From contig NIVC01000114.1 of NCBI GenBank assembly GCA_002269645.1, positions 434,001-498,000 of the forward strand: 64,000 bases of DNA, written 5' to 3'. The DNA is from Macrostomum lignano (lineage: Eukaryota). The notes under the pieces are model-generated. The model ran no database searches and was not told the origin of the DNA. It saw only the letters and a list, made by a program, of their open reading frames with translations. Positions 1 through 64,000 of the stretch are shown here, piece by piece. The position numbers were made by a program, and so were the translations under genes. Numbering within the stretch: position 1 is the first letter of the stretch; each line of letters opens with the position of its first letter.

Positions 1-459
1 GCTTCTCCCTGACCCAGCCGACCTCTGAATTTTCCAGGTTCCTGCAGATAACAGCTACCTGTGCATTTGGCTTGAATATTTCATTAAAAAGCATTGGCAA
101 TTGGGTATTGAAGTCCGCAGAACAAAATCGCAGAGAAAAGCCCGCATCGAAGCAGACGCGCAGTTTGAAGGGGAAAAGTAATTAAGCATGCAGTGTGAAT
201 TGAATTGCAGCACAAATGAGCAAAACAGAAGTTCATAGCAGGAGGGCTGATCGCACTAAGTCAGCAACAATAATCTAGGATTATTCATTTTACAAAGAGT
301 ATTTCGGCATTAAAACTGATTGAAATGAAAATGAGAAAACTTACTGACTCAACGGAATGTAACGTAACTAAAAAAAGGAACCCCAAAGATAGAAGAAAAA
401 AATGAGTCTAAAACTCCAGTCTAGAAAAACTTCAAAATTTGAGCAACGAAGTCCTCAGG

Positions 460-3400
460 TCATTGCGGTCTCATCCGGCTGAGCTTGGCGTGAGTCCAGC
501 TGTCTCTCTGCTCCGCTGCAGTTTCCATGGCTACCAGGCGCCCCAAGTCGGCCCCGTCTCGCCGCAGCCTCGCCCTCGCCCACAGCCTTCGCTCCTCATC
601 TTCCCTGCTGCGGTGAGCGCCGCTGTCGCTGTCGCTGCGGTTCGAAACTCGCCACCGCTTCTGCCTGACCCAGCCGATCTTCTCCTCGTCCTGCGTCTCC
701 ATGACGACGCGTCTCTCTTTCTCGATCATCTCCATCTGCTGCAGGCTGAGCTCCACATGCTCGCGGCAGTCGCTGTAGTGAGCCAGAGTGAGCAGCTCCT
801 CCAAGTCCGGGTCTCCAAGCAGCTGTTCAATCCAATGATCGAATGCGATTGCAGGTGCGCGATTGCGGAGCAGCTCAGCTTGGAGACTCCAGCTCAGGCA
901 GCGGAAGTTCACGTACAGGTGGGAGAAGAGAGGCTGCGACAGTCTGGCTGTGAACAGAGTCTGCGTGAAGTCGGGAAGGAATGGGAAGCAAGGCGGAGAG
1001 TCGCAGGGGAGGCAGAACCTCCACGCCCAGTCTGAGTCTTCTGGCAGTTCTATCTTATTTTGTAGCCAGTTACCCTTGTCTCGGATGTCGTGTGGCTTCA
1101 ACCCTGACTCAACCTGATGTCTCTGCAGCTCCATCGCGAGTCTCTCAGCCTCCTCAGATTCTCCAAACTTCAAATGCGCCATGGCGGTCATGCACAGGGC
1201 GGCGCACTTGCACCACTTTAGCTTATGCAGGAGGCTGAGCTGCCTCATCAGGGTGTCTCTGTCGCTCGATTCCAACTGCAGCCCGCTCACACACTGGTGC
1301 ACAACACTGTACACGTCTGCGCACTTGTGGTACATTTCTGGATATTCACTTCCTTTCCTGATCTCTGTGACAGCAGGCGGCGCTGTCAGAGGCAGCAGAG
1401 TGAACGGGTGAAAGTAGAACTTCTCTGACTGCAGAGGTCTCACGAGTCTCCTCAGCTGCTCGACCACTCCACCGATGTCGCTTCTCAGCTCACAAAGTCG
1501 GTGTCGAACCCTCGCCTTCGTGTTGTCGAAGTCGCCGCCAATTCCAGCGTTCTTGAAGTAGAGCGGAGCGTCGGGCATGAAGAAGTGCGGCATGCACTCA
1601 TCGGGCGAGCTGCTCGAGTCGATGAAGCTCAGCATCATGTCGAGAGACTCCTTGAGCAGAGCGATCAGATTGTGGGGCTGCCAAGCCTCAGTTTGAGGAT
1701 CTGTGCCATGCTTCTCTAGCATTGTGAAGAGCAGAGTCTTTGCATGGTAGGTCTTGAGTCCAGGTGTGTCCAGAGTGAGCGGCAAGTGTCTCTTGAAGAT
1801 GAACTTGATGAGTGTGAACAGCTGGCCCTGGACTGTGCTCAGTCGTCTCATGATGTCTTTCTCCTGGAAGCTGAAGCTCACTCTGAGCTCGTTGGTCTCA
1901 CTCGGTCTGGTCGCCCGAACGAGGTGAACATACTGCCCTTTATGAGTCAGTTTTTCAATTCTGTACTCACAGAAACTGCTGCAGCACTGGATCACATGGC
2001 ACGTGTCCTGTGCAGGCCGCACACCGCACGCCGTGGCTGTCACTGCAGGTTGGCTGCCTGTAGAGCGCAGTGAACGGAGAGTCGCTTTGGAGAGACTGGC
2101 CTTTCAAGACCGGACTACCCTAGACAGAGCTTTCTGCATACGGCCCTTTTAATTTGCCCTGAGCCTGAGCGCGCTTATTTACGTACACACTTGCAAAATA
2201 TACGCATGCGCGCTTATGTAATGAGCCTTTATAAAAAACCTCAAGAGCGTAATTTTTAGTGAGTAGATTGCTTGCTTCCACCCATGCTGCTTGATGAGAC
2301 GCCAAAGAATTTGGACGCTCTTTGAAGAAACAAAAAATGCATGAGGCATGAGCGTCTCCACCCACGAGTTCGCTCATTTTCACCTTGACCTGCTCTGCCT
2401 CATCAGGCTGCAGCTCAGCACAGCTGCTCAAGCATCATCAGGACTTAGTTCCCCGCAGGCAAGCACCAATCAGGCAGTCAGGGCGGCTTCAGTTTATTTT
2501 CGGTTTATTTTGTTTGAAATTTCCAAGTGAGAGCAGCAGCACCTCAGCAGAGCCATGTCGCCTACCGTGGGTCACCCAAGCACCGCTGCACCCACTCTGC
2601 TGCAATCGGAGCCTGTGAATTCAAAACCCAATGGCCCGGTTCAGCCAATCGGCATCAGAGTTTTCTTTTAAATTTTCGCCTGCCGCTTGTTTCAGCACCC
2701 AAGCCGGCATTCGCAGTCAAAGAAGCTGCTTGAGGCTGGGCGCCACTCGGTTGCGAATTTAAAATTGAGCAAAGTTAATGGGGGATAATAAGTTGCATGC
2801 GGATCTCAGCATTCTGGTGATGAACCCAGCCTCACTCACCTGCTCCCACTGCCACCTGTGCGTGGCCCTCCGTGACCTGCAGCCGAGTAGCGTCTCTGCA
2901 GGAGTCCTTATCTCTTTCGCAGCCACTTTCGAGATGGAACTGCTGCCCAGCAACCAGCACAGTCCAATCAATGTCCGAGTCTGCAGCTGTCCTGCCGTTC
3001 ACTTGCACCAGATTGTTGGCCCAGCCCTCTGCGTAGCTGCCCGTCATCTGCCTGATATCCTGTGTGAGGACTTGAGTAAAATTTTGCAGCCAGTCAGCCA
3101 GTCTTTGCTGACACTTTGCTCTCTGCTCGGTAAATCCCGCATCGCTGAGCAGTCGATGCAGCTCCTCGCTCAGGCGCCTGTCTTGCTGGGAGTCGTCTGA
3201 GAGCCTGGAATGACCCGAGATGCATGTGGGTGATTTGCTCAGAGTTTGATGGACAGAACAAGCAGGAGAGCTGAGAGTGCAGCAGCTGCAGCACTCAGAC
3301 CAACCTAATTTAAACTCTCAGACTTACTGGCGAGCTGCTGCCTGTCGGGCCTTGGAGCTTCTGTAATGCATGGAGGATTCATTTTGGCGCTCGTACTTTT

Positions 3401-4399
3401 ATTTATTCTTGTTTCGATACGTCACGAGATTTGCGTCACTCACCCCGCTCCATTTGGGTCAAGCAGCCGCAGCACCTGCCGCTGCTCAAATCGCTGTGCC
3501 ACCTGCGCACACGTCTGACCCCGACCATCTCGATGACTCGCATCCGCTCCTCTGTCCATCAGAGCCTTGGCTGCTCGCAACTGACCGGCTTCGCACGCTC
3601 GTGACAGAGCAGTCCGACCCTGACTGTCTTCAGCACGCACTGACGCACCGAGATCGATGAGTTTCTCAATGAGCTCGTGATGACCTGCATCAGCTGCCAG
3701 CATGAGAGCAGTGGCTCCAGTGCTGTCTGGCAGATCGACATGCTGTGTGCTGACTCGCTCATCATTGATCAGTGTGACAGCAAGAGCGACGTGTCTTTGA
3801 GAGATGGAGAGGCAGAGCAGCTGTGCGATGTGAGCTGGCTGCATTCGAGAGAGGGTGTCGTTGAGAACAGAGTTCCTGCCTTCGATGGCCATTGCTGCAG
3901 TGAAGCAGAGGATGGAGCTGGATTGGAAGAGCCAGTCGGGCTGGAGGCCTAGTGAAGCAACAACGTCTTCGCGAAGACGACAGCAAGCCGCGACTGCAAA
4001 TTGGAAATGTAGCTTCGCTCTCTGATCCGGACTTGAGGGACGCGAGAGTAGGAAATTCATCACTTCTAATTGACCATATTTTGCAGCAGATTTTGCAGCC
4101 TCGATGCAGAACTGATCTCTACTTATTTGGTCAGTGACTGTGTCCAAAAGAAACTTGACGACTTCTAAATGACCATTGGTTGCAGCATATTTTGCAGTGT
4201 ATATGCAGCACTGATCTCTTTTTGTTTGGTCAGCAAGTTTTAGCACGAGAAACTTGACGACTTCCCACTGACCATGCCGTGCAGCCAGTTCAGCATCTTC
4301 TATGCAAAAGTGGGTCTTCCGTGTCTGTCCTGGTCGAGGCAGCCGGTGAGTGCGCACTGCCGTGATGACGGTGCGATGGCAGCTGAGGTATTGACCCAT
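460..4399 (-). CDS. Ankyrin-repeat cGAS-like (Mab-21/cGLR) nucleotidyltransferase, copy 1; exons 4399-3444, 3204-2840, 2057-460
   Basis: Exon 1 has ankyrin repeats (AARHGQWEVVKFL, AATNGHLEVVKFL, TALMLAADAGHHELIEKL, TALSRACEAG). Exon 2 has the NTase motif GSYAEGW...DSDID. Exon 3 has the third acid (RPAQD) and Mab-21 C-lobe motifs (ELRVSFSFQEK, LKTYHAKTLLF, PHFF). GTGAGT donors and CAG acceptors join in frame (phase 2, then phase 1; exon 2 is 365 nt). Confidence 0.85.
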
Positions 4400-4507
4400 C
4401 GAGCGGCTGTGGATAGTTTTAGTCGAAATTGAGAGGGTAAGGGTGAGTGAGTGCAAATGAGACGGAAAAAAGAGAAAGTTGGGGATGAAAGAAGGGACAG
4501 AATGGCA

Positions 4508-4790
4508 AATGTCAGTCACGGCTGCTGTCAGAGTGGCAGATGTCAGTCACGGCTGCTGTCAGAGTGGCAGATGTCAGTCACGGCTGCTGTCAGAGTGGCA
4601 GATGTCAGTCACGGCTGCTGTCAGAGTGGCAGATGTCAGTCACGGCTGCTGTCAGAGTGGCAGATGTCAGTCACGGCTGCTGTCAGAGTGACAGATGTCA
4701 GTCACGGCTGCTGTCAGAGTGGCAGATGTCAGTCACGGCTGCTGTCAGAGTGACAGATGTCAGTCACGGCTGCTGTCAGAGTGCAGATGT
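4508..4790. repeat. 31-nt minisatellite, ~9 copies
   Basis: Unit GGCAGATGTCAGTCACGGCTGCTGTCAGAGT; the same repeat recurs at 16320-16575. Confidence 0.95.
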
Positions 4791-5393
4791 CAGTTCTAGC
4801 GGTTTTTGCAGCCCGTTGCCAAAAAAATTTACCGCTTCATGTCCCAGCAGTTCACCTTTTGTCGCCTTTGGTGAGCGGCGACAACCCCTGACCTTATCAA
4901 CAGAAACTTCTCTCGCGAGCATGAGCGCTGAGCCCGTCTCTGAAGCTCCCAGGAAAAGCACAAAAATGCAAGCAGTGACTACTTGTCGACATGAACGTAC
5001 GAAGCCGTCACAGAAAGTCATTCCCCCACATCGGGCGGGCTGATAGCGCAAGCTCAGGCATCCCTACCTGCAGACCAGTGAGTACGAGTACTCGTAAAAA
5101 CTCGACTTTCGCAAGAGAAGCGGGTTCAAAACGCACACTGAGCAACGGCACCTCTGCCCCACCCCAGAGCGATCGATAGGCTGGCCAGGGCGCACAGGAG
5201 GCGTGGAGGCCCAGGCGGCCCAGGCCAGTTCGTTTCCAAAGAAAAGCTTGTGAAGATAAGCGGAGGCGCTTGGCTGTATGTCTGCTCAAGATTATCGATA
5301 ATTTTCAAACAGAAAAAAACTGGATTTTGCTATATTAATCTCGCTTCAAAGCGGACAAAATCATTCACAACTGAGCAAGAGATACATTAGAAA

Positions 5394-5625
5394 CTGAGCA
5401 CGAGTTCCATTGGAAACTGAGCACGAGTTCCATTGGACACTGAGCACGAGTTCCATTGGACACTGAGCACGAGTTCCATTGGAAACTGAGCACGAGTTCC
5501 ATTGGAAACTGAGCACGAGATCCATTGGACACTGAGCACGAGTTCCATTGGACACTGAGCACGAGTTCCATTGGACACTGAGCACGAGATCCATTGGAAA
5601 CTGAGCACGAGATCCATTGAAAACG
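5394..5625. repeat. 23-nt minisatellite, ~10 copies
   Basis: Unit CTGAGCACGAGTTCCATTGGA(A/C)A. Confidence 0.95.
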
Positions 5626-5899
5626 AAGCACAAGTTTCATTGGTTTGCAGCAGGGCGAATCCAGAAGGCTGAGCTGAGGGGCTGCTGCGGCCCCACTGAA
5701 ATTTTAAGCTTCCCTTCTGGCAACTTCGGCAGGACAGTCGCTGAGGAGGCGCTCAAATGCAGCACTTAGCTCGGAACTGAGAACTCTGGCCTCGGCAGCC
5801 AAGCAGCCTCTGCAGCCGTGGCGCCCTTTTCCTGCTGCCCCTTCATTGTGGACTTTCATGGCGCCACTAGTGGGGCGCACTTAGTTGTAGAGTCTCGTT

Positions 5900-6620
5900 A
5901 ACGTATTGTTCCTCCGGAGTTGTCTTCTTGAGTTCTGAAGTCGGCCGAGTATGAATCAATTCAATCCGTCGACGTCAATGTATTCTTCAAGTTCAGAAAT
6001 CAGAATCAGAGATGCGCCCTAATAACAAAGTCAGCTTTATAACAATAACGAGGTCCTCCAGAAAGGGCGTCTTCTTGTAGAAATAACGTAATGGTGGTCT
6101 TGTGCCCCTATCGGTTACTCTAGGGTACCAAAATCAATCAATAAATAATCGTCTAAGAGTCCGCAGATCCTACCCAATCCCTTATGAATAGGTGAACCTA
6201 GATAACTCAATAGAAATCAACTGATCAGTAACGGCCGGCAATAACCGCAGGTCTCAATAATCAAAATAACAAAGACTCTGACAAAGGCTTATCAATTCGT
6301 ATTCCGTCTCCCTCGGAGATATAGCCTCATTTGCGTGCTCTGGCAAAGCACAAGATCTCTTGAGGCTGCTCCGAGTCTGAGGTTTCAGCTCGGATTTTTT
6401 GCTTGCATTTATACACAATTTGGGTCGACATTGAACTCAAACCGTTTTTTTCGATGAGGTCAAGAGAGGAGTTTTTGAGTAGAAAAGGGTGAGACTTGGG
6501 TCCCACTAAGGTTAACATTTAATGTACCATATTTGGAAATTCTAAAGACGGACATTGAAAACCGGTTTTTCGAACTATACTGGTAGAATGATTACTCGCT
6601 GTTTTCGTGATATTATTGGT
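5900..6620. repeat. Dispersed ~0.7-kb repeat, inverted relative to 21290-22040; family unknown
   Basis: Its reverse complement aligns by eye with 21290-22040 (e.g. TTGTGTATAAAT...AATCCGAGCTGAAA(C/T)CTCAGACTCGGAGCAGCCTC). Confidence 0.75.
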
Positions 6621-7465
6621 ATTGCTAGAATAGAGTACTGCGTATGTTATTTTTAAGTTTGTATTCGTAATTTTATCTTACTACTTCTAGTAGTCTGCTA
6701 TGCTTGGAGATCTTCATCCACAAAAGGTCAAAGAAGGTCATCCTTCTCAGCCACTGTCACAAAAGCATGTTAATTTTTTATGTTTTGGAAATTTACTGGG
6801 CTTTAATTTCCCACTCAACTTTCTTACAGTTCCTCACAGCTTTGCAAACAGTTTCTGCAGAAAAATGCTCACTCGAGTAAACACAAAAATCAATTACACG
6901 AACGAGGCGAATCACAGGCCCAATTCTTCCGGTGCATTCGCTGCACAAAGGCATTTTATTAACTCAAGGCAAAATTTGAAAATGATTAAAAATAAGACCG
7001 GCGCCGAAATGATGCAGGCAAGCGGAGACCAATTAGTGCTTCCAGCAACAAAGGCAATTAAAACACGAACTTGGCACAGAAACGAAGCAGGCCTCCGTCA
7101 ATAAAAAAGTGTTTCGAACTTCAATCTACGAGTATATTTGGCTTAAAGCAAACTTAACACGAAAAAGAAAAAAAAATTCACTGCGAGAAGGCAAAGTGAG
7201 CCGCCAGTAGAGCGCGACGGGGGTTTAAAAACACCCCTGCCACCCAAGGGGGGGCAGGCGGCGATGTACAATCAACGCGCTGGGCACTAAAGCCGGTTTG
7301 TGCACTTTCGCCGCACAAACCAGTCCATTAGTGCTTCCAGCAACAAAGGCAATTAAAACACGAACTTGGCACAGAAACGAAGCAGGCCTCCAAAGCCAAA
7401 CACAACGGGGGATAAGAGCAGCAGCTAGGCATTGAGCAAAAAACAAATCAGCGGGAAGACCACCG

Positions 7466-8496
7466 TCAAAAATGAGCACTAAGGGCGGAAGAAAAATGCA
7501 GAGAGGCCGCAGCAGTGGCAACACCCGAGCGGGGCAAGTAGCGCTCCACCGCCGAACTCTTCCAGTCGCCGATCCGCTGGATCTCCGCCACCGGCAGGCC
7601 CATGCGAGCTGCCCAGGTGGCTCCACCTCGACGCAGGCTGTGAGCCGAGTAGAGCTTGCCGCCACACCCAGCCCTCTGCAGCTTAGAGTCAAGAAACCGG
7701 TCCAAGTCCCGAGCAGCTAGATGGCGCCGCTGTCCATTGCGATCGATGAAGGACCAGAGTGGCGCCTCGGCCATCGCCAGCTTGTTGACACACAGATGTC
7801 GGCGAATCGCCACTACCGGGCAGAGCGCGGGGCAGGCGGGGAACTTCGGAAGCAGGACGTGGTGGACTCGATCACGGAACTGAATAGTCTTGCCAAAGTC
7901 CACGCTTAAGAGGAGGCCGCAACGGTGAGGTGTCAGATTCTGCACCTTCATCCACTACCCAACTGAGGCGACGATAGAAGGAGTGATGATTTTCGCAGCA
8001 TTCCCCACCAGGCAGTGATGGTGACCGCCCAGCAGGCCAGTTGCCGATTGTCGCCCTTGTCAACCAGAGACCAAAGCTTTTGCAGCACCGACGGAGACAT
8101 TGGTAGCTTCTGGTTGACCTGAAGCCCCAGCGCTCGCTTGCAGCCCCGCAGCAGATGCTGGGTGAGGGTATGCTTTGTCAGGTCCTGAGCGCCGTTCAGC
8201 CGAAACCACAGTGAAAGCGAGCTGACGTGACCGCGAATGCTACTGTAGGCTCGCAGGCCAGCCAGGTAGTTTAGCAGCGTGGACACAGTACACCCGGCGG
8301 GGTCGAGTCCCTTGGCTGAGCAGTACGCGCGCCAGGACCGCACGTGTGAGCTGATGGCGCTTTTCGAGCGGGCCGCGTAGGAGGAACCGAGTAGTTCACG
8401 GGCTCGGTGGCTGAGGTGGTCTGGCGCAGTCTGGCGACCTGAAAACGGAGAAAAGCGGATGTGGCAGCAGAAAGCGTGTGCCGGGAAAGCGAGCAA
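7466..8496 (-). CDS. Ngaro tyrosine recombinase, frameshifted near 7950
   Basis: The N-part runs to GMLRKS (catalytic Arg); the C-part has KT, CPV, YSAHSLRRGGAT and GDWKSSAVERY. Confidence 0.88.
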
Positions 8497-8549
8497 TTGG
8501 TGAGACGCATCAATGAGCCATAAAAGCGCAGCAAAAAATTCAACAACTG

Positions 8550-10018
8550 ACTGCCCTCGTGCAGCCGAGACGCGGCGTCAGCAAAAATTTGAAACGGCCC
8601 TGGCACATGGTAAGCACGCAGCTGAATGTTCTGACGAATGCAAAGCAGCGCCACCGTCTGCAACAGCCTCAACACCAGAGGGCACTTGGAGACCCCATTG
8701 TTGATAATACAGCACGCTGCCATATTATCGCAGTAGATGCACAGCCGACAGTTGTGCAGGCGGTCCCGCCACGACAGCAACGCCATCAGAGGTATCGCAG
8801 CCTCCTTGTAATTGATAGGCAGATCCCGAAAAACAGCATCCGCGTCGAGATCCCAATTAACGTAGCGCCAGTCACTCACGCCCCCGGCAACCGCAGCACG
8901 GCAGCGCCGCCCACCAGGCAGGCGTCCGACTCGATCGCGGCATCGAAGTCGCCATTGAACCAGAGAGTCTTCCACCTTTGAGCTAGCAGAGCACACTTCC
9001 ACCAGCGCAGCTGACTACGCAGGGCCGCATCCACCTCATCTTGCTGACCGACGGCCAAATTGTTAGAGCGCGAAATCAGGTCCTGAAGAAAGGGGCGACC
9101 GCATTCGATCACCTGCGAAGCCCACACCAGCCTGCCGATGATCTGCTGTAAACTTTGCTTGCTGATGCGATCCTTGGCAGCAGCATCGTCCAGTTGCTCT
9201 AAAAGTTTCTCCACTTTCTCGTCTGAAAGCCGCTTCAGGCCCTTGACGGTGTCGAGCTCCACACCGAGAAACGTCATCCTTTGCGAAGGCCGCTGACACT
9301 TCGTCCAATTCACGGTGAAGCCCAGTCTGGTCATCAGCGACGTCAACACATTAAAGAAGGCCTCGCACTCGTTTTGCAAACCGCAAAAGGCAAAATCGTC
9401 CAGATAGGCCTCAGTATTGACGAAGCCGCGGTGCACCATCATCAACTTGACCGCCTCGCTGAGATGATAGAAAGCCGTGACGGAAGCAGCAGCACCAAAT
9501 GGCAGGCGCGTGTCCACCATGTAGGTGTCGCAAGCATCGCTACCTAGCCGAAACTTCAAACCGGTAAACTTTTGGTCGTCAGGATGGATCCCACATGAAC
9601 GATAGGCTTCGCTTAGATCGACCTTGCACATAAAGTAATTCTTCTTAAGCCTCTTAGCAAAGTTCTGGACACAGGTGAAACGCAGTCTCTGCTCGCTCTC
9701 GTAAGCGGAGTTGACAGACTTCCCTTGCGGCCGGCTACAGTCATGGATTAAGCGAACGCCACCGTTGGACTTCGGCAGCGCACCAAGGGCGCTGACTATG
9801 CGAGGTTTGTCACCAGCAGCACAGAGACGATAACGACCGAGACGAAGCTCATTAGCAATCTGACGCGCAACTCTGTCATGGTGCTTAAAAACCGATGAGT
9901 AGTTTGCCACTTCAACCAGCTCGTTGCCATGCATCTGACGATTGGTGATGCGAAAGCCACTAGCAACGCCATCAAGGATAAAAGCCATCCGACCGGGCGG
10001 GAGATCCAGCTTGGACAA
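8550..10018 (-). CDS. Ngaro reverse transcriptase/RNase H, frameshifted near 8880-8910
   Basis: RT motifs are RLIHDCS, VDLSEAYR, RLPFG and YLDDF. RNase H starts ESDAC and continues in another frame with INYKE, CDN and HVPG...ADAASR. Confidence 0.88.
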
Positions 10019-10090
10019 CTCCGCCTGCCACTGGGCCAGATTGAGATCAGAGGATAAAACAGGAGGAATAAAATTCGCGCTATGATCGAG

Positions 10091-11152
10091 TCAGTGTTGC
10101 GGTTTCTCCTCACCGCTCGATTCGTCGCGGTGGAAGGCTGCCTCAGAGTGCGCCAGGCCGCATCTTCGGCAGCGATGCAGGAACCGACAGCTCTTGCGTT
10201 CGCACCCGCGTATCCTGTTGTAGTCGAAGCAAACCAGTTGATTGCGCTTCTGGGCACCACCCCCCGATTGCTGCTTCTGGGGAGCCATGAGGTACGCCGC
10301 AACCAGACTCAGGTCCGAGCTGTGCGACTCCCACTTGCCATCAGACGTTTGGCTGAGCCGGCACTCGTCATCAAATCTCATCACACGGCTCTTGTCGAAG
10401 CCCAGGTCCAACAACTCGCCAATGCGTGCGGTGTACCTGAGATAGTCTCTGAGCTCTGCCACATCCAATCGACCATGCTGATCCAGTCTGACTAGACGCC
10501 CGTCAGTCAGCATCTGAAGCATCGCCTGCGCATTGCCCGTCACCCAATCGCCTAACGACAGCGCCTCGACCGCCACTTCTTTAGACTTACTCTGGCCTAG
10601 AAGACACTGCTTGCGCTTGCTGACGAAGTCAACGATTCGGTAGACGCTACTGGTACTTCTCCCTGAGGCTCCCATGTTCTCATGCTGCTGCCCAACTTCA
10701 TGCTGCACACATCCAGTTAGGCAATTTAGCAACTCACCCGGTACATCACGTGCCTCAGAACGGCCGACCCGTAGCTGCGCGAACTCGGATTCCAGCTGCG
10801 CTTCTTCTTTGCGCAGCTTCAGCAGACGGATTCGCTTCTCCGCCTCCAGCAGCTGTTCGTCCAGGCCGCCAGCCGCGCCAGACCCACCGTTCTCGACCTG
10901 TCGCCGATTTGGGGGGCTGCCCCCGCTGCTCGCTACCGCCGAGTTCTGCCCTGTAGCTCGCAGAATGGCCTGAACGTTCGTCAGCTCGTCACTCTCGACA
11001 GAGGTCTCCACGTCTTGAATATGGGCGCGAAGCCTTTGGACTAGTTTTGCTTTGTTGCCAGAGGTTGGCAAACCAAGCTCCTTTAGTTTCCCTCGCAGTG
11101 CTGGCACAGTTGTGGGGACGGAATCGGCTGACTGGCTACGGGTGCGGTTCAT
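10091..11152 (-). CDS. Ngaro gag-like ORF1 with N-terminal SAP domain and C-terminal Cys/His finger
   Basis: TVPALRGKLKELGLPTSGNKAKLVQRL fits the SAP consensus; the C-terminus is CFDYNRIRGCERKSCRFLHRCRRCGLAH. Confidence 0.8.
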   Translation of the reverse strand: MNRTRSQSADSVPTTVPALRGKLKELGLPTSGNKAKLVQRLRAHIQDVETSVESDELTNVQAILRATGQNSAVASSGGSPPNRRQVENGGSGAAGGLDEQLLEAEKRIRLLKLRKEEAQLESEFAQLRVGRSEARDVPGELLNCLTGCVQHEVGQQHENMGASGRSTSSVYRIVDFVSKRKQCLLGQSKSKEVAVEALSLGDWVTGNAQAMLQMLTDGRLVRLDQHGRLDVAELRDYLRYTARIGELLDLGFDKSRVMRFDDECRLSQTSDGKWESHSSDLSLVAAYLMAPQKQQSGGGAQKRNQLVCFDYNRIRGCERKSCRFLHRCRRCGLAHSEAAFHRDESSGEEKPQH

Positions 11153-12353
11153 GACTCAGCAAAAGTTTCTATTTCTAAGTCAAAAAAATTCACTGCGAGA
11201 AGGCAAAGTGAGCCGCCAGTAGAGCGCGACGGGGGTTTAAAAACACCCCTGCCACCCAAGGGGGGGCAGGCGGCGATGTACAATCAACGCGCTGGGCACT
11301 AAAGCCGGTTTGTGCACTTTCGCCGCACAAACCAGTCCAATCTAAAAAAATTTAAGGATCTAATTTATTTATTTAAGGAATAAAAAGTAAATTAGGACAC
11401 GAAGAGTGAATTAAACATCATCACACTACTAGGAAGTACAAATGTAGAAAAAGAGATTTTTTATATTTTCTAATCAATATAAGTACATGTGGACTCTACG
11501 TAGACTCTTTACGAAAAATATTAGTGGGGCGTGTCGCGGAATAATGCGTATAATTTATGTTTGTCAACTCGTGTATATTTCTACTGCGCTTTGTTGAGGC
11601 ATTAAACGCATAATCTACATAGAACTTTCGTGTTAAAGTGTGTTTGATAGGCGTAGTTTCCACTAAAAGCAACTCATTCCGACTGTGCAAAGTTTTGCTC
11701 ACCATGTATCATGTCTTTACTCTAGGTTTATTGACGTCAATCTTTCCTTGTGTAGAAATCCTCTTTAGCCCTAGTGTATTTCGGGTTCACATACCCAGTT
11801 TTTTTCTGTTATTTAAATTGGGTTACAACCTGTGTTTAATATAGTTACCACCCGTGTATCCATTTTCTTCCGTTGCCTGTAACCGCCCTTTTAGGACTCG
11901 GTTGAGATTCAGTAACCCAATAAGCCGATCCCAGTTCTCTTAGTTCTGATAGTCGAGGCCCCCACGTGTAAGCCCAGTTTTCCTTATCCCGACCTTGCTC
12001 CTCTCCCGAAAACTCAATCCTTGCGGGCAGTAATGTTTAGTTTTCCTTAGTAACAATAAAAATGTATAGAAACACCTGTATAGCATATTAGGACGCATAA
12101 AAATCAAATTAATGGCAGTAAATTTATCTAGGAAAGCACTATTTTCGTCCCTTGTGACCTAAAGTAAAAGGAGTTCTTAGACAAATTCGAGCTAATTGCG
12201 TCTCAGAACTTTCTCTCCGTGAATTGACGCGGCGGAGGCAGCAAAACTACTACTTTTAGTACGATACAAAGCAAATACTGCTTATTTAAGTAAGTTTCCC
12301 GTAGTGGATAATATGTTACTATTCTGAAACTATTCTGTTTCTTGTGAAGTAGT

Positions 12354-15300
12354 TCAAGCAATGCAACATGATCTCGCAGTTTTTTGCGAGTCTCCTAACT
12401 CACAAACGTATGGGACTGCACTCTGAGCTGCTACATCGAGTCTCCGTTCCAGTCTCTCCAGCTTCTGCATGACCCAGCCAATCTTCTCCTCGTCCTGCGT
12501 CTCCATGACGACGCGTCTCTCTTTCTCGATCATCTCCATCTGCTGCAGGCTGAGCTTCACGTGCTCGCGGAAGTCGCTGTAGTGAGCCAGAGTGAGCAGC
12601 TCCTCCAAGTCCGGGTCTCCAAGCAGCTGTTCAATCCAATGATCGAATTCGATTGCAGGTGCGCGATTGCGGAGCAGCTCAGCTTGGAGACTCCAGCTCA
12701 GGCAGCGGAAGTTCACGTACAGGTGGGGCTGCGAGAGAGACTGCGACAGTCTGGCTGTGAACAGAGTCTGCGTGAAGTCGGGAAGGAATGGGAAGCGAGG
12801 CGGAGAGTCGCAGGGGAGGCAGAACCTCCACGCCCAGTCTGAGTCTTCTGGCAGTTTTATCTTGTTTTGTAGCCAGTTACCCTTGTCTCGGATGTCGTGT
12901 GGCTTCAACCCTGACTCAACCTGATGTTTCTGCAGCTCCATCGCGAGTCTCTCAGCCTCCCTAGATTCTCCAAATTTCAAATGCGCCATGGCGGTCATGC
13001 ACAGAGCGGCGCACTTGCACCACTGCAGGTCATGCAGGAGACTGAGCTGCCTCATCAGGGTGTCTCTGTCGCTCGATTCCGACTGCAGCTCGCTCACACA
13101 CTGGTGCACCACACTGTACACGTCTGCGAACTTGTAGTAAAACTCTGAAGCATACCTTCTTTCCCTGATCTCCGTGACGGCAGGCGGCGCTGTCAGAGGA
13201 AGCAGAGTGAACAGGTGAAAGTAGAACTTCTCTGACTGCAGAGGTCTCACGAGTCTCCTCAGCTGCTCGACCACTCCGCCGATGTCGCTTCTCAGCTCAA
13301 GAAGTCGGTCTCGAACCCTCGCCTTCGTGTTGTCGAAGTCGCCACCGATTCCAGCGTTCTTGAAGTAGAGCGGAGCGTCGGGCATGAAGAAGTGCGGCAT
13401 GCACTCATCGGTCGAGCTGCTCGAGTCGATGAAGCTCAGCATCATGTCGAGAGACTCCTTGAGCAGAGCGATCAGATTGTGGGGCCGCCAAGCCTCAGTA
13501 TGCCAACTATATGTGCCATGCTTCTCCAGCATTGTGAAGAGCAGAGTCTTTGCATGGTAGGTCTTGAGTCCAGGTGTGTCCAGAGTGAGCGGCAAGTGTC
13601 TCTTGAAGATGAACTTGATGAGTGTGAACAGCTGGCCCTGGACTGTGCTCAGGTCTCTCATGATGTCTTTCTCCTGGAAGCTGAAGCTCACTCTGAGCTC
13701 GTTGGTCGAGCTCGGTCTGGTCGCCCGAACGAGGTGAACATACTGCCCTTTATGAGTCAGTTTTTCAATTCTGTCCTCACAGAAACTGCTACAGCACTGG
13801 ATCGCATGGCACGTGTCCTGTGCAGGCCGCACACCGCACGCCGTGGCTGTCACTGCAGGTTGGCTGCCTGTAGAGCGCAGTGAGCGGAGAGTCGCTTTGT
13901 GGCGAGTGAAAAAGATGGGTTGGTTTAAAACTGCAGATTTTCTCTTAGCTGGTTGGCAATTTCTATCATTCAATGAGAAACAATAGACAAAGAAATAATG
14001 AAAAATACATTATTTGTTGGTGTCTTTTAATTGGCCCTGAGCCTGAGCGCGCTTATTTACACACTTGCTGTTGGCTGCTTGTTAGACGCAAAAGAATTTC
14101 GACGCTCTTTGAAGAGCCAAATTCTTAGGTAAATGCACCTGTGAGGCATGATCATCTGCACCCACGAGCTCGCTCAGCTTCACCTTGAGCTGCTCTGGCT
14201 TCATCAGGCTGCAGCTCAGTACAGCTGCTCAAGCATCATCAGGACTCAGTGCCCCTAGCAAGGCACCAATCAGGCAGTCAGGGCGGCTTCGGTTTATTTT
14301 GTTTGAAATTTTCCAACTGAGAGCAGCGGCACCTCAGCAGAGCCATGCCGCCTACCGTGGGTCACCGAAGCACCGCTGCACCCACTCTGCTGCAATCGGA
14401 GCCTGTGAATTCAAAACCCAATGGCCCGGCTCAGCTAGTTGGCATCAAAGTTTTCTTTTCAATTTTTCCTGCCGCTTGTTTTAGCACCCAAGCCGACATA
14501 CATGCGGATCTCAGCATTCTGCTGATGAACCCAGCCTCACTCACCTGCTCCCACTGCCACCTGTGCGTGGCCCTCCGTGACCTGCAGCCGAGTGGCTACT
14601 TGGCAGGAACCATATTTTCTTTTGCAGCCACCTTCCAGATGGAACTCTTGCTCAGCAACCAGCACAGTCCAGTCAATGTCCGAGTCTGCAGCTGTCCTGC
14701 CGTTCACTTGCACCAGATTGTTGGCCCAGCCCTCTGCGTAGCTGCCCGTCATCTGCCTGCCATCCTGTGTGAGGACTTGAGCGACTTCTTCCAGCCAGTG
14801 AGCCAGTCTTTGCTGACACGTTGCTCTCTCCTCGGTGAATCCCGCATCGTTGAGCAGTCGATGCAGCTTCTCGCTAAGGCGCCTGTCTTGCTGGGAGTCG
14901 TCTGAGAGCCTGGAATGATCCGAGATGCGTGTGGGTGATTTGCTCAGAGTTGCATGGACAGAACAAGCAGGAGAGCTGAGAGTGCAGCTGCTGCAGCACT
15001 CAGACTGGCATCTCAAGCAGGAGAGCTGAGAGTGCAGCTGCTGCAGCACTCAGACTGGCATCTCAAGCAAGAGAGCTGAGAGTGCAGCTGCTGCAGCACT
15101 CAGACTGGCATCTCAAGCAAGAGAGCTGAGAGTGCAGCTGCTGCAGCACTCAGACTGGCATCTCAAGCAAGAGAGCTGAGAGTGCAGCTGCTGCAGCACT
15201 CAGACTGGCATCTCAAGCAAGAGAGCTGAGAGTGCAGCTGCTGCAGCACTCAGACTGGCATCTCAAGCAAGAGAGCTGAGAGTGCAGCTGCTGCAGCACT

Positions 15301-16117
15301 CAGTCTAATCCGATCTCAACCCTCAGACTCACTTTCGAGCGGCTGTCTTTTGGGCCTTTGAGCTTCTGCAATGCATGATGGTTTTTTTACTCTTGTACAA
15401 GTATTAGCTTTTGTTTCTTTTGTTTCGGGTCACTCACCTCTCTCCACTGAGATCCAGCAGCCGCAGCACCTGCCGCTGCTCAAATCGCTGTGCCACCTGC
15501 GCGCACGTCTGACCGTGACCGTCTCGATGACTCGCATCCGCTCCTCTGTCCATCAGAGCCTTGGCTGCTCGCACGTGACCGGCTTCGCACGCTCGTGACA
15601 GAGCAGTCCGACCCTGACTGTCTTCAGCACGCACTGACGCACCGAGATCGATGAGTTTCTCAATGAGCTCGTGATGACCTGCATCAGCTGCCAGCATGAG
15701 AGCAGTGGCTCCAGTGCTGTCTGGCAGATCGACATGCTGTGTGCTGACTCGCTCATCATTGATCAGTGTGACAGCAATTGTGACGGCAAGAGCGACGTGT
15801 CTTTGAGAGATGGAGAGAAAGAGCAGCTGTGTGATGTGAGCTGGCTGCATTCGAGAGAGAGTGTCGGTGAGAACGGAGTTCCTGCCTTCGATGGCCATTG
15901 CTGCAGTGAAGCTGAGGATGGTGCTGGATTGGATGAGCCAGTGTGGCTCGAGGCCGAGGGAGACAACGACATCTTCGCGAAGACGAGAGCAAGCCGCGAC
16001 TGCCCGTTTGAAACGGAGATCCGCTCTCTGATCCGGACTTGAGATTTTGTTTTGGTTTTTTATGTTTCCGATGTTTCCTGTTTTGGCTGCCTTGTAAGCA
16101 GTGATTTGTTGGCTCAT
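12354..16117 (-). CDS. Ankyrin-repeat cGAS-like (Mab-21/cGLR) nucleotidyltransferase, copy 2; exons 16117-15438, 14909-14545, 13867-12354
   Basis: Close paralogue of copy 1 with the same splice sites and phases and intact GSYAEGW...DSDID and RPAQD. The ankyrin N-terminus is shorter and the C-terminal tail differs. Confidence 0.83.
14964..15303. repeat. 50-nt intronic minisatellite, ~7 copies
   Basis: Unit CAAGCA(G/A)GAGAGCTGAGAGTGCAGCTGCTGCAGCACTCAGACTGGCATCT; roughly one unit is present at the homologous site in copy 1 (~3258-3300). Confidence 0.95.
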
Positions 16118-16319
16118 TCTACTTAACGCGCTGGTGAGTGATTTCCACTAGAAGGTAAATACGCTCGTATTTTCCTGTTGATGGGTGAGTTGCGTTTTGA
16201 ATTAAATTAATTTGGAGAAAGGGGAGGCATAGGGAGGCTGAAAGAGTGGAGGGTGGCTTCGCAACTTTAGTGTTTGCAATGAATTTCAAATCATGAAATT
16301 TGATTAATCTTACTTGTGC

Positions 16320-16575
16320 TCCATGGCTGCTGTCAGAGTGGCAGATGTCAGTCACGGCTGCTGTCAGAGTGGCAGATGTCAGTCACGGCTGCTGTCAGAG
16401 TGGCAGATGTCAGTCACGGCTGCTGTCAGAGTGGCAGATGTCAGTCACGTCTGCTGTCAGAGTGGCAGATGTCAGTCACGGCTGCTGTCAGAGTGACAGA
16501 TGTCAGTCACGGCTGCTGTCAGAGTGGCAGATGTCAGTCACGGCTGCTGTCAGAGTGGCAGATGTCAGTCACAGC
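16320..16575. repeat. 31-nt minisatellite, ~8 copies
   Basis: Same unit as 4508-4790. Confidence 0.95.
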
Positions 16576-17462
16576 TGCTATCGGATTGGCAGTTGTTTCA
16601 AAGGTTTGTGCAGTCGGCTGCCAGAAAGATTTTACAACCTCATCTCTCAGCTGCCCACCTTTTGAGTCTCTGGTGAGGCCGACAACCCCCTTTCACCGTA
16701 GGAACCGAAACTTCTCTCCCGAGAATGAGCGCTGAGGCCGCCCCTCCGCCAAACCCTTCAGGTCCCAGGATGGCCACGGAGAAGCTGTACTTGATGAGGC
16801 AGAGCTAACCCATTGTGCCTCAGTGCAGTCTGAGATCATTGGACGCATTTACTGGTCTTCTGAGAGGTGTGCAACGCTGCTCAGTGCCTTAGTGCATCGG
16901 TTACAGTAGGCGTTAAATGTACGACGCGTTTGAAGGAAGAGAGGGAGAAACAGGGGATGAGAAAGGGGTAAGGGGAGAAATAGGGGAGTTAACCAGCCTT
17001 GGTGAGTTTTTCTCTCCCACTCTGCCGCTGCACGGCATCTCAACTGCCGCAGCTTCAGCCAGTTGGTTGGCAAGCAGCTCGGCTCTCTGCCCCTCTCTCT
17101 CTGTCTCACCCTCACTGCCGACCCGCCACTCCTTCCAGTGCGAACTGAGACAAAGGGCTCAGGGCGCTGCTGGCGCCTCCACGTTGATGCCGTCAAGATG
17201 GCACCCGACAGCAGAATGGCGTCCGGTGGCGTCGGAACAGGCGCGAGCTGTTTGAGCCATTGCGAAGATGCAAGATGCAACCATTGGCATATAGCAATAA
17301 AAACGCACGATTTGAGTGTCGAAAAACTCAAAGCCACCTTGCAGTAAATATACCGTATTATACGCTAATATGCTCCCCTCATTGAGGAGGCAACAAAGAA
17401 ATGAGCAGAAAAGTTTGAATAAATAACATGTAAGCTTTTTTATCTTGAACAGTCATCAATTA

Positions 17463-17762
17463 GGGGTTGTAACCTAGTGGTTAGAGCGGTTATTCTACTG
17501 GTTACTCTTGTTTTGAAGGTTGGGGGTTCGATTCCCGCATGATCCCACTGAAACACAATGTGTCTCCTTGATCAATTATACACTTATCTCTCCATTGATT
17601 CAGTTCACCCACTGTAAAATAGATACCAGCATTAGCTGGGATAATTGAGGGTGTGTGGCGACCCCCCAGTCCTTGAATTGAACAGCCGTACGCAGCCTTC
17701 AGATGCGCTGCGCAAGAAGAGCTGCGGCTGAGCTGTCGGTTGCTCATCTGGCCCAATTAAGG
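17463..17762 (+). mobile_element. tRNA-derived SINE, CORE-like family, copy a
   Basis: A-box TAGTGGTTAGAGC and B-box GGTTCGATTCCC; the body is shared with 19964-20250 and 51340-51620. Confidence 0.75.
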
Positions 17763-18040
17763 CAAGGCAGGAAAGCATCGCTCTGAGATATCGCTAACCA
17801 ATCATGAGTCACATGCGATTTAGACACCGAAGTTGCATGCACATTGCTTATTTCATGTGTACAGGTGTTTCAGAGAGCGTCAGTCATGACTGCAGGTACT
17901 ATAATTTAAAAAGTATTTAATTATTTATGAGTACCATTGATTGCAAAAACAAAATATAGCCGATGTGAATAGCGTCTGATATTTAGTAGAAAAGAAAAAT
18001 GAAATAGCCGTATTTTAATTCGTTTTCATTAAAAAAACTA

Positions 18041-18152
18041 CAGTTCTCTCCCTAACCACCACAGCTCACTCCCCATCCCACACAGCTCTCTCCCTAACCA
18101 CCACAGCTCACTCCCCATCCCACACAGCTCTCTCCCTAACCTTCACAGCTCA
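18041..18152. repeat. 42-nt tandem repeat, ~2.7 copies
   Basis: Unit CAGCTCTCTCCCTAACCACCACAGCTCACTCCCCATCCCACA. Confidence 0.9.
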
Positions 18153-19486
18153 CCTCTGAGCCCCCCATAGCACATTCACGATTAGTAGATTGACGATTTT
18201 GGACGTACTGTGACGAAAGTGAATCTGTTGCTGCTGTTGTCGGTAACATTTGAAAGACTACATCAACATGCTTGTTGTTTCTGAATCTCTGATGCTAAAA
18301 AAGAACACAGAAGGCTCAGCTGCCTTGCTTGAGCTTCCTTTCCTGCCTCGGTCAATAAACTTGTCACTCAAGCATTTATTGCCTCAGCACAGGTATATAA
18401 ATGGGAAATATAACCATTTATTCACCTTAATCGACACTTTTCTCGTTATTTCTTCACCCGTCGCGTTGTTCGTTTTCTGTTTGCCGTTGTATTTTTAACA
18501 ACAGCAATAACAGAAATCATAGGGCTTTGTTGTTTTGAACTTATTATTTTTCATTTCAACTTTATTCCAAATTAACTGTTATTATCTTCACTTTTTAAAA
18601 CTTATTATTCAAGATAAAAAACGTATGCATTGAAAAAAAAATTTAATGCTTAGTCAGAAATAGTGTAAAATTAGTGTAAAACTAAGTTTTGTGGGAATAC
18701 TGGGCTAGAATAACGCTCGTTGGTGGGCCTAAGTTGGTACGCCCCCCCCCCCACAAAGAGGTTTCTCATCCAGTTCTAGTTATAAAGAAATCCTTGGCAC
18801 AGGAGACGTGGGTTCAGGCGGCCCAGCCAGCTAGTCAGTGTGTTTCCAAAGACCAGCTTGTCAAGATTGGCAGAGGCACCTGACTGTCTGCTCGAAATTC
18901 TCGATAAATTCCGAACAGTAAAGCCAACTTTAGCAATCTTGGTCTCGCCTTAGAGCTGACTGAATTCTACAAAACTGACACGAGTTTCATTGGAGTTCAG
19001 CGTTTATGCTACGGGAAATTTTAAAGAAAATATTTTTTATGTTTATTTACAACTCGACCTTGAAAATTTGTGATGCAGAACATTTTTGTTCTGGCCGCTT
19101 CCAAGCCTCCCGTGTAGCCAGGGCTGACCCTCGCCCATCTGCCGCACTCCGAGAATTCGCTCTCTGCTTGTTTCACCATTTTCCGCTCCTGCTGCAGTTT
19201 GAGTTTGAGCAGTGCGGCACTCGGCCATTTTGCAACAGGGGCGAACCCAGTGGGCTGAGCTGAGGGGCTGCTGCGGCCCCACTGAAATTTTGACCTGCCC
19301 TTCTGGCGACCCTGCCAGGACAGCCGCTGAGGACCGGCGCTCAAATGCAGCACTGAGCTCAGCTCTCAGAACTCCGGCCTCAGCAGCCAAGCAGCCTCTG
19401 CAGCCATGGCGCCCTTTTCCTGCTGCCCCTTCACTGCAGCCTGGCTCATGTAGTTTAAATACCTTCTGACTGGCTGACGATTGGCA

Positions 19487-19780
19487 AGTCAGGGCGTCAG
19501 TGATGGTGAAAACACGGTGCTGAGGCTGCCAGTCAGGGCGTCAGTGATGGTGAAGACACGGTGCTGAGGCTGCCAGTCAGGGCGTCAGTGATGGTGAAGA
19601 CACGGTGCTGAGGCTGCCAGTCAGGGCGTCAGTGATGGTGAAGACACGGTGCTGAGGCTGCCAGTCAGGGCGTCAGTGATGGTGAAGACACGGTGCTGAG
19701 GCTGCCAGTCAGGGCGTCAGTGATGGTGAAGACTCGGTGCTGAGGCTGTCAGTGATGGTGAAGACTCGGTGCGTGAAGAC
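19487..19780. repeat. 44-nt minisatellite, ~6.5 copies
   Basis: Unit AGTCAGGGCGTCAGTGATGGTGAAGACACGGTGCTGAGGCTGCC at 19487, 19531, 19575, 19619, 19663 and 19707. Confidence 0.95.
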
Positions 19781-19925
19781 TCTGTCGCTCGATTCCGACT
19801 GCAGCTCGCTCACACACTGGTGCACCACACTGTACACGTCTGCGAACTTGCAGTAAATCTCTTGATTGTGATCACTTCCTTCCCTGATCTCTGTGACAGC
19901 AGGCGGCGCTGTCAGAGGCAAATGA
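19778..19925 (-). pseudogene. Truncated cGLR/Mab-21 C-lobe fragment
   Basis: LPLTAPPAVTEIREGSDHNQEIYCKFADVYSVVHQCVSELQSESSDR matches exon 3 of copies 1 and 2. It is cut by the 44-nt repeat on one side and abuts the SINE on the other. Confidence 0.85.
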
Positions 19926-19963
19926 AGCAAGTAGCTGTGCTTTTTCTGTTCTTGGTAAATATT

Positions 19964-20250
19964 GGGGTTGTAGGTTGTAGCCTATAGTGGTCAGAGCGTC
20001 GGAATCACGACTTGAAGGTCGGGGGTTCGTTTCTCGGTCAACTCAAACACTTGTGTCCTTGAGAGCAAGACACTTAACTCTGCATTGCTTCAGTTCACCC
20101 AGCTGTAAAATGGGAGCCAGCATTAACTGGGATAATTGAGGTTGTGTGGCGACCCCACAGTCCTTGGACTGAACAGCCGTACGCAGCCTTCAGATGCGCC
20201 ACACAATAGCTGCGGCTGAGCTGTCGGTTGCACATCTGGCTCAATTGGGG
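19964..20250 (+). mobile_element. tRNA-derived SINE, CORE-like family, copy b
   Basis: A/B boxes followed by GTGTCCTTGAGAGCAAGACACTTAACTC...GCTTCAGTTCACCCAGCTGTAAAATGGG, which resembles the MIR/CORE domain. Confidence 0.8.
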
Positions 20251-21289
20251 CCTTTTAGTGAATCATCCTCGCACTGGCAGCCCTCACTCGACGCCCAGCC
20301 TCTTTCCGCTAGCCTGGTTTTTAGACTCTTTTCATCGATTTGTGTGACACCTGAAATTGACCAAATTGACCAAATTGACCAAAGAAGTCAGAGCTGATGC
20401 AGACATATTTAATTTTGGTCGATGTCCTGATGAAATTTGAAGGCTTGGAAAGGCTGCACTGAGGCGCAGTGCTGATTGCCGCACAGGGGTGTATTCAATA
20501 CACTGGCGCTTATGGGAAAAATCCGACCTCCGAAAAAAATCTGAAGAATCTTCAAATCCCTCGATGGTCCAGAAAGCTATCGACTTGATTGTTTCAGAAG
20601 GTGCGCAACAAAAGGGTAGCTTGAGTCCTGGAGTTTCGTGTGTCCGCATTGCTCCGTTCCGACGCAGTAGCAAAAACAGTTGTCCAGTAAAAATGGCTTA
20701 TGGTTATTTTTAGAGTTGACAGCCACAACAAGGAACCAAACTTCAACTGTGCATGAGCACTGTGGGCTTCTAGCTCATAGCTAGCTCTCCAAGCAAGCCT
20801 CACTAATACTGACAGAGCTGGCTTCTTTGGCTCAGTCAAGGAACAGAGAGATAGTAGGGAGCAGGAGTGTCGACAGCAGGTCGGGCAACCTCAACCTCAA
20901 ATATCTTCTTTCTGCTGGAGTAGTCTTAGGGTTTTAGCTGTTACAAATATAGTTATTATAGATTAGTATATTTTATAGTCTTTATATAATTATATGATGA
21001 CAGCTCTCCTACAGTTCTACAGTAGCTTACAACCATTGCAGTTTTACAGTATAGTTTCATTCGTATAAATAACCAATAATATATAATGCTTTAAACAGAT
21101 CTTAAAAGTGACGTGGGTTATAAATATATAAGCAGGGGTAAAGAAAGCCATTTGGACCAGACTTTATTAGAGCTGTGACTACTACTGTAGAGATCTCCAA
21201 ACACAGTAGCCTACTAAAAGTAGTAACATAAAGTTATGAATACAAATTAAAAAATAGCTATGTGTCATACTCTATTTTTAGTAATACCA

Positions 21290-22040
21290 GTAATATCACG
21301 CAAACAGCGAGTGGCTATGCTATTGTTCGAAAAAACAGGTTCTCGACATCTATTTTTAGAACTTCCAAATATGGTAAATGTTAACCTGAATGTGACCCAA
21401 GTCTCACCCCTTTCTATTCAAAAATCCCACCTGTCAAATAATAAATTCCTTTCGTGAACTCATCAAAAAACCGGTTTTGAGCTCAAGGTGGACTCAAGGC
21501 CGAAAAATTGTGTATAAATACAAACGCAAAATCCGAGCTGAAATCTCAGACTCGGAGCAGCCTCCAAAGATCTCGGGCTTTGCAAGAGCAGCCAACGAGG
21601 CTATATCTCTGAGGAAGAGATAAACACCAATTGGTAAGCTTTGTTCGAGACTTCGTTATTTTTTATTATTGAGAGCAATTTTATTGCCGGCCGTTACTGT
21701 TCAGTTGATTTTTACTGAGTCTATTGAGTTTGAGGCCTCCCATTTTCCTAAGGGATTGGATAGGATCTGCGGACTGATTCCGAAACCCTTAGAGGATTAT
21801 CGATTGATTGATTTTGGTTATCCTAGATTAACCGATAGGAGTACACTACTCCGATTCCGTTAGTTTTAAAAGAAGACGCCCTTTTGGAGGACCTCGCGTT
21901 ATTATAGAAGTTGATTTTGTTATTAGGGCGCATCGTTGATATTGATTTCCGCACTCGAGGAAATACTGCGACGTCGATTTTATTGTTACGCTCTCACTTT
22001 CGGCCGATTCTAGACTTCAAGAAGATTCCTCCGGAGAAGA
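21290..22040. repeat. Dispersed ~0.7-kb repeat, partner of 5900-6620
   Basis: Inverted homologue of 5900-6620; contains TGTGTATAAATA. Confidence 0.75.
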
Positions 22041-22212
22041 AGATTGGAAGAAGCAAGTTTTAGACACGCGCGCAACAAAGAAGAAGAAACAAGGAACGAG
22101 CTCGGAGAACCTGCCCGACGAAGAAGAGGAGCCGCAACAGTAAGTGCACTACATTTTTGTTCCCAGGCTTAGGGTCTGGAAGTGGGAGTTCGAGCGTTTA
22201 GACACTAGACCA

Positions 22213-22215
<3 letters not shown>

Positions 22216-22259
<44 letters not shown>

Positions 22260-22292
22260 TCCTCTTTCTCTCTCTCCTTTCACTCCCTCTCT
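22216..22292. repeat. (CT)n microsatellite
   Basis: Visible directly. Confidence 0.95.
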
Positions 22293-23141
22293 CTAGTGTG
22301 CTAAAGCGAACTCTTCACTACATACACGGCATACTACTTAGCTCGTAGCTTTTTTCTGAGTAGTACATCAAGGATATGCATGTGTTAGGAAAAGAAAGGG
22401 TTGCTCCTGTTGAAACACAGAGTTTGCAACCAAGTATTTTTTTAAATTGTGAGATTTGAGCGGTTTTATAACAAGAATACTTTTGATTGTTTGAGTATTT
22501 CAGAAGAAAGCAACTTTATTAAAAACTTCATAACGGTTCAATTAGATACTGTACACTCGAGCAAACATGGGTTGAGGGACGGACGAAGGTTAAAATGGAC
22601 AAGCGAAGGCAATGAAGAACACGATCTGTCATGTACAATCTGCTATGTACTCTTAGCTATGTAAAATTTGCTATGTACACTATGCTTTGTAGCGATAATT
22701 TTTCCTACAATCATATTTCATCCAAGAGGCCCATCGCACACGGTGTTTACATCACTAATTTCGATGATGAGATAATTGAGGGCCGTTGTATACATGCACA
22801 GGCACTACATGCTGCATACTGAAATGACACCGGAAATGACAAGCGCTGAATTTCATCTGCTTCGCTAACTTGCATTGTTTAAAACATCTACAAGATTCAT
22901 CGGTAAATGTTGTTTCCACAAGAATCTTGTAACTCACGAGGTGCTAGCTGGCACCTTGCGCCGCAATCTTCTTATCAATTTTTAATCAGGCCAGCCACTT
23001 GTGCCACCTCAAATCCGTTTATATTCAAAAGTTTAAAATCAAATTTTTGATCTGGTGAACTTTCTATCTATATAGCTTTCTTAAAGCGAAAGACGAATAA
23101 CTCTCAGCCCAAGGTCGGTAAGGCTCGGCATTGCCAGCGAA

Positions 23142-26100
23142 ATGAACCTGCTCCCGGAGCTGAAGAGCGCCGCCATGGACGGCAGAGTCGGCAAGGTGCG
23201 GCAGTTTCTACGGAGCAGCGTCAGTCCGGACGTCGCTGACGACCGGCAGCGGACGGCGCTGCACTGGGCAGCCGAGCGAGGCCAGTCCAGGGTGGCGAGG
23301 CTTCTCATCGAGGCCGGAGCTCAGCTGGACGCTCAGGACAGCAGCGGGGCGACCGCTCTGCACCTGGCCTCGATGCACGGTCACCGGGATGCGGTCCGGC
23401 TGCTGCTCGAGTCCGAGGCCGACACCAGCCTGGTGACGAAGTCCAGCTCCTCGGCGCTGCACCTCGCCTCGCGGAACGGCCACCTCGAAGTCGTGCAGCT
23501 GCTGAGCCGGCAGGCCGACTGCGACCAGCAGCTCGCAGACGGAGACTCGCCGGTGCACCTGGCTGCTCAGCTCAGGCAGCAGCTCGTGCTCGCTGCTCTG
23601 CTGCTGGCAGGCGCGGATCCGAGCGCCAGGAATGCGCGCGGCCAGACCCCGCTGCACTCCGCGGCTCTCCACGGCCAGCGGGTCGCCATTGAGCTGCTCG
23701 TCCGGGCGGGAGTCGCCGCCGACTCGCTGGCCAGCGACGGGTCGACGCCGCTGCACGCTGCGGCAGCGATGGGGCACGAGGCCGCCGCCCAGACTCTGCT
23801 GCAGCTCGGCTGCGGGCTCGGCGATCTCAACAGGTGCGGGCTTAGCGCCGCTGCCATCGCCTGTCATTTCGGGCATTGCGAGGTCTTGCAGCTGCTTCTC
23901 AAGCATGCGACTCACGCCAGGGAGCTCGGAATCCGGCACGAGAAGACCAACGAGAGGCTGCAGCGATTCAAGAATTCGCTTGTTCCTGCAGCTCAGTCTC
24001 GCAGCACGTCTTTGCCCGAAGAGCGGTAAGCGTTTGCGTGATGTCAGTGATGAGTCGGTCTATACAGAAGAGTGCACTCGTTTCTCTTTACGCACAATAA
24101 AGATACTCTGTAGCCGATTTAAATCTCGAATATTCGAAATATGCCCTTGCTGGTAATAAGACTGGTAGAGGTCTTCGAGATGTAACCCTGGGAGCCCAAC
24201 TGCTCTTTACTTGTGGTTATAGGAAATCCTGCAAAGCCTTAACTAATCCATCTTCTGATATTTCCGAAACCTAAACTACTAACAGCAGCGTAAAAGAAAA
24301 TTGACGTTACCTTTTAAACTATACTATACATTTATAACACAAGATTTGTCCGGTAAAACGCATGGTTGATGCTATTTCTTACAACAGAGCAACGAAAGTT
24401 TAGAATAAAACCGCAGATACTTTTCAACACCGTCTCCAGCTCTCTCATTAGAACCTCTTGCAAGCATTAAACAGTCTTCACAAGCCTGCAATCGGTGTCA
24501 AATAAGGCTGGATTACCACTCGGTCCTGACCAGATGCTTTTTGTTCCTCACCGGCACATGCGGTCGTGCTCTGCCCTGGTGTTGGGACCCACCGAGCAGA
24601 CAAGCTTATTACTCGTTGCAGATCATGAACAACATGTAGGATATCCTCAATGGCGGTTTGGAATATTCATTCACAAGTTTTCTGCAAGCATTCTCTCTCT
24701 TTCATCATGAGACGTCCGTCCTCCTCAATCAGCACAGACGGTCTAAGACGTGGCAGACTTTGGTTACAAACTCTATCTTGGTAGATGACCTGCAATGTAG
24801 CTTTTTCTGCCTTAAAGAAGACAACAACAGCTTCTATCAGTTTCACCAACATTTCCAGTCTCAAGGATATGAAAGGTAATGCATGGTTAACTGCCGATTA
24901 TGAGCTCATATGCCGCTCTATTAGTGTATGAATTGCTTCTTCTAAAACAGTTATTTACAGTTGAATCTCAGTCCAAAATTTCGACGATCAATCCTCATAG
25001 ATACCCTATTAGACGCTAACAAGGAACCAAATTGTTATACAAATTCAATTAACGTTCTCTGATCAACAGCTTTTGTTATAGAAAGCAGTGGGTTCTGTTT
25101 CATGCAAAATATATACGCGTAGTTTTAAAATGTGCAACAGAAAAACTCACATAGACAGGGCGTAACTCTGATACATTTTGATTTTTTTCTGACTGAGCCA
25201 GCTCGTAACTGTGAAAAATGATCCATGATGCTTTCATTCTGAATGCCAAATGGTTAAATCATCATAGTACGCTTATTCCTAACCTTAATAATACTTCCGA
25301 GATAAATTGTATTCAATGTAATGAATGCGAATGTAAAATGCAAAAAATGTTATGTTTGAAATGTGAAATTTGAAATGTGGTTAAATCATGCATGCATTGT
25401 TGCAAAGATTGGATTGCCCTCGCATTCATTCAATTCAAGTCCTCTCAGCTGGCAGGTTTCCAGTATTCTCCCACGTCAGTCGTTTTGCGTGAATCCCCTC
25501 GTGTAAGAGCGCACGAGCAATACGAGTGCACCCTGTCAACCATTGATATCACTGCAAATACTATTGTTAGTCTCTGGGTCTATTAATCATATAGTCTAAA
25601 AATTGTGTTGCTTTTATTAGTAATAATTAATTGCTAAAATGGTACAACTAAATGAGCCACTGTAACTCACCAAAACGTACAGTGAGCAGCCCGACTCAAA
25701 CAGCCTGCGCGAGGTCCTTATTGATATGGAGGCTGTGGAAGATGAACAAGAAAGTTTGGCAGAGAGCCACAAAAGTGCTCAGCTGCACAGAGCCCTGAAG
25801 GAGTCCGGGTTTGAACTGAATCGTGTGAAACTGCAATCCGCATGTTCTGATGTCCTGCAGCGCATCACTAGAAACCGCCTCGACGCTCAGGAGTACAATG
25901 ACTACGAAGTGTACATCGTCGGGAGCTACAGTGAAGGCTGGTCCAACAGTCTGGTTCGGTTGGATGGCCAAACGGACGCAGACTCCGACATCGACGTCTG
26001 CTTCGTTGCGAAAGGGATGCTTTTTCATCTCAAAGGCTGCTGCAGCTGCATCAACTGCAGCTTCGATGAAGAACAACATAGGGTAGTTGAATATGAAGAC

Positions 26101-29100
26101 GGGCACATTAAGTGGCCTGGATCGCGTAAGAGGATATTGGCTGAAATCTGTGATTTTCATTTTCACTTGTGTACCCTCATTTAGTAGTAGGAGTTAGCAG
26201 AACACGGCCGCAGGAAATTCCGTGGAAATTCCGTCACTGGTTTACGTACTGGAGAGATGGCTCCTAGAGCCCTGATCGCCTAAAACTTACAAGCCTTCGC
26301 TGAGTAGCAGGTATGGGGGAAGGATGAGCATTGCAACTACATGTATAGGATTTCATGTAAGCATAAAGCAGCGGTAGGAGCAGAAAACGAGAAGCGCGTA
26401 TGAATAAAATAAATGGTGGTGCTGCGCGTATAGTGTGCATGTATATGGCTGTGTCTGACTTTTGAGATGGTATAGAGATGCAACTGTTTTTTAATCATTT
26501 ATGCATAGTAGAAGATACTGAAATTATAATAGGCTCGTATGCTTTTAAAAATTTGCCAATTCGCAGGTTTTTGTTTGCTTACTCTTTCGGCCTGTCGCAG
26601 TGAAAGCCACTGAAATTGGGTGGAGCCGCTGCTGTTTTATGTTTGTAATATGCTTGCTTGAATTGAAATCAGCCCAGCACTGTGCCTGCAGTGTGAAGTG
26701 CTGTGCATCTGGAGTGGGGGAGGCTAATGTATACTGGCCAACCCTTTCCTAGCATTCACCCACCCTCCGGCACCCACCCCACTCCGCCATGAGGATATAA
26801 AAGGGCCGGCTTTGAAAAGCATTTTTAAGATCATACTTCACTTTTTAATCTCTGAAGACTTCACGTGAATCATGGACATCGGCGAAGGCTACAAGGTACA
26901 GGTGCAGGAATTTGAAGGGCAAAAATTCATCGCCATAAGGAAGTTTTTTCGGCATGGCAGCAGCGCCAGCCTCAAGCCTGGAGTTCCCGGCTTCAATCTG
27001 AATACGCATCAGTGGGCGAAACTGAAGGAGGTAAAGCGCTCGCTCGTGAAGGCTGCCCTAAGCGGTGAAACCAAGGTTGTGAAATTGGGCTTTGACAAGT
27101 TTATTGAGGTTAGACAAGGAACAATTTGGTTGAAGCGACTGCCCGAGGACTGTTGCGAGGAGTTTCTGAGACGCAACACAGTGCCTCTGTCTCCGCTCTT
27201 GTGGCAAAAACTGTGGCACGCTTCCGGTTGGATTGACAAGCAGCTGGCAGAGCTCTCTCAAAGCATGCGAATGAACTATGAGCTGAGCTCATCTGACGAC
27301 GATGAAGAGGTCACCGTGAAGCTTCCTGTCAAGACTGAGCCGAATGAGGGTGAAGAAGAGGCCCGCTCACCAACAGACCTGACGATCGTTACTGAGCCGG
27401 TGACTTCAACGCCTCTGCCCCGAGCTGGCGCTGGGAACATCCCGTCAGAGGACACAAACTTGCAAGAAGATCCGGTATGGTATCAATTCCGGGCTCATGC
27501 GGCTGCGGTGAACAACAGCAGAAAGCGCAAGTAACCGTGGGCTCTGCGCAGGCAGGATGCGGTCAAGAGGCCGAGGTGGATACCCCGTGACGAGCTGCCG
27601 AACTCGGACGAAGATGATGAGTGAACTTGTTTTTAAATGACAGCGATAGTTCGCATTTTGTATTTCTTTGATTACCATGCGCATATAAAAATTATAATAA
27701 TCGAGAAAAAATTGTGGTAAAAAAAATCAAAATTTATTCAGAAGTTCGCGTGACTTCATTTTCAACAATTTGACTAACAACTTGATTTCATTTAAACTTT
27801 ACTCAGTTTCCTTTTGTTTTGTTTGTAACTGTTCTGAATCGAATCACTGAAGTAAATGCTCACTGTGTTGTGCTCCGCTGAATGCTTGCTTTAGCTTATA
27901 ATATGTTACTGCATGTAAAATACACTGTTGTTCTATCAAACTTTATTCGTCGCAGGTCCTTAAGCATTTAAGAAAGAAAGCTGTCTCAGTTGATTTTTTT
28001 AGCAAATGGAAAAGATATTCTTTAATCCCGAGCAGCCTGCCAGTTTTTCTGGTTGCAACAAACTTCTGAATGAGGCTCGAAAACAAGGTATCAAAGTGGG
28101 AGAAAAATCTGTTAAGAATTGGCTTAACGAACAGGCAGTTTACACTTTACATAAGCCATCAAGAAGAAACTATCCCCGAGCACCAATTGTAGTTCGAGCT
28201 ATGGATGATCAGTGGGAACTGGATCTGGTAGAAATGATTCCGTTCGCAAAGTACAATCACGGATACAAGTATATCCTCACATGCATCGATGTGCTGTCAA
28301 AGTTTGCTTGGGCCAAGCCACTAAAGAATAAATCAGCAGGAGAAGTGCGGTCTGCTTTCGAGGCAATTTTGAAGAGCACGAAGCGCAGGCCGCGAACAGT
28401 TCGTTCAGATCAGGGGAAAGAATTTGTCAACTCAAGCTTTCGACAGAGCTGCATAGAGAATGGCATTTTAGCGTTTAAAACAAACAGCGAGCAGAAAGCA
28501 GCGATTGTAGAAAGATGGAACCGAACTTTGAAGAATAAAATGTGGCGATACTTCACTCACAACAGCACTCTGCACTGGGTAGATGTGCTGCCAAAGTTAG
28601 TGAAGTCGTACAATGCTACTTTTCACAGAAGCATCAGAATGGCGCCAAGAAATGTTTGCAAGCAAAATGAGTCGGAAGTGTGGATGAACCTGTATGATGG
28701 CAAGGCAATAGAAACTTTGGATAAAGTCAGGAAACCAAAGTTCAGTGAAAATCAAACTGTAAGAATTTCTAACGCGCCCCGGCTATTCAAAAAAGGGTAC
28801 AAAGCAAACTGGAGTGAGGAAGTGTACACTGTAGTTGCAAAAGCTCCGAAACATTATCCTTACATGTACAAGATACGAGACATGAAGGGAGAAGAGATTC
28901 AAGGCCTCTTTCACGAGCACGAGCTGCAGGCAGTGCCGGACTCACAGCGACTATACGTGATTGAGAAAGTGTTGAAGACACAAAAGCAAAGAGGGAAAAT
29001 TCGCTATCTTGTCAAGTGGGCCGGCTACGGTTCGACAGGCTGGGTGGATGAAAAAGACTTAAGAAAGGTTTAGCTTTGACACATCCCTCATCATGTAGTT

Positions 29101-32100
29101 TATGATTATAATGCGAACTATTTTGATTAACAGTGAGCATGCTGAAGGTACTCCTAGTGACTTTAATTTTTACCTGTCTTCACCTATTTACTTGGATCGA
29201 AATGTGGACTATGAGGCAGGTCTGGCTGAAATCCATCTGCCTGCTGCATGATTCAATGTTGACGAGCCTTACTGCTTCACTGTCTCAGATGGAAGAGAGC
29301 ATGAGGCCCTGGTTCTTCAACCCGGACGCTTTGCTAGAGTGGAGGAGCTGGTGGAGCGCCTGAATGAGCTGCTGGCCAACTCTGATTCGCTGTTCTTTGA
29401 TGCAATGAGTGACAGGGAGTCTGAGATGGAGGCTGATGAGTCCGGCCTGATGGGGCGTAGTGGCAACAGGGAATTCGGTATGAAGTTCGAAATCCGCAAC
29501 TCACGAACTGTGGTGCACAACAACACTGCGAGAGCAGAGCTGTTTCTTCCATCCAGCAAAATTCTGCATTGGCTGGGATTTGGAAACCAGGCTGTGAAAA
29601 TCCAGCCAGGGAGCCGCGTATCCGAGCATTGCATTGGCTGCCCGCGCACCAGCTTAATCAATGTACACTGCAGTATCGTTGAGTCAACCAACAGGGGCTC
29701 CCTGTTGAGAACAGTCGGAGTGAACGCCAACATTGAATGGGGCAACTACCTGTCAAAAATATTTAAGAAAACAATATTCTTCCCGATTCAACGAATCAGT
29801 CTTCTTCACAGCATTCGAGTTCAGCTGCGGGACTTCTATGGTTGCCCACTGATTGCACAGACTCACAGCCCTGTTCTGCTCACAGTTCAGATTCGGGAGA
29901 AACGCATTCAATGAACTACCAGCAGCTGATCCAGCAATATTCGGGGGTGAGGACAGCACACGAAAAGCCTGCACTCTATGGCTGTGGGAGCTTCCCAGGG
30001 ATCATGACATACCAGCCTCCGCCAGCGGCTACATCATCATCTTCAACGCGTGGCAACGTCAGGCGCAAAAGAAATACTGTAGCAAGTCCGAAACGATTGA
30101 AGAAGAAGAAGGGCACCCGAAAGGCAACTGGTGGAAATCGCAATAAGATGTCAAGCAAGGCTAGTGGGAAAAAGCTTAAGAATAGGAAGACGAAAGCAAA
30201 GAAGAATGCAGCAAGCGGAGGAAAGCGAAAGCGAAAAGTCAGCAAGAAAACTGTGAAACGCGTGCTCGACTCTCTGTCATAGACATGGCTTACGGATTCA
30301 ATCCCAGACTTGATTTATTTAAGACGCCTGTTCTACAAACCTGCATTGAAAAAGCTACTTATGTTGATATTCACCCAGTTAATTCCATTGTTGCAAACTC
30401 CCCCATTGAATTTGACTGCCACCAATCTGCCGATGAATACACAGATCTGCTTAATTCTTTTCTTTATATTCGCTGCCGCCTTGTGAGACTGGATGGGGGT
30501 ATGCTGAGGGAGGATGTTCGAGATGGAGATGGCATCATCACCGAGCGCAGAGACAGTGATGTGCACCCAGAAAATTTTGTTCTGTCTACAGTCTTCTCAG
30601 ATGTAATTGTGAGCATTAACCAGCGAGTGGTGTCTGGTGGAGACCAGCTCTATCCCTACCATGCGTACTTCAAAGCACTAATGAGCTCATCCGATGCCCA
30701 GCAACTAAAACTTTACCCTGCTGGCTTCCTGGAGCCGGACTCGGCACCTGAAGAGCACACGGAGAGTCACAGGGAATCCCAATGGATGGAGTATGCGGGG
30801 CCGCTCTTCAGCGATGTTTCCAGTGCCCAGTGTTTCTGCTAAACAATCTGCACTTGCACATTAAACTGGTGCCCAGCGATGGGGCCTTTGCCATCAGAAG
30901 CCCGAATGCAAACAACGCGGCATACCGAATGGAAATCTCTCACAGCATTCTGCATCTTCGCCGAGTCAAAGTGGTGCCCCACATCAGCCTGGCCCATGAG
31001 CAGGGGCTGACAAACCAAAATGCACTGTATCCCATCGAGCGAACTGAAATGCAGAACTTCATCCTACCCCAGGGTATTCAGTCAAAAAACATTGAAGGAT
31101 TCACTCATGGAAAATTGCCGAAGTTCATCATGCTGGCCTTCGTGAGCCACCGTGCATTCAACGGTCATCATCACGCGAGCCCGTTCCAGTTCCAGAGCTT
31201 CAACCTCAGCCGGTTGGCTCTAAAGAAAGGTGGGGAAACCGTGTGCCACGGCGCCTTCACACCTGAAAACAATTCCTTCGTAAGAGAATACTTGCACTAC
31301 CTGAAAAGCTGTCAATCTGCAAGCCCCACAAATTCGGTCCCGTGGATCCCCTACCAGCTCTTCTCCAACAACACCACGGTGTTTGCATTCGATCTCACAC
31401 CCGAGGGAGCGGCTCTGTGGTACGGACAGAAGGAGGGCAACCTGCGGCTGGAGATTCGCTTCCGACAGGCTCTGGACGAAGCGGTGTCCCTGATTGCTAT
31501 GTGCCTGTATGACTCGCTGATTGAGGTCACCAAGCACCGGGAGCTTTTGCTGGACTATTCCTCTTAACTGGCATGGACGCAATTAAACTATTCAATCTAG
31601 CCAAAAAAATTTTGCCTTGCCAAAAATTTTCTATAATTACTTTACATTTGCGCTATAAAAATTCTCTGTCCTTGAATGTAAAAAGAAAATTTCGATCATC
31701 AATTTCCCTTGAAAACAAGTTTGTTTTTGTTCTACTTCAGCTCAATGGCTCATTTGGTCACTGGGTGGTATGCTATGCTGGGCAAGGAAATTGCATTGAG
31801 CTGTTCAACTCCCTCGGCTGGGAACCTGAAATTTTATCTGTGGTTTATAATTTGTTTCGAGAGATTAAAACAACTGGCTTTTGGCTCCGAAGCAATCTAA
31901 ACAGATTTCAATGTGCTAACTCTAATAAATGCGGAATGTTTTGCATCTATTTTGCTTATCAAAAGTTTCTGTTCAATCGGTCATTTGAGGGGATTCTGAA
32001 GCATTTGCATGCTAATGAAAAAAATCATTTGAATGATAGAATCTTACAGAGGTTTGAAGCCAACTTAAGAAAAAGATGTTCTAGAACTATATTTATGCAT

Positions 32101-35100
32101 TAGACATGGAAGAAAAGCGAGTTTGCTACGATCTCCGCCTCAGGCAGGGAAGCTGCATGATTGTCTGCGGGCCCACCAATGCAGGAAAAACAACCTTTGT
32201 CAAACACCTGATCCAGTACAGAGACGTCATGTTTGATGTGAAGCCTGGCAGAGTTCTGTGGTACTATGGGATCTCACAGGCAGGCCATGCAGAACTGAGC
32301 AGCCTAGGTGTGCAGCTGCGCCAGGGATTTCCCACCAACATCGAGGCAGCACTTAGGCCCAATGACCTGGTTGTTTTCGATGACTTAATAGAGGAAACTT
32401 CAAATTCTGCTTCAATGCGAAATTTTTTCACAGGAATCGCACATCACTTGCCGTGCTTTTTGGTGATGCTGACTCAGAATATATTTTTCAAGGGAAAAGA
32501 GTCGCGAACAATGAGCTTGAATGTAATGTATTTAGCTATCTTGAAAAACCCCAGAGACCAACTGCAGATTGCAGCACTGGGCAGACAGTGCTTTACAGAG
32601 AAGCCCGGCTTTCTGCTGTCAGTGTTCAAGCACGTGACCGCGCAGAACAGGGGAGCCTACCTGTTCCTAGACTTTCACCCATCAACTCCCGATGAGCTGC
32701 GAGTGCGGGCCAGAATTCTGCCCAACCAGCGACCCCATCTTGTATTTGCTTAAGAAAGTGAAGCTTGTTTTTTATCGGCTATTGTTTTCATCGCTATGGA
32801 AGTGCTTGATTCACATGCAAGTATTTTTGCGGTTCTTGCGTCACCTAAATATACCGTGCGCTTCAAGCGGCTGTTGATAAAAAATTGTCCAAAAGAAGTG
32901 CGTTATTTTCTTGTCGAGGCCTGCCATAATCTCTTACAAAACAATCTATCGTTTTCGCTCGATGAAAAAGCTGTTCTTGCAAAGTCAAAAGAGATAATTC
33001 GAAAAATTACTCACCAAAGAAGAAAGACAGACTTGTTGAAGGCTGGCTTCATCAAAATACTCCCGATTCTGCTTAAGCTGGTAAAGAAGAAGAAGCAAAA
33101 TGAACAAATTTTCAGAAATGGTTCTGATTCCTAAAGCAGAGTATGAGATGTTGATGCAGAATTTGAAGCCAAATGAGACTACCACTGAAGCTGACTTGAA
33201 GCAGGCTCAGAAGAAATGCGATGACATCTTGTATGCCGAAGATTGTCCAGAAGATGTGAAAACCACCATGTATCAAAGTGCAATGCAAAGTTTGCTGGCC
33301 AAGCGCAAGCACGCTGGAAAAGAAGGAGTACGCAATGCTGAAGCCAAGTTGATGAAAACAGAGACACCCCAGATGAACACCTGGGAAGAGAAGATCAGCA
33401 AGTCGGTGCCACAGAAATTCAAAACCAGGGCTCGCAGTCTATGGATGATCCTGTCCACCAATCCAGAGTTGATTCGAGTTTGTGAAAACGGGGAGGTGGA
33501 AATCACAGGCACTTCAATCCCTTCCTCAAACATACTGGACTTGATTCAGCACGCAGTGAGGGATTCGTCATGTGAGGGTGAACCAGTTGGGTGGAACGAG
33601 TTCATCGATTTGCTGCAGCAGAAAAAGCTTAATGTTCCGCTTTCCGCTATTGGTAAATCAGTTAAGAAGAAAATGGTAACCAGCAGAGGGGGTGAACTGG
33701 AGAAAGAACAGGCGAGTCTAGTCAAGGGGTACGGGAGCAACACAGCCTGGCTGAAACTGCCTGCCAGAAAATTACATAAGAAGGTGGACTGACTCCGAAA
33801 TTTTCGAAGGAAAGCTGCATCATGAACTACATTGACTTCCAAGGATTCCCGTGCAACAGCACAAGCAAAAACTTTGTTGTGAAGGAGTTGGCAGTTGTTC
33901 AAATCAGAGCGGGAAGCTACCGCATTGCTCACCATGTGTACGCACCTCCGTATCCATGGGAGAGAGTCTCACCTGACATGCGAGTTTACTACAGACAGCT
34001 ATCAAAGAGTGTGCACCAGTTTAAGTGGAGTGATGGAACCCGTCCGTACATGGAACTGGCGGAAGACATTCTGAGCATTGCCAGTGGTCCGATCTGGACA
34101 AATGGGGAAAGGAAGTCTATTTTCCTGACTGAGCTGCTTGGTAGACAGGTTTATAACCTAGAAGATTTGGGAGCACCCTCGACTGAAGATTCAGATACTG
34201 GCTGTGCAGTGAGAAATTCGTTGCTGCACTACAGTTGGCTTAAGCCAAAGTTCTGCATCAACTTAAGAAGCGAGCAGTGTCCGTGGCACACGAGCAGAAG
34301 ATTTGCTGAAGAAGTCAAGGATCGAAATGAGCCCACCAGCTGCAGCCCTAAGAGTGACCAATCTGGTTGGCGGAGTGGATCTGAGGCTGGATGGTGGCAG
34401 GGGCGCCCAGCTGCCTCTACGGGAACTGGCTCTCAGCATGGCTCATGTGATCTACCGGCCCGTCTGGCCCCGGGTGCTCATCAAGCGGATGCGGAGTCCC
34501 AGAGTGACTCTGCTACTCTACCCTACTGGGCAACTGAGCATCTGCGGTGCCAAGACCCACGCAGACGCCAAAAGGGCTGCCCGTCGCTTCGTGGCTATGC
34601 TGCATCGGAGAGTGCCGGCTCAACTGCTGCCTCATCAAACTATTTGTGTTCGAATTAAAACTATTACTGCTCATGGTCAACTTTTGCTCAGTTCTGCATT
34701 GTCCCTACCAAAACTGTCTATGAATTTACCAAAAGCTGAGTATGAACCTGAATCTTTTTCTGCTTTAATTTTCAAGCTGAAGTTTTGTAAATGTTTGCTA
34801 TTTCACCGCGGCTCCTTTGTTCTAAGTGGTGCTCGATCTTTTTTTCAATTGCAAACAGATCTCATGCGATTAAAACGTGTAATTTGTAACTCAGCGTAAA
34901 AATAAATGATTACAGTTAGGAAAGAAGGAAGCTTATAACTAAGCTAATTTTTGCATGAATAAAGATGAATCGTTCTGTCTTCTTTTCATGAGTTTATTAT
35001 TTAATGAAAACACACATACACACACACACACTCCCAATTAAAACACGCATATGACAAACATAAAACAGCAGTGGAAACAATAAATGGATGTAATAAAAAG

Positions 35101-38100
35101 TGCTAAATATTGCTCAAAAGAAAGGAAAATAAAAAAGGTCCTTTGCCTGACACCAATTGGAAAAATGTGCGTTAAAATAGCTATATCAGATTCAGCACAA
35201 ATGTTGCCAACGAAGTGAGCGATGATGAAATTACCGGTATGAGCAAAATGACAGGTTTGTAACGAAACACGACTTAAAAACATGAGAATGTAATTACATG
35301 GGCTATGACAACATAGCAATTACACTTCAGCATGTTGAACGTATTACAAAAGCTATCAGATAGTTTAAAAGAGCAATAAAGCAAATAACTACGAGTACAT
35401 TTTAAGTCATGCGATATTTTAAGTAAATCAAAGCCTATGCGTTAGTTTAAAAATAAATTTGAATATGCTCATAAACAATAATATAAGATTGGAAAATGTC
35501 GAGAAATTTAATGTCGATAAACGAAAGTATGAAAAAAAATGAATTAGACTGGCTTGATTATGGATAGCAATAAATGATGCAATCGTCGTAAGTCGTTCAA
35601 ATAAATGTCAATGATGCATCCCTCACGTTTAGTCACTGTTGAAGATCTGGAGGCCGCTTCCTCTTCCGGGATGGTGCATCAGATTGGCCAAGACGGAAGT
35701 GGCCGAACGGGAGGCTGTCATTTGCGCTGATCCAGGCCCGTTTGTCTTCCCAGATGGTGAGGGCTCGCTTCCTCTGTCGAATTGTGAACACTTCATGTCG
35801 ATGGCTTGCAATTCGGTGTGTAACAACATCAAGCGTCTTCAATGATTCAAATGCAGCAACATAGTCCGCGTGATTAATTTGCTGCTTCAGTACGGCTCTC
35901 TGAATTCCTTTTGCGGCCTTCTTGTGAGCGGAAGCGGCGGAGCTTTGAAAACTTTACAGTTTTGGTCGGAGGAGAATCCACTCTTTGTACTCAATTCCGC
36001 AGGATTCATCCTTGACACAACCGAGTTTGGCTTTCAACTCTGTAGACTTAAGCGGGTGGCCGTCAACATAGTTTGATGTGTCAAGAATCCGCCTTTTGAT
36101 TAACTCTGGCAGGAACTCTTGCACAGGGTCAATATTCCTGATGCAAAGGAAAAAAGAATCTGTGTCACCTCCACAGAGCTGTAGCCGATCTTTCTCGTCT
36201 TCAAACCACGGTTTAAGTTTGTTGTACCACAGCGAATACATAAACAACTTAGATAAATCAAGGACGCACTGACCTATGTAAATTGGTCTGTCCAGGCACA
36301 CGGTTGTTTTGCTCAGCTCAAATATGCTCAAGTCCTGGTTGATGATAATGACTTCTTTTAAATTGGGCTTTGAAGCCAAAACCCTGGCCTTTACCTCGGA
36401 ATTGCAGATTCTGATCAATCTCCGTTTCCTGACGTTTTCCATCGTCTTTCCAAATACCGAATTAATCTTGAGCTTGTAGTAGAACTTCTCAAACTCTGAC
36501 TTTGATGCAATCCTTCGCTCAGTATTCTTGCGAATGTAAGGATCCAGGATAGCAGCCTGCGAGAACTGTATTGCTCGCTTAAATTTAGCGACTAGCATTC
36601 CCTGCTCAATGTAGAATTTCAGAGTTCTGCTGTGAACGACGTAGCTCTGCTTGTCAAAGCAAGTTAGCAACAGTTTTTTACAACTATTATAGTTATGGCC
36701 ATCTGGATTCAAACGTTGCCATAGATCTTGCATGAACTCTGGAAAGTCTGCAAACTCCAGTTGGGATTTCTCCGGTGCCAGTGGCAAGTCACTCGTTTTG
36801 TCATGAATTTCGGGTGGGCAAATCAGGTCAACCTCGACCAGAAATGCTGTTGGCGCAACGTCTGGGTGATTCAAAATAGTGGCATCAGTCCAAGTCATCA
36901 GTTCTTCAGGCTCAACCCACTTGAATTCTTTGTAGGGCAGCTGCATTGATAGCGCAACACCGTAAAGATTATTGACATCAAGAGGAATGAGTGATGCTGA
37001 CTCTTTTGCTGACTTCTCCATCGCCACCTGATGTACATTAACAAAACACATACCACCACGAATACCTTCTTCAAACATCCTATACATTGTGTTGTCAGTT
37101 AGTAGCTCCAGCTTGACTCCAGTACTTTTCAAAGCCGAAGAGAAGGATAGTCCAGGAGTGGATATGAAGTGGACTGGATCTAATCCATCATCTAGAATAC
37201 TAAGACGCCTGAACGACTCAAAGACATCAGCAAGCTGCCTAACATCAAGCTGGAGGTAAGCAAGCATGTAGTCTTTGAAATTCGCTGCACCAAATTCATC
37301 CCATGCCCTCCTCGCTCGTTCATACTGCTCGGTGGTGCATTCACTCTTTGAGAGGGTGCTGAAAAATTCCTGACGAGGTGGTAGCTCGTTTAGCTCCAAG
37401 TCAGCTGTGCTTTGTACAAACTCATAGGGAAAGACACCTTTGGCTTCAAGAGTGACATCAGTGAGAGCGGGATAGAACTCCTTTAGGGATTCGGTGTGGA
37501 TTCGTTCATCCATCGGTAAATCTCTAATAAGAGAGTCTAAACTGCTGCTTAGAAATTGGAAAGAGTCCAAAAATTGGATCGTGGCATAGAGTGGCACAGT
37601 TTTTCCTTGAATAACGACTTCATTAACTTGCACTTCGGCGGTTAGAGACAGGTATTTCTCTGTCGTAATTGGTACAACACTTAGACGCCAGTGCTTCATT
37701 TTTCCCAGTGCTACAGAAAAGAGAAAATGCATGTCGTAGTTCTTTAGGTTATGGAACAGAACAGGTAAATAGCGTCGCTTTAGCTGAGCAGCAATGTTAC
37801 ACTTGGAGCATGCAGCACCTCGAAATTCACCAGACAGGTGATCATGATCCCAAACCTTTAAAATGGTGTCCTCATTGAACTTCTCATGACAGTAATAGCA
37901 CGTATCGGCTGCTTCAAACAGGCTTTGAGCGTTTGGATCAATAATCTTCGGCTGATAACTGTGGCTCCTGTTCCACTCATAAATTTCGCGCGCAAGCTGT
38001 TCAAGAGAAAGAAGAAGTTGCTCAATGCAGTTCTCTGTCGAAGAGGCTGTAAAGGCTTCATACATTGATTTGGAGTCTCTGAGTGCAGGTCCTTTAACAC

Positions 38101-41100
38101 CTGCTCTTTGGACAATCAGATACCCAGCAGCTGCTGGTGTATGATGAGAAATTTTTTGTAGCCCTGCTGGAATTTCAGTGTTCATGGGAACATTGAAGGA
38201 CTCCAAATCTGCATAAACTACAAATGGTGGAGAAACTGTTTTCTCATAGCTCGTAAAGGACATTATGCTCTTTTCTTTGGTGGGCATAATCTCTTTCACC
38301 GTACAGCTGTTTGATTGGTAACAATCTTCACGATGAGCACTAAGACGCTCAGTAGATTTGAAACCTGTCAAGCATCTCTCGCACCATTTTCTCTGGTGCA
38401 GTCCATCATGACTATTGAGCAGACGGTTGAGATTTACAAACCCACACCAATGTCCTTTTTCAGAGTTGTTGGCTTTTGAAAAAAGTAGCAGTGGAACTAC
38501 GATTCTTCCTTCGGCGACTTCTACCTTTGGCTGTCTTAAAACTTCCACTGTTCCATTCTTCCACGTCAGCACAGTGAAGCACACGTTAGAATTTCTTTTC
38601 TCAACTTGTTCAAGGCTGCTAAGTTGAATTGGCTTCGGAATTCCTTCCAAATCGAGTCCAGGAAGCCAAGCCTGATAGGATGAGAGTCGGTGAGGAGCCT
38701 TGCGAATTCTGTCATCATCGTGGTGCAAGACGGCAATGCAAGCGTACAGGAAGCAATCATCACCTGTACTAGGCGGATTTATAACGGCTTGCTTAGCTTT
38801 AAGATCTCTTGGTAGCTCAAACTTGTCAGCATGACCAATATAGTAGCGAATCCGGTCACCGTATGACACAAAAACGTCAACAAAGTTGACACCACCAAGC
38901 ACCCAGCCGCTACCGTTTGTATTTAACAATTCAATGACTCTTTCGCAACCATTCACTTGAGTAGTCCACCAGGCTTCAAAGTCATCAGCTGAATCCAACT
39001 GCCCCATGGGCACGCTAATCCACTTATCCTCTTCAGCCACCATCTCACCTCCTCTCATTCGCTGCATATGTACATTCAATCTCAATTGAGCACGCACCAA
39101 TTTACTCCTGTCAAGCAGTCTCTCCGATAGAATACGCTCTACGTTTGACCTCATAGCTGCTACGCTGGTGAATGCATCTGGAGTAGCCTGATGATCACCC
39201 TGGCCGTGGCCAGGTTCTGCTTGCTGGCGTTGCTGTTGTCGAATTCGAATGGATTCGAGGACTCCATTGTGTGCACTGATGATTCTGTTTGTGAAGTTCC
39301 CACCTGCATTTTTAAAAAGGTTGTTGCAAACTCAAATTATTCTAAGAGTTCACTTTTTCGTGCATTTTGAACTGTAATACTCAGACTTATACTCATTTAA
39401 TGATATGAATTATTTTATTTTTTTCAGATTTAGATTATTTCCTTATAATTTATCATGAAGCAGCTCATATTGGCTAAGCTATAGGAAGCTTTAAATTCTT
39501 TTCATCGAGAGACTTTTGCAAAGAATCCGATTTTTCGCTCGTTATTGGTTAAGATCATGATAATTAAGCTCAGAAACACAACTAACTTTAGGAGAAAACT
39601 TGCTCATACCTTCATTTTCAACGTTGTCTTTATTCTCCATGTGACCTGCGATGCTGGTGGTGATGCTGGTGCTGGTGTTTGTGGCAGTGCTGCTAGCATC
39701 AGTTGGCTCAGACAAGTCTTCCTTGGGCTCAGACCAGTCTACTTCTTCTTCATCTGACTCAGACCAGTCTTCTTCATCTGACTCAGACCAGTCTTCTTCA
39801 TCTGACTCAGACCAGTCTTCTTCATCTGACTCAGACCAGTCTTCTTCATCAGACTCAGACCAGCCTTCGTCATCCGTCTCAGACCAGTCTTCTTCTTCTT
39901 CACAAAACTCAGACCAGCTCTCATTGGTCATAGGCCAATCTTCGCCAGACTTAGCGTAGTCCACCAAAACTGGAGCGCCTTGAATGGACTGAAAGTGTTT
40001 TCAAATCAAAACAAAACCCATATTTCATTTAAATATGCAAATTTAATGATTAAGTTTACTTATTCGCGCTAAGAGCTTGTAATTAATAGCGTTATACAGT
40101 TGTCTAACAGACATGCCACTTTTAATTATTATTTAAAAAAATCCACTGATTTTTTTAATTTGCGAATCAAATCACACAGAATCTATTTATCTATGAGCGT
40201 ACTTATCTAGATCCATTTTTTATAAAGAAGTAAAGCAAAAACTTTGAAAACTCACTTTCACTGTAGCTAATTTACTAGCAAGTTTATTTTGATTCAGTAG
40301 GGCATGCAATGTTTATTACCTGACAATTAACAGCAGCGAGCTCCATTTGAAACTGCAGCATGCATGCATAAGTTTAAAGAACACTGACCAAGAGTTCGAA
40401 ACATTAGATAAGTTTATTAAGCAATTATATTAGGTGAAAAGTACATCATAAAAATCATTTAATCAACCTATATCCCCTATAGCAACACACCCTAGCATTT
40501 GAAGTAGTCCTGAAAACCATTACAAGCAAAACAGAAGCTGATATGGGTTTCGTTTGAATATTAATATTTGGATAGTGCACACACACAAGTATTTCTTTTT
40601 CTACTCCAATATCCTCATGAATGCTTTACCAACCCACGGTTCTAATATATTGTAACCAACGTCCACACTCCACACCAACCCAAATAAAAACGAATTTGTA
40701 TGAGTACAGAGAAAATAAAATAGGAAATTACAACGGGGTAAGAGTGATTTTATTGCCGTCAACTTGCACAACATACCCAGCTCCACTCACGTGCGGCAAT
40801 AGCAGATTTAAAGTAAAATAGTTAGCACCAGCATTTTCATTAATATCAGCAACATTTGCCGGCGTCATCGTCGTCGTTGGCAGGTCGATGGATGCTAGCA
40901 GCTCATTGAGCTCATCATGACCATTTGCAACAGTAACAGCTGCATCAGTGACTGTGGCTGGAATTTTGGTTGAAGCAGCAGAGTCGGCGCCAACCGGGAT
41001 ACCAGCAGCAGCAGCTGAGTCGGCGTCAACCGGGACACCAGCAGCAGCAGCTGAGTCGGCGCCAACCGGGACACCAGCAGCAGCAGCAGAGTCGGCGCCA

Positions 41101-44100
41101 ACCGGGACACCAGCAGCAGCAGCTGAGTCGGCGCCAACCGGGACACCAGCAGCAGCAGCAGAGTCGGCGCCAACCGGGACACCAGCAGCAGCAGCTGAGT
41201 CGGCGCCAACCGGGACACCAGCAGCAGCAGCTGAGTCGGCGCCAACCGGGACACCAGCAGCAGCAGCTGAGTCGGCGCCAACCGGGACACCAGCAGCAGC
41301 AGCAGAGTCGGCGCCAACCGGGACACCAGCAGCAGCAGCTGAGTCGGCGCCAACCGGGACACCAGCAGCAGCAGCAGAGTCGGCGCCAACCGGGACACCA
41401 GCAGCAGCAGCTGAGTCGGCGCCAACCGGGACACCAGCAGCAGCAGCTGAGTCGGCACCAACCGGGACACCAGCAGCAGCAGAAGCAAAGCCGTCAAGTT
41501 CGATGTCTTCCTCCATCTCGTCGCCTTCTTCTTCAATCATCGAACTATCGATTTGAACCATTTGCTTGCCTCTTATGGATGGAGCACGTCTAATAGGTAC
41601 AATGGCTTGCACTGCGTCAGCTGTCTCAGTTTCCATTCCATTGTTTGGCTGAGGAAGTATCGAGGGTTCTCTAGTATTTACGTCTACGAACTCATCGCTG
41701 GAACTTAGGCTGTCGTTTCGAGCTTGAATTACACCATTAATTACTTGACTGAGCACGCTCGATCGCTGCTTGGCTGCTGCCACTTCCGCCGTTTGATGCT
41801 CCATGTGTCGCCTCGCCGCTCCCATTACCATTCGTCGAAAAGATCGCGCTGTGTCTTTAGTCCCAGGCAGCAATTGGTGACCCCGATGAGCCTTAGATTG
41901 CTTAGCGCTCTTCTTCGCTTCATATAGAGAAACCTTTGAGCACTGCCAGCAGACACTCCACTTCGTCACGTTCGTGCAGTTTTTATGTCGATCCGGTCGG
42001 AGTCCACCTTGTTTGCATTTTTTACAAGTCATGCACACCTCGTATTGCCAATCGGACGACATTCTAATTTGAAATCATTCACTAATAATCGCTACTTGAT
42101 CTTCAGCTGCTGCTCCTCTCTATTTATATTCTTTTCAAATTTACTATCAGCAGTAACGGGCCAGCAGATCTTATATAGGATCCACTTCAATGCATAGCGT
42201 TATACGTTTATAATGGCCTTTTATTCTCAAGTAAATACAAGCAGCCAGTGTAGACTCCATATACCCTCGGCCTCAAGTTTAAATTATCTTATAAAAACGA
42301 AAGGGCCCATTTCATCCTTTTTCAAAACGTTATGCCGACGCATGCATAATACAAACCGTTGCTTTATGACGAAAACAACTTGGAATATAATCTTTAACAG
42401 TAATGGTTCAAAACTTTATTGCCCCTATCGAGCCAGCCAGACAACCCCGATATCACTTCGCTGCAATGCGTTATCTGGAGGGGGCGAAAATTCAAGGCTA
42501 CCTTAAATCAGTTTACAACTTAATTGATCTCTGAAGAAGGCGCAGCCATACTTTGCAAAAAAGAAGCTCCAGGCCGAAAGAGTAAGCAAACAAAAACCTG
42601 CGAATTGGCAAATTTTTAAAAGCATACGAGCCTATTATAATTTCAGTATCTTCTACTATGCATAAATGATTAAAAAACAGTTGCATCTCTATACCATCTC
42701 AAAAGTCAGACACAGCCATTTACATGCACAGTATACGCACAGCACCCACTATTTATTTTATTCATACGCGCTTCTCGTTTTCTGCTCCTACCGCTGCTTT
42801 ATGCTTACATGAAATCCTATACATGTAGTTGCAATGCTCATCCTTCCCCCATACCTGCTGCTCAGCGAAGGCTTGTAAGTTTTAGGCGATCAGGGCTCTA
42901 GGAGCCATCTCTCCAGTGCGTAAACCAGTGACGGAATTTCCACGGAATTTCCTGCGGCCGTGTTCTGCTAACTCCTACTACTTCATTTGCATCATTTTAC
43001 CAAAAGCATCATTTTCCTAAAAGCTCACCCACTGAAAATTTCGCCCCAAACAGCCTCGAATCCGTCGCAGACCTGGGCCGGGTCGGAGGTCAGACCGGCA
43101 GTCGATCTTGTGTGGGCGTTCCGCTGCTGTTGCTATCCAAAACTGGAAGTGCTGCGGCCAGGGTACAGAACTCACATTGCGCCATCAGTGCTGCAGAGCC
43201 TGAGGCAGGAGATGCTGGAGTCTCCATGTCACCTGGTGGCAGCGGCTCCCCCCGGCAAGGACGGACAGCAGCTGAGGATCAGCACCACCTTCCTGGAACG
43301 AAGGCTGCTCAGAAGCCTCACAACTGAGCAGGGACACGTGTTCGTGCTCATCAAGTTCATCATTAAGAAAGTGATTGCAGCTCGAGCCAATGGACTCAAG
43401 ACCTACATAGCCAAGAGTCTGATGTTTTACCTGCTGGATGAGACGCCTGCTGGCTACTGGCAGTCCGAAAACCTCATCAGTCTGGCGAAACGAGCACTTT
43501 CGATTCTGTTGCGGTGTCTGCTGGACAAGGATATTTCAGATGCGGACAAGTGCATGAAGCACTTCTTCATGAGAGATGCCTGGGTGTACTTAAAGAGGCG
43601 CCACAGTGGAAAGAAGCTCATTTCAGATGTTGTGATTGACATCATCGAAAAGCTGTCTGAAGTTGTGTCGTGTTTTTACGAAACGCTGCGACCACTGGAG
43701 GATGCGAAAAACTTCAGCTTTCATCCGTTCCTGGTGCTGCCAGTTTTGATTCCGAGGCCAGTTCCGATGGCATCAAACCTGCAGTTCCACGATGTGTATG
43801 ACGCGATCCGGTCCATTCTGCTGAACTTGGCTCATGAAGAGTGCCGCGAAGAAGACAAAAAGGTCATGATGAAGCTGGCTCGTAGAGTTCCCAACTACGC
43901 TGCATGTCCGAAGTACTGCCTCTTCGCGCTGATCTACTTGAAATTCGAAATGCGCTACGCGGCGCGAAGGGTCTTGCGCTCGTTCCGCTATCACCAGGTC
44001 AGCCGAGGACTGTCACGCTGGAAGGTGCGCGCCACTGACGCAGAGTCTGAGTTGGCGGTGTGGCAGCACCTGGAAAGAGCCAGTTCGGTTTGGAAGCTCC

Positions 44101-44384
44101 TGATTCAAGCCGACAAGCCGCCCGTTCTGTCATTTCTGCCAGCCAAATTCAGGCAGCATTTTTCACTGAGCTGTGGCCAGTTTGACTGGTACTACGTGAA
44201 CTTTGACGCGCTGCTGAAAGCCCTCAGCCTCTATCTGGATCACGATGTGGAACTTGAGCTGTGGTTTGAAGAAACTCTCCGCTGTGCGAGTCCAGACGTT
44301 CAGGAGCTGCTTGTAACTCTTGAGCTTTGTGGGGATAGCGACCTGCTTGTCCAACTGGTTCAGACACAGGCGAGCCATTTGTGA
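23142..44384 (+). CDS. Ankyrin-repeat cGAS-like (Mab-21/cGLR) nucleotidyltransferase, copy 3; exons 23142-24025, 25683 (or 25704)-26125, 43054-44384; Polinton in intron 2
   Basis: The ankyrin ORF (TALHWAA, TALHLAS, SPVHLAA, TPLHSAA, TPLHAAA) ends CG|GTAAGC (phase 2). The NTase exon has GSYSEGW...DSDIDV and ends C|GTAAGA (phase 1). The C-lobe exon starts AAACAG|CC with RPAVDLV, LRISTTFLE, LKTYIAKSLMF and KHFF. Phases match copies 1 and 2. The ankyrin join is inferred; the NTase N/C-lobe join is stronger. Confidence 0.78.
26183..26594 (+). repeat. Polinton left TIR
   Basis: Reverse complement of 42570-42982 with only a few mismatches. Confidence 0.97.
26796..26803 (+). promoter_or_regulatory. 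Candidate TATA box for the PC4-like gene
   Basis: TATAAAAG about 70 nt upstream of the ATG at 26872. Confidence 0.55.
26872..27534 (+). CDS. Polinton PC4/Sub1-like ssDNA-binding protein, probably two tandem PC4-like units plus an acidic tail
   Basis: VQVQEFEGQKFIAIRKFF...PGVPGFNLNTHQWAKL fits the PC4 consensus. A weaker second unit ends PLSPLLWQKL...IDKQL, and the protein ends in the basic stretch RKRK. Confidence 0.75.
   Translation: MDIGEGYKVQVQEFEGQKFIAIRKFFRHGSSASLKPGVPGFNLNTHQWAKLKEVKRSLVKAALSGETKVVKLGFDKFIEVRQGTIWLKRLPEDCCEEFLRRNTVPLSPLLWQKLWHASGWIDKQLAELSQSMRMNYELSSSDDDEEVTVKLPVKTEPNEGEEEARSPTDLTIVTEPVTSTPLPRAGAGNIPSEDTNLQEDPVWYQFRAHAAAVNNSRKRK
28006..29073 (+). CDS. Polinton retroviral-like (rve) integrase with C-terminal chromodomain
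   Basis: DDE residues in WELDL, RSDQGKEF and VERWNRTLK; chromodomain YVIEKVL...YLVKWAGY. Confidence 0.95.
   Translation: MEKIFFNPEQPASFSGCNKLLNEARKQGIKVGEKSVKNWLNEQAVYTLHKPSRRNYPRAPIVVRAMDDQWELDLVEMIPFAKYNHGYKYILTCIDVLSKFAWAKPLKNKSAGEVRSAFEAILKSTKRRPRTVRSDQGKEFVNSSFRQSCIENGILAFKTNSEQKAAIVERWNRTLKNKMWRYFTHNSTLHWVDVLPKLVKSYNATFHRSIRMAPRNVCKQNESEVWMNLYDGKAIETLDKVRKPKFSENQTVRISNAPRLFKKGYKANWSEEVYTVVAKAPKHYPYMYKIRDMKGEEIQGLFHEHELQAVPDSQRLYVIEKVLKTQKQRGKIRYLVKWAGYGSTGWVDEKDLRKV
29111..29914 (+). pseudogene. Polinton minor capsid (penton) with in-frame TGA at 29249-29251
   Basis: MRTILINS...FYLSSPIYLD...YEAGLAEIHLPAA*FNV continues in frame into ORF 29339-29914 (INVHCSIVES, FFPI, IRVQLRD). It sits after the integrase, as is usual for the penton. 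Confidence 0.75.
29911..30282 (+). CDS. Polinton Lys/Arg-rich putative core (DNA-condensing) protein
   Basis: Starts MNYQQLIQQY, contains LYGCG and a very basic C-terminal half, and lies between penton and MCP. Confidence 0.6.
   Translation: MNYQQLIQQYSGVRTAHEKPALYGCGSFPGIMTYQPPPAATSSSSTRGNVRRKRNTVASPKRLKKKKGTRKATGGNRNKMSSKASGKKLKNRKTKAKKNAASGGKRKRKVSKKTVKRVLDSLS
30285..31567 (+). CDS. Polinton major capsid protein (double jelly-roll), frameshifted at ~30817-30819
   Basis: N-terminus LDLFKTPVLQTCIE...PIEF...YTDL; C-terminus FAFDLTP...GNLRLEIRF. Adding one T to GATGTTTCC joins the two ORFs as SDVFQCPVFLLNN. Confidence 0.88.
31573..32103 (+). CDS. Polinton adenain-like cysteine protease
   Basis: GHWV, ELFNSLG and FQ...SNKCGMFC motifs. 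Confidence 0.88.
   Translation: MDAIKLFNLAKKILPCQKFSIITLHLRYKNSLSLNVKRKFRSSISLENKFVFVLLQLNGSFGHWVVCYAGQGNCIELFNSLGWEPEILSVVYNLFREIKTTGFWLRSNLNRFQCANSNKCGMFCIYFAYQKFLFNRSFEGILKHLHANEKNHLNDRILQRFEANLRKRCSRTIFMH
32106..32753 (+). CDS. Polinton A32/FtsK-like packaging ATPase
   Basis: Walker A GPTNAGKT, Walker B LVVFDD, plus LTQNIF and KNPRD. Confidence 0.93.
   Translation: MEEKRVCYDLRLRQGSCMIVCGPTNAGKTTFVKHLIQYRDVMFDVKPGRVLWYYGISQAGHAELSSLGVQLRQGFPTNIEAALRPNDLVVFDDLIEETSNSASMRNFFTGIAHHLPCFLVMLTQNIFFKGKESRTMSLNVMYLAILKNPRDQLQIAALGRQCFTEKPGFLLSVFKHVTAQNRGAYLFLDFHPSTPDELRVRARILPNQRPHLVFA
32796..33134 (+). CDS. Polinton small basic hypothetical protein
   Basis: 112-aa ORF in the co-oriented cassette; LVEACHNLLQNN resembles the post-ATPase protein of Polintons as I recall it. 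Confidence 0.65.
   Translation: MEVLDSHASIFAVLASPKYTVRFKRLLIKNCPKEVRYFLVEACHNLLQNNLSFSLDEKAVLAKSKEIIRKITHQRRKTDLLKAGFIKILPILLKLVKKKKQNEQIFRNGSDS
33100..33792 (+). CDS. Polinton hypothetical protein
   Basis: 230-aa ORF with MVLIP...IPSSNILDLI...PVGW...F...L...NVP and a C-terminal KGYG. Confidence 0.7.
   Translation: MNKFSEMVLIPKAEYEMLMQNLKPNETTTEADLKQAQKKCDDILYAEDCPEDVKTTMYQSAMQSLLAKRKHAGKEGVRNAEAKLMKTETPQMNTWEEKISKSVPQKFKTRARSLWMILSTNPELIRVCENGEVEITGTSIPSSNILDLIQHAVRDSSCEGEPVGWNEFIDLLQQKKLNVPLSAIGKSVKKKMVTSRGGELEKEQASLVKGYGSNTAWLKLPARKLHKKVD
33822..34658 (+). CDS. Polinton protein with a DEDD/DnaQ-exonuclease-like N-terminus; the C-terminal part overlapping the TBP-like gene is doubtful
   Basis: YIDFQGF...FVVKELAVV resembles an ExoI-type start; the last ~110 codons overlap another frame and look non-conserved. 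Confidence 0.5.
   Translation: MNYIDFQGFPCNSTSKNFVVKELAVVQIRAGSYRIAHHVYAPPYPWERVSPDMRVYYRQLSKSVHQFKWSDGTRPYMELAEDILSIASGPIWTNGERKSIFLTELLGRQVYNLEDLGAPSTEDSDTGCAVRNSLLHYSWLKPKFCINLRSEQCPWHTSRRFAEEVKDRNEPTSCSPKSDQSGWRSGSEAGWWQGRPAASTGTGSQHGSCDLPARLAPGAHQADAESQSDSATLPYWATEHLRCQDPRRRQKGCPSLRGYAASESAGSTAASSNYLCSN
34327..34899 (+). CDS. Polinton-encoded TATA-binding-protein-like protein
   Basis: Two TBP repeats: TNLVG...IYRPVWPRVLIKRMRSPRVTLLLYPTGQLSICGAK...AARRF and EYEPESFSALIFKL...LLFHRGSFVLSGAR. AATAAA follows the stop. Confidence 0.88.
   Translation: MSPPAAALRVTNLVGGVDLRLDGGRGAQLPLRELALSMAHVIYRPVWPRVLIKRMRSPRVTLLLYPTGQLSICGAKTHADAKRAARRFVAMLHRRVPAQLLPHQTICVRIKTITAHGQLLLSSALSLPKLSMNLPKAEYEPESFSALIFKLKFCKCLLFHRGSFVLSGARSFFQLQTDLMRLKRVICNSA
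35633..39988 (-). CDS. Polinton protein-primed DNA polymerase B; main exon 39303-35633 with premature TAA at 35956-35954; candidate upstream exon 39988-39610
   Basis: Motifs YADLES, FHNLKNYD, FLDSFQF, DVNNLYG, KLKINSVFGK and GGDTDS. After LRPKL* the same frame continues SF...AAKG...EDKR...PFGH. The upstream exon joins in frame (G|GTATGA donor, GCAG|GT acceptor). Confidence 0.9.
39727..39915. repeat. 24-nt repeat encoding WSESDEED
   Basis: TCTTCTTCATCTGACTCAGACCAG units; seven WSE motifs on the minus strand. Confidence 0.9.
40728..42062 (-). CDS. Polinton accessory protein with a Cys/His-rich N-terminus and 14 x 12-aa Ala-rich repeats
   Basis: 444-aa ORF; CMTCKKC...H..C...CWQC...H..H; SAAAAGVPVGAD repeats. 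Confidence 0.65.
   Translation of the reverse strand: MSSDWQYEVCMTCKKCKQGGLRPDRHKNCTNVTKWSVCWQCSKVSLYEAKKSAKQSKAHRGHQLLPGTKDTARSFRRMVMGAARRHMEHQTAEVAAAKQRSSVLSQVINGVIQARNDSLSSSDEFVDVNTREPSILPQPNNGMETETADAVQAIVPIRRAPSIRGKQMVQIDSSMIEEEGDEMEEDIELDGFASAAAGVPVGADSAAAAGVPVGADSAAAAGVPVGADSAAAAGVPVGADSAAAAGVPVGADSAAAAGVPVGADSAAAAGVPVGADSAAAAGVPVGADSAAAAGVPVGADSAAAAGVPVGADSAAAAGVPVGADSAAAAGVPVGADSAAAAGVPVDADSAAAAGIPVGADSAASTKIPATVTDAAVTVANGHDELNELLASIDLPTTTMTPANVADINENAGANYFTLNLLLPHVSGAGYVVQVDGNKITLTPL
40975..41480. repeat. 36-nt coding tandem repeat, 14 copies
   Basis: Unit GCAGCAGCAGCTGAGTCGGCGCCAACCGGGACACCA. Confidence 0.95.
42570..42982 (-). repeat. Polinton right TIR
   Basis: Reverse complement of 26183-26594; ends CTACTACT followed by TCATTT. 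Confidence 0.97.
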
Positions 44385-46120
44385 CCACCAGGGCACGAGA
44401 GAGAAGGTCGAGCAGCTGATGCAGGGGTCGGTGAGTCAGACTGGTCATTGCAAAACCAAAGTGAGAGACCGCAGCGATCATTGCATTAAATGATTGCCGA
44501 TTCTCTTGCAGCAGTCACTGGCTGAAAGGAGCTTCCGAAGGACAGTGCGAGCGTTGCCTGGTCCAGAAAGCACCGATGAGGACCAGCTGGGAAGAGCCCG
44601 ACCCGTATGGTTCAACCTCGTCGCGCTGTTCAGCTGCCTTTGCTGCCTGTCGCCCCAGGTCTTCTTAGCGCAGAAGTCCCGGCGCTACGGATTTGCCATT
44701 GGCAAGGAGTGCCTGGTGGCAGCCGTTCGCAAGCATCGCGCTCGCGGCGTCAGAGGAAGCGTTCTGGGCCGCTACTCGTCTGCTGTAAACATTGTGTATG
44801 GCAACTGCGTTTTGCTTATCTTTTTGCTTTCCTGTTTCGTTAACTTCCTAAGTCTCAAATCTACCTGGCTCGGCTGGCTGTCAGGTTTAAATGTTTGTAT
44901 TTTTTTCACTGCATTGTTAATAATTTTCATTTTTACATGCGGAATTTCGAGTATAATGTACCGGGCTTCGTTAAATATGGTAAACCACACAGTCTCGAGC
45001 GCTGAAGTGACTCATGCATAGACAGGGACCGTTCTATAAAGCTTTGTAAATTCCGTTGTCGTTAAGCTCTTACGAACTTGAGTTAAGAACTGACGTCCTT
45101 CTTGAGTTCTTGAATGCGTTTGATTTAACTTTCCCAGATAAGTCTTATTAACCTAATCGAAGCAATTATTTTGGCACTTTTTACTACAAAACGATCTCAT
45201 TTTGATTTACATGTATTTCTGCTTGTAGCGCTAAGCACATAGGTATTTTTATCAGTTTTCTCGCATCATTGTCACCTGATATTTTGTCGAGTTGTTGAAA
45301 TTTTAAATCATATCGGGAGGGGTGTCCATTCATCGAGTCTATAAAGCCCAGAAATTTAATTTTGCGATTCTTTAAAAAAGGGAATCTACAGGATTTTTTT
45401 GTCCAAAGATGACCATTTTTGTGGATCCGCCTTGGAGCGGCTTGTATTTTGTTGGGGGTTGACTGTTTGTTAAATAAATATCGCACGCATGTTTCTAATT
45501 TCTAATTCTAATTCTAATATGCAATAATTCCGATGAAAGTGCAAGATTTTTCCAGATAACTTGCAATGAAACAGTTAATTCATGCACAGATATTCAAGAG
45601 ACCCAAGTATATGGAATTATCATAGTCATTACGCCATAGGTTAAAGTCACTAATATGGGTCACTGATTTTCTTTACCACGAACAACCTGCTAGTTTTACA
45701 CTTCAAGTATCATCCAGTCTCCTACACGTGTTGTTTCCAAAGTTTGAACATTGGATTCAACGACACCATTTGCACTTGACAACAGGTTTCAGCAGACTTT
45801 TTACTGTCTTCATCACTCCGATACTCCGACGATGCTCTTTTGCCAACTGCTGCTATTCTGCTTATGTCGCTGAGCCTGATGATGCAGTCTGACACCCTTG
45901 GATACAGGCTTGAATACTTAAGAGGTGCATGCCTTTTCGCGTTCCAAGTTTCATTTAGCATTTCTGAACAGAGGAAAAGTAAGACTTGGAAAGATAGTAA
46001 AGACAGTATGTGTTTTCTCAGCAACATTAACTTGAAACTTGTTTTTATTTACCAAATGCAGCTAGGTTAAATGACACTGGATTGGTAGGCTCAGATCTCA
46101 CTGCGGTATCAACCAGACGG

Positions 46121-47872
46121 TCACTTCTTCTTAATCTTCCCAGCAGCCATCGCAGGCTTCTTGCCAGCCTGCTTCGATCTCCGCTTGTCCAGCATGCGCT
46201 GAAAGGCGTCGGCAAAAGTCCTGTTGGTTGGCCGGGCACGCTGGACATTTGTCGGCTTCTTGCTGGCGTTGTTGCTTCCAGCTGGCTGCTTCCGCTGCTT
46301 CTCTGGCTGCTGCTGCTTCCGCTGTTTGCTTGACGCCGCCGTGCGTCGCTTCTGCGCCGACTCCGAAGAGCAGCGGCTGACTCGAACCTGACGACCGGCC
46401 ACCTCAGCGCCGTCGAGTTTCAGCGCCAGCTCGACCGATGAGGCGTCGGCGAACTGCACAAAGCCGAAGCCGCGACCGATGCCCGTGCGGGAGTCGCGGA
46501 CGAGACGCACGTTGGTCACGTGACCGCACTGGGCGAAGGCCGATCGGACGGCCTCTTCGTCGCATTTAAAGTGCAGGTTGCCTTGGTAACGGGGGAGAGA
46601 TTCGAGTTTTTGAAGTGCTTTATTAAATTTTAAGTGGTTGTTAAAGTACAGATTGATGCCTTGGCGCAGGGGTCGGCAAACTTTTGATTTCAAGGGCCAG
46701 ATGAGAGTGGAAAGGAGATGGAATGGGGGAGGAAGAAGAAAAAGGAGATGAGATACTCGTATGAGAGGCGAGAAGAAAGGAGAGATATGAGAAGAGAGAA
46801 GAAAGGTGAGGAAATGAGATTAGAGATGAGATTAGAGAAGAAAGGTGAGGAGATGAGAGGAGAGAGATGAGATTAGAGATGAGAGGGGAGAGTAGAGGAG
46901 AGAAAAGAAAGAAGAAGAAGAGAGGAGAGAGATGAGAAGAAAGAAGAAAGGTGAGGAGATGAGAGGAAAGAGATGAGATTAGAGATGAGAGGGGAGAGTA
47001 AAGGAGAGAAAAGAAAGAAGAAGAAGAGAGGAGAGAGATGAGAAGAGACACCAAACCTTGAGCGGGCCGGATTGTTATTGTCAAGTTTCGAAGGACCCGA
47101 GGCCCGATTGAGAGGCTTCAAGGTCCAGAGTTGGCCGACCCCTGATGTAGGGCGTCAATCGGGGCAAGAAGCCCAAATTAATTTGTCCAAAGGTCAACGC
47201 CACCTCACCCAAGAAGACGCATTTCTTGTCATCCCGCTCAGCCTGTCCATCCAGCAGGTCCACTCTCAGATGGAGTCCCGCCAAGCAGTGGCCATTCAAA
47301 GCTGACGCGGCGCTCACAGCAGCCTGCGGCTCCTTGAACACAACGTAGGCATTGAGTGAAGGTCTGGACAGCTTCTTGTGAATGACGGCCAGCCGTTTCA
47401 CCACTTTGGCATCCGCTGGAGCAGCCGAGCGGAACCGGACGGACTCGATGGGCCCGTGAGCCCGGAACAGCAGCAGCAGGTCGCGCTTCTTCGCCGCCGA
47501 GGCCACGTTGCCAACGAACACGGTGCGCTCGTTTCTGGGATCTTCTTGGCGCGCCTTCTCGCGCTGCTTGGCCAGCTTGGAGCGCGCCTTGGCTGCCGCT
47601 CTGTCGCTGCTGGCTGCCGCCGACTCCGCGTCTGCTGCTGACGAAGATGCTGATGGCTTCTGCTGCTTGGCTGTCGCTTGCTTCTGCTTGGAGACGGATT
47701 TCTGCTTCAAGGATTCGGTGGATTTCTTGCTGGCACTCGGGGGCGGAGCGGGCTGGAAGAGGCTGACCAGAGTTGAGTCGGTTTGGTCGGAGGAGCCAAA
47801 CTGCAGCAGCTTGCTTAGCTGGCCAGCTGAGTAGGAGTCCTCGGGTGGCTGGGGGACCTCGGCTGATGACAT
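46121..47872 (-). CDS. RBM34: RBM34/Nop12-like two-RRM nucleolar RNA-binding protein; exons 47872-47209 and 46581-46121
   Basis: ERTVFVGNV...IESVRFRS...NAYVVF...LRVD, then VFLG|NLHF...VRLVRDSRTGIGRGFGFVQF; the phase-1 GT-AG intron joins in frame. Confidence 0.85.
46667..47144. mobile_element. hAT(Charlie)-type MITE in the RBM34 intron
   Basis: Ends CAGGGGTCGGCAAACT and AGTTGGCCGACCCCTG; the interior is purine-rich and low-complexity; no clear 8-bp TSD. Confidence 0.6.
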
Positions 47873-47959
47873 CTGGACATGCAAATCAATGAAGTTGATT
47901 GAGTCAGGTTGGGGACCTGAGTGTCTGGATTTTGGGCGCATCTTGTCTCTCATCTCACT

Positions 47960-48245
47960 GCACACCGCCTCTCCCTCCTCTCGCACCGGCTCTCCCTCCT
48001 CTCGCACCGGCTCTCCCTCCTCTCGCACAGCCTCTCCCTCTCCTCACACCGCCTCTCCCTCTCCTTCCACCGCCTCCCCTCTCCTCGCACCGCCTCTCCC
48101 TCCCCTTCCACCGCGTCCCCCTCTCCTCGCACCGCCTCTCCCTCCCCTTCCACCGCCTCCCCTCTCCTCGCACCGCCTCTCCCTCCCCTCCCACCGCCTC
48201 CCCCTCTCCTCACACTATCCCTCTCTCTCCCCATACCGCCTCTCC
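47960..48245. repeat. Pyrimidine-rich imperfect tandem repeat
   Basis: CTCTCCCTCCTCTCGCACCG-like units between RBM34 and NRDE2. Confidence 0.85.
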
Positions 48246-48423
48246 TATCTGATAGATAACGAATTCGTAAAAAAAAAACAAGAAATTCAAAGAAATTATT
48301 CGAAGTAATTATATAAGGCTTATGTGCATGTATTTAGCCGTGAATAAAATGCACAATGTTAATAAATGATTACCGAAAATGCACTATTAGCTCGTATTTA
48401 TCAAACTTCAAGGCAATTCAAGT

Positions 48424-49366
48424 TTAATCAAAAATTGATTCGAAATTGGCCATTTGAGAAGGGCAAACTCTTGATGGGGGCGGATGGATGCTGAACCGGA
48501 TACTCTGACGATCCACTGGGATGGCTTCTGCATTCTCAGCGGCACCGGATGCATGGGAGGATGCAGCACCGGATGCGTGGGCGGATGCGGCACCGGATGC
48601 GTGGGCGGATGCAGCACCGGATGCGTGGGCGGATGCGGCACCGGATGCGTGGGCGGATGCAGGACCGGGTGCGTGGGCGGATGCGGTTTCCGCTGCGGCC
48701 TCCCACAGCATGAGAATCTCGTCAGGCAGGACTCGCTGTCGGACATCCTTCTCGACCATGATGTCGGACACCTTGTCCAGAAGTGTCCGGTGCTGTCCGG
48801 TTTCCGGAGAGTCGCGGCCGGCCCTCAAGGCGATCGCCAGGCCGTCCAGACAGAGCAGCTTGCAGTGCGGACAGGCCTGCAGGCCTCGAGACCAAATGTC
48901 AATCAGCTCGCTGGTTGAGCAGTCGCGCAAACTTATTCTCAACCGCTGACGCCAAATGGTTGCCATGGCAACCTCGTCGCCAACTTCGACGGCGGCAGCG
49001 GCGGCTCGGTCAAGCAGGCGGCCCAGGCGAGTCCAGCAGGCGTCGCTCCGAGCCGACGGCCAGCCCAGACTCGACAGCCGGGCGACTTCGACGGCGGCCG
49101 ACACGGCGAGCGTCGTTGGCTGCGGCGGCAGTCGATCGAGGCGGGCGCGGAGCCGGCCGAGGCTGAGCGGGTTGGCCAGGCAGGTCATCAGCAGGCGGCA
49201 CAGTCGGTGAGTGGCGCCGAGGCCGCTGCACCGGCTGCCTTCCAGGGTGTCGGCGGCGAGGTCGCCCAGCTCGGCCAGGCTGCCGTGGCGAGCGAGGCGA
49301 AGCTGCGCCAACAGGTGCAGACAGATGGCGGCGGCCGAGTCCGGACTCGAACCCTCGACCTTCGGG

Positions 49367-49402
<36 letters not shown>

Positions 49403-52400
49403 TAGTAGTAGTAGTAGTAGCAGCAGTAGTAGTAGTAATAGTAGTAGTAGTAGCAGCAGTAGTAGTAGTAATAGTAGTAGTAGTAGCAGCAGTAGTAGTA
49501 GGTAGCAATAGTCATTACAGCACTGACCCGTCATATACTACTGATCATCATAAGTAGTCAAGCGATAATATGCAGCCGCATCTCACCTCGGCAGCTCTCT
49601 TGGCTCGCTCCATCAGTTTCTTAGGAGCGCCGGCCAGCAGCAGAGAGTGCGGCTTCATCAAGCCCAGATGCAGAATCAGCAGGTGCCCAGCCGAGGTCAG
49701 ACTCGAACTCGCGACCTCCAGTTGGTATTGGATCGATTCAACGCCAGCGGACCCAGCGGCCAGAGCGAGCAGCTTGGCAACCCGAGTCACCGAATCCGAG
49801 GCGTCCCTGTCGGCAGCGGACAGATTTAGACAGCGCCGAAGTCTGTCGGCAGTTTTTGCACCGGCTGGCGGTGAGCTCAGATTGATTGACAGCTCGGAGC
49901 AGACGGCTGCCAGAATGATTGACAGGGCCTGTTGGCATTGTTCTGGAGTGGCCTGTGAGCGATGGATTTGGTGGGTTTTTGTTCCATAAGTAGTTGGAAA
50001 TGGTTGCTAAGGCGTTGCTATGCCGATACAGTAGTTTCTAGGGTAACGCTATTTACACAGCTGTTGCTAGGGTGTCGTTATGCAAATGGGGAGTGATTTT
50101 TAAGGGTGTTGTTATGCTAATTCACGGGTTGCTAGGGTGTCGCTATGCAAATTCATGTGTTGCTATGCCGATTCACTGGTTGCTAGGGTGTCGATATGAA
50201 CATATTGGTTGCTGGGGTGTTACTATGCTAAGCTCAGTTGCTAAGCAGTTCCGTAAAAAACTCCTCACCAGCCCACTGCACAGGCCGGGAAACTTCAGCC
50301 CCTCAAGCACGCCATCAAAAGTCCGTCGACTGCTATTCGAATTCGCGTCAGCGGCAGCGAACGCGGCCCAGACGCTCCAGTCCGGTCGACTTCGCAGCAG
50401 GGATTTGGCTACTCGCCTCAGCAACTGCTGATCGATTGAGGCAGCCTCCGCTACAGCCAATCGAGCAAACATTTCTCTGCTGTGGCTGCTCAGACAGTCG
50501 GAGAAATAATTGCCACCCGTAGCGGTTTGGCAGCACAGACGCAGTCGGAACATTTGAAGGTCGCGCCAATTTGGCGCCGGTTCGGTGCGATAAAATCCGC
50601 CAAGCTCGCCTCTGCCGCTGGTGGCGCTGTTGGCGCCGAAATGGATCCGGGATCTGAGGGGAGATGCGGGTGTCTGGTGGATGAGCTGGGGTGAGTGTCT
50701 GGTAGATGAGCTGGGTGAGTGTCTGGTAGATGAGTTGGGGTGATAAATGAGCCAGGGTGAGTGTCTGGTAGATTAGCTGAGGCTGGGGTGATGAGTCTCA
50801 AAGCGAGAGCAATACACATCAAGGAGACAAACCTAGCACCCATCAGCACGGAAGCCAGCAGTTGCTGATCCCCCACAGCAGTCTGCAGCCGATGCAACAG
50901 ACTGCAGCAATCTTGGTCCAGCTCTAGCTGAGGACATCTCAAGAACAGGAGAAACAGCGCCACAAGATGAGGCGTCAGTTCAGTTGGCAGTCGAATGAGA
51001 CAAGCTCGAACATCGTCAAAGGCTACAAGTCTGTCGAGATCTTCAATCTCGTTTTCCCTGCGGCACGGATACCAGAGCCAGTGACAGCGAATCCGTTCGA
51101 ATTCGAGCATCAGCTCGGCAAGTGGCGGCTGGTTTTTGTCTTCTTCATCCTGGCACTGAATGTTTTCCAGATGATTCTGAAGCAGTTTCCTTTCTTCATC
51201 GTCGCATGACTCTTGAGCAGCTAGGAAGTAGCTGAAATGAGAGTTCAATTAAGGTCATTTGTGTTTGTCGCTAACGTGTGGCTGTCCTGCTCACACAGAG
51301 CCATGCCAGGTTAACATGCGATATCGCGATTGTAGCAATTGTAGGGATTGTAGCCTAGTGGTTAGAGCGTCGGACTTACGACTGAATTCAGGGGTTCGAT
51401 TCGACACAATTTGTGTTCCTAAGCAGGACACTTGATTAACTCTGTATTGCTTCAGTTCACTCAGCTGTAAAGGTCTACAAGCATCAGCTGGGGTACTTAA
51501 GGGTGTATGGCGACTCCCCCACCCAAGGCCTTGGACTGAACAGCTGTACACAGTCTTCAAATGCATCGCGCAATAGCTGCGGCTGAACTGTCGGTTGCAC
51601 ATCTGCCCACTAAGGACCATAAACTAGCTTGGCTAGCTTCGGCTATCAGTACTGTGAAATGATCTGCTAGTAAAATCACTCGAAGGATCTAGCAGCCCAG
51701 ATATCGAAGAACCTCTTCCTCACCCCTCATCACTATCAGCCGCATCAACTGTTGCACTGCTGGCACAGTCGCCTCTCCAACCGCGACTGGACACGTCGCC
51801 GAACCGAGGCGCCCCAGAGCTCCAGAATGCTTCAAATTCGTCTGCAGTCGCTGCAGATGTTGGTCGGCACAAGTTAAACTCGATAATGGCTTGAAACGAG
51901 GCAATCGCTCGTTCAATGAGACCGCAACGCTCCAGATACAGGCAGTAATCAAGAAACAGAACTAGCAGATGCTCCCAACAGTCAGGCAAAGCTCTGTGCG
52001 ACAGCATGCGGCCATCAGCAATAGCTGTCAGTGTGGCGAATGCCTCTGCATAGAGTCTCAACTGCTGAGAACGATTGTACAATTCTAAACTGGACCGCAA
52101 CAACTGCAACCGACACAGCCAAGCTACTGTGGAATTCGGATATTTGAATGTCAAATCTGATAGACGGCGCAGAGCCTCAGCTCGATCCCAGCTCGGCAGA
52201 GCGACTCGAGCTTCGAGCATTCGAAGGCCTAAATGAGCTGGCGACAATTCCAGACCTCGCTTAACTATAGCCAGACACCGCTCAGTTGCTAACCGAGAAT
52301 TATTCGGAAATAATCGACCTTGTTTAGCAGCTAATTGAAGCAGACTGTCAGGAGTTTCTTCTGAGGAATTCTGCGATGAATCAGCGACATCAAGCTGCGG

Positions 52401-53020
52401 AAGAGCATTGGCAGAGTCCGGGACAGAAGTCTCAGTCAAAGGTAGAAGTTTTCTATGCCGTTTAGCAAAGTAGCGCCGCTTTCTCCAAGCTTTGATGACG
52501 TCTTTGCTGGATGCGGATTTTTCCTTCTGATCTTCGGATTGTTGCTGCGGCAATTTCTGACAAGAGCCGTCAAATTTCAAGGCAAACTGACGCCGCCAAT
52601 GCCCGCCAGGAAGTTGCGGTTGATGCAGCTTGGCGAGGCAGCCATAAATTCTAATATTGTCATTGCCAGTTCGGTCAATGTCAAAGCTTTCTGGCACCTC
52701 ACTGACAGTAACGGACTCGCTGTCCGAGTCATCTGGCTCTCGTTTTGCACTCTTAGGCTTCTTTTTCGAAGTTTTCTTGTCTTTCTTGTATTTTCTCTTT
52801 AGCTTTTTGTCAGCAGTTGTTGAAGAGGAATGAGGCAGAAACTCCGATGATGCGGTAGTTGCGGCAGCGGCATTGTCACCCGGCCGATAGCTGTCATAAA
52901 CAGTCGCAGCTGAGCTGACACTTGCAGTCAGTTCGGCTATGGATTTAGCAAGCTCAGCATCATTGGAAGCTGGGAACAGAGCCAGAAAATGGGAATCAGA
53001 GTTGTTTAATATGGGTTTGC
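48424..53020 (-). CDS. NRDE2: NRDE2-like nuclear exosome/RNAi regulator, multi-exon; start codon not located
   Basis: ALFPA near the N-terminus; LFLDYCLYLERCGLIERAIASFQAIIEF, FEAFWSSGAPRFGDVSSRGW and DRLVAFDDVRACLIRL match recalled NRDE2 motifs; helical TPR/HAT-like downstream exons. Confidence 0.82.
49367..49503. repeat. (GTA)n microsatellite with CAG/AAT variants
   Basis: Visible directly; likely intronic in NRDE2. Confidence 0.95.
51340..51620 (+). mobile_element. tRNA-derived SINE, copy c, antisense in an NRDE2 intron
   Basis: TAGTGGTTAGAGCG A-box, GGTTCGATTC B-box and the shared 3' body (ATAGCTGCGGCTGAACTGTCGGTTGCACATCTG). Confidence 0.75.
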
Positions 53021-54098
53021 TGTAGACACAAGTAAAATAGAAAAGAAGTGACTTCAGACGAGTCTAAAACGACTAAATTTCGCGGTATAAGTCGTCAAAA
53101 AAGACGTCAGTCGCCTAGTAGTAATTTTGAGACGTTTTATCGTCATGCCATGCCATGCCATGCCATGCCAGAGTCGCAGTTAAATCACTGAGTTGCATCT
53201 AAGGAGCATCTGCCATCTGCGTCAGTTTATAAATTATTTAAAATTGCATTTCGCATTTATAAAACTCTATTTAGTCTACTTGAGTTAGTAGAAAGTTAAG
53301 CGCTAACAAGACGACTCTTAGACGACTTTTTTGCGACTCATTTACGAATCTGCAACTCACGTGATGCGCTCCTGACTCAAAAGTCCTTTGAGTCGTTAAA
53401 ACGTCTCAAGAGTCACCGAATGAGTTGTTTTCAATGAATCTAACATTTTTTTGTAATACTAACGTTCTGAACAAGTTGCTAATGTCCTAGAAAAGAAACC
53501 AAGTCAAAACAAGTTGATTAAAACATAATTTTTTTGGTTTATTGTTGTTTTTATAGAAACTTTTGCAAGCTTTTATTTCAGTAGAACAGTCTGGAACAAG
53601 AGAACTTTTTGGGTGATTTTTCGACTTTTTTCACTTTTTGGGTTATTATTAAGGCTGGCCTGACAGGTTTGAAAAAATCTACAAAACAGAGAAATTGGCG
53701 AGTTAGTAAAATTCTAACAAAAATATATAGAAAATTCATTTAGTGAGACAATGACTGACAGACACGAGGCAATCATCATGACAGATTATTATGTTAACTC
53801 TTATTCGCACGGAGCATCCTCTGGTTACGTTTGTCTGAATAAGCAGTTAGAAAATCGAAAATAATAATATATATAAGCAAAAACTATCTTTGAAAAAAAC
53901 ATATGCGGTTCAAACAAAGGATCGCACGGGAATAATGTAAAAAATAGCAGAATCAAGTGGCAGAATTACCCGATGATAATTGATCGTAATAATACAACGT
54001 TAAAAAGTCGTATGCGCAGATTTTAAGGCTTTTAATAAGAGCTTGCACCGGTTCAGTGCGACAGGTAAAAATCTGTTATGATGATGGCAGTGGTTAAG

Positions 54099-54545
54099 CA
54101 ACTGAGGATCTGGGAGGCTGGCCCAGCAACTGAGGATCTGGGAGGCTGGCCAAGCAACTGAGGATCTGGGAGGCTGGCCCAGCAACTGAGGATCTGGGAG
54201 GCTGGCCCAGCAACTGAGGATCTGGGAGGCTGGCCCAGCAACTGAGGATCTGGGAGGCTGGCCCAGCAACTGAGGATCTGGGAGGCTGGCCAAGCAACTG
54301 AGGATCTGGGAGGCTGGCCCAGCAACTGAGGATCTGGGAGGCTGGCCCAGCAACTGAGGATCTGGGAGGGTAGCCTAGCAACTGAGGATCTGGGAGGCTG
54401 GCTCAGCAACTGAGGATCTGGGAGGCTGGCCCAGCAACTGAGGATCTGGGAGGCTGGCCCAGCAAGCCAGGATCTGGGAGGCTGCTTGCCGAAAACTGAG
54501 GATCTGGGAGGGTGTCTACTAACCACCAGGGATCTGGGAGGCTAC
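54099..54545. repeat. 28-nt minisatellite, ~16 copies
   Basis: Unit CAACTGAGGATCTGGGAGGCTGGCCCAG. Confidence 0.95.
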
Positions 54546-54639
54546 TCTGCCATCAGTCTCGAGTATCCAGAGAAACATGACACGCAGTAAATAAAGCTAC
54601 GATAAAAGTTGGTAAAAAAACAACAAAAAGCCGGTAAGT

Positions 54640-56975
54640 TCAAAAGAAATGAATCTCCTTCTTATTGGCAGCGGAGGCCAGTATCTGACCATTCTTCAGC
54701 CTGAGCACGCAGCTGTATTTGACATCGGACCATTGAATCAGCTTGAACTCAGGCGGATTGCTAGACCCACCAGAATCCGGTACAACACACGGCTGTCGGA
54801 GCACATACAGCTGACCAGTCTGCAACCCGCCGCCGCTAGTAAACACCAGATCGCCGAACGGGTCCAATTGAAAATGAAAAAACTTCCGCTTGATCTCAGG
54901 CAGCCTGGCTGGCAACTGCTCAGGCTGCTCTTTCAAAATCACCAGGTGACAGGGCTCAACTCTGGCCAAGACTGTGCCATCTTTAGCGACTGCAATTCGA
55001 TCAACTCTAGCCAGCGAGTTGTGCTTGAACACCCGGACAACTTGTCCAGTGTCGCAGCACACGCTGCACACTCGCCGGTTGCGAAAGTCAGCAATGTACA
55101 CCCGGTTATTGTCGGTAAGGAAGGTGCCCAGAGGATTGTCCAAGTCTAAGCCGCAGCAATTTGTCACCAGTAGTTTATGACTGCCGTCAAGTGTGGTCAC
55201 GAGTACCTGATTGATTTTTGACAGACTGATGGCAAGCAGTTGGGTGACATCGTTGGCTGCTATGTTGTAGTTGGGGGACACGCTGGGGCCGGAGCCGTCT
55301 GGCATCTTCATGTCGATGTTGCCTTTGTAACTGCCGTCTACACCGTATGCCTTCAGCTGGGGGAGTGGGTTGTTGTTCAGTGTCAGTGCCACTTTCCCTT
55401 ATCCCAGTGCCACTATCCTTTTTCCCAGTGCCAATCTCCTCTATCCCAGTGCCACTCTCCCCTATCCCAGTACCACTCTCCTCTATCCCAGTGCCACTCT
55501 CCTCTATCCCAGTGCCACTCTCCCCTATCCCAGTGCCACTCTCCCTTATCCCAGTGCCACTCTCCCTTATCCCAATGCCACTCTCCCTTATCCCAATGCC
55601 ACTCTCCCTTATCCCAATGCCACTCTCCCTTATCCCAATGCCACTCCCCCCTATCCCAGTGTCACTCTCCCCTATCCCAGTGTCACTCTCCCTCCTATCT
55701 CAGTGTCACTCTTCCCTATCCCAATGTCACTCTCCCTTATCCCAGTGCCCTTTTCCCCTATTTCAAGCCCAAATAAACAAGAGCTTAGCAACCAACCTTA
55801 GTATGCGGCGACACTCCCTCCAAGATTAGAATAACCTCATCCGGTAGTGCCTTGAAGGATGCCTGTTCGCCAGCAGCCGCCACAGTACGAGCCGAGAGGA
55901 CCATGCCTCTACCGTACAGGTAACCCTCCGTGTTGGAGCACACGGTCAAGCTAACAATAGACCCAACTACAGTGAAATAGTAGGTAAATTGCTGCGGAAA
56001 ACTTGAATAATATTTAGATAAAATTGCTTTAGTTGGCGGGCCCGGCCCTAGAATGCTAGGCGTAGATGGGATCTGCTGCTGTTGCGGCTGCGGCTGTTGC
56101 TGCGGCTGCTGCTTCGGTTTCTCCGGCGTTGCCATGGAAACCACCATGGTATCAGAAACATTATTAACATCAACACAGACTGACAATCTAGTTATCAGCT
56201 CATCAACTTCGGCTGAGGTGCCTTCCAACTCTGGCCGATTACTAAAACTGCTGTTACTCGCAGCAGCTGACGAGCTCTGCTGGTCATCGTCAGTGCTGAA
56301 TTTCAGTGCCAAGCAGTTGACATTCATTATTGTGCGACCAAGCAGAGCCGCGTCTGTAGCGCTGGCGGCTGAGACGGTTAGGGCCGACTTCATTGCTGCG
56401 AACTGTTCGCGAGACGAGTGAATCAGATCGGTGCGATTGGCTACCTCGGAGTTGATTAAGTCCAAGCGGTTGTTCACCTTAGCCAGGACTGCGGCTAGAG
56501 ACGCCTGTGGATTTGACAGGGGGTGGCAAGTATGTTACTCTGACAGACACGACAAGACAGATCAGACAACACAGAACCCCATGAAAACGGTACCCAGGCC
56601 AAGAAGCGTCCTAAATTCACTTGCATCGCCCAAGAGTCGGGTAAACTAACTCGAGACAACTCTAAAACGACGAGATGTCGCACCGCTTCGTCGCATCACA
56701 GTCGTTTGAGTCGTTTAAAGTCACAAGATTCGCCCTAGACTTACCCCAGGGAGACAAAGAAACAGACAGATGCGCATAAATATACGAAAACACGTATAAG
56801 CAATAATACAAACTCATATCCTACCTGAGCATGAGTCCATTCAGCCTGCGCATTCAGCAGCTGATCCATTCTGTCTTCTTGCTTTTTGAGCAACGGTTCC
56901 AGTCTGAGAAGATTGGCGTAAGTTAGGGATGAATGATTTAATATATTTAAAACATAAGGGACATAGGGAGAGTGA

Positions 56976-57019
<44 letters not shown>

Positions 57020-57542
57020 ATTGGGCTGAGGGAGGGAAGGCTGGCCAAGAGGGATATAAAGATAGAGTGTACATTGGGGTGAGGGAGGGACGGCTGGCTA
57101 AGAGGATAGAGAGTGTACATTGGGGTGAGGGAGGGATGGCTGACCAAGAGGGATAGATAGAGAGTCTGTACCTATTAATAGCATCGTTGGTTCGCACTTT
57201 AAGCTTCTGGACATGCTGAACAGTGCACGGGCCGCACAGCGGATGGCGGCAATGCCGACAGACTTGCACGGCAGGTCCTGATCGTCCGCACTTGTCACAA
57301 GCGTTCAACAAGCTGGCAGCATGTTGCTGCTGTTGCAAGAATCGTTCAACAATATTAGCGAGAATAGTGTTTCTAGGCGGATTGCCGGAGCCGATAGGGC
57401 CGCGACAGTTGGGGCACACTGGCTGGTTTTGACGCCACTGAGCGATGCAAGCCGAACAGAAGGAGTGACCGCATGGCAGCACTCGGGGATCGGTGTACAC
57501 GTTGCTGCAGATTATGCAGCTTAGATCCTCTTCGTCTGCCAT
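54640..57542 (-). CDS. TRIM-NHL-like E3 ligase (RING, B-box-like, coiled coil, NHL-type propeller); about four exons
   Basis: C3HC4 RING CIIC...PCGHSFCSAC...CPNC; CDKC...CRHC...LCGPCTVQH; a coiled-coil exon LEPLLKKQEDRMDQLL joined in frame by GT-AG; NHL-like LDNPLG...VYIADFRNRRV. Confidence 0.8.
55385..55750. repeat. 21-nt intronic minisatellite, ~16 copies
   Basis: Unit ATCCCA(G/A)TGCCACTCTCC(C/T)(C/T)T. Confidence 0.92.
56978..57018. repeat. (GT)n microsatellite
   Basis: Visible directly. Confidence 0.95.
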
Positions 57543-57685
57543 TGTGATGAGCCTATTATAATTAACTACTGCTCAATCTAAGACGGTACTATTGAACTAC
57601 TTATAGTAGAAGCCGATTAATTTGACAGTCATGAAATATCGAAGCAAAATTAATCCATTAGTAGCCATTCTTTACATAAGCGATT

Positions 57686-58770
57686 TGAGGCGATTCCTAT
57701 GGTGATTTGGGGGCGATTCCTATGGTGACTGGGGGCGATTCCTATGGTGACTTGGGGGCGATTCCTATGGTGACTTGGGGGCGATTCCTTTGGTCATTTA
57801 GGGGCGATTCCTATGGTGACTTGGGGGCGATTCCTATGGTGATTTGAGGGCGATTCCTATGGTGACTTGGGGGCGATTCCTATGGTGACTTGGGGGCGAT
57901 TCCTATGGTGACTTGGGGGCGATTCCTATGGTGATTTGGGGGCGATTCCTATGGTGACTTAGGGGCGATTCCTATGGTGATTTGGAGGCGATTCCTACGG
58001 TGATTTGGGGGCGATTCCTATGGTGATTAGGGGGCGATTCCTATAGTGATTAGGGGGCGATTCCTATGGTGACTTGGGGGCTATTCCTACGGTGATTTGG
58101 GGGCGATTCCTATGGTGACTTGGGGGCGATTCCTATGGTGATTTGGGGGCGATTCCTATGGTGATTTGAGGGCGATTCCTATGGTGACTTGGGGGCGATT
58201 CCTATGGTGATTTGGGGGCGATTCCTATGGTGATTTGAGGGCGATTCCTATGGTGACTTGGGGGCGATTCCTATGGTGACTTGGGGCGATTCCTATGGTG
58301 ATTTGGGGGCGATTCCTATGGTGACTTGGGGGCGATTCCTATGGTGACTTGGGGGCTATTCCTATGGTGATTTAAGGGCGATTCCTATGGTGATTTGGGG
58401 GCGATTCCTATGGTGATTTGAGGGCGATTCCTATGGTGACTTGGGGGCGATTCCTATGGTGACTTGGGGGCGATTCCTATGGTGATTTGGGGGCGATTCC
58501 TATGGTGATTTGGGGGCGATTCCTATGGTGATTTGAGGGCGATTCCTATGGTGACTTGGGGGCTATTCCTATGGTGATTTGGGGGCGATTCCTATGGTGA
58601 TTTGGGGGCGATTCATATGGTGACTTGGGGGCGATTCCTATGGTGATTTGGGGGCGATTCCTATGGTGATTTGGGGGCGATTCATATGGTGACTTGGGGG
58701 CGATTCCTATGGTGATTTGGGGGCGATTTCTATGGTGATTTGAGGGTGATTCCTATGGTGATCTGACTAT
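57686..58770. repeat. 23-nt minisatellite, ~47 copies
   Basis: Unit GGGCGATTCCTATGGTGA(C/T)TTGG. Confidence 0.97.
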
Positions 58771-59599
58771 GGTGATCTGAGGGCGATAACTACGGCAATT
58801 TAGAGGCGAAAAAGTACTAAACAAAATAATAAATACGCATATTGTAGTTTGTTATTCATAATAATAACCTTAAGCTTCTTCATAACTTTATGCGTTGCAG
58901 AAATCAATAATTATTATAGATTTGAATTTTGTAGCAAAAACATTTAATCAAAAGAAATCAATAAACTGAAATTTTTAAACTGAACGCGTAGTTTTACTTT
59001 TAAATTGATAGAAAAACACTGAACTTGTTGATTTGTTTGTTCTTTATCAATAAAAAGTGCAACTGATTCTTAGAATCCTTCTATTCAACAGTTGATTCAA
59101 TCTGGGAAAATAACACTAGTTATGAAGAATTAGAAACTTGATTAATAAAAACAGTGGTTTATCATTCTGTTTAATAGGTCCGGAATGCAGATCATAATAT
59201 AAAACGCGTAAGCCCCACTAGCACAACACCTGTCTCCAATATCGACATGTCATTACAAAACACACAAAGAAAAAAAACGAAAAACGACAAAAGCGCGCAC
59301 AAGCAGGACCTTAAGCAGAAAAAAAAACTGGCATTCTTATCAATAATCAATAGAGAAAATCACATTACATTACATGGGAAGCGAATCAAGTGACATGGGC
59401 GCTGGTTTGGGACGGAGTAGGCGGCGTCTCATGGAGTTAGCGGGGGACTGAGTGACAGGTTGATAATCTGCGCGCAGCCTGAATGAATGTTATAAATTAG
59501 AGATTGGTTGTTGTAGACGAAGCTGACTTGTAGTAACATACGATCAATAAGATCAGGGTGGAGGCCTGATGCTTAAAAATAAAGAAAATAAGGTACATA

Positions 59600-60010
59600 T
59601 GCTAGCTGGCGGAGTGAGGTGGGTGCGCACGGAATGGATAGAGAAATGAGGTGGTGGGGGGCTTGTTCGTTAAGGCAGTATGGCAGAGTGGGGTGGGTGC
59701 GCACGGAATGGATAGAGAAATGAAGTGGTGGTGGGCTTGTTCGTTAAGGCAGCCTGGCGGAGTGGGGTGGGTGCACACGGAATTGAGAAAAATGAGGTGG
59801 TGGGGGGCTTGTTTGATAAGGCAGCCTGGCGGAGTGGGGTGGGTGCGCACGGAATTGAGAGAAATGAGGTGGTGGGGGGGCTTGTTCGTTAAGGCAGCCT
59901 GGCGGAGTGAGGTGGGTGCACACGGAATTGAGAGAGAAATGAGGTGGTGGGGGGGCTTGTTCGTTAAGGCAGCCTGGCGGAGTGAGGTGGGTGCGCACGG
60001 AATTGAGTGG
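59600..60010. repeat. ~70-nt G-rich tandem repeat, ~5-6 copies
   Basis: GGCAGCCTGGCGGAGTG(A/G)GGTGGGTGC(G/A)CACGGAATTGAG...GAGGTGGTGGGGG units. Confidence 0.9.
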
Positions 60011-60482
60011 CGGGAGCTTCCTTGCTAGGGAAGCCTGGTAAATTTAAGGAGAAAAATGGGGTAGTTTGTCGCGTATGAAAGAAAGATAAATGGTTTATTC
60101 GTTTGTACATGTATACATGTATATATGTTATTGAATTATTGGCCATAAATCTGAGAATAAGTGCATGTAGTATTGTACCACTAGTATTATATGCAATGTA
60201 TAGATCAAATAAGTACACAAAATTGTTGATATTAATACTAAAAAACAATCCATCAGATAAAGATTAGGAATTTGTGTCAATGTGTCGTTCGCTGACCGAT
60301 GCAAATTAAAATCTACTTAGTAAGCAACATCAATAACAATACACATATAAGAGTAAACGCAGCGTGAAAACAACACAAAACCGTTCGATTTAAAATGCCC
60401 CCGCAAGTAACAGGCGCGAACATCGGTTTTGTCATTGTGCAATTAATGTGTTATTAGCAGATTAAGAAAAATAAATCAAATT

Positions 60483-63400
60483 TTAATTGCAACAACAATC
60501 AACAGCGTAGGACAGTTTAGAATCGAAGAACTGCAAACTCCTACTGGGGAGCGGGGTGGCCATTCTTGAACCGAAGGCAACCACCGGTTGCGCTGAACCT
60601 GTCCACTCGGCGATAAAGTCCAACAGAGACAGCGTCAGGGCTCGATTCGCTCGCAACAGCGGGGCCTTATTTCGCTCTGACAGAAGTTCTCGTTCGATCA
60701 GGCCCTGACAGACCGCTGCGGTGACGCCACTGTCGAATAGCGGCACGCCAAAGTGCAAATCAAGCAGGGTGCAACCGTTGCTGGGGGCAGATTCGCATAG
60801 CAACGTGATGTAGCCGCATTGGCACTGGAGATCCAGCTCAGAGAATAGGCGAGACACCAGGGCGCCTTGATCGCCGGGGAGTTCAACAATCGGAGTTGGA
60901 AATGGGACATTGGTCTGCTTGCAGTCGCTTGCGTAGCCTGGGGATTTGGTGTTTAGTTGCAATTGTGGCATCTGCGAGACCTAATCAAGCGTCACCCAAC
61001 CAACATGCGGCAGACCTTAAGTGACACCCACACTACCTGAACCAGACCCTAATTAGCGACACCCCAACTGAACCAGACCCTAATTAGCGACACGAAGACC
61101 ACCTGAGTCAGACCCTAATTAGCGACACCCACCCCACCTGAATCAGACTTTAAATCAACCCCCAACAATTCACCTTGCACAAGCACGGCAGAAATAGTCA
61201 AAGCATCGTTCACTGTAGCCAAAAGGTTACTAGCCGGAGTCTCGCTGGGATCGTGACCCCAGGCGGTCACTAGGAAAGTGTGAAACCGTCTTAACTGTTT
61301 CGGCAGCTTACTCAACCGAGTACCCTTAGCCAGCAGTAGCGAAGGCGGTCCACAGCCAGTCAGACAATACAGAAACAGTTTAAACCAGATGGAATTCACC
61401 TCGGGAATGGGCGGTCCCAGATGCAGCGGATTGCACATCATCACAGTTCGATCCTCCTGGCTGATGGGCGCCATGGACAACAGGAAGGCATAGTTCTTGG
61501 CTAGAATCCGACTCCGACTAGCTGGTTCCAGACTCAGCAGAGACTCAGTGCGCAACAAATCCAAGCCTAATCCGCCGTTAATCTTCGGATTATGCCTCAG
61601 CCTGGCTACCGTGTCTCTCAGATTAACCGCATGCCAAAAATACCTGGCCACTTCGCCTTCGCCAATATCTTCAACTTTGTCTAACTCAGCTAGGAAGCTG
61701 TCCATGCTCTCCTCGCTTAGCTTGCCAACTTCAAACATTGTGACGGCGTGATTCTTTAAGCCTGGCGATAAATTGCCCATCATCAAGTAGGCTGTGAGAG
61801 TTGAATCGAATAGGAAAGCAATTTTTAATCGATTCGATGATCCACTATTTGATGTTGCGTCGCTGTTGCTGACGGCTGATGCTGGATCTAGGGCAGTCAA
61901 GTCCGCACTGCCGGTGGAACCCAGACGCGGATGCTGCCCGGCAGAGCCCGAAGCATTCGCATTCGCAGTTGCCGCATTTGTCAACGGCGGCGGCAGAGAA
62001 GCTCCTGTAGGATTCAACAACGAAGGCCCATTGGCGTGATGCGGCCGGGCCATTGTTGGCACCCCGATCCAGCTGGGGTGACGACCGCCATTGGTGAGAA
62101 TTGAGTCACCACTGCCTGTCGAAGCTGACGCTTGCTCAATGTTCACCGATGCTTGAGACTCGGCTCCAAGTGATGACTGACCAGCAGAGGTGGCGGAGCC
62201 TACCGGGGACGGCAGCTCTGAATTTGGCGAAGTCTTTTTGAATGCAAAGCCAAGGCGACAGAATAGCGAGATGGCCGTCTTTACCTGAGGTTGTTAGAGA
62301 GTGGGGTGAAAATGAGTTGGTGGATGCTTGCGAGCGTACTTGGCCAAAAAAGCGAGTGTATAGTTCAGCAGAAAATGGGGCGCTTGGCTGGCGGAGAATG
62401 GATTGGTGGGTGCTTGGCTGGCGGAGAAAGGATTGGTGGGTGTTGGCTGGCGGAGAATCGGGTGGTGGGTGTTGGCTGGCAGATAATCGGGTGGTGGGCA
62501 TTAGCTGGCCGAAAATGGGATGGTGGGTGCTTGGCTGGCCGAGAATGGGATGGTGGGTGCTTGGCTGGCGGTGAATGGGGTGGTGGGTGCTTGGCTGGCG
62601 GAGAATGGGATGGTGGGTACTTGGCTGGCGGAGAATGGGGTGGTGGGTGCTTGGCTGGCGGAGAATGGGGTGGTGGGTGCTTGGCTGGCGGAGAATGGGG
62701 TGGTGGGTGCTTGGCTGGCGGAGAATGGGATGGTGGGTGCTTGGCTGGCGGAGAATGGGATGGTGGGTGCTTGGCTGGCGGAGAATGGGGTGGTGGGTGC
62801 TTGGCTGGCGGTGAATGGGGTGGTGGGTGCTTGGCTGGCGGAGAATGGGGTGGTGGGTGCTTGGCTGGCGGTGAATGGGATGGTGGGTGCTTGGCTGGCG
62901 GAGAATGGGGTGGTGGGTGCTTGGCTGGCGGTGAATGGGGTGGTGGGTGCTTGGCTGGCGGAGAATGGGGTGGTGGGGTGGTTGGCACCGTGGCGGTTAT
63001 TTTACAAGCAAATAATAAAATAATAATCAAGCATCCAACCATGCTGAGATCAGCCTGAAGCACACTAGCCAGCTCCTTAATAGTGGTATGCTCGTCAATT
63101 GATATGAAAATCTTATAGAGCAGATTTTCAAACGAGTCACCAATTACTCGATTCATCACGAAGCCTTCTAGTGTGGGCACAACAATGCAATCTTCATCGG
63201 CAATTGGTATGTCTAAATAGACGAAACCTTTCAGGTAGAGCGACTTAAGCAGGTGATAATCAACTGTTCCAGCAACGATTGGGCCGCCGTTTCGATCGAT
63301 CAGGCTGTCAATCAGGCGCCGCTCGATGGGAGTGCACACCTGGATGTTTTGATTGGGGATGATCTTTGTATTAGTGGGGTAGTTAAAGCTTCTCAGGTAG

Positions 63401-64000
63401 TAATGGATGGTTTAAAATTGACTTGTTTAGGGGCTATCTGAGAATTCATAAACTATTATAGTCCAGTGGTGATTCTTTCAGGATTATTATAGTTCAAAGG
63501 CGATTGTCAGATGATTGTAATTTAGGGGCGATTCTTACATGGTTTTCAAAGTTCAGGGGCGATTCTTAGATGATTGTTATAGTTTAGGGGCGATTCTTAG
63601 ATGGTAGTTATAGTTTAGGGGGGATTCTTAGATGATAGTTATAGTTCAAGGGAGATTCTTAAATGGTTGTCGTAGTTCAGGGGCGATTCTATTTAAGCGC
63701 TTACTAATCCTATTATTCAGTGCTGATTGTTTGACATGAACAAAAAACTCAGAACGCTCACCTGAATAGCATCATTAGGCACGTATCCCACATGCACCAG
63801 CCACCAAGGCTGTATGACCACATCCTCAATAGGCTGATGCGGTAGGAAATCCCTCACACGCCTCTTACGAATCTCTAATCCCAGAATTCTTCTACTCGAT
63901 CGAGTCTGATTCATCACCTCGATGTACTGATTGCGACCAATGCCAAGGATTCTGACACAATCAGCCGCTGTGAAATTTGGCAAGCAATCGTAACTGCGCT
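60483..64000 (-). CDS. FAM91A1: FAM91A1-like protein, partial (5' end beyond the window); four exons visible
   Basis: [15 protein letters not shown]; [30 protein letters not shown]; [36 protein letters not shown]; LHFGVPLFD. Confidence 0.93.
62350..62990. repeat. 30-nt G-rich intronic minisatellite, ~20 copies
   Basis: Unit GCTGGCGGAGAATGGGGTGGTGGGTGCTTG. Confidence 0.95.
63500..63695. repeat. Degenerate ~32-nt intronic repeat
   Basis: Recurring GGGGCGATTCTTAGATG...TATAGTT units. Confidence 0.75.

Follow-up and report, generated by a model that had tools for sequence, protein, structure and literature searches.

A Polinton element within the second intron of a predicted cGAS-like receptor gene of Macrostomum lignano

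In a 64,000-nt stretch of the Macrostomum lignano genome (hereafter the window), we found a Polinton/Maverick element of 16,800 bp (26183-42982, + strand) within the second intron of a gene that is predicted to encode a cGAS-like receptor (cGLR). The explanation that fits this locus best, to which we give a probability of roughly 0.65, is an ordinary chance insertion into a redundant gene copy, with both the element and its host now decaying. In this reading, the closest paralogues had already arisen by duplication when the Polinton, by means of its own rve-type integrase and with the usual 6-bp target-site duplication, entered the second intron (122 nt) of one member of a multi-copy family that joins ankyrin repeats, a cGLR core, and a membrane tail. 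Stops and frameshifts would then have built up in the element roughly as fast as expected under neutrality, and the host copy would have acquired a frameshift that removes its tail. The event itself would be neutral or mildly harmful and tolerated owing to copy redundancy, and nothing in it would be designed to link the element to the sensor.

The sequence-only reading of this DNA had placed a 16.8-kb element with a TCATTT duplication between a donor at 26126 and an acceptor at 43053, which is confirmed by the inverted ends, the target-site duplication, and our reading of the splice sites. The termini of the element read 5'-AG...CT-3', and its inverted repeats are 98-99% complementary to each other, with 6 substitutions in an arm-to-arm alignment of ~412-419 nt (~1.5% divergence). 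The host donor (CGC/GTAAGA at 26126) and acceptor (AACAG/CC ending at 43053) enclose 16,928 nt, of which only 26126-26182 and 42983-43053 are host-derived; without the element, and with one TCATTT copy counted once, the intron comes to 122 nt. These values agree with the growth from ~120 nt to ~16.9 kb that had been proposed, and the corresponding intron of a paralogue locus in the assembly Mlig_3_7 (L006) is also 122 nt long. L006 aligns to 25546-26182 and 42983-45147 of the window with a 6-bp overlap, and the single TCATTT within its intron is the exact empty site, on the strength of which the call of an insertion goes beyond chance. In a distant paralogue (P0007), the homologous intron measures about 77 nt. 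We also considered whether L006 is an allele of the host locus and rejected this, since its flanks fail to align with the window.

When 25726-26125 is spliced to 43054-44384, the frame stays open and intron 2 is in phase 1, so that the splice sites and the reading frame are kept across the element. The position of the insertion relative to the catalytic residues is likewise as had been described: the GS loop and D-I-D lie in exon 2, and the third catalytic Asp follows in exon 3, 18 residues past the junction. Because the M. lignano gene models P0001, P0069, and P0070, which are 94-98% identical to the host and span the intron 2 junction, read straight through it (...HIKWPGS/PSNPSQTW...), the two halves belong to one gene and not to different genes. 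P0070, which was modelled on a different M. lignano assembly, shares 98.3% identity with the host and may be the same gene, annotated as spliced; its exon 1 is 100% identical to that of the host, compared to 93.5% for P0069. The features of the locus are compiled in Table 1.

Table 1 Features of the host gene and the inserted element. Positions refer to the window; a slash marks a splice junction, and breaks in element genes are counted relative to the intact relative L001.
Feature	Position	Strand	Details
Host exon 1, about eight ankyrin repeats	23142-24025	+	Pfam Ank_2 154 bits; phase-2 end, donor CG/GTAAGC
Host intron 1, 1,657 nt	24026-25682	+	mostly unalignable to paralogue intron 1
Host exon 2, first half of nucleotidyltransferase core (GS loop, D-I-D)	25683-26125	+	acceptor TACAG/T
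Host intron 2 as present, 16,928 nt	26126-43053	+	
Left target-site duplication TCATTT, 6 bp	26177-26182	.	
Left terminal inverted repeat	26183-26594	.	arm alignment, 6 substitutions
PC4-like (transcriptional coactivator p15) gene	26806-27576	+	Pfam PC4 31.8 bits; 1-2 in-frame stops
Integrase, rve core and weak chromodomain match	28006-29073	+	open, 355 aa; Pfam rve 51.9 bits (cut-off 32.6)
Conserved 269-aa gene, minor-capsid position	29111-29914	+	1 in-frame stop
Conserved 427-aa gene, major-capsid position	30285-31567	+	1 frameshift
Adenovirus-type cysteine protease, weak match	31573-32103	+	open; Peptidase_C5 18.3 bits, below 21.3 cut-off
P-loop ATPase, packaging-ATPase position	32106-32753	+	open; Walker A GPTNAGKT, Walker B LVVFDD
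Small conserved gene (L001: 138 aa)	32692-33134	+	probably 1 frameshift, less secure
Conserved gene (L001: 221 aa)	33100-33792	+	open
Conserved ORF	33822-34658	+	overlapped in another frame by TBP-like ORF
TBP-like ORF	34303-34899	+	Pfam TBP 83 bits
Protein-primed family-B DNA polymerase with Endonuclease VII-like N-terminal module	35654-39286	-	1 in-frame stop
Acidic ORF with 24-nt repeat	39542-39967	-	no L001 counterpart called
Cys-rich ORF, putative cargo, 14 copies of 36-nt repeat	40728-42062	-	
Right terminal inverted repeat	42570-42982	.	arm alignment, 6 substitutions
Right target-site duplication TCATTT, 6 bp	42983-42988	.	
Host exon 3, third catalytic Asp, Mab-21 C-terminal helical domain, further helical region	43054-44430	+	
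Host exon 4, hydrophobic membrane-anchor-like tail, 2-3 segments	44512-45021	+	open, out of frame with exon 3

The host gene comprises four exons (23142-45021, + strand), which encode, in this order, about eight ankyrin repeats, a nucleotidyltransferase of the Mab21/cGAS fold with the GS, DxD, and third Asp motifs, and a hydrophobic tail. It had been taken to end at 44384, which did not hold: exon 3 runs on past this position, a fourth exon follows, and the stop at 44382-44384 is due to a 2-nt deletion near 44362, relative to L006, that shifts the frame. Unless it is an assembly error, this stop costs the protein about 186 residues, including those of exon 4. Exons 1 to 3 carry no further stop or frameshift. 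The deletion falls within an AG repeat, where the assembly may have erred. As the sequence stands, the host copy is probably a truncated variant or a pseudogene. Scans of the window for tRNAs and Rfam families gave no match.

For the assignment to the cGLRs, we used the motif criterion of Li et al. (2023, PMC9980059), a G[S/G] loop plus an [E/D]h[E/D] X50-90 [E/D] triad. The product of exons 2 and 3 shows G66-S67, D88-I-D90, and D151 at spacings of 20 and 60 residues. Across five aligned family members, the Ser of the loop, both Asp of the DxD motif, and the third Asp are invariant, and the Gly of the GS loop is replaced by Ser in P0017; the residue preceding GS in the host protein is V rather than Q/T. 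An AlphaFold2 model of the ankyrin-free paralogue P0006, which is 41% identical (pLDDT 83.6, pTM 0.86), gave human cGAS as the best Foldseek match (E 1.3e-6, TM 0.55), followed by MB21D2, MAB21L1, and MiD51; the fold search with a model of full-length P0001 was swamped by ankyrin matches. The Mab-21_C domain scores 21.8 bits in the host copy, below the cut-off of 24.1, which the two neighbouring paralogues pass with 27.3 and 25.6 bits. Among ten sampled relatives found with the family profile, eight have both Mab-21 and Mab-21_C above the cut-offs; of the others, one has its NTase domain just below the cut-off and one carries Mab-21_C alone. Against the sequences of solved structures, neither the host protein nor the family profile gave a significant match, the only relevant hit being MB21D2 (E=0.18), and no Mab-21 or cGAS protein was matched by the family profile in the solved structures, where one profile was swamped by ankyrin matches.

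Five M. lignano paralogues, among them P0012, are on the screen list of Li et al. (2023, PMC9980059) and were cloned for that screen, and the same paper reports an ankyrin-fused architecture for some cGLRs. The active enzymes named in its text come from insects, anemones, molluscs, hydras, and corals only, with no flatworm, and M. lignano does not appear in the cGLR/STING count table as contained in the available part of the article. The family resembles the cGLRs described there in its predicted fold, in the spacing of GS, [DE]h[DE], and the third acidic residue, and in its ankyrin fusion, whereas the host protein differs in the Val before GS, the C-terminal hydrophobic tail, and the low Mab-21_C score. 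Based on the fold match of P0006, the catalytic motifs, the Mab-21 domains of distant relatives, and the paralogues listed by Li et al., the host gene holds as a predicted cGLR. Of the earlier label "cGAS-like sensor", the first part is therefore supported by fold, motifs, and published paralogues; a role as a sensor, and likewise an antiviral one, may be expected from family membership.

The window contains three members of this family, and a reverse-transcriptase element lies between the two neighbouring paralogues. A word-indexed search returned 18 family clusters, all of which are named M. lignano, and an exhaustive search returned 79 family representatives at E<=1e-30; one 90% cluster holds four near-identical proteins. 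As a member of a large and recently duplicated family, the host copy is redundant. Comparison of the host gene with L006 gave a dS of 0.064 and a dN/dS of 0.45, which shows that selection was active through much of the divergence of the two and counts against the preferred explanation. Since the arms of the element differ at 6 of ~412 positions and the dS between host and L006 is 0.064, the insertion appears to be younger than the gene duplication and thus probably postdates the event that gave rise to the closest paralogues. Copies or fragments of the element were found neither elsewhere in the window nor in the loci L005 and L006. Exact sequence look-ups with the integrase, the ATPase, the exon 1 ORF, and the exon 3 ORF of the window and with P0001 had no match, so that they recovered no second element copy, no filled or empty allele of the same locus, and no transcript.

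Polintons/Mavericks of the animal lineage are self-synthesising DNA transposons that are also described as adintovirus-like elements. Their hallmarks are a length of 15-20 kb, inverted ends that extend over several hundred bp, a 6-bp target-site duplication, AG...CT termini, a protein-primed family-B DNA polymerase (PolB), and an rve integrase. The element in the window is like them in size, inverted ends, duplication, and termini, in its protein-primed PolB and rve integrase, and in a gene block that follows the usual order and includes a protease-like candidate, a P-loop ATPase gene, and two conserved genes at the capsid positions. Unlike a typical Polinton/Maverick, it has additional genes for TBP-like and PC4-like proteins as well as two ORFs that contain repeats, its capsid genes went unrecognised in searches, five of its genes are broken, and its closest polymerase relative is just 56% identical. 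Our literature search turned up no account of M. lignano Polintons and none of Polintons that encode TBP.

The element genes were compared with those of the intact relative L001. Nine conserved genes and the TBP-like ORF lie on the + strand, and PolB and two further ORFs on the - strand, in line with the earlier observation that most Polinton genes are co-oriented with the host gene. The integrase matches its L001 counterpart over the full length (79% identity), and the ATPase, which is 77% identical to that of L001, shows a weak match to Pox_A32 (15.7 bits, cut-off 22.8). The translated protease candidate contains His and Cys motifs. Position and size point to the 427-aa gene as a candidate major capsid gene; Pfam and PDB sequence searches gave no match to it and no named homologue was found, and its twelve relatives measure 421-470 aa. 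It is 77% identical to a single-ORF gene in L001 and is spread over two frames here; an intron as the cause of this split was rejected, since the two frames together account for each of the 427 residues of the relative. From its position, the 269-aa gene is a candidate minor capsid gene, with no match in Pfam and PDB sequence searches and no named homologue. The polymerase scores 80.5 bits for DNA_pol_B_2 (cut-off 25.8) and 32.9 bits for Endonuclease_7, and among the fifty relatives recovered for it, many measure about 1,200-1,400 aa. The PC4-like gene has an intact counterpart of 282 aa in L001. The overlap of the ORF at 33822-34658 with the TBP-like ORF is no break, because L001 is arranged alike (matching ORF 5639-6223). 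The Cys-rich ORF gave a weak FAM76 match below the cut-off.

The element had been described as a complete Polinton, which stands for its ends and gene set. It does not stand for the reading frames: the core frames, which an intact autonomous copy would have open throughout, are broken relative to L001 in the PolB, 427-aa, 269-aa, PC4-like, and 138-aa genes. Altogether, these five genes carry 5-6 breaks (3-4 in-frame stops and 2 frameshifts), and five genes are open. Five polymerase relatives align straight across the stop in PolB. At half the arm divergence, 9.5 kb of coding sequence should have gained about 3.3 stops, compared to the 3-4 observed; given the arm divergence of 1.5%, the decay of the element is about what is expected under neutrality. 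Both frameshifts could be assembly errors, which is less likely for the stops, as these are substitutions. The insertion itself was presumably neutral or mildly harmful.

Chance insertion into a transposon-tolerant immune cluster, which the sequence-only reading had kept as its fallback, is thus the best fit to neutral decay of the element, the host frameshift, copy redundancy, and the lack of an AATAAA bias (see below). The locus is like other intronic transposons in multi-copy immune clusters in that a large element is tolerated in a fast-duplicating, lineage-specific family with further repeats nearby, here the reverse-transcriptase element and a diverged intron 1. Unlike in the general case, the element is virus-like and the host gene of an antiviral type, a striking pairing that adds no evidence of an interaction. 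A single insertion says nothing about target preference. Both splice sites are untouched and the same as those of the annotated paralogue, which speaks against the decay reading in that the long intron could still be removed.

This last observation leads to an alternative that we regard as unlikely, yet as the most serious one, namely that the insertion is harmless: the intron would be spliced out, the frameshift would be an artefact or a tolerated variant, and a full-length ankyrin-cGLR protein would be made. The splice sites are identical to those of L006, which was annotated from a genome-guided transcriptome, P0070 crosses the junction at 98.3% identity, exons 1-3 are otherwise unbroken and exon 4 is open, and the 2-nt deletion falls in a dinucleotide repeat. 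However, intron 2 is more than 10 times as long as the species mean, any of the 16 AATAAA hexamers on the + strand of the element could terminate the host transcript early, and the frameshift is present in the sequence as it stands.

A functional interpretation builds on the sequence-only reading: the insertion would silence or truncate an antiviral sensor to the advantage of the element, or couple it to transcription of the element, and would have been retained for this reason. The sequence lends no support to such a role, which is highly improbable. In its favour, the catalytic core is split between DxD and the third Asp, the nine conserved genes on the + strand of the element point the same way as the host gene, the element encodes TBP-like and PC4-like transcription proteins, and sense-strand AATAAA hexamers are present. 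Of these, two are found 220 nt in from the left end and nine form a cluster at 34.9-35.6 kb. The claim that the element genes bring such signals with them is only partly borne out, since the hexamers exist but are as frequent on the antisense strand (16 on the + and 15 on the - strand), and none occurs within 200 nt downstream of the ends of + strand element genes. Moreover, the element decays at the neutral expectation, including the polymerase and capsid-position genes, which leaves little to benefit; the filled host copy has its own frameshift; and sensing would remain if one of dozens of paralogues were disabled. Finally, this is a single event, chosen by a reader seeking striking coincidences, and the text of Li et al. 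(PMC9980059) does not name any M. lignano cGLR as an active enzyme. The more specific proposal that a TBP/PC4-bearing Polinton in a cGLR core would be kept for altered sensing, by sense-strand termination or element-driven transcription, deserves even slightly less credence.

A chimeric joining of a Polinton contig to the cGLR gene is the least credible explanation, for although the M. lignano genome is repeat-rich, highly duplicated, and known to be hard to assemble, the junctions are base-exact, the inverted ends full, and the 6-bp duplication perfect, the host flanks close onto one TCATTT in an independent paralogue, and a misjoin would yield no target-site duplication.

Overall, the locus is an annotated example, with no evidence of a new mechanism. 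Were an interaction between element and host gene true, it would be a rare physical record of a DNA-virus lineage set against the sensor class that detects such viruses, and if sensing had been altered, a fossil of direct conflict between virus and sensor. As an ordinary chance insertion, it presents a textbook case of a Polinton in a flatworm with its empty site preserved, and illustrates how such insertions are tolerated in an ankyrin-cGLR family that is large and has duplicated recently. In addition, the lineage of this Polinton, with its TBP-like and PC4-like proteins, may merit separate study.

The only pair of long inverted repeats in the window (26183-26594 and 42570-42982; 98-99% complementary, ~412-419 nt matched with six substitutions) is flanked by TCATTT on both sides (26177-26182 and 42983-42988), which together delimit an element of 16,800 bp at 26183-42982 with the outer termini 5'-AGTAGTAGG...CCTACTACT-3'. 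This agrees with the 16.8-kb Polinton and its TCATTT target site duplication described in the sequence-only reading. The gene set, including an ATPase with clear Walker motifs and a weak Pox_A32 match, and the 6-bp duplication identify the element as a Polinton/Maverick.

Features of the window and of the inserted element (el.), with breaks counted against the intact relative L001
Feature	Position	Strand	Details
Ankyrin-cGLR paralogue	~460-4519	-	passes Pfam Mab-21_C cut-off
Retroelement remnant	8271-11152	-	between the minus-strand paralogues; reverse-transcriptase ORF (RVT_1), SAP-domain ORF
Ankyrin-cGLR paralogue	~12354-16117	-	passes Pfam Mab-21_C cut-off
Host exon 1	23142-24025	+	~8 ankyrin repeats
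Host exon 2	25683-26125	+	
Host exon 3	43054-44430	+	
Host exon 4	44512-45021	+	2-3 hydrophobic segments, membrane-anchor-like in intact paralogues
PC4-like gene (el.)	26806-27576		recognised by Pfam; broken, 1-2 in-frame stops
TBP-like ORF (el.)	34303-34899	+	Pfam TBP, 83 bits
Family-B 'organellar and viral' DNA polymerase with Endonuclease VII-like module (el.)			Pfam, polymerase 80.5 bits; broken, 1 in-frame stop
427-aa gene, major-capsid position (el.)			broken, 1 frameshift
269-aa gene adjoining 427-aa gene (el.)			broken, 1 in-frame stop
138-aa gene (el.)			broken, probable frameshift
rve integrase (el.)			Pfam 51.9 bits; chromodomain match weak
Adenovirus-type protease, weak (el.)			Pfam 18.3 bits, under its cut-off
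Acidic ORF (el., polymerase-side arm)	39542-39967	-	24-nt repeat, DWSESDEE units; no counterpart called in L001
Cys-rich ORF (el., polymerase-side arm)	40728-42062	-	36-nt repeat x14; no counterpart called in L001
RRM-domain ORF	47081-48028	-	
NRDE-2-domain ORF (nuclear RNAi factor)	51720-52697	-	
FAM91-domain ORF	61115-62146	-	
Satellite-like tandem array	54097-54511		28 nt x15
Satellite-like tandem array	55384-55761		21 nt x18
Satellite-like tandem array	57682-58762		23 nt x47
Satellite-like tandem array	59606-60007		74 nt x5.5
Satellite-like tandem array	62378-62986		30 nt x20

When 25726-26125 and 43054-44384 are joined, the reading frame stays open over a phase-1 intron, which measures 122 nt without the element. 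The 18 clusters found in a word-indexed search with the host protein are all of Macrostomum lignano origin. The best match, gene model P0001 (97% identical), crosses the junction continuously from ...HIKWPGS to PSNPSQTW.... Its 90% cluster includes P0069 (BOX15_Mlig031018g1, 1,073 aa) and P0070, which is 98.3% identical to the host gene and has an identical exon 1. P0069 and its locus, L006, served as templates for defining the four host exons. The models of two further close paralogues, P0002 and P0003, seem to read in frame through the homologous short intron (...GESRKQIYNIF...), which points to a retained intron or a mistake in annotation.

L006, from the Mlig_3_7 assembly, aligns to window positions 25546-26182 and 42983-45147 at 89-95% identity with an overlap of exactly six bases, and its 122-nt intron contains TCATTT once. 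Its flanks fail to align with the window; L006 is therefore a paralogue, and we rejected it as an allele of the window locus. Together with the reading of P0001 across the junction, this empty site shows that the insertion is real and that both halves form one gene, and it leaves misassembly with hardly any credibility as the source. In P0007 (locus L005), a paralogue of only 39% identity, the intron at the equivalent position is ~77 nt long, which makes it an old intron that started out short. Between the window gene and L006, dS is 0.064 and dN 0.029 (dN/dS 0.45). As the two element ends diverge by only 0.015, the insertion is younger than the gene duplication, in agreement with the empty paralogue.

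The closest polymerase relative (56% identical) lies on L001, a contig of 14.4 kb from a publicly available run that has the same gene content and order, with every gene open. Taking L001 as reference, we found five broken genes in the window element, while the integrase, protease, ATPase, and two function-unassigned genes are open. The position of the polymerase stop is spanned in the alignment by five different relatives, and each of 12 relatives of the capsid-position gene is one single protein of 421-470 aa. The element had been called complete; it is full-length with a full gene set but, given the five broken genes, not intact. Over the element's 9.5 kb of open coding DNA, a random substitution creates a stop in 4.7% of cases, and half of the end divergence predicts ~3.3 new stops compared to 3-4 observed, a count that fits neutral decay.

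The host copy itself carries a lesion. Near 44362, two bases present in L006 are missing (AG within CAGAGAC), which shifts the frame to a stop at 44384. This stop had been taken as the gene end; in a different frame, however, one can still make out the conserved continuation (RHRRAICDHQGTREKVEQLMQ...) as well as exon 4. As it stands, the copy encodes 885 residues compared to ~1,071 and has lost the hydrophobic tail, although an assembly error is possible since the deletion lies within a dinucleotide repeat. The ankyrin-cGLR-membrane-tail architecture is unusual among cGLRs.

The cGAS-like label is supported. The host copy scores below the Pfam Mab-21_C threshold (21.8 vs 24.1 bits), whereas both neighbouring paralogues pass, and sequence searches of solved structures with the host family gave nothing significant. 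For P0006, a paralogue that lacks ankyrin repeats, the AlphaFold2 model (pLDDT 83.6, pTM 0.86) best matched human cGAS (E 1.3e-6, TM 0.55), followed by MB21D2, MAB21L1, and MiD51. Five aligned members show no variation in the GS-loop S, the D-x-D, or the third Asp, with the preceding G replaced by S in P0017, and the motif spacings of 20 and 60 residues agree with the definition of Li et al. 2023 (PMC9980059). In larger alignments the third Asp is not invariant because models such as P0002 and P0003 apparently read through the intron. With a limit of E<=1e-30, an exhaustive profile search of the family returned 79 representatives; a limit of E<=0.001 gave 627. Eight of ten sampled distant representatives have both Mab-21 domains above the Pfam cut-offs, one has the NTase domain just under its cut-off, and one has Mab-21_C alone; TPR matches also occur in two of the ten. 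Five M. lignano members, including P0012, were among the cGLRs cloned for the screen of Li et al. 2023 (PMC9980059), whose text names active cGLRs from insects, anemones, molluscs, hydras, and corals only. The terms sensor and antiviral, also used in the sequence-only reading, would thus follow solely from family membership.

That reading further proposed that the insertion might silence or truncate the gene, or couple its expression to the element, with most Polinton genes co-oriented and supplying AATAAA signals. Nine conserved element genes do lie on the host strand. The hexamers, however, number 16 sense and 15 antisense, each ~2x the compositional expectation, and none falls within 200 nt after the sense-strand gene ends of the element; a pair sits 220 nt in from the left end, and another nine are grouped at 34.9-35.6 kb. 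Their distribution shows no sign of design, and an early end of the host transcript at one of them is possible. The structural part of the proposal, a Polinton within the intron of one cGAS-like gene, stands, but the sequence lends its functional part no support. A chance hit is unsurprising because the family is large, three members lie in the window, and repeats make up over half of the M. lignano genome, which also contains 180 Mb of nearly identical duplicated blocks. Most likely, a Polinton integrated by chance into a redundant cGLR paralogue following gene duplication; the element would then have decayed neutrally, and the gene copy probably decayed too.

The two minus-strand members are tandem duplicates (87-95% nucleotide identity) with upstream 31-nt tandem repeats at 4498-4794 and 16325-16596, and their coding matches are ~700-800 nt apart where the homologous position of the filled intron falls. 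A ~270-bp repeat, probably a dispersed short element, is common to 17513-17753, 19973-20240, 51345-51612, and L006 6404-6675. Strong GC skew over the final 8 kb of the window accompanies the satellite-like arrays, and the three downstream ORFs are ordinary host genes unconnected to the insertion.

The TBP-like ORF overlaps the 3' half of a conserved 278-aa ORF in a different frame, and L001 carries one arranged likewise (5639-6223, minus strand; ~85% amino-acid identity). Both the TBP-like and the PC4-like gene are conserved in L001, so this Polinton lineage carries two general-transcription-factor homologues. A search of the literature turned up no description of Polintons with TBP genes. The insertion represents a further case of known kinds of element and gene, and the most interesting by-product is a TBP-like alongside a PC4-like protein, both encoded by one Polinton lineage.

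Follow-up and report, generated by a model that had tools for sequence, protein, structure and literature searches.

What does a gene for a divergent TATA-binding protein (TBP) do in a Polinton/Maverick element that encodes no viral RNA polymerase? The question arises in a window of Macrostomum lignano DNA (the window being the whole 64-kb stretch analysed), where a 16.8-kb element with termini AGTAGT...ACTACT occupies positions 26183–42982. The element has the hallmarks of a Polinton/Maverick: long terminal inverted repeats (TIRs) of about 410 bp each (left, 26183–26594, + strand; right, 42570–42982, − strand; 98–99% complementary), AG...CT ends, and a 6-bp target-site duplication, with the left hexamer at 26177–26182 (+) and an identical one at 42983–42988. 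The core genes of this group are also present, namely a protein-primed DNA polymerase B (pPolB; 35954–39154, − strand; Pfam DNA_pol_B_2, E = 1.6e-22) and a retroviral-type integrase with a chromodomain (28006–29073, + strand; Pfam rve, E = 1e-13).

The cassette on the + strand begins with a gene for a PC4-like coactivator/ssDNA-binding domain (26872–27534; Pfam PF02229, E = 1e-7). Behind the integrase follow a putative minor capsid (penton) gene, fragmented in the window copy and labelled from position and size (29111–29914), a small basic protein, putatively a core protein (29911–30282), and a putative major capsid gene, present in the window copy as two ORFs split near 30.8 kb (30285–31567). 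The putative major and minor capsid genes had no Pfam match; position, size and conservation across lineages are the grounds for their labels. Next come an adenovirus-type protease (31573–32103; Peptidase_C5, E = 0.002) and an A32-like packaging ATPase (32106–32753; Pox_A32, E = 0.011), both weak matches below cut-off; a Pox_A32 search across the genome gave no match. The ORF list places two ORFs of 112 and 230 aa without a functional label at 32796–33792, the second being ORF 33100, followed by the 278-aa ORF 33822 (33822–34658). This has a conserved domain of ~160 aa carrying a D-x-[QE]-G motif, which may resemble a DEDD exonuclease, and a low-complexity tail lying over the first TBP repeat; it had no Pfam or PDB match. 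The divergent TBP gene itself (34327–34899) encodes 190 aa, with two repeats and no N-terminal extension. As the earlier note had it, this is the last gene of the virion cassette and lies within the TIRs; it is convergent with the polymerase gene, and an AATAAA polyadenylation signal (34901–34906, +) stands directly 3' of its stop codon. Of 27 distinct downstream sequences, 20 have such a signal within 100 nt of the TBP stop. On the − strand, the 444-aa ORF 40728 (40728–42062) contains tandem repeats and has a canonical TATAAATA 66 nt upstream.

That the 190-aa ORF contains both TBP repeats, as first read from the sequence, was confirmed by Pfam (PF00352, E = 1.1e-23, 83.3 bits against a cut-off of 22.9, in two stretches), by a PDB sequence search in which all 35 matches at E ≤ 1 were TBPs or TBP fusions, and by structure. 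An AlphaFold2 model built from 16 sequences had a pLDDT of 89, and its best structural match was human TBP (Z = 19.6, rmsd 2.2 Å, 175 residues aligned); the first non-TBP row in that search had a Z of 8.7. The TBP core spans residues 4–190. The gene product thus belongs to the TBP fold family, yet it differs from canonical TBP.

A genome search with the window TBP gave 152 matches from 150 of 233 scored candidates. Copies of the window's own lineage, A, are mostly 73–100% identical to it, fragments among them, and the named relatives at 88–89% identity are Macrostomum lignano proteins. A second lineage, B, contributed 10 copies among the matches listed, at 38–39% identity (36–39% for the lineage overall), and diverges from A throughout (about 40% identity in the capsid, 44% in the ATPase and 57% in the integrase). 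The gene order ATPase-ORF-ORF-ORF33822-TBP was common to all 18 copies examined (10 A and 8 B), with the ATPase and the ORF 33822 homologue upstream of TBP on the same strand in every case.

A further lineage, D/E, from other polymerase families, carries a far diverged TBP-like ORF. The genomic copy tested had no Pfam match; a PDB profile search placed TBPs first (E = 1.4e-8), and HHalign gave 84.5% to A5 and 96.8% between A6 and A1. The top structural matches of its model were also TBPs (Z = 11.6), at an rmsd near 10 Å that makes the arrangement of the lobes unreliable. The D/E TBP had 72 matches among 79 candidates and adjoins pPolB sequence in all six loci fetched. If such TBPs are widespread in Polintons, many of them probably escape Pfam. 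In a complete element of lineage C, with 365-bp inverted repeats, four profiles that do find D/E detected no TBP, and this one lineage is our TBP-less control. Two pPolB locus groups, C1945 and C491, as well as C234, gave no TBP match either, but were left out as controls because they are not established as whole elements. Elsewhere, scans of IMG/VR found no relative, and a metagenome scan returned 40 loci, none of which matched any of 25 Polinton and TBP queries by tblastn except at TBP. Searching with a profile made from short divergent TBPs retrieved mainly cellular TBPs; the Atlas groups the Polinton TBP with short TBP clusters labelled nematode, chordate and NCLDV, which we treat as a lead only.

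Could this be a host gene caught in passing? The host genome has its own, separate TBP and TRF2 genes, and the Polinton TBP is ~25% identical to host TBP. In a tree of 46 sequences, A and B group together (99/95) outside the eukaryotic TBP/TRF2 group (98/81), a placement at odds with orthology to eukaryotic TBP; D/E forms a long separate branch, and with branches of such length the deep forks of this tree carry little weight. Recent capture of TBP from this host is excluded. Compared with three A sub-lineages, the first TBP repeat has a dN of 0.06–0.08 and a dS of 0.35–0.54, and the second a dN of 0.18–0.40 and a dS from 1.2 to saturated, giving dN/dS ratios of about 0.13–0.22 and, where dS is estimable, 0.10–0.17. 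Both halves are under purifying selection. The frame of ORF 33822 does reduce synonymous change where it overlaps the first repeat (dS 0.35–0.54 against 0.61–0.94 in the core of ORF 33822), as expected if TBP were a functionless passenger of host origin whose first half is preserved by the overlapping frame alone. However, dN is also well below dS in the second repeat, which lies beyond the overlap. The overprinted tail peptide of ORF 33822 is not conserved, its dN being higher than its dS, so of the two frames it is that of TBP that is constrained. With A and B also lying outside cellular TBP and TRF2, the passenger explanation is very improbable, and gene order, selection and tree already largely refute it. 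The earlier note had allowed for a one-off capture absent from sister copies; the 152 genome matches, the second lineage and the purifying selection argue the opposite. The Polinton TBP is a real, old and selected gene.

Two features of this part of the element deserve description in their own right. ORF 33822 extends over the first TBP repeat with the same stop codon in 36 of 38 A rows, some of which are the same locus fetched twice; of the remaining two, one stops early and one a codon later. In B, the overprinted frame ends 122 codons in, in all seven uncut rows. Synonymous simulations put a chance open frame at 3–7% for A and 0.2–2% for B. Immediately behind, at 34672–34678 (+, TBP codons 116–118), is a junction at which sister copies drop from 94–100% to 62–76% DNA identity. 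Divergence begins there in 15 of 16 rows, and a single type of first repeat is found with six types of second repeat, two of them similar. Upstream of the junction dS is 0.1 or less, in the second repeat it is 1.4–2.1, and the polymerases behind it are about 48% identical. The virion arm has thus recombined with several polymerase arms, and the TBPs that result are in-frame chimeras; the simplest cause would be that homology stops at the end of the overlap. Splicing at this position was considered and rejected, as GT follows in some types only.

We next turn to the residues through which TBP meets DNA and TFIIB. According to the earlier note, the four DNA-intercalating Phe positions had all stayed aromatic. 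This is true of three, since the equivalents of yeast residues 116, 190 and 207 are Tyr65, Phe144 and Phe159. Phe99, in three sequence alignments, aligns with Pro48, so the canonical four-Phe set is incomplete; Trp47, which the note had counted, aligns in the same alignments with Arg98, one position before the Phe99 column, from where it may stack on DNA. The note's reading of the two Asn was accurate: Asn69 is kept as N12 and Asn159 is replaced by T112, both invariant in 16 of 16 A/B sequences, and the canonical two-Asn set is likewise broken. In yeast numbering, the kept residues are N69, V71, I103, R105, T112, L114, E186, E188, F190, L205, F207 and V213, and the changes are R98W, F99P, A100R, F116Y, V122S, T124C, N159T, V161T, L189S, P191S, V203K and T215S. 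The Pro191 equivalent is Ser or Thr in lineage A and Asn in lineage B. The acidic C-terminal stirrup, E140-P141-E142, is kept, with E140 and E142 invariant in 16 of 16 A/B sequences; acidic stirrup residues are described as required for TFIIB contact (PMC12529657). Table 1 of PMC2265533 includes Phe116Tyr, Leu189Ser and Val203Lys among the null changes for DNA binding by yeast TBP, and because of these three changes together with Phe99 to Pro and Asn159 to Thr, DNA binding by the Polinton TBP may be weak. Still, the altered DNA-facing surface (N12, V14, T61, L63, Y65, T112, F144, K155 and F159) is invariant across A and B, and the fixation of so many changes points to a DNA-contact surface that has been rewired rather than decayed.

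A TATA-like box, YWTAAGAA, precedes 8 of the 11 cassette genes, and all eight matches in the element lie on the + (coding) strand, each nearest to a different gene. Before the integrase, TTTAAGAA lies in non-coding DNA (27967–27974, 39 nt from the gene). The putative minor capsid gene is preceded by CTTAAGAA (29058–29065, 53 nt), the basic core-like gene by TTTAAGAA (29762–29769, 149 nt) and the putative major capsid gene by CTTAAGAA (30175–30182, 110 nt). Further copies of CTTAAGAA stand 42 nt before the packaging ATPase (32064–32071), 47 nt before ORF 32796, across the ATPase stop codon (32749–32756), and 65 nt before the TBP gene itself (34262–34269), and CATAAGAA stands 47 nt before ORF 33822 (33775–33782). 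Seven of the eight are within 31–110 nt of the ATG, and box-to-ATG distances spread over 35–149 nt. No YWTAAGAA precedes the PC4-like gene, the protease or ORF 33100. Since the word is not enriched across the whole window (11 matches against 9.0 expected), the signal is one of position and strand.

An unbiased search of 6- and 7-mers returned TAAGAA or CTTAAGA as the top word in three A sub-lineages; sets of non-overlapping random zones equalled it in 1, 0 and 8 of 2000 cases, with zone limits that were set after the data were seen. A first null, with overlapping random zones, was discarded: it matched the observed value in 77–151 of 400 sets for A, B and D (about 20%), and was replaced because words shared between overlapping zones inflate such a null. 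Within coding sequence, the A boxes exceed synonymous shuffles (5 against a mean of 0.83; 6 against 1.6). The boxes occupy three different frames, and one of them stands in non-coding DNA whose flanks cannot be aligned. The pre-integrase CTTAAGAA, at 42–47 nt and non-coding, is present in four of five representative upstream types and lost in one.

A strictly coding-strand box at variable distances from the ATG, among tightly packed genes with a single clear polyadenylation signal at their end, might also act in RNA, in polycistron processing, trans-splicing or translation, leaving TBP to act elsewhere; the likely host is reported to resolve operons by trans-splicing (PMC8629364). We consider this improbable. 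The trans-splice acceptor reported in the same source, [T/C]TNCAG, is unlike the box, several integrase leaders lack any AG from the box to the ATG, and in lineage B the box grades into canonical TATA boxes (TATAAGAA, TATAAAAG). The read contigs show presence only, because three runs guessed to be RNA and one that is probably DNA have identical coverage profiles over the cassette. If the boxes are instead DNA sites, the viral TBP could bind them as a repressor that silences integrated copies, in keeping with a box before TBP's own gene, which would suit negative autoregulation, or to bend the DNA for replication or packaging, in keeping with the joint exchange of the second TBP repeat and the polymerase arm. 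The boxes, however, stand before genes, with none in the terminal repeats, and the TFIIB-binding residues are kept, and we regard both roles as similarly improbable.

How far does the box follow the TBP across lineages? In B, the fixed word YWTAAGAA precedes 4 of 9 ORFs of at least 100 aa, a value reached by 6 of 20,000 random sets, and the spacings mirror those in A (105–107 nt before the major capsid gene, 140 nt before the basic gene). The top unbiased word in B is AAAAAC (31 of 2000) and not the box, and the comparison with synonymous shuffles is weak (2 against 0.49, P = 0.055). The TBP gene of B is preceded by TATAAAAG at −53, and upstream of the PC4-like gene both A and B have a TATA box that is canonical or nearly so. 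In D/E the box is TATAAGCA: WTAAGCA precedes 4 of 13 ORFs and YWTAAGAA none of the 13. The top word in D is TATAAG (49 of 2000), and W/T-TAAGCA lies 19–96 nt upstream of five genes in consecutive regions, a motif result that draws mainly on one copy. TAAG is common to all boxes found. In the TBP-less lineage C, YWTAAGAA precedes 0 of 15 and 1 of 8 ORFs of at least 100 aa, and no word is enriched (random sets were equal in 1673 and 1280 of 2000). Within one genome, three lineages that carry TBP and have distinct boxes can thus be set against one without TBP, and this comparison is the new contribution of the window. The earlier note had proposed that the element carries its own promoter-selectivity factor, and a lineage-specific box before the cassette genes lends this indirect support. 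Its suggested target, TATAAAAG at 26796–26803 (+), is indeed present, but it lies 76 nt 5' of the PC4-like gene, is probably a host-TBP (early) promoter site, and so is probably the wrong target; the eight YWTAAGAA boxes are the candidates.

The boxes might nevertheless be weak variants of TATA that are recognised by the host's own TBP or TRF2. The viral protein would then be a decoy, either titrating TFIIB, TFIIA, NC2 or Mot1 or freeing host TBP from repression. Wild-type TBP is reported to tolerate G at position 6 (PMC1636458), which would make TATAAGAA in B and TATAAGCA in D/E readable by host TBP, and conservation is higher in the TFIIB stirrup than on the DNA-facing side, where several residues match yeast null changes (PMC2265533, Table 1). 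Against a decoy, CTTAAGAA differs from TATAWAWR at three positions, and invariance of the altered DNA-facing residues across A and B would be needless for it. It also leaves the box unexplained. Three lineages in one host have different boxes and a TBP each, and the lineage without TBP has no box. We therefore think a decoy unlikely.

We favour a reading in which the Polinton TBP serves viral late promoters, bringing host TFIIB and RNA polymerase II to YWTAAGAA, and we place its probability at roughly 60%. The C-terminal TBP repeat is reported to read the TATA box's 5' half, with Pro191 excluding bases other than T at position 1 and G fitting at position 6 (PMC1636458). C or T at position 1 and G at position 6 of YWTAAGAA would thus suit a TBP that has lost Pro191, and it is from this loss, the letters of the box and the kept stirrup that we infer a late-promoter role. 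On this model, host TBP would open the programme from canonical TATA boxes, at the PC4-like gene and ORF 40728 and, in B, also at the TBP gene. The Polinton TBP would then saddle and bend the variant box, and through its acidic stirrup the genes for integrase, capsid, core protein and ATPase, with their neighbours, would gain host TFIIB and RNA polymerase II. The box of the TBP gene itself would provide positive feedback in lineage A; as that gene sits behind a variant box, the first TBP molecules there would need another route. More broadly, it seems about an even bet that a wide branch of animal Polintons encodes, in about 17 kb, an autonomous early-to-late switch, in which a lineage-specific rewired TBP and a private TATA variant (YWTAAGAA, TATAAGCA) work through host TFIIB and RNA polymerase II, with neither a viral polymerase nor a partner complex.

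A dedicated TBP with a short box offers a handle on the manner and timing of capsid gene expression in Polintons. From the box one could predict which genes are late and where their transcripts start; transcripts of TBP would mark copies entering a productive programme. If the model is right, these are natural altered-specificity TBP–promoter pairs, such that lineages sharing a cell could not fully cross-activate, and natural TBP specificity variants for the study of TATA recognition.

The earlier note did not recall TBP as a standard Polinton gene, and in the literature searched this holds, with the proviso that TBP is named in the map legends of MELD viruses (Starrett et al., PMC8502044, Figure 5; bioRxiv 697771, Figures 5 and 6). 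In the open full-text literature searched on Polintons and Mavericks, those legends were the only place where TBP was tied to such elements; one Starrett et al. supplement had no TBP match, and neither TBP nor TATA occurs in PMC10120064, PMC10748475 and PMC11161782 (main text and supplements) or in the main text of PMC8097293. The likeness to the present case lies in a gene labelled as TBP beside an adintovirus-like polymerase in a virus of intermediate size. The difference is that the gene is a legend label in a section on non-animal datasets, a section that gives no analysis of function, promoter or spread. The TBP gene by itself is therefore not wholly new, having a figure label in print; what is new here is the YWTAAGAA box shared by most cassette genes.

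Many Nucleocytoviricota and mirusviruses carry an RNA polymerase of their own. They too have the TBP fold, but in far larger genomes; the best BFVD matches of the Polinton TBP are NCLDV TBPs (E = 2e-10, 12–20% identity, below its identity to cellular TBP), and mirusvirus-like elements with TBP are mentioned in PMC10675990. With cellular TBP and TRF2/TBPL1 the Polinton protein shares the fold, the equivalents of N69, V71, T112 and L114, F190, F207 and the acidic stirrup, and it differs from cellular TBP in F99P, F116Y, V122S, T124C, N159T, V161T, P191S and V203K. It is not a TRF2 either: host TRF2 has Y, R, H and F at the four Phe positions and groups elsewhere. The late promoter core of baculoviruses is TAAG, read by a viral RNA polymerase, which the Polinton element lacks, and the likeness of the boxes may be chance.

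The closest parallel is the TBP mimic of beta- and gammaherpesviruses, such as KSHV ORF24, which reads a TATTWAA late box (PMC12529657). In both cases a virus without a polymerase of its own has a TBP-fold protein and a variant TATA box before structural genes; here the box is a positional enrichment with a predicted promoter role. As described there, the herpesvirus protein has extra domains, binds RNA polymerase II directly, acts with five partner proteins, and keeps the four Phe and the Pro but no acidic TFIIB residues. The Polinton protein, in contrast, consists of the 190-aa core alone, with no extra Pol II-binding or C-terminal domains; its acidic stirrup is retained and its Pro is gone. 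It most likely works in the manner of the late TBP mimic of herpesviruses but does not belong to that system. This suggests that small Polintons, like some herpesviruses, turn on late genes by means of a transcription factor of their own making and, if true, theirs is a far smaller and apparently independent answer to a problem that beta- and gammaherpesviruses solve with six proteins.

The TBP frames of lineages D/E, which are TBP-bearing Polintons of the same genome, start their homology without an ATG in all six loci (L114:8251, L119:2421, L121:5333, L122:5318, L123:5181 and L124:4481; the number after each colon is the position in the fetched locus). At every one of these loci the frame starts in phase 0 immediately 3' of a pyrimidine-rich AG, and at five of them this AG sequence fits [T/C]TNCAG, which has been reported as a trans-splice acceptor motif (PMC8629364). 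The flatworm spliced leader is described as having ATG at its 3' end (PMC8629364, PMC12582326), and the host leader may therefore supply the start codon of the D/E TBP. It is also possible that the start comes from a cis exon upstream instead of from the host leader.

Two of these copies carry TBP and a nucleoside/nucleotide kinase-like domain in a single open frame of ~470 amino acids (L122:3939-5345 and L123:3802-5220), while the kinase gene stands apart from TBP in other D/E copies. Lineage E copies also have dUTPase genes (L114:450-1088 and L115:4573-5259).

In the window copy, which belongs to lineage A, the low-complexity tail of the ORF at 33822-34658 overprints the first TBP repeat (window 34327-34658). 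The frame of this tail is open in both lineages A and B, and at the end of the tail GC3 falls from 0.60 to 0.26. A sharp recombination junction is found at window 34672-34678, at which a single virion arm (cassette side up to the first repeat) has been linked to several polymerase arms (second repeat and pPolB side). A PC4-like gene (window 26872-27534) is present in both lineages, as compared in L032 and L036, lying upstream of the integrase in A and downstream of TBP, convergently, in B. In lineage C, which has no TBP hit, L103:124-1107 weakly matches adenovirus protein X/mu (E 1.4e-4).

The window Polinton seems to have split a Mab-21/cGAS-like nucleotidyltransferase gene (window 25726-26184 and 43212-44384). 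Two additional Mab-21 genes (window 460-1851 and 12354-13661) and ankyrin ORFs are nearby. A degenerate inverted-repeat pair (window 5983-6570 and 21331-21962), ~15 kb apart, encloses reverse transcriptase, SAP, Mab-21 and ankyrin ORFs.

Among TBPs from other datasets, the short orphan proteins P0095, P0097, P0155, P0027 and P0039 have Asn159Thr and Val161Thr (yeast TBP numbering) in common; in P0095 and P0097, Phe99 is additionally replaced by Pro and Val203 by Lys. Judged by sequence, all five are candidates for further Polinton TBPs.
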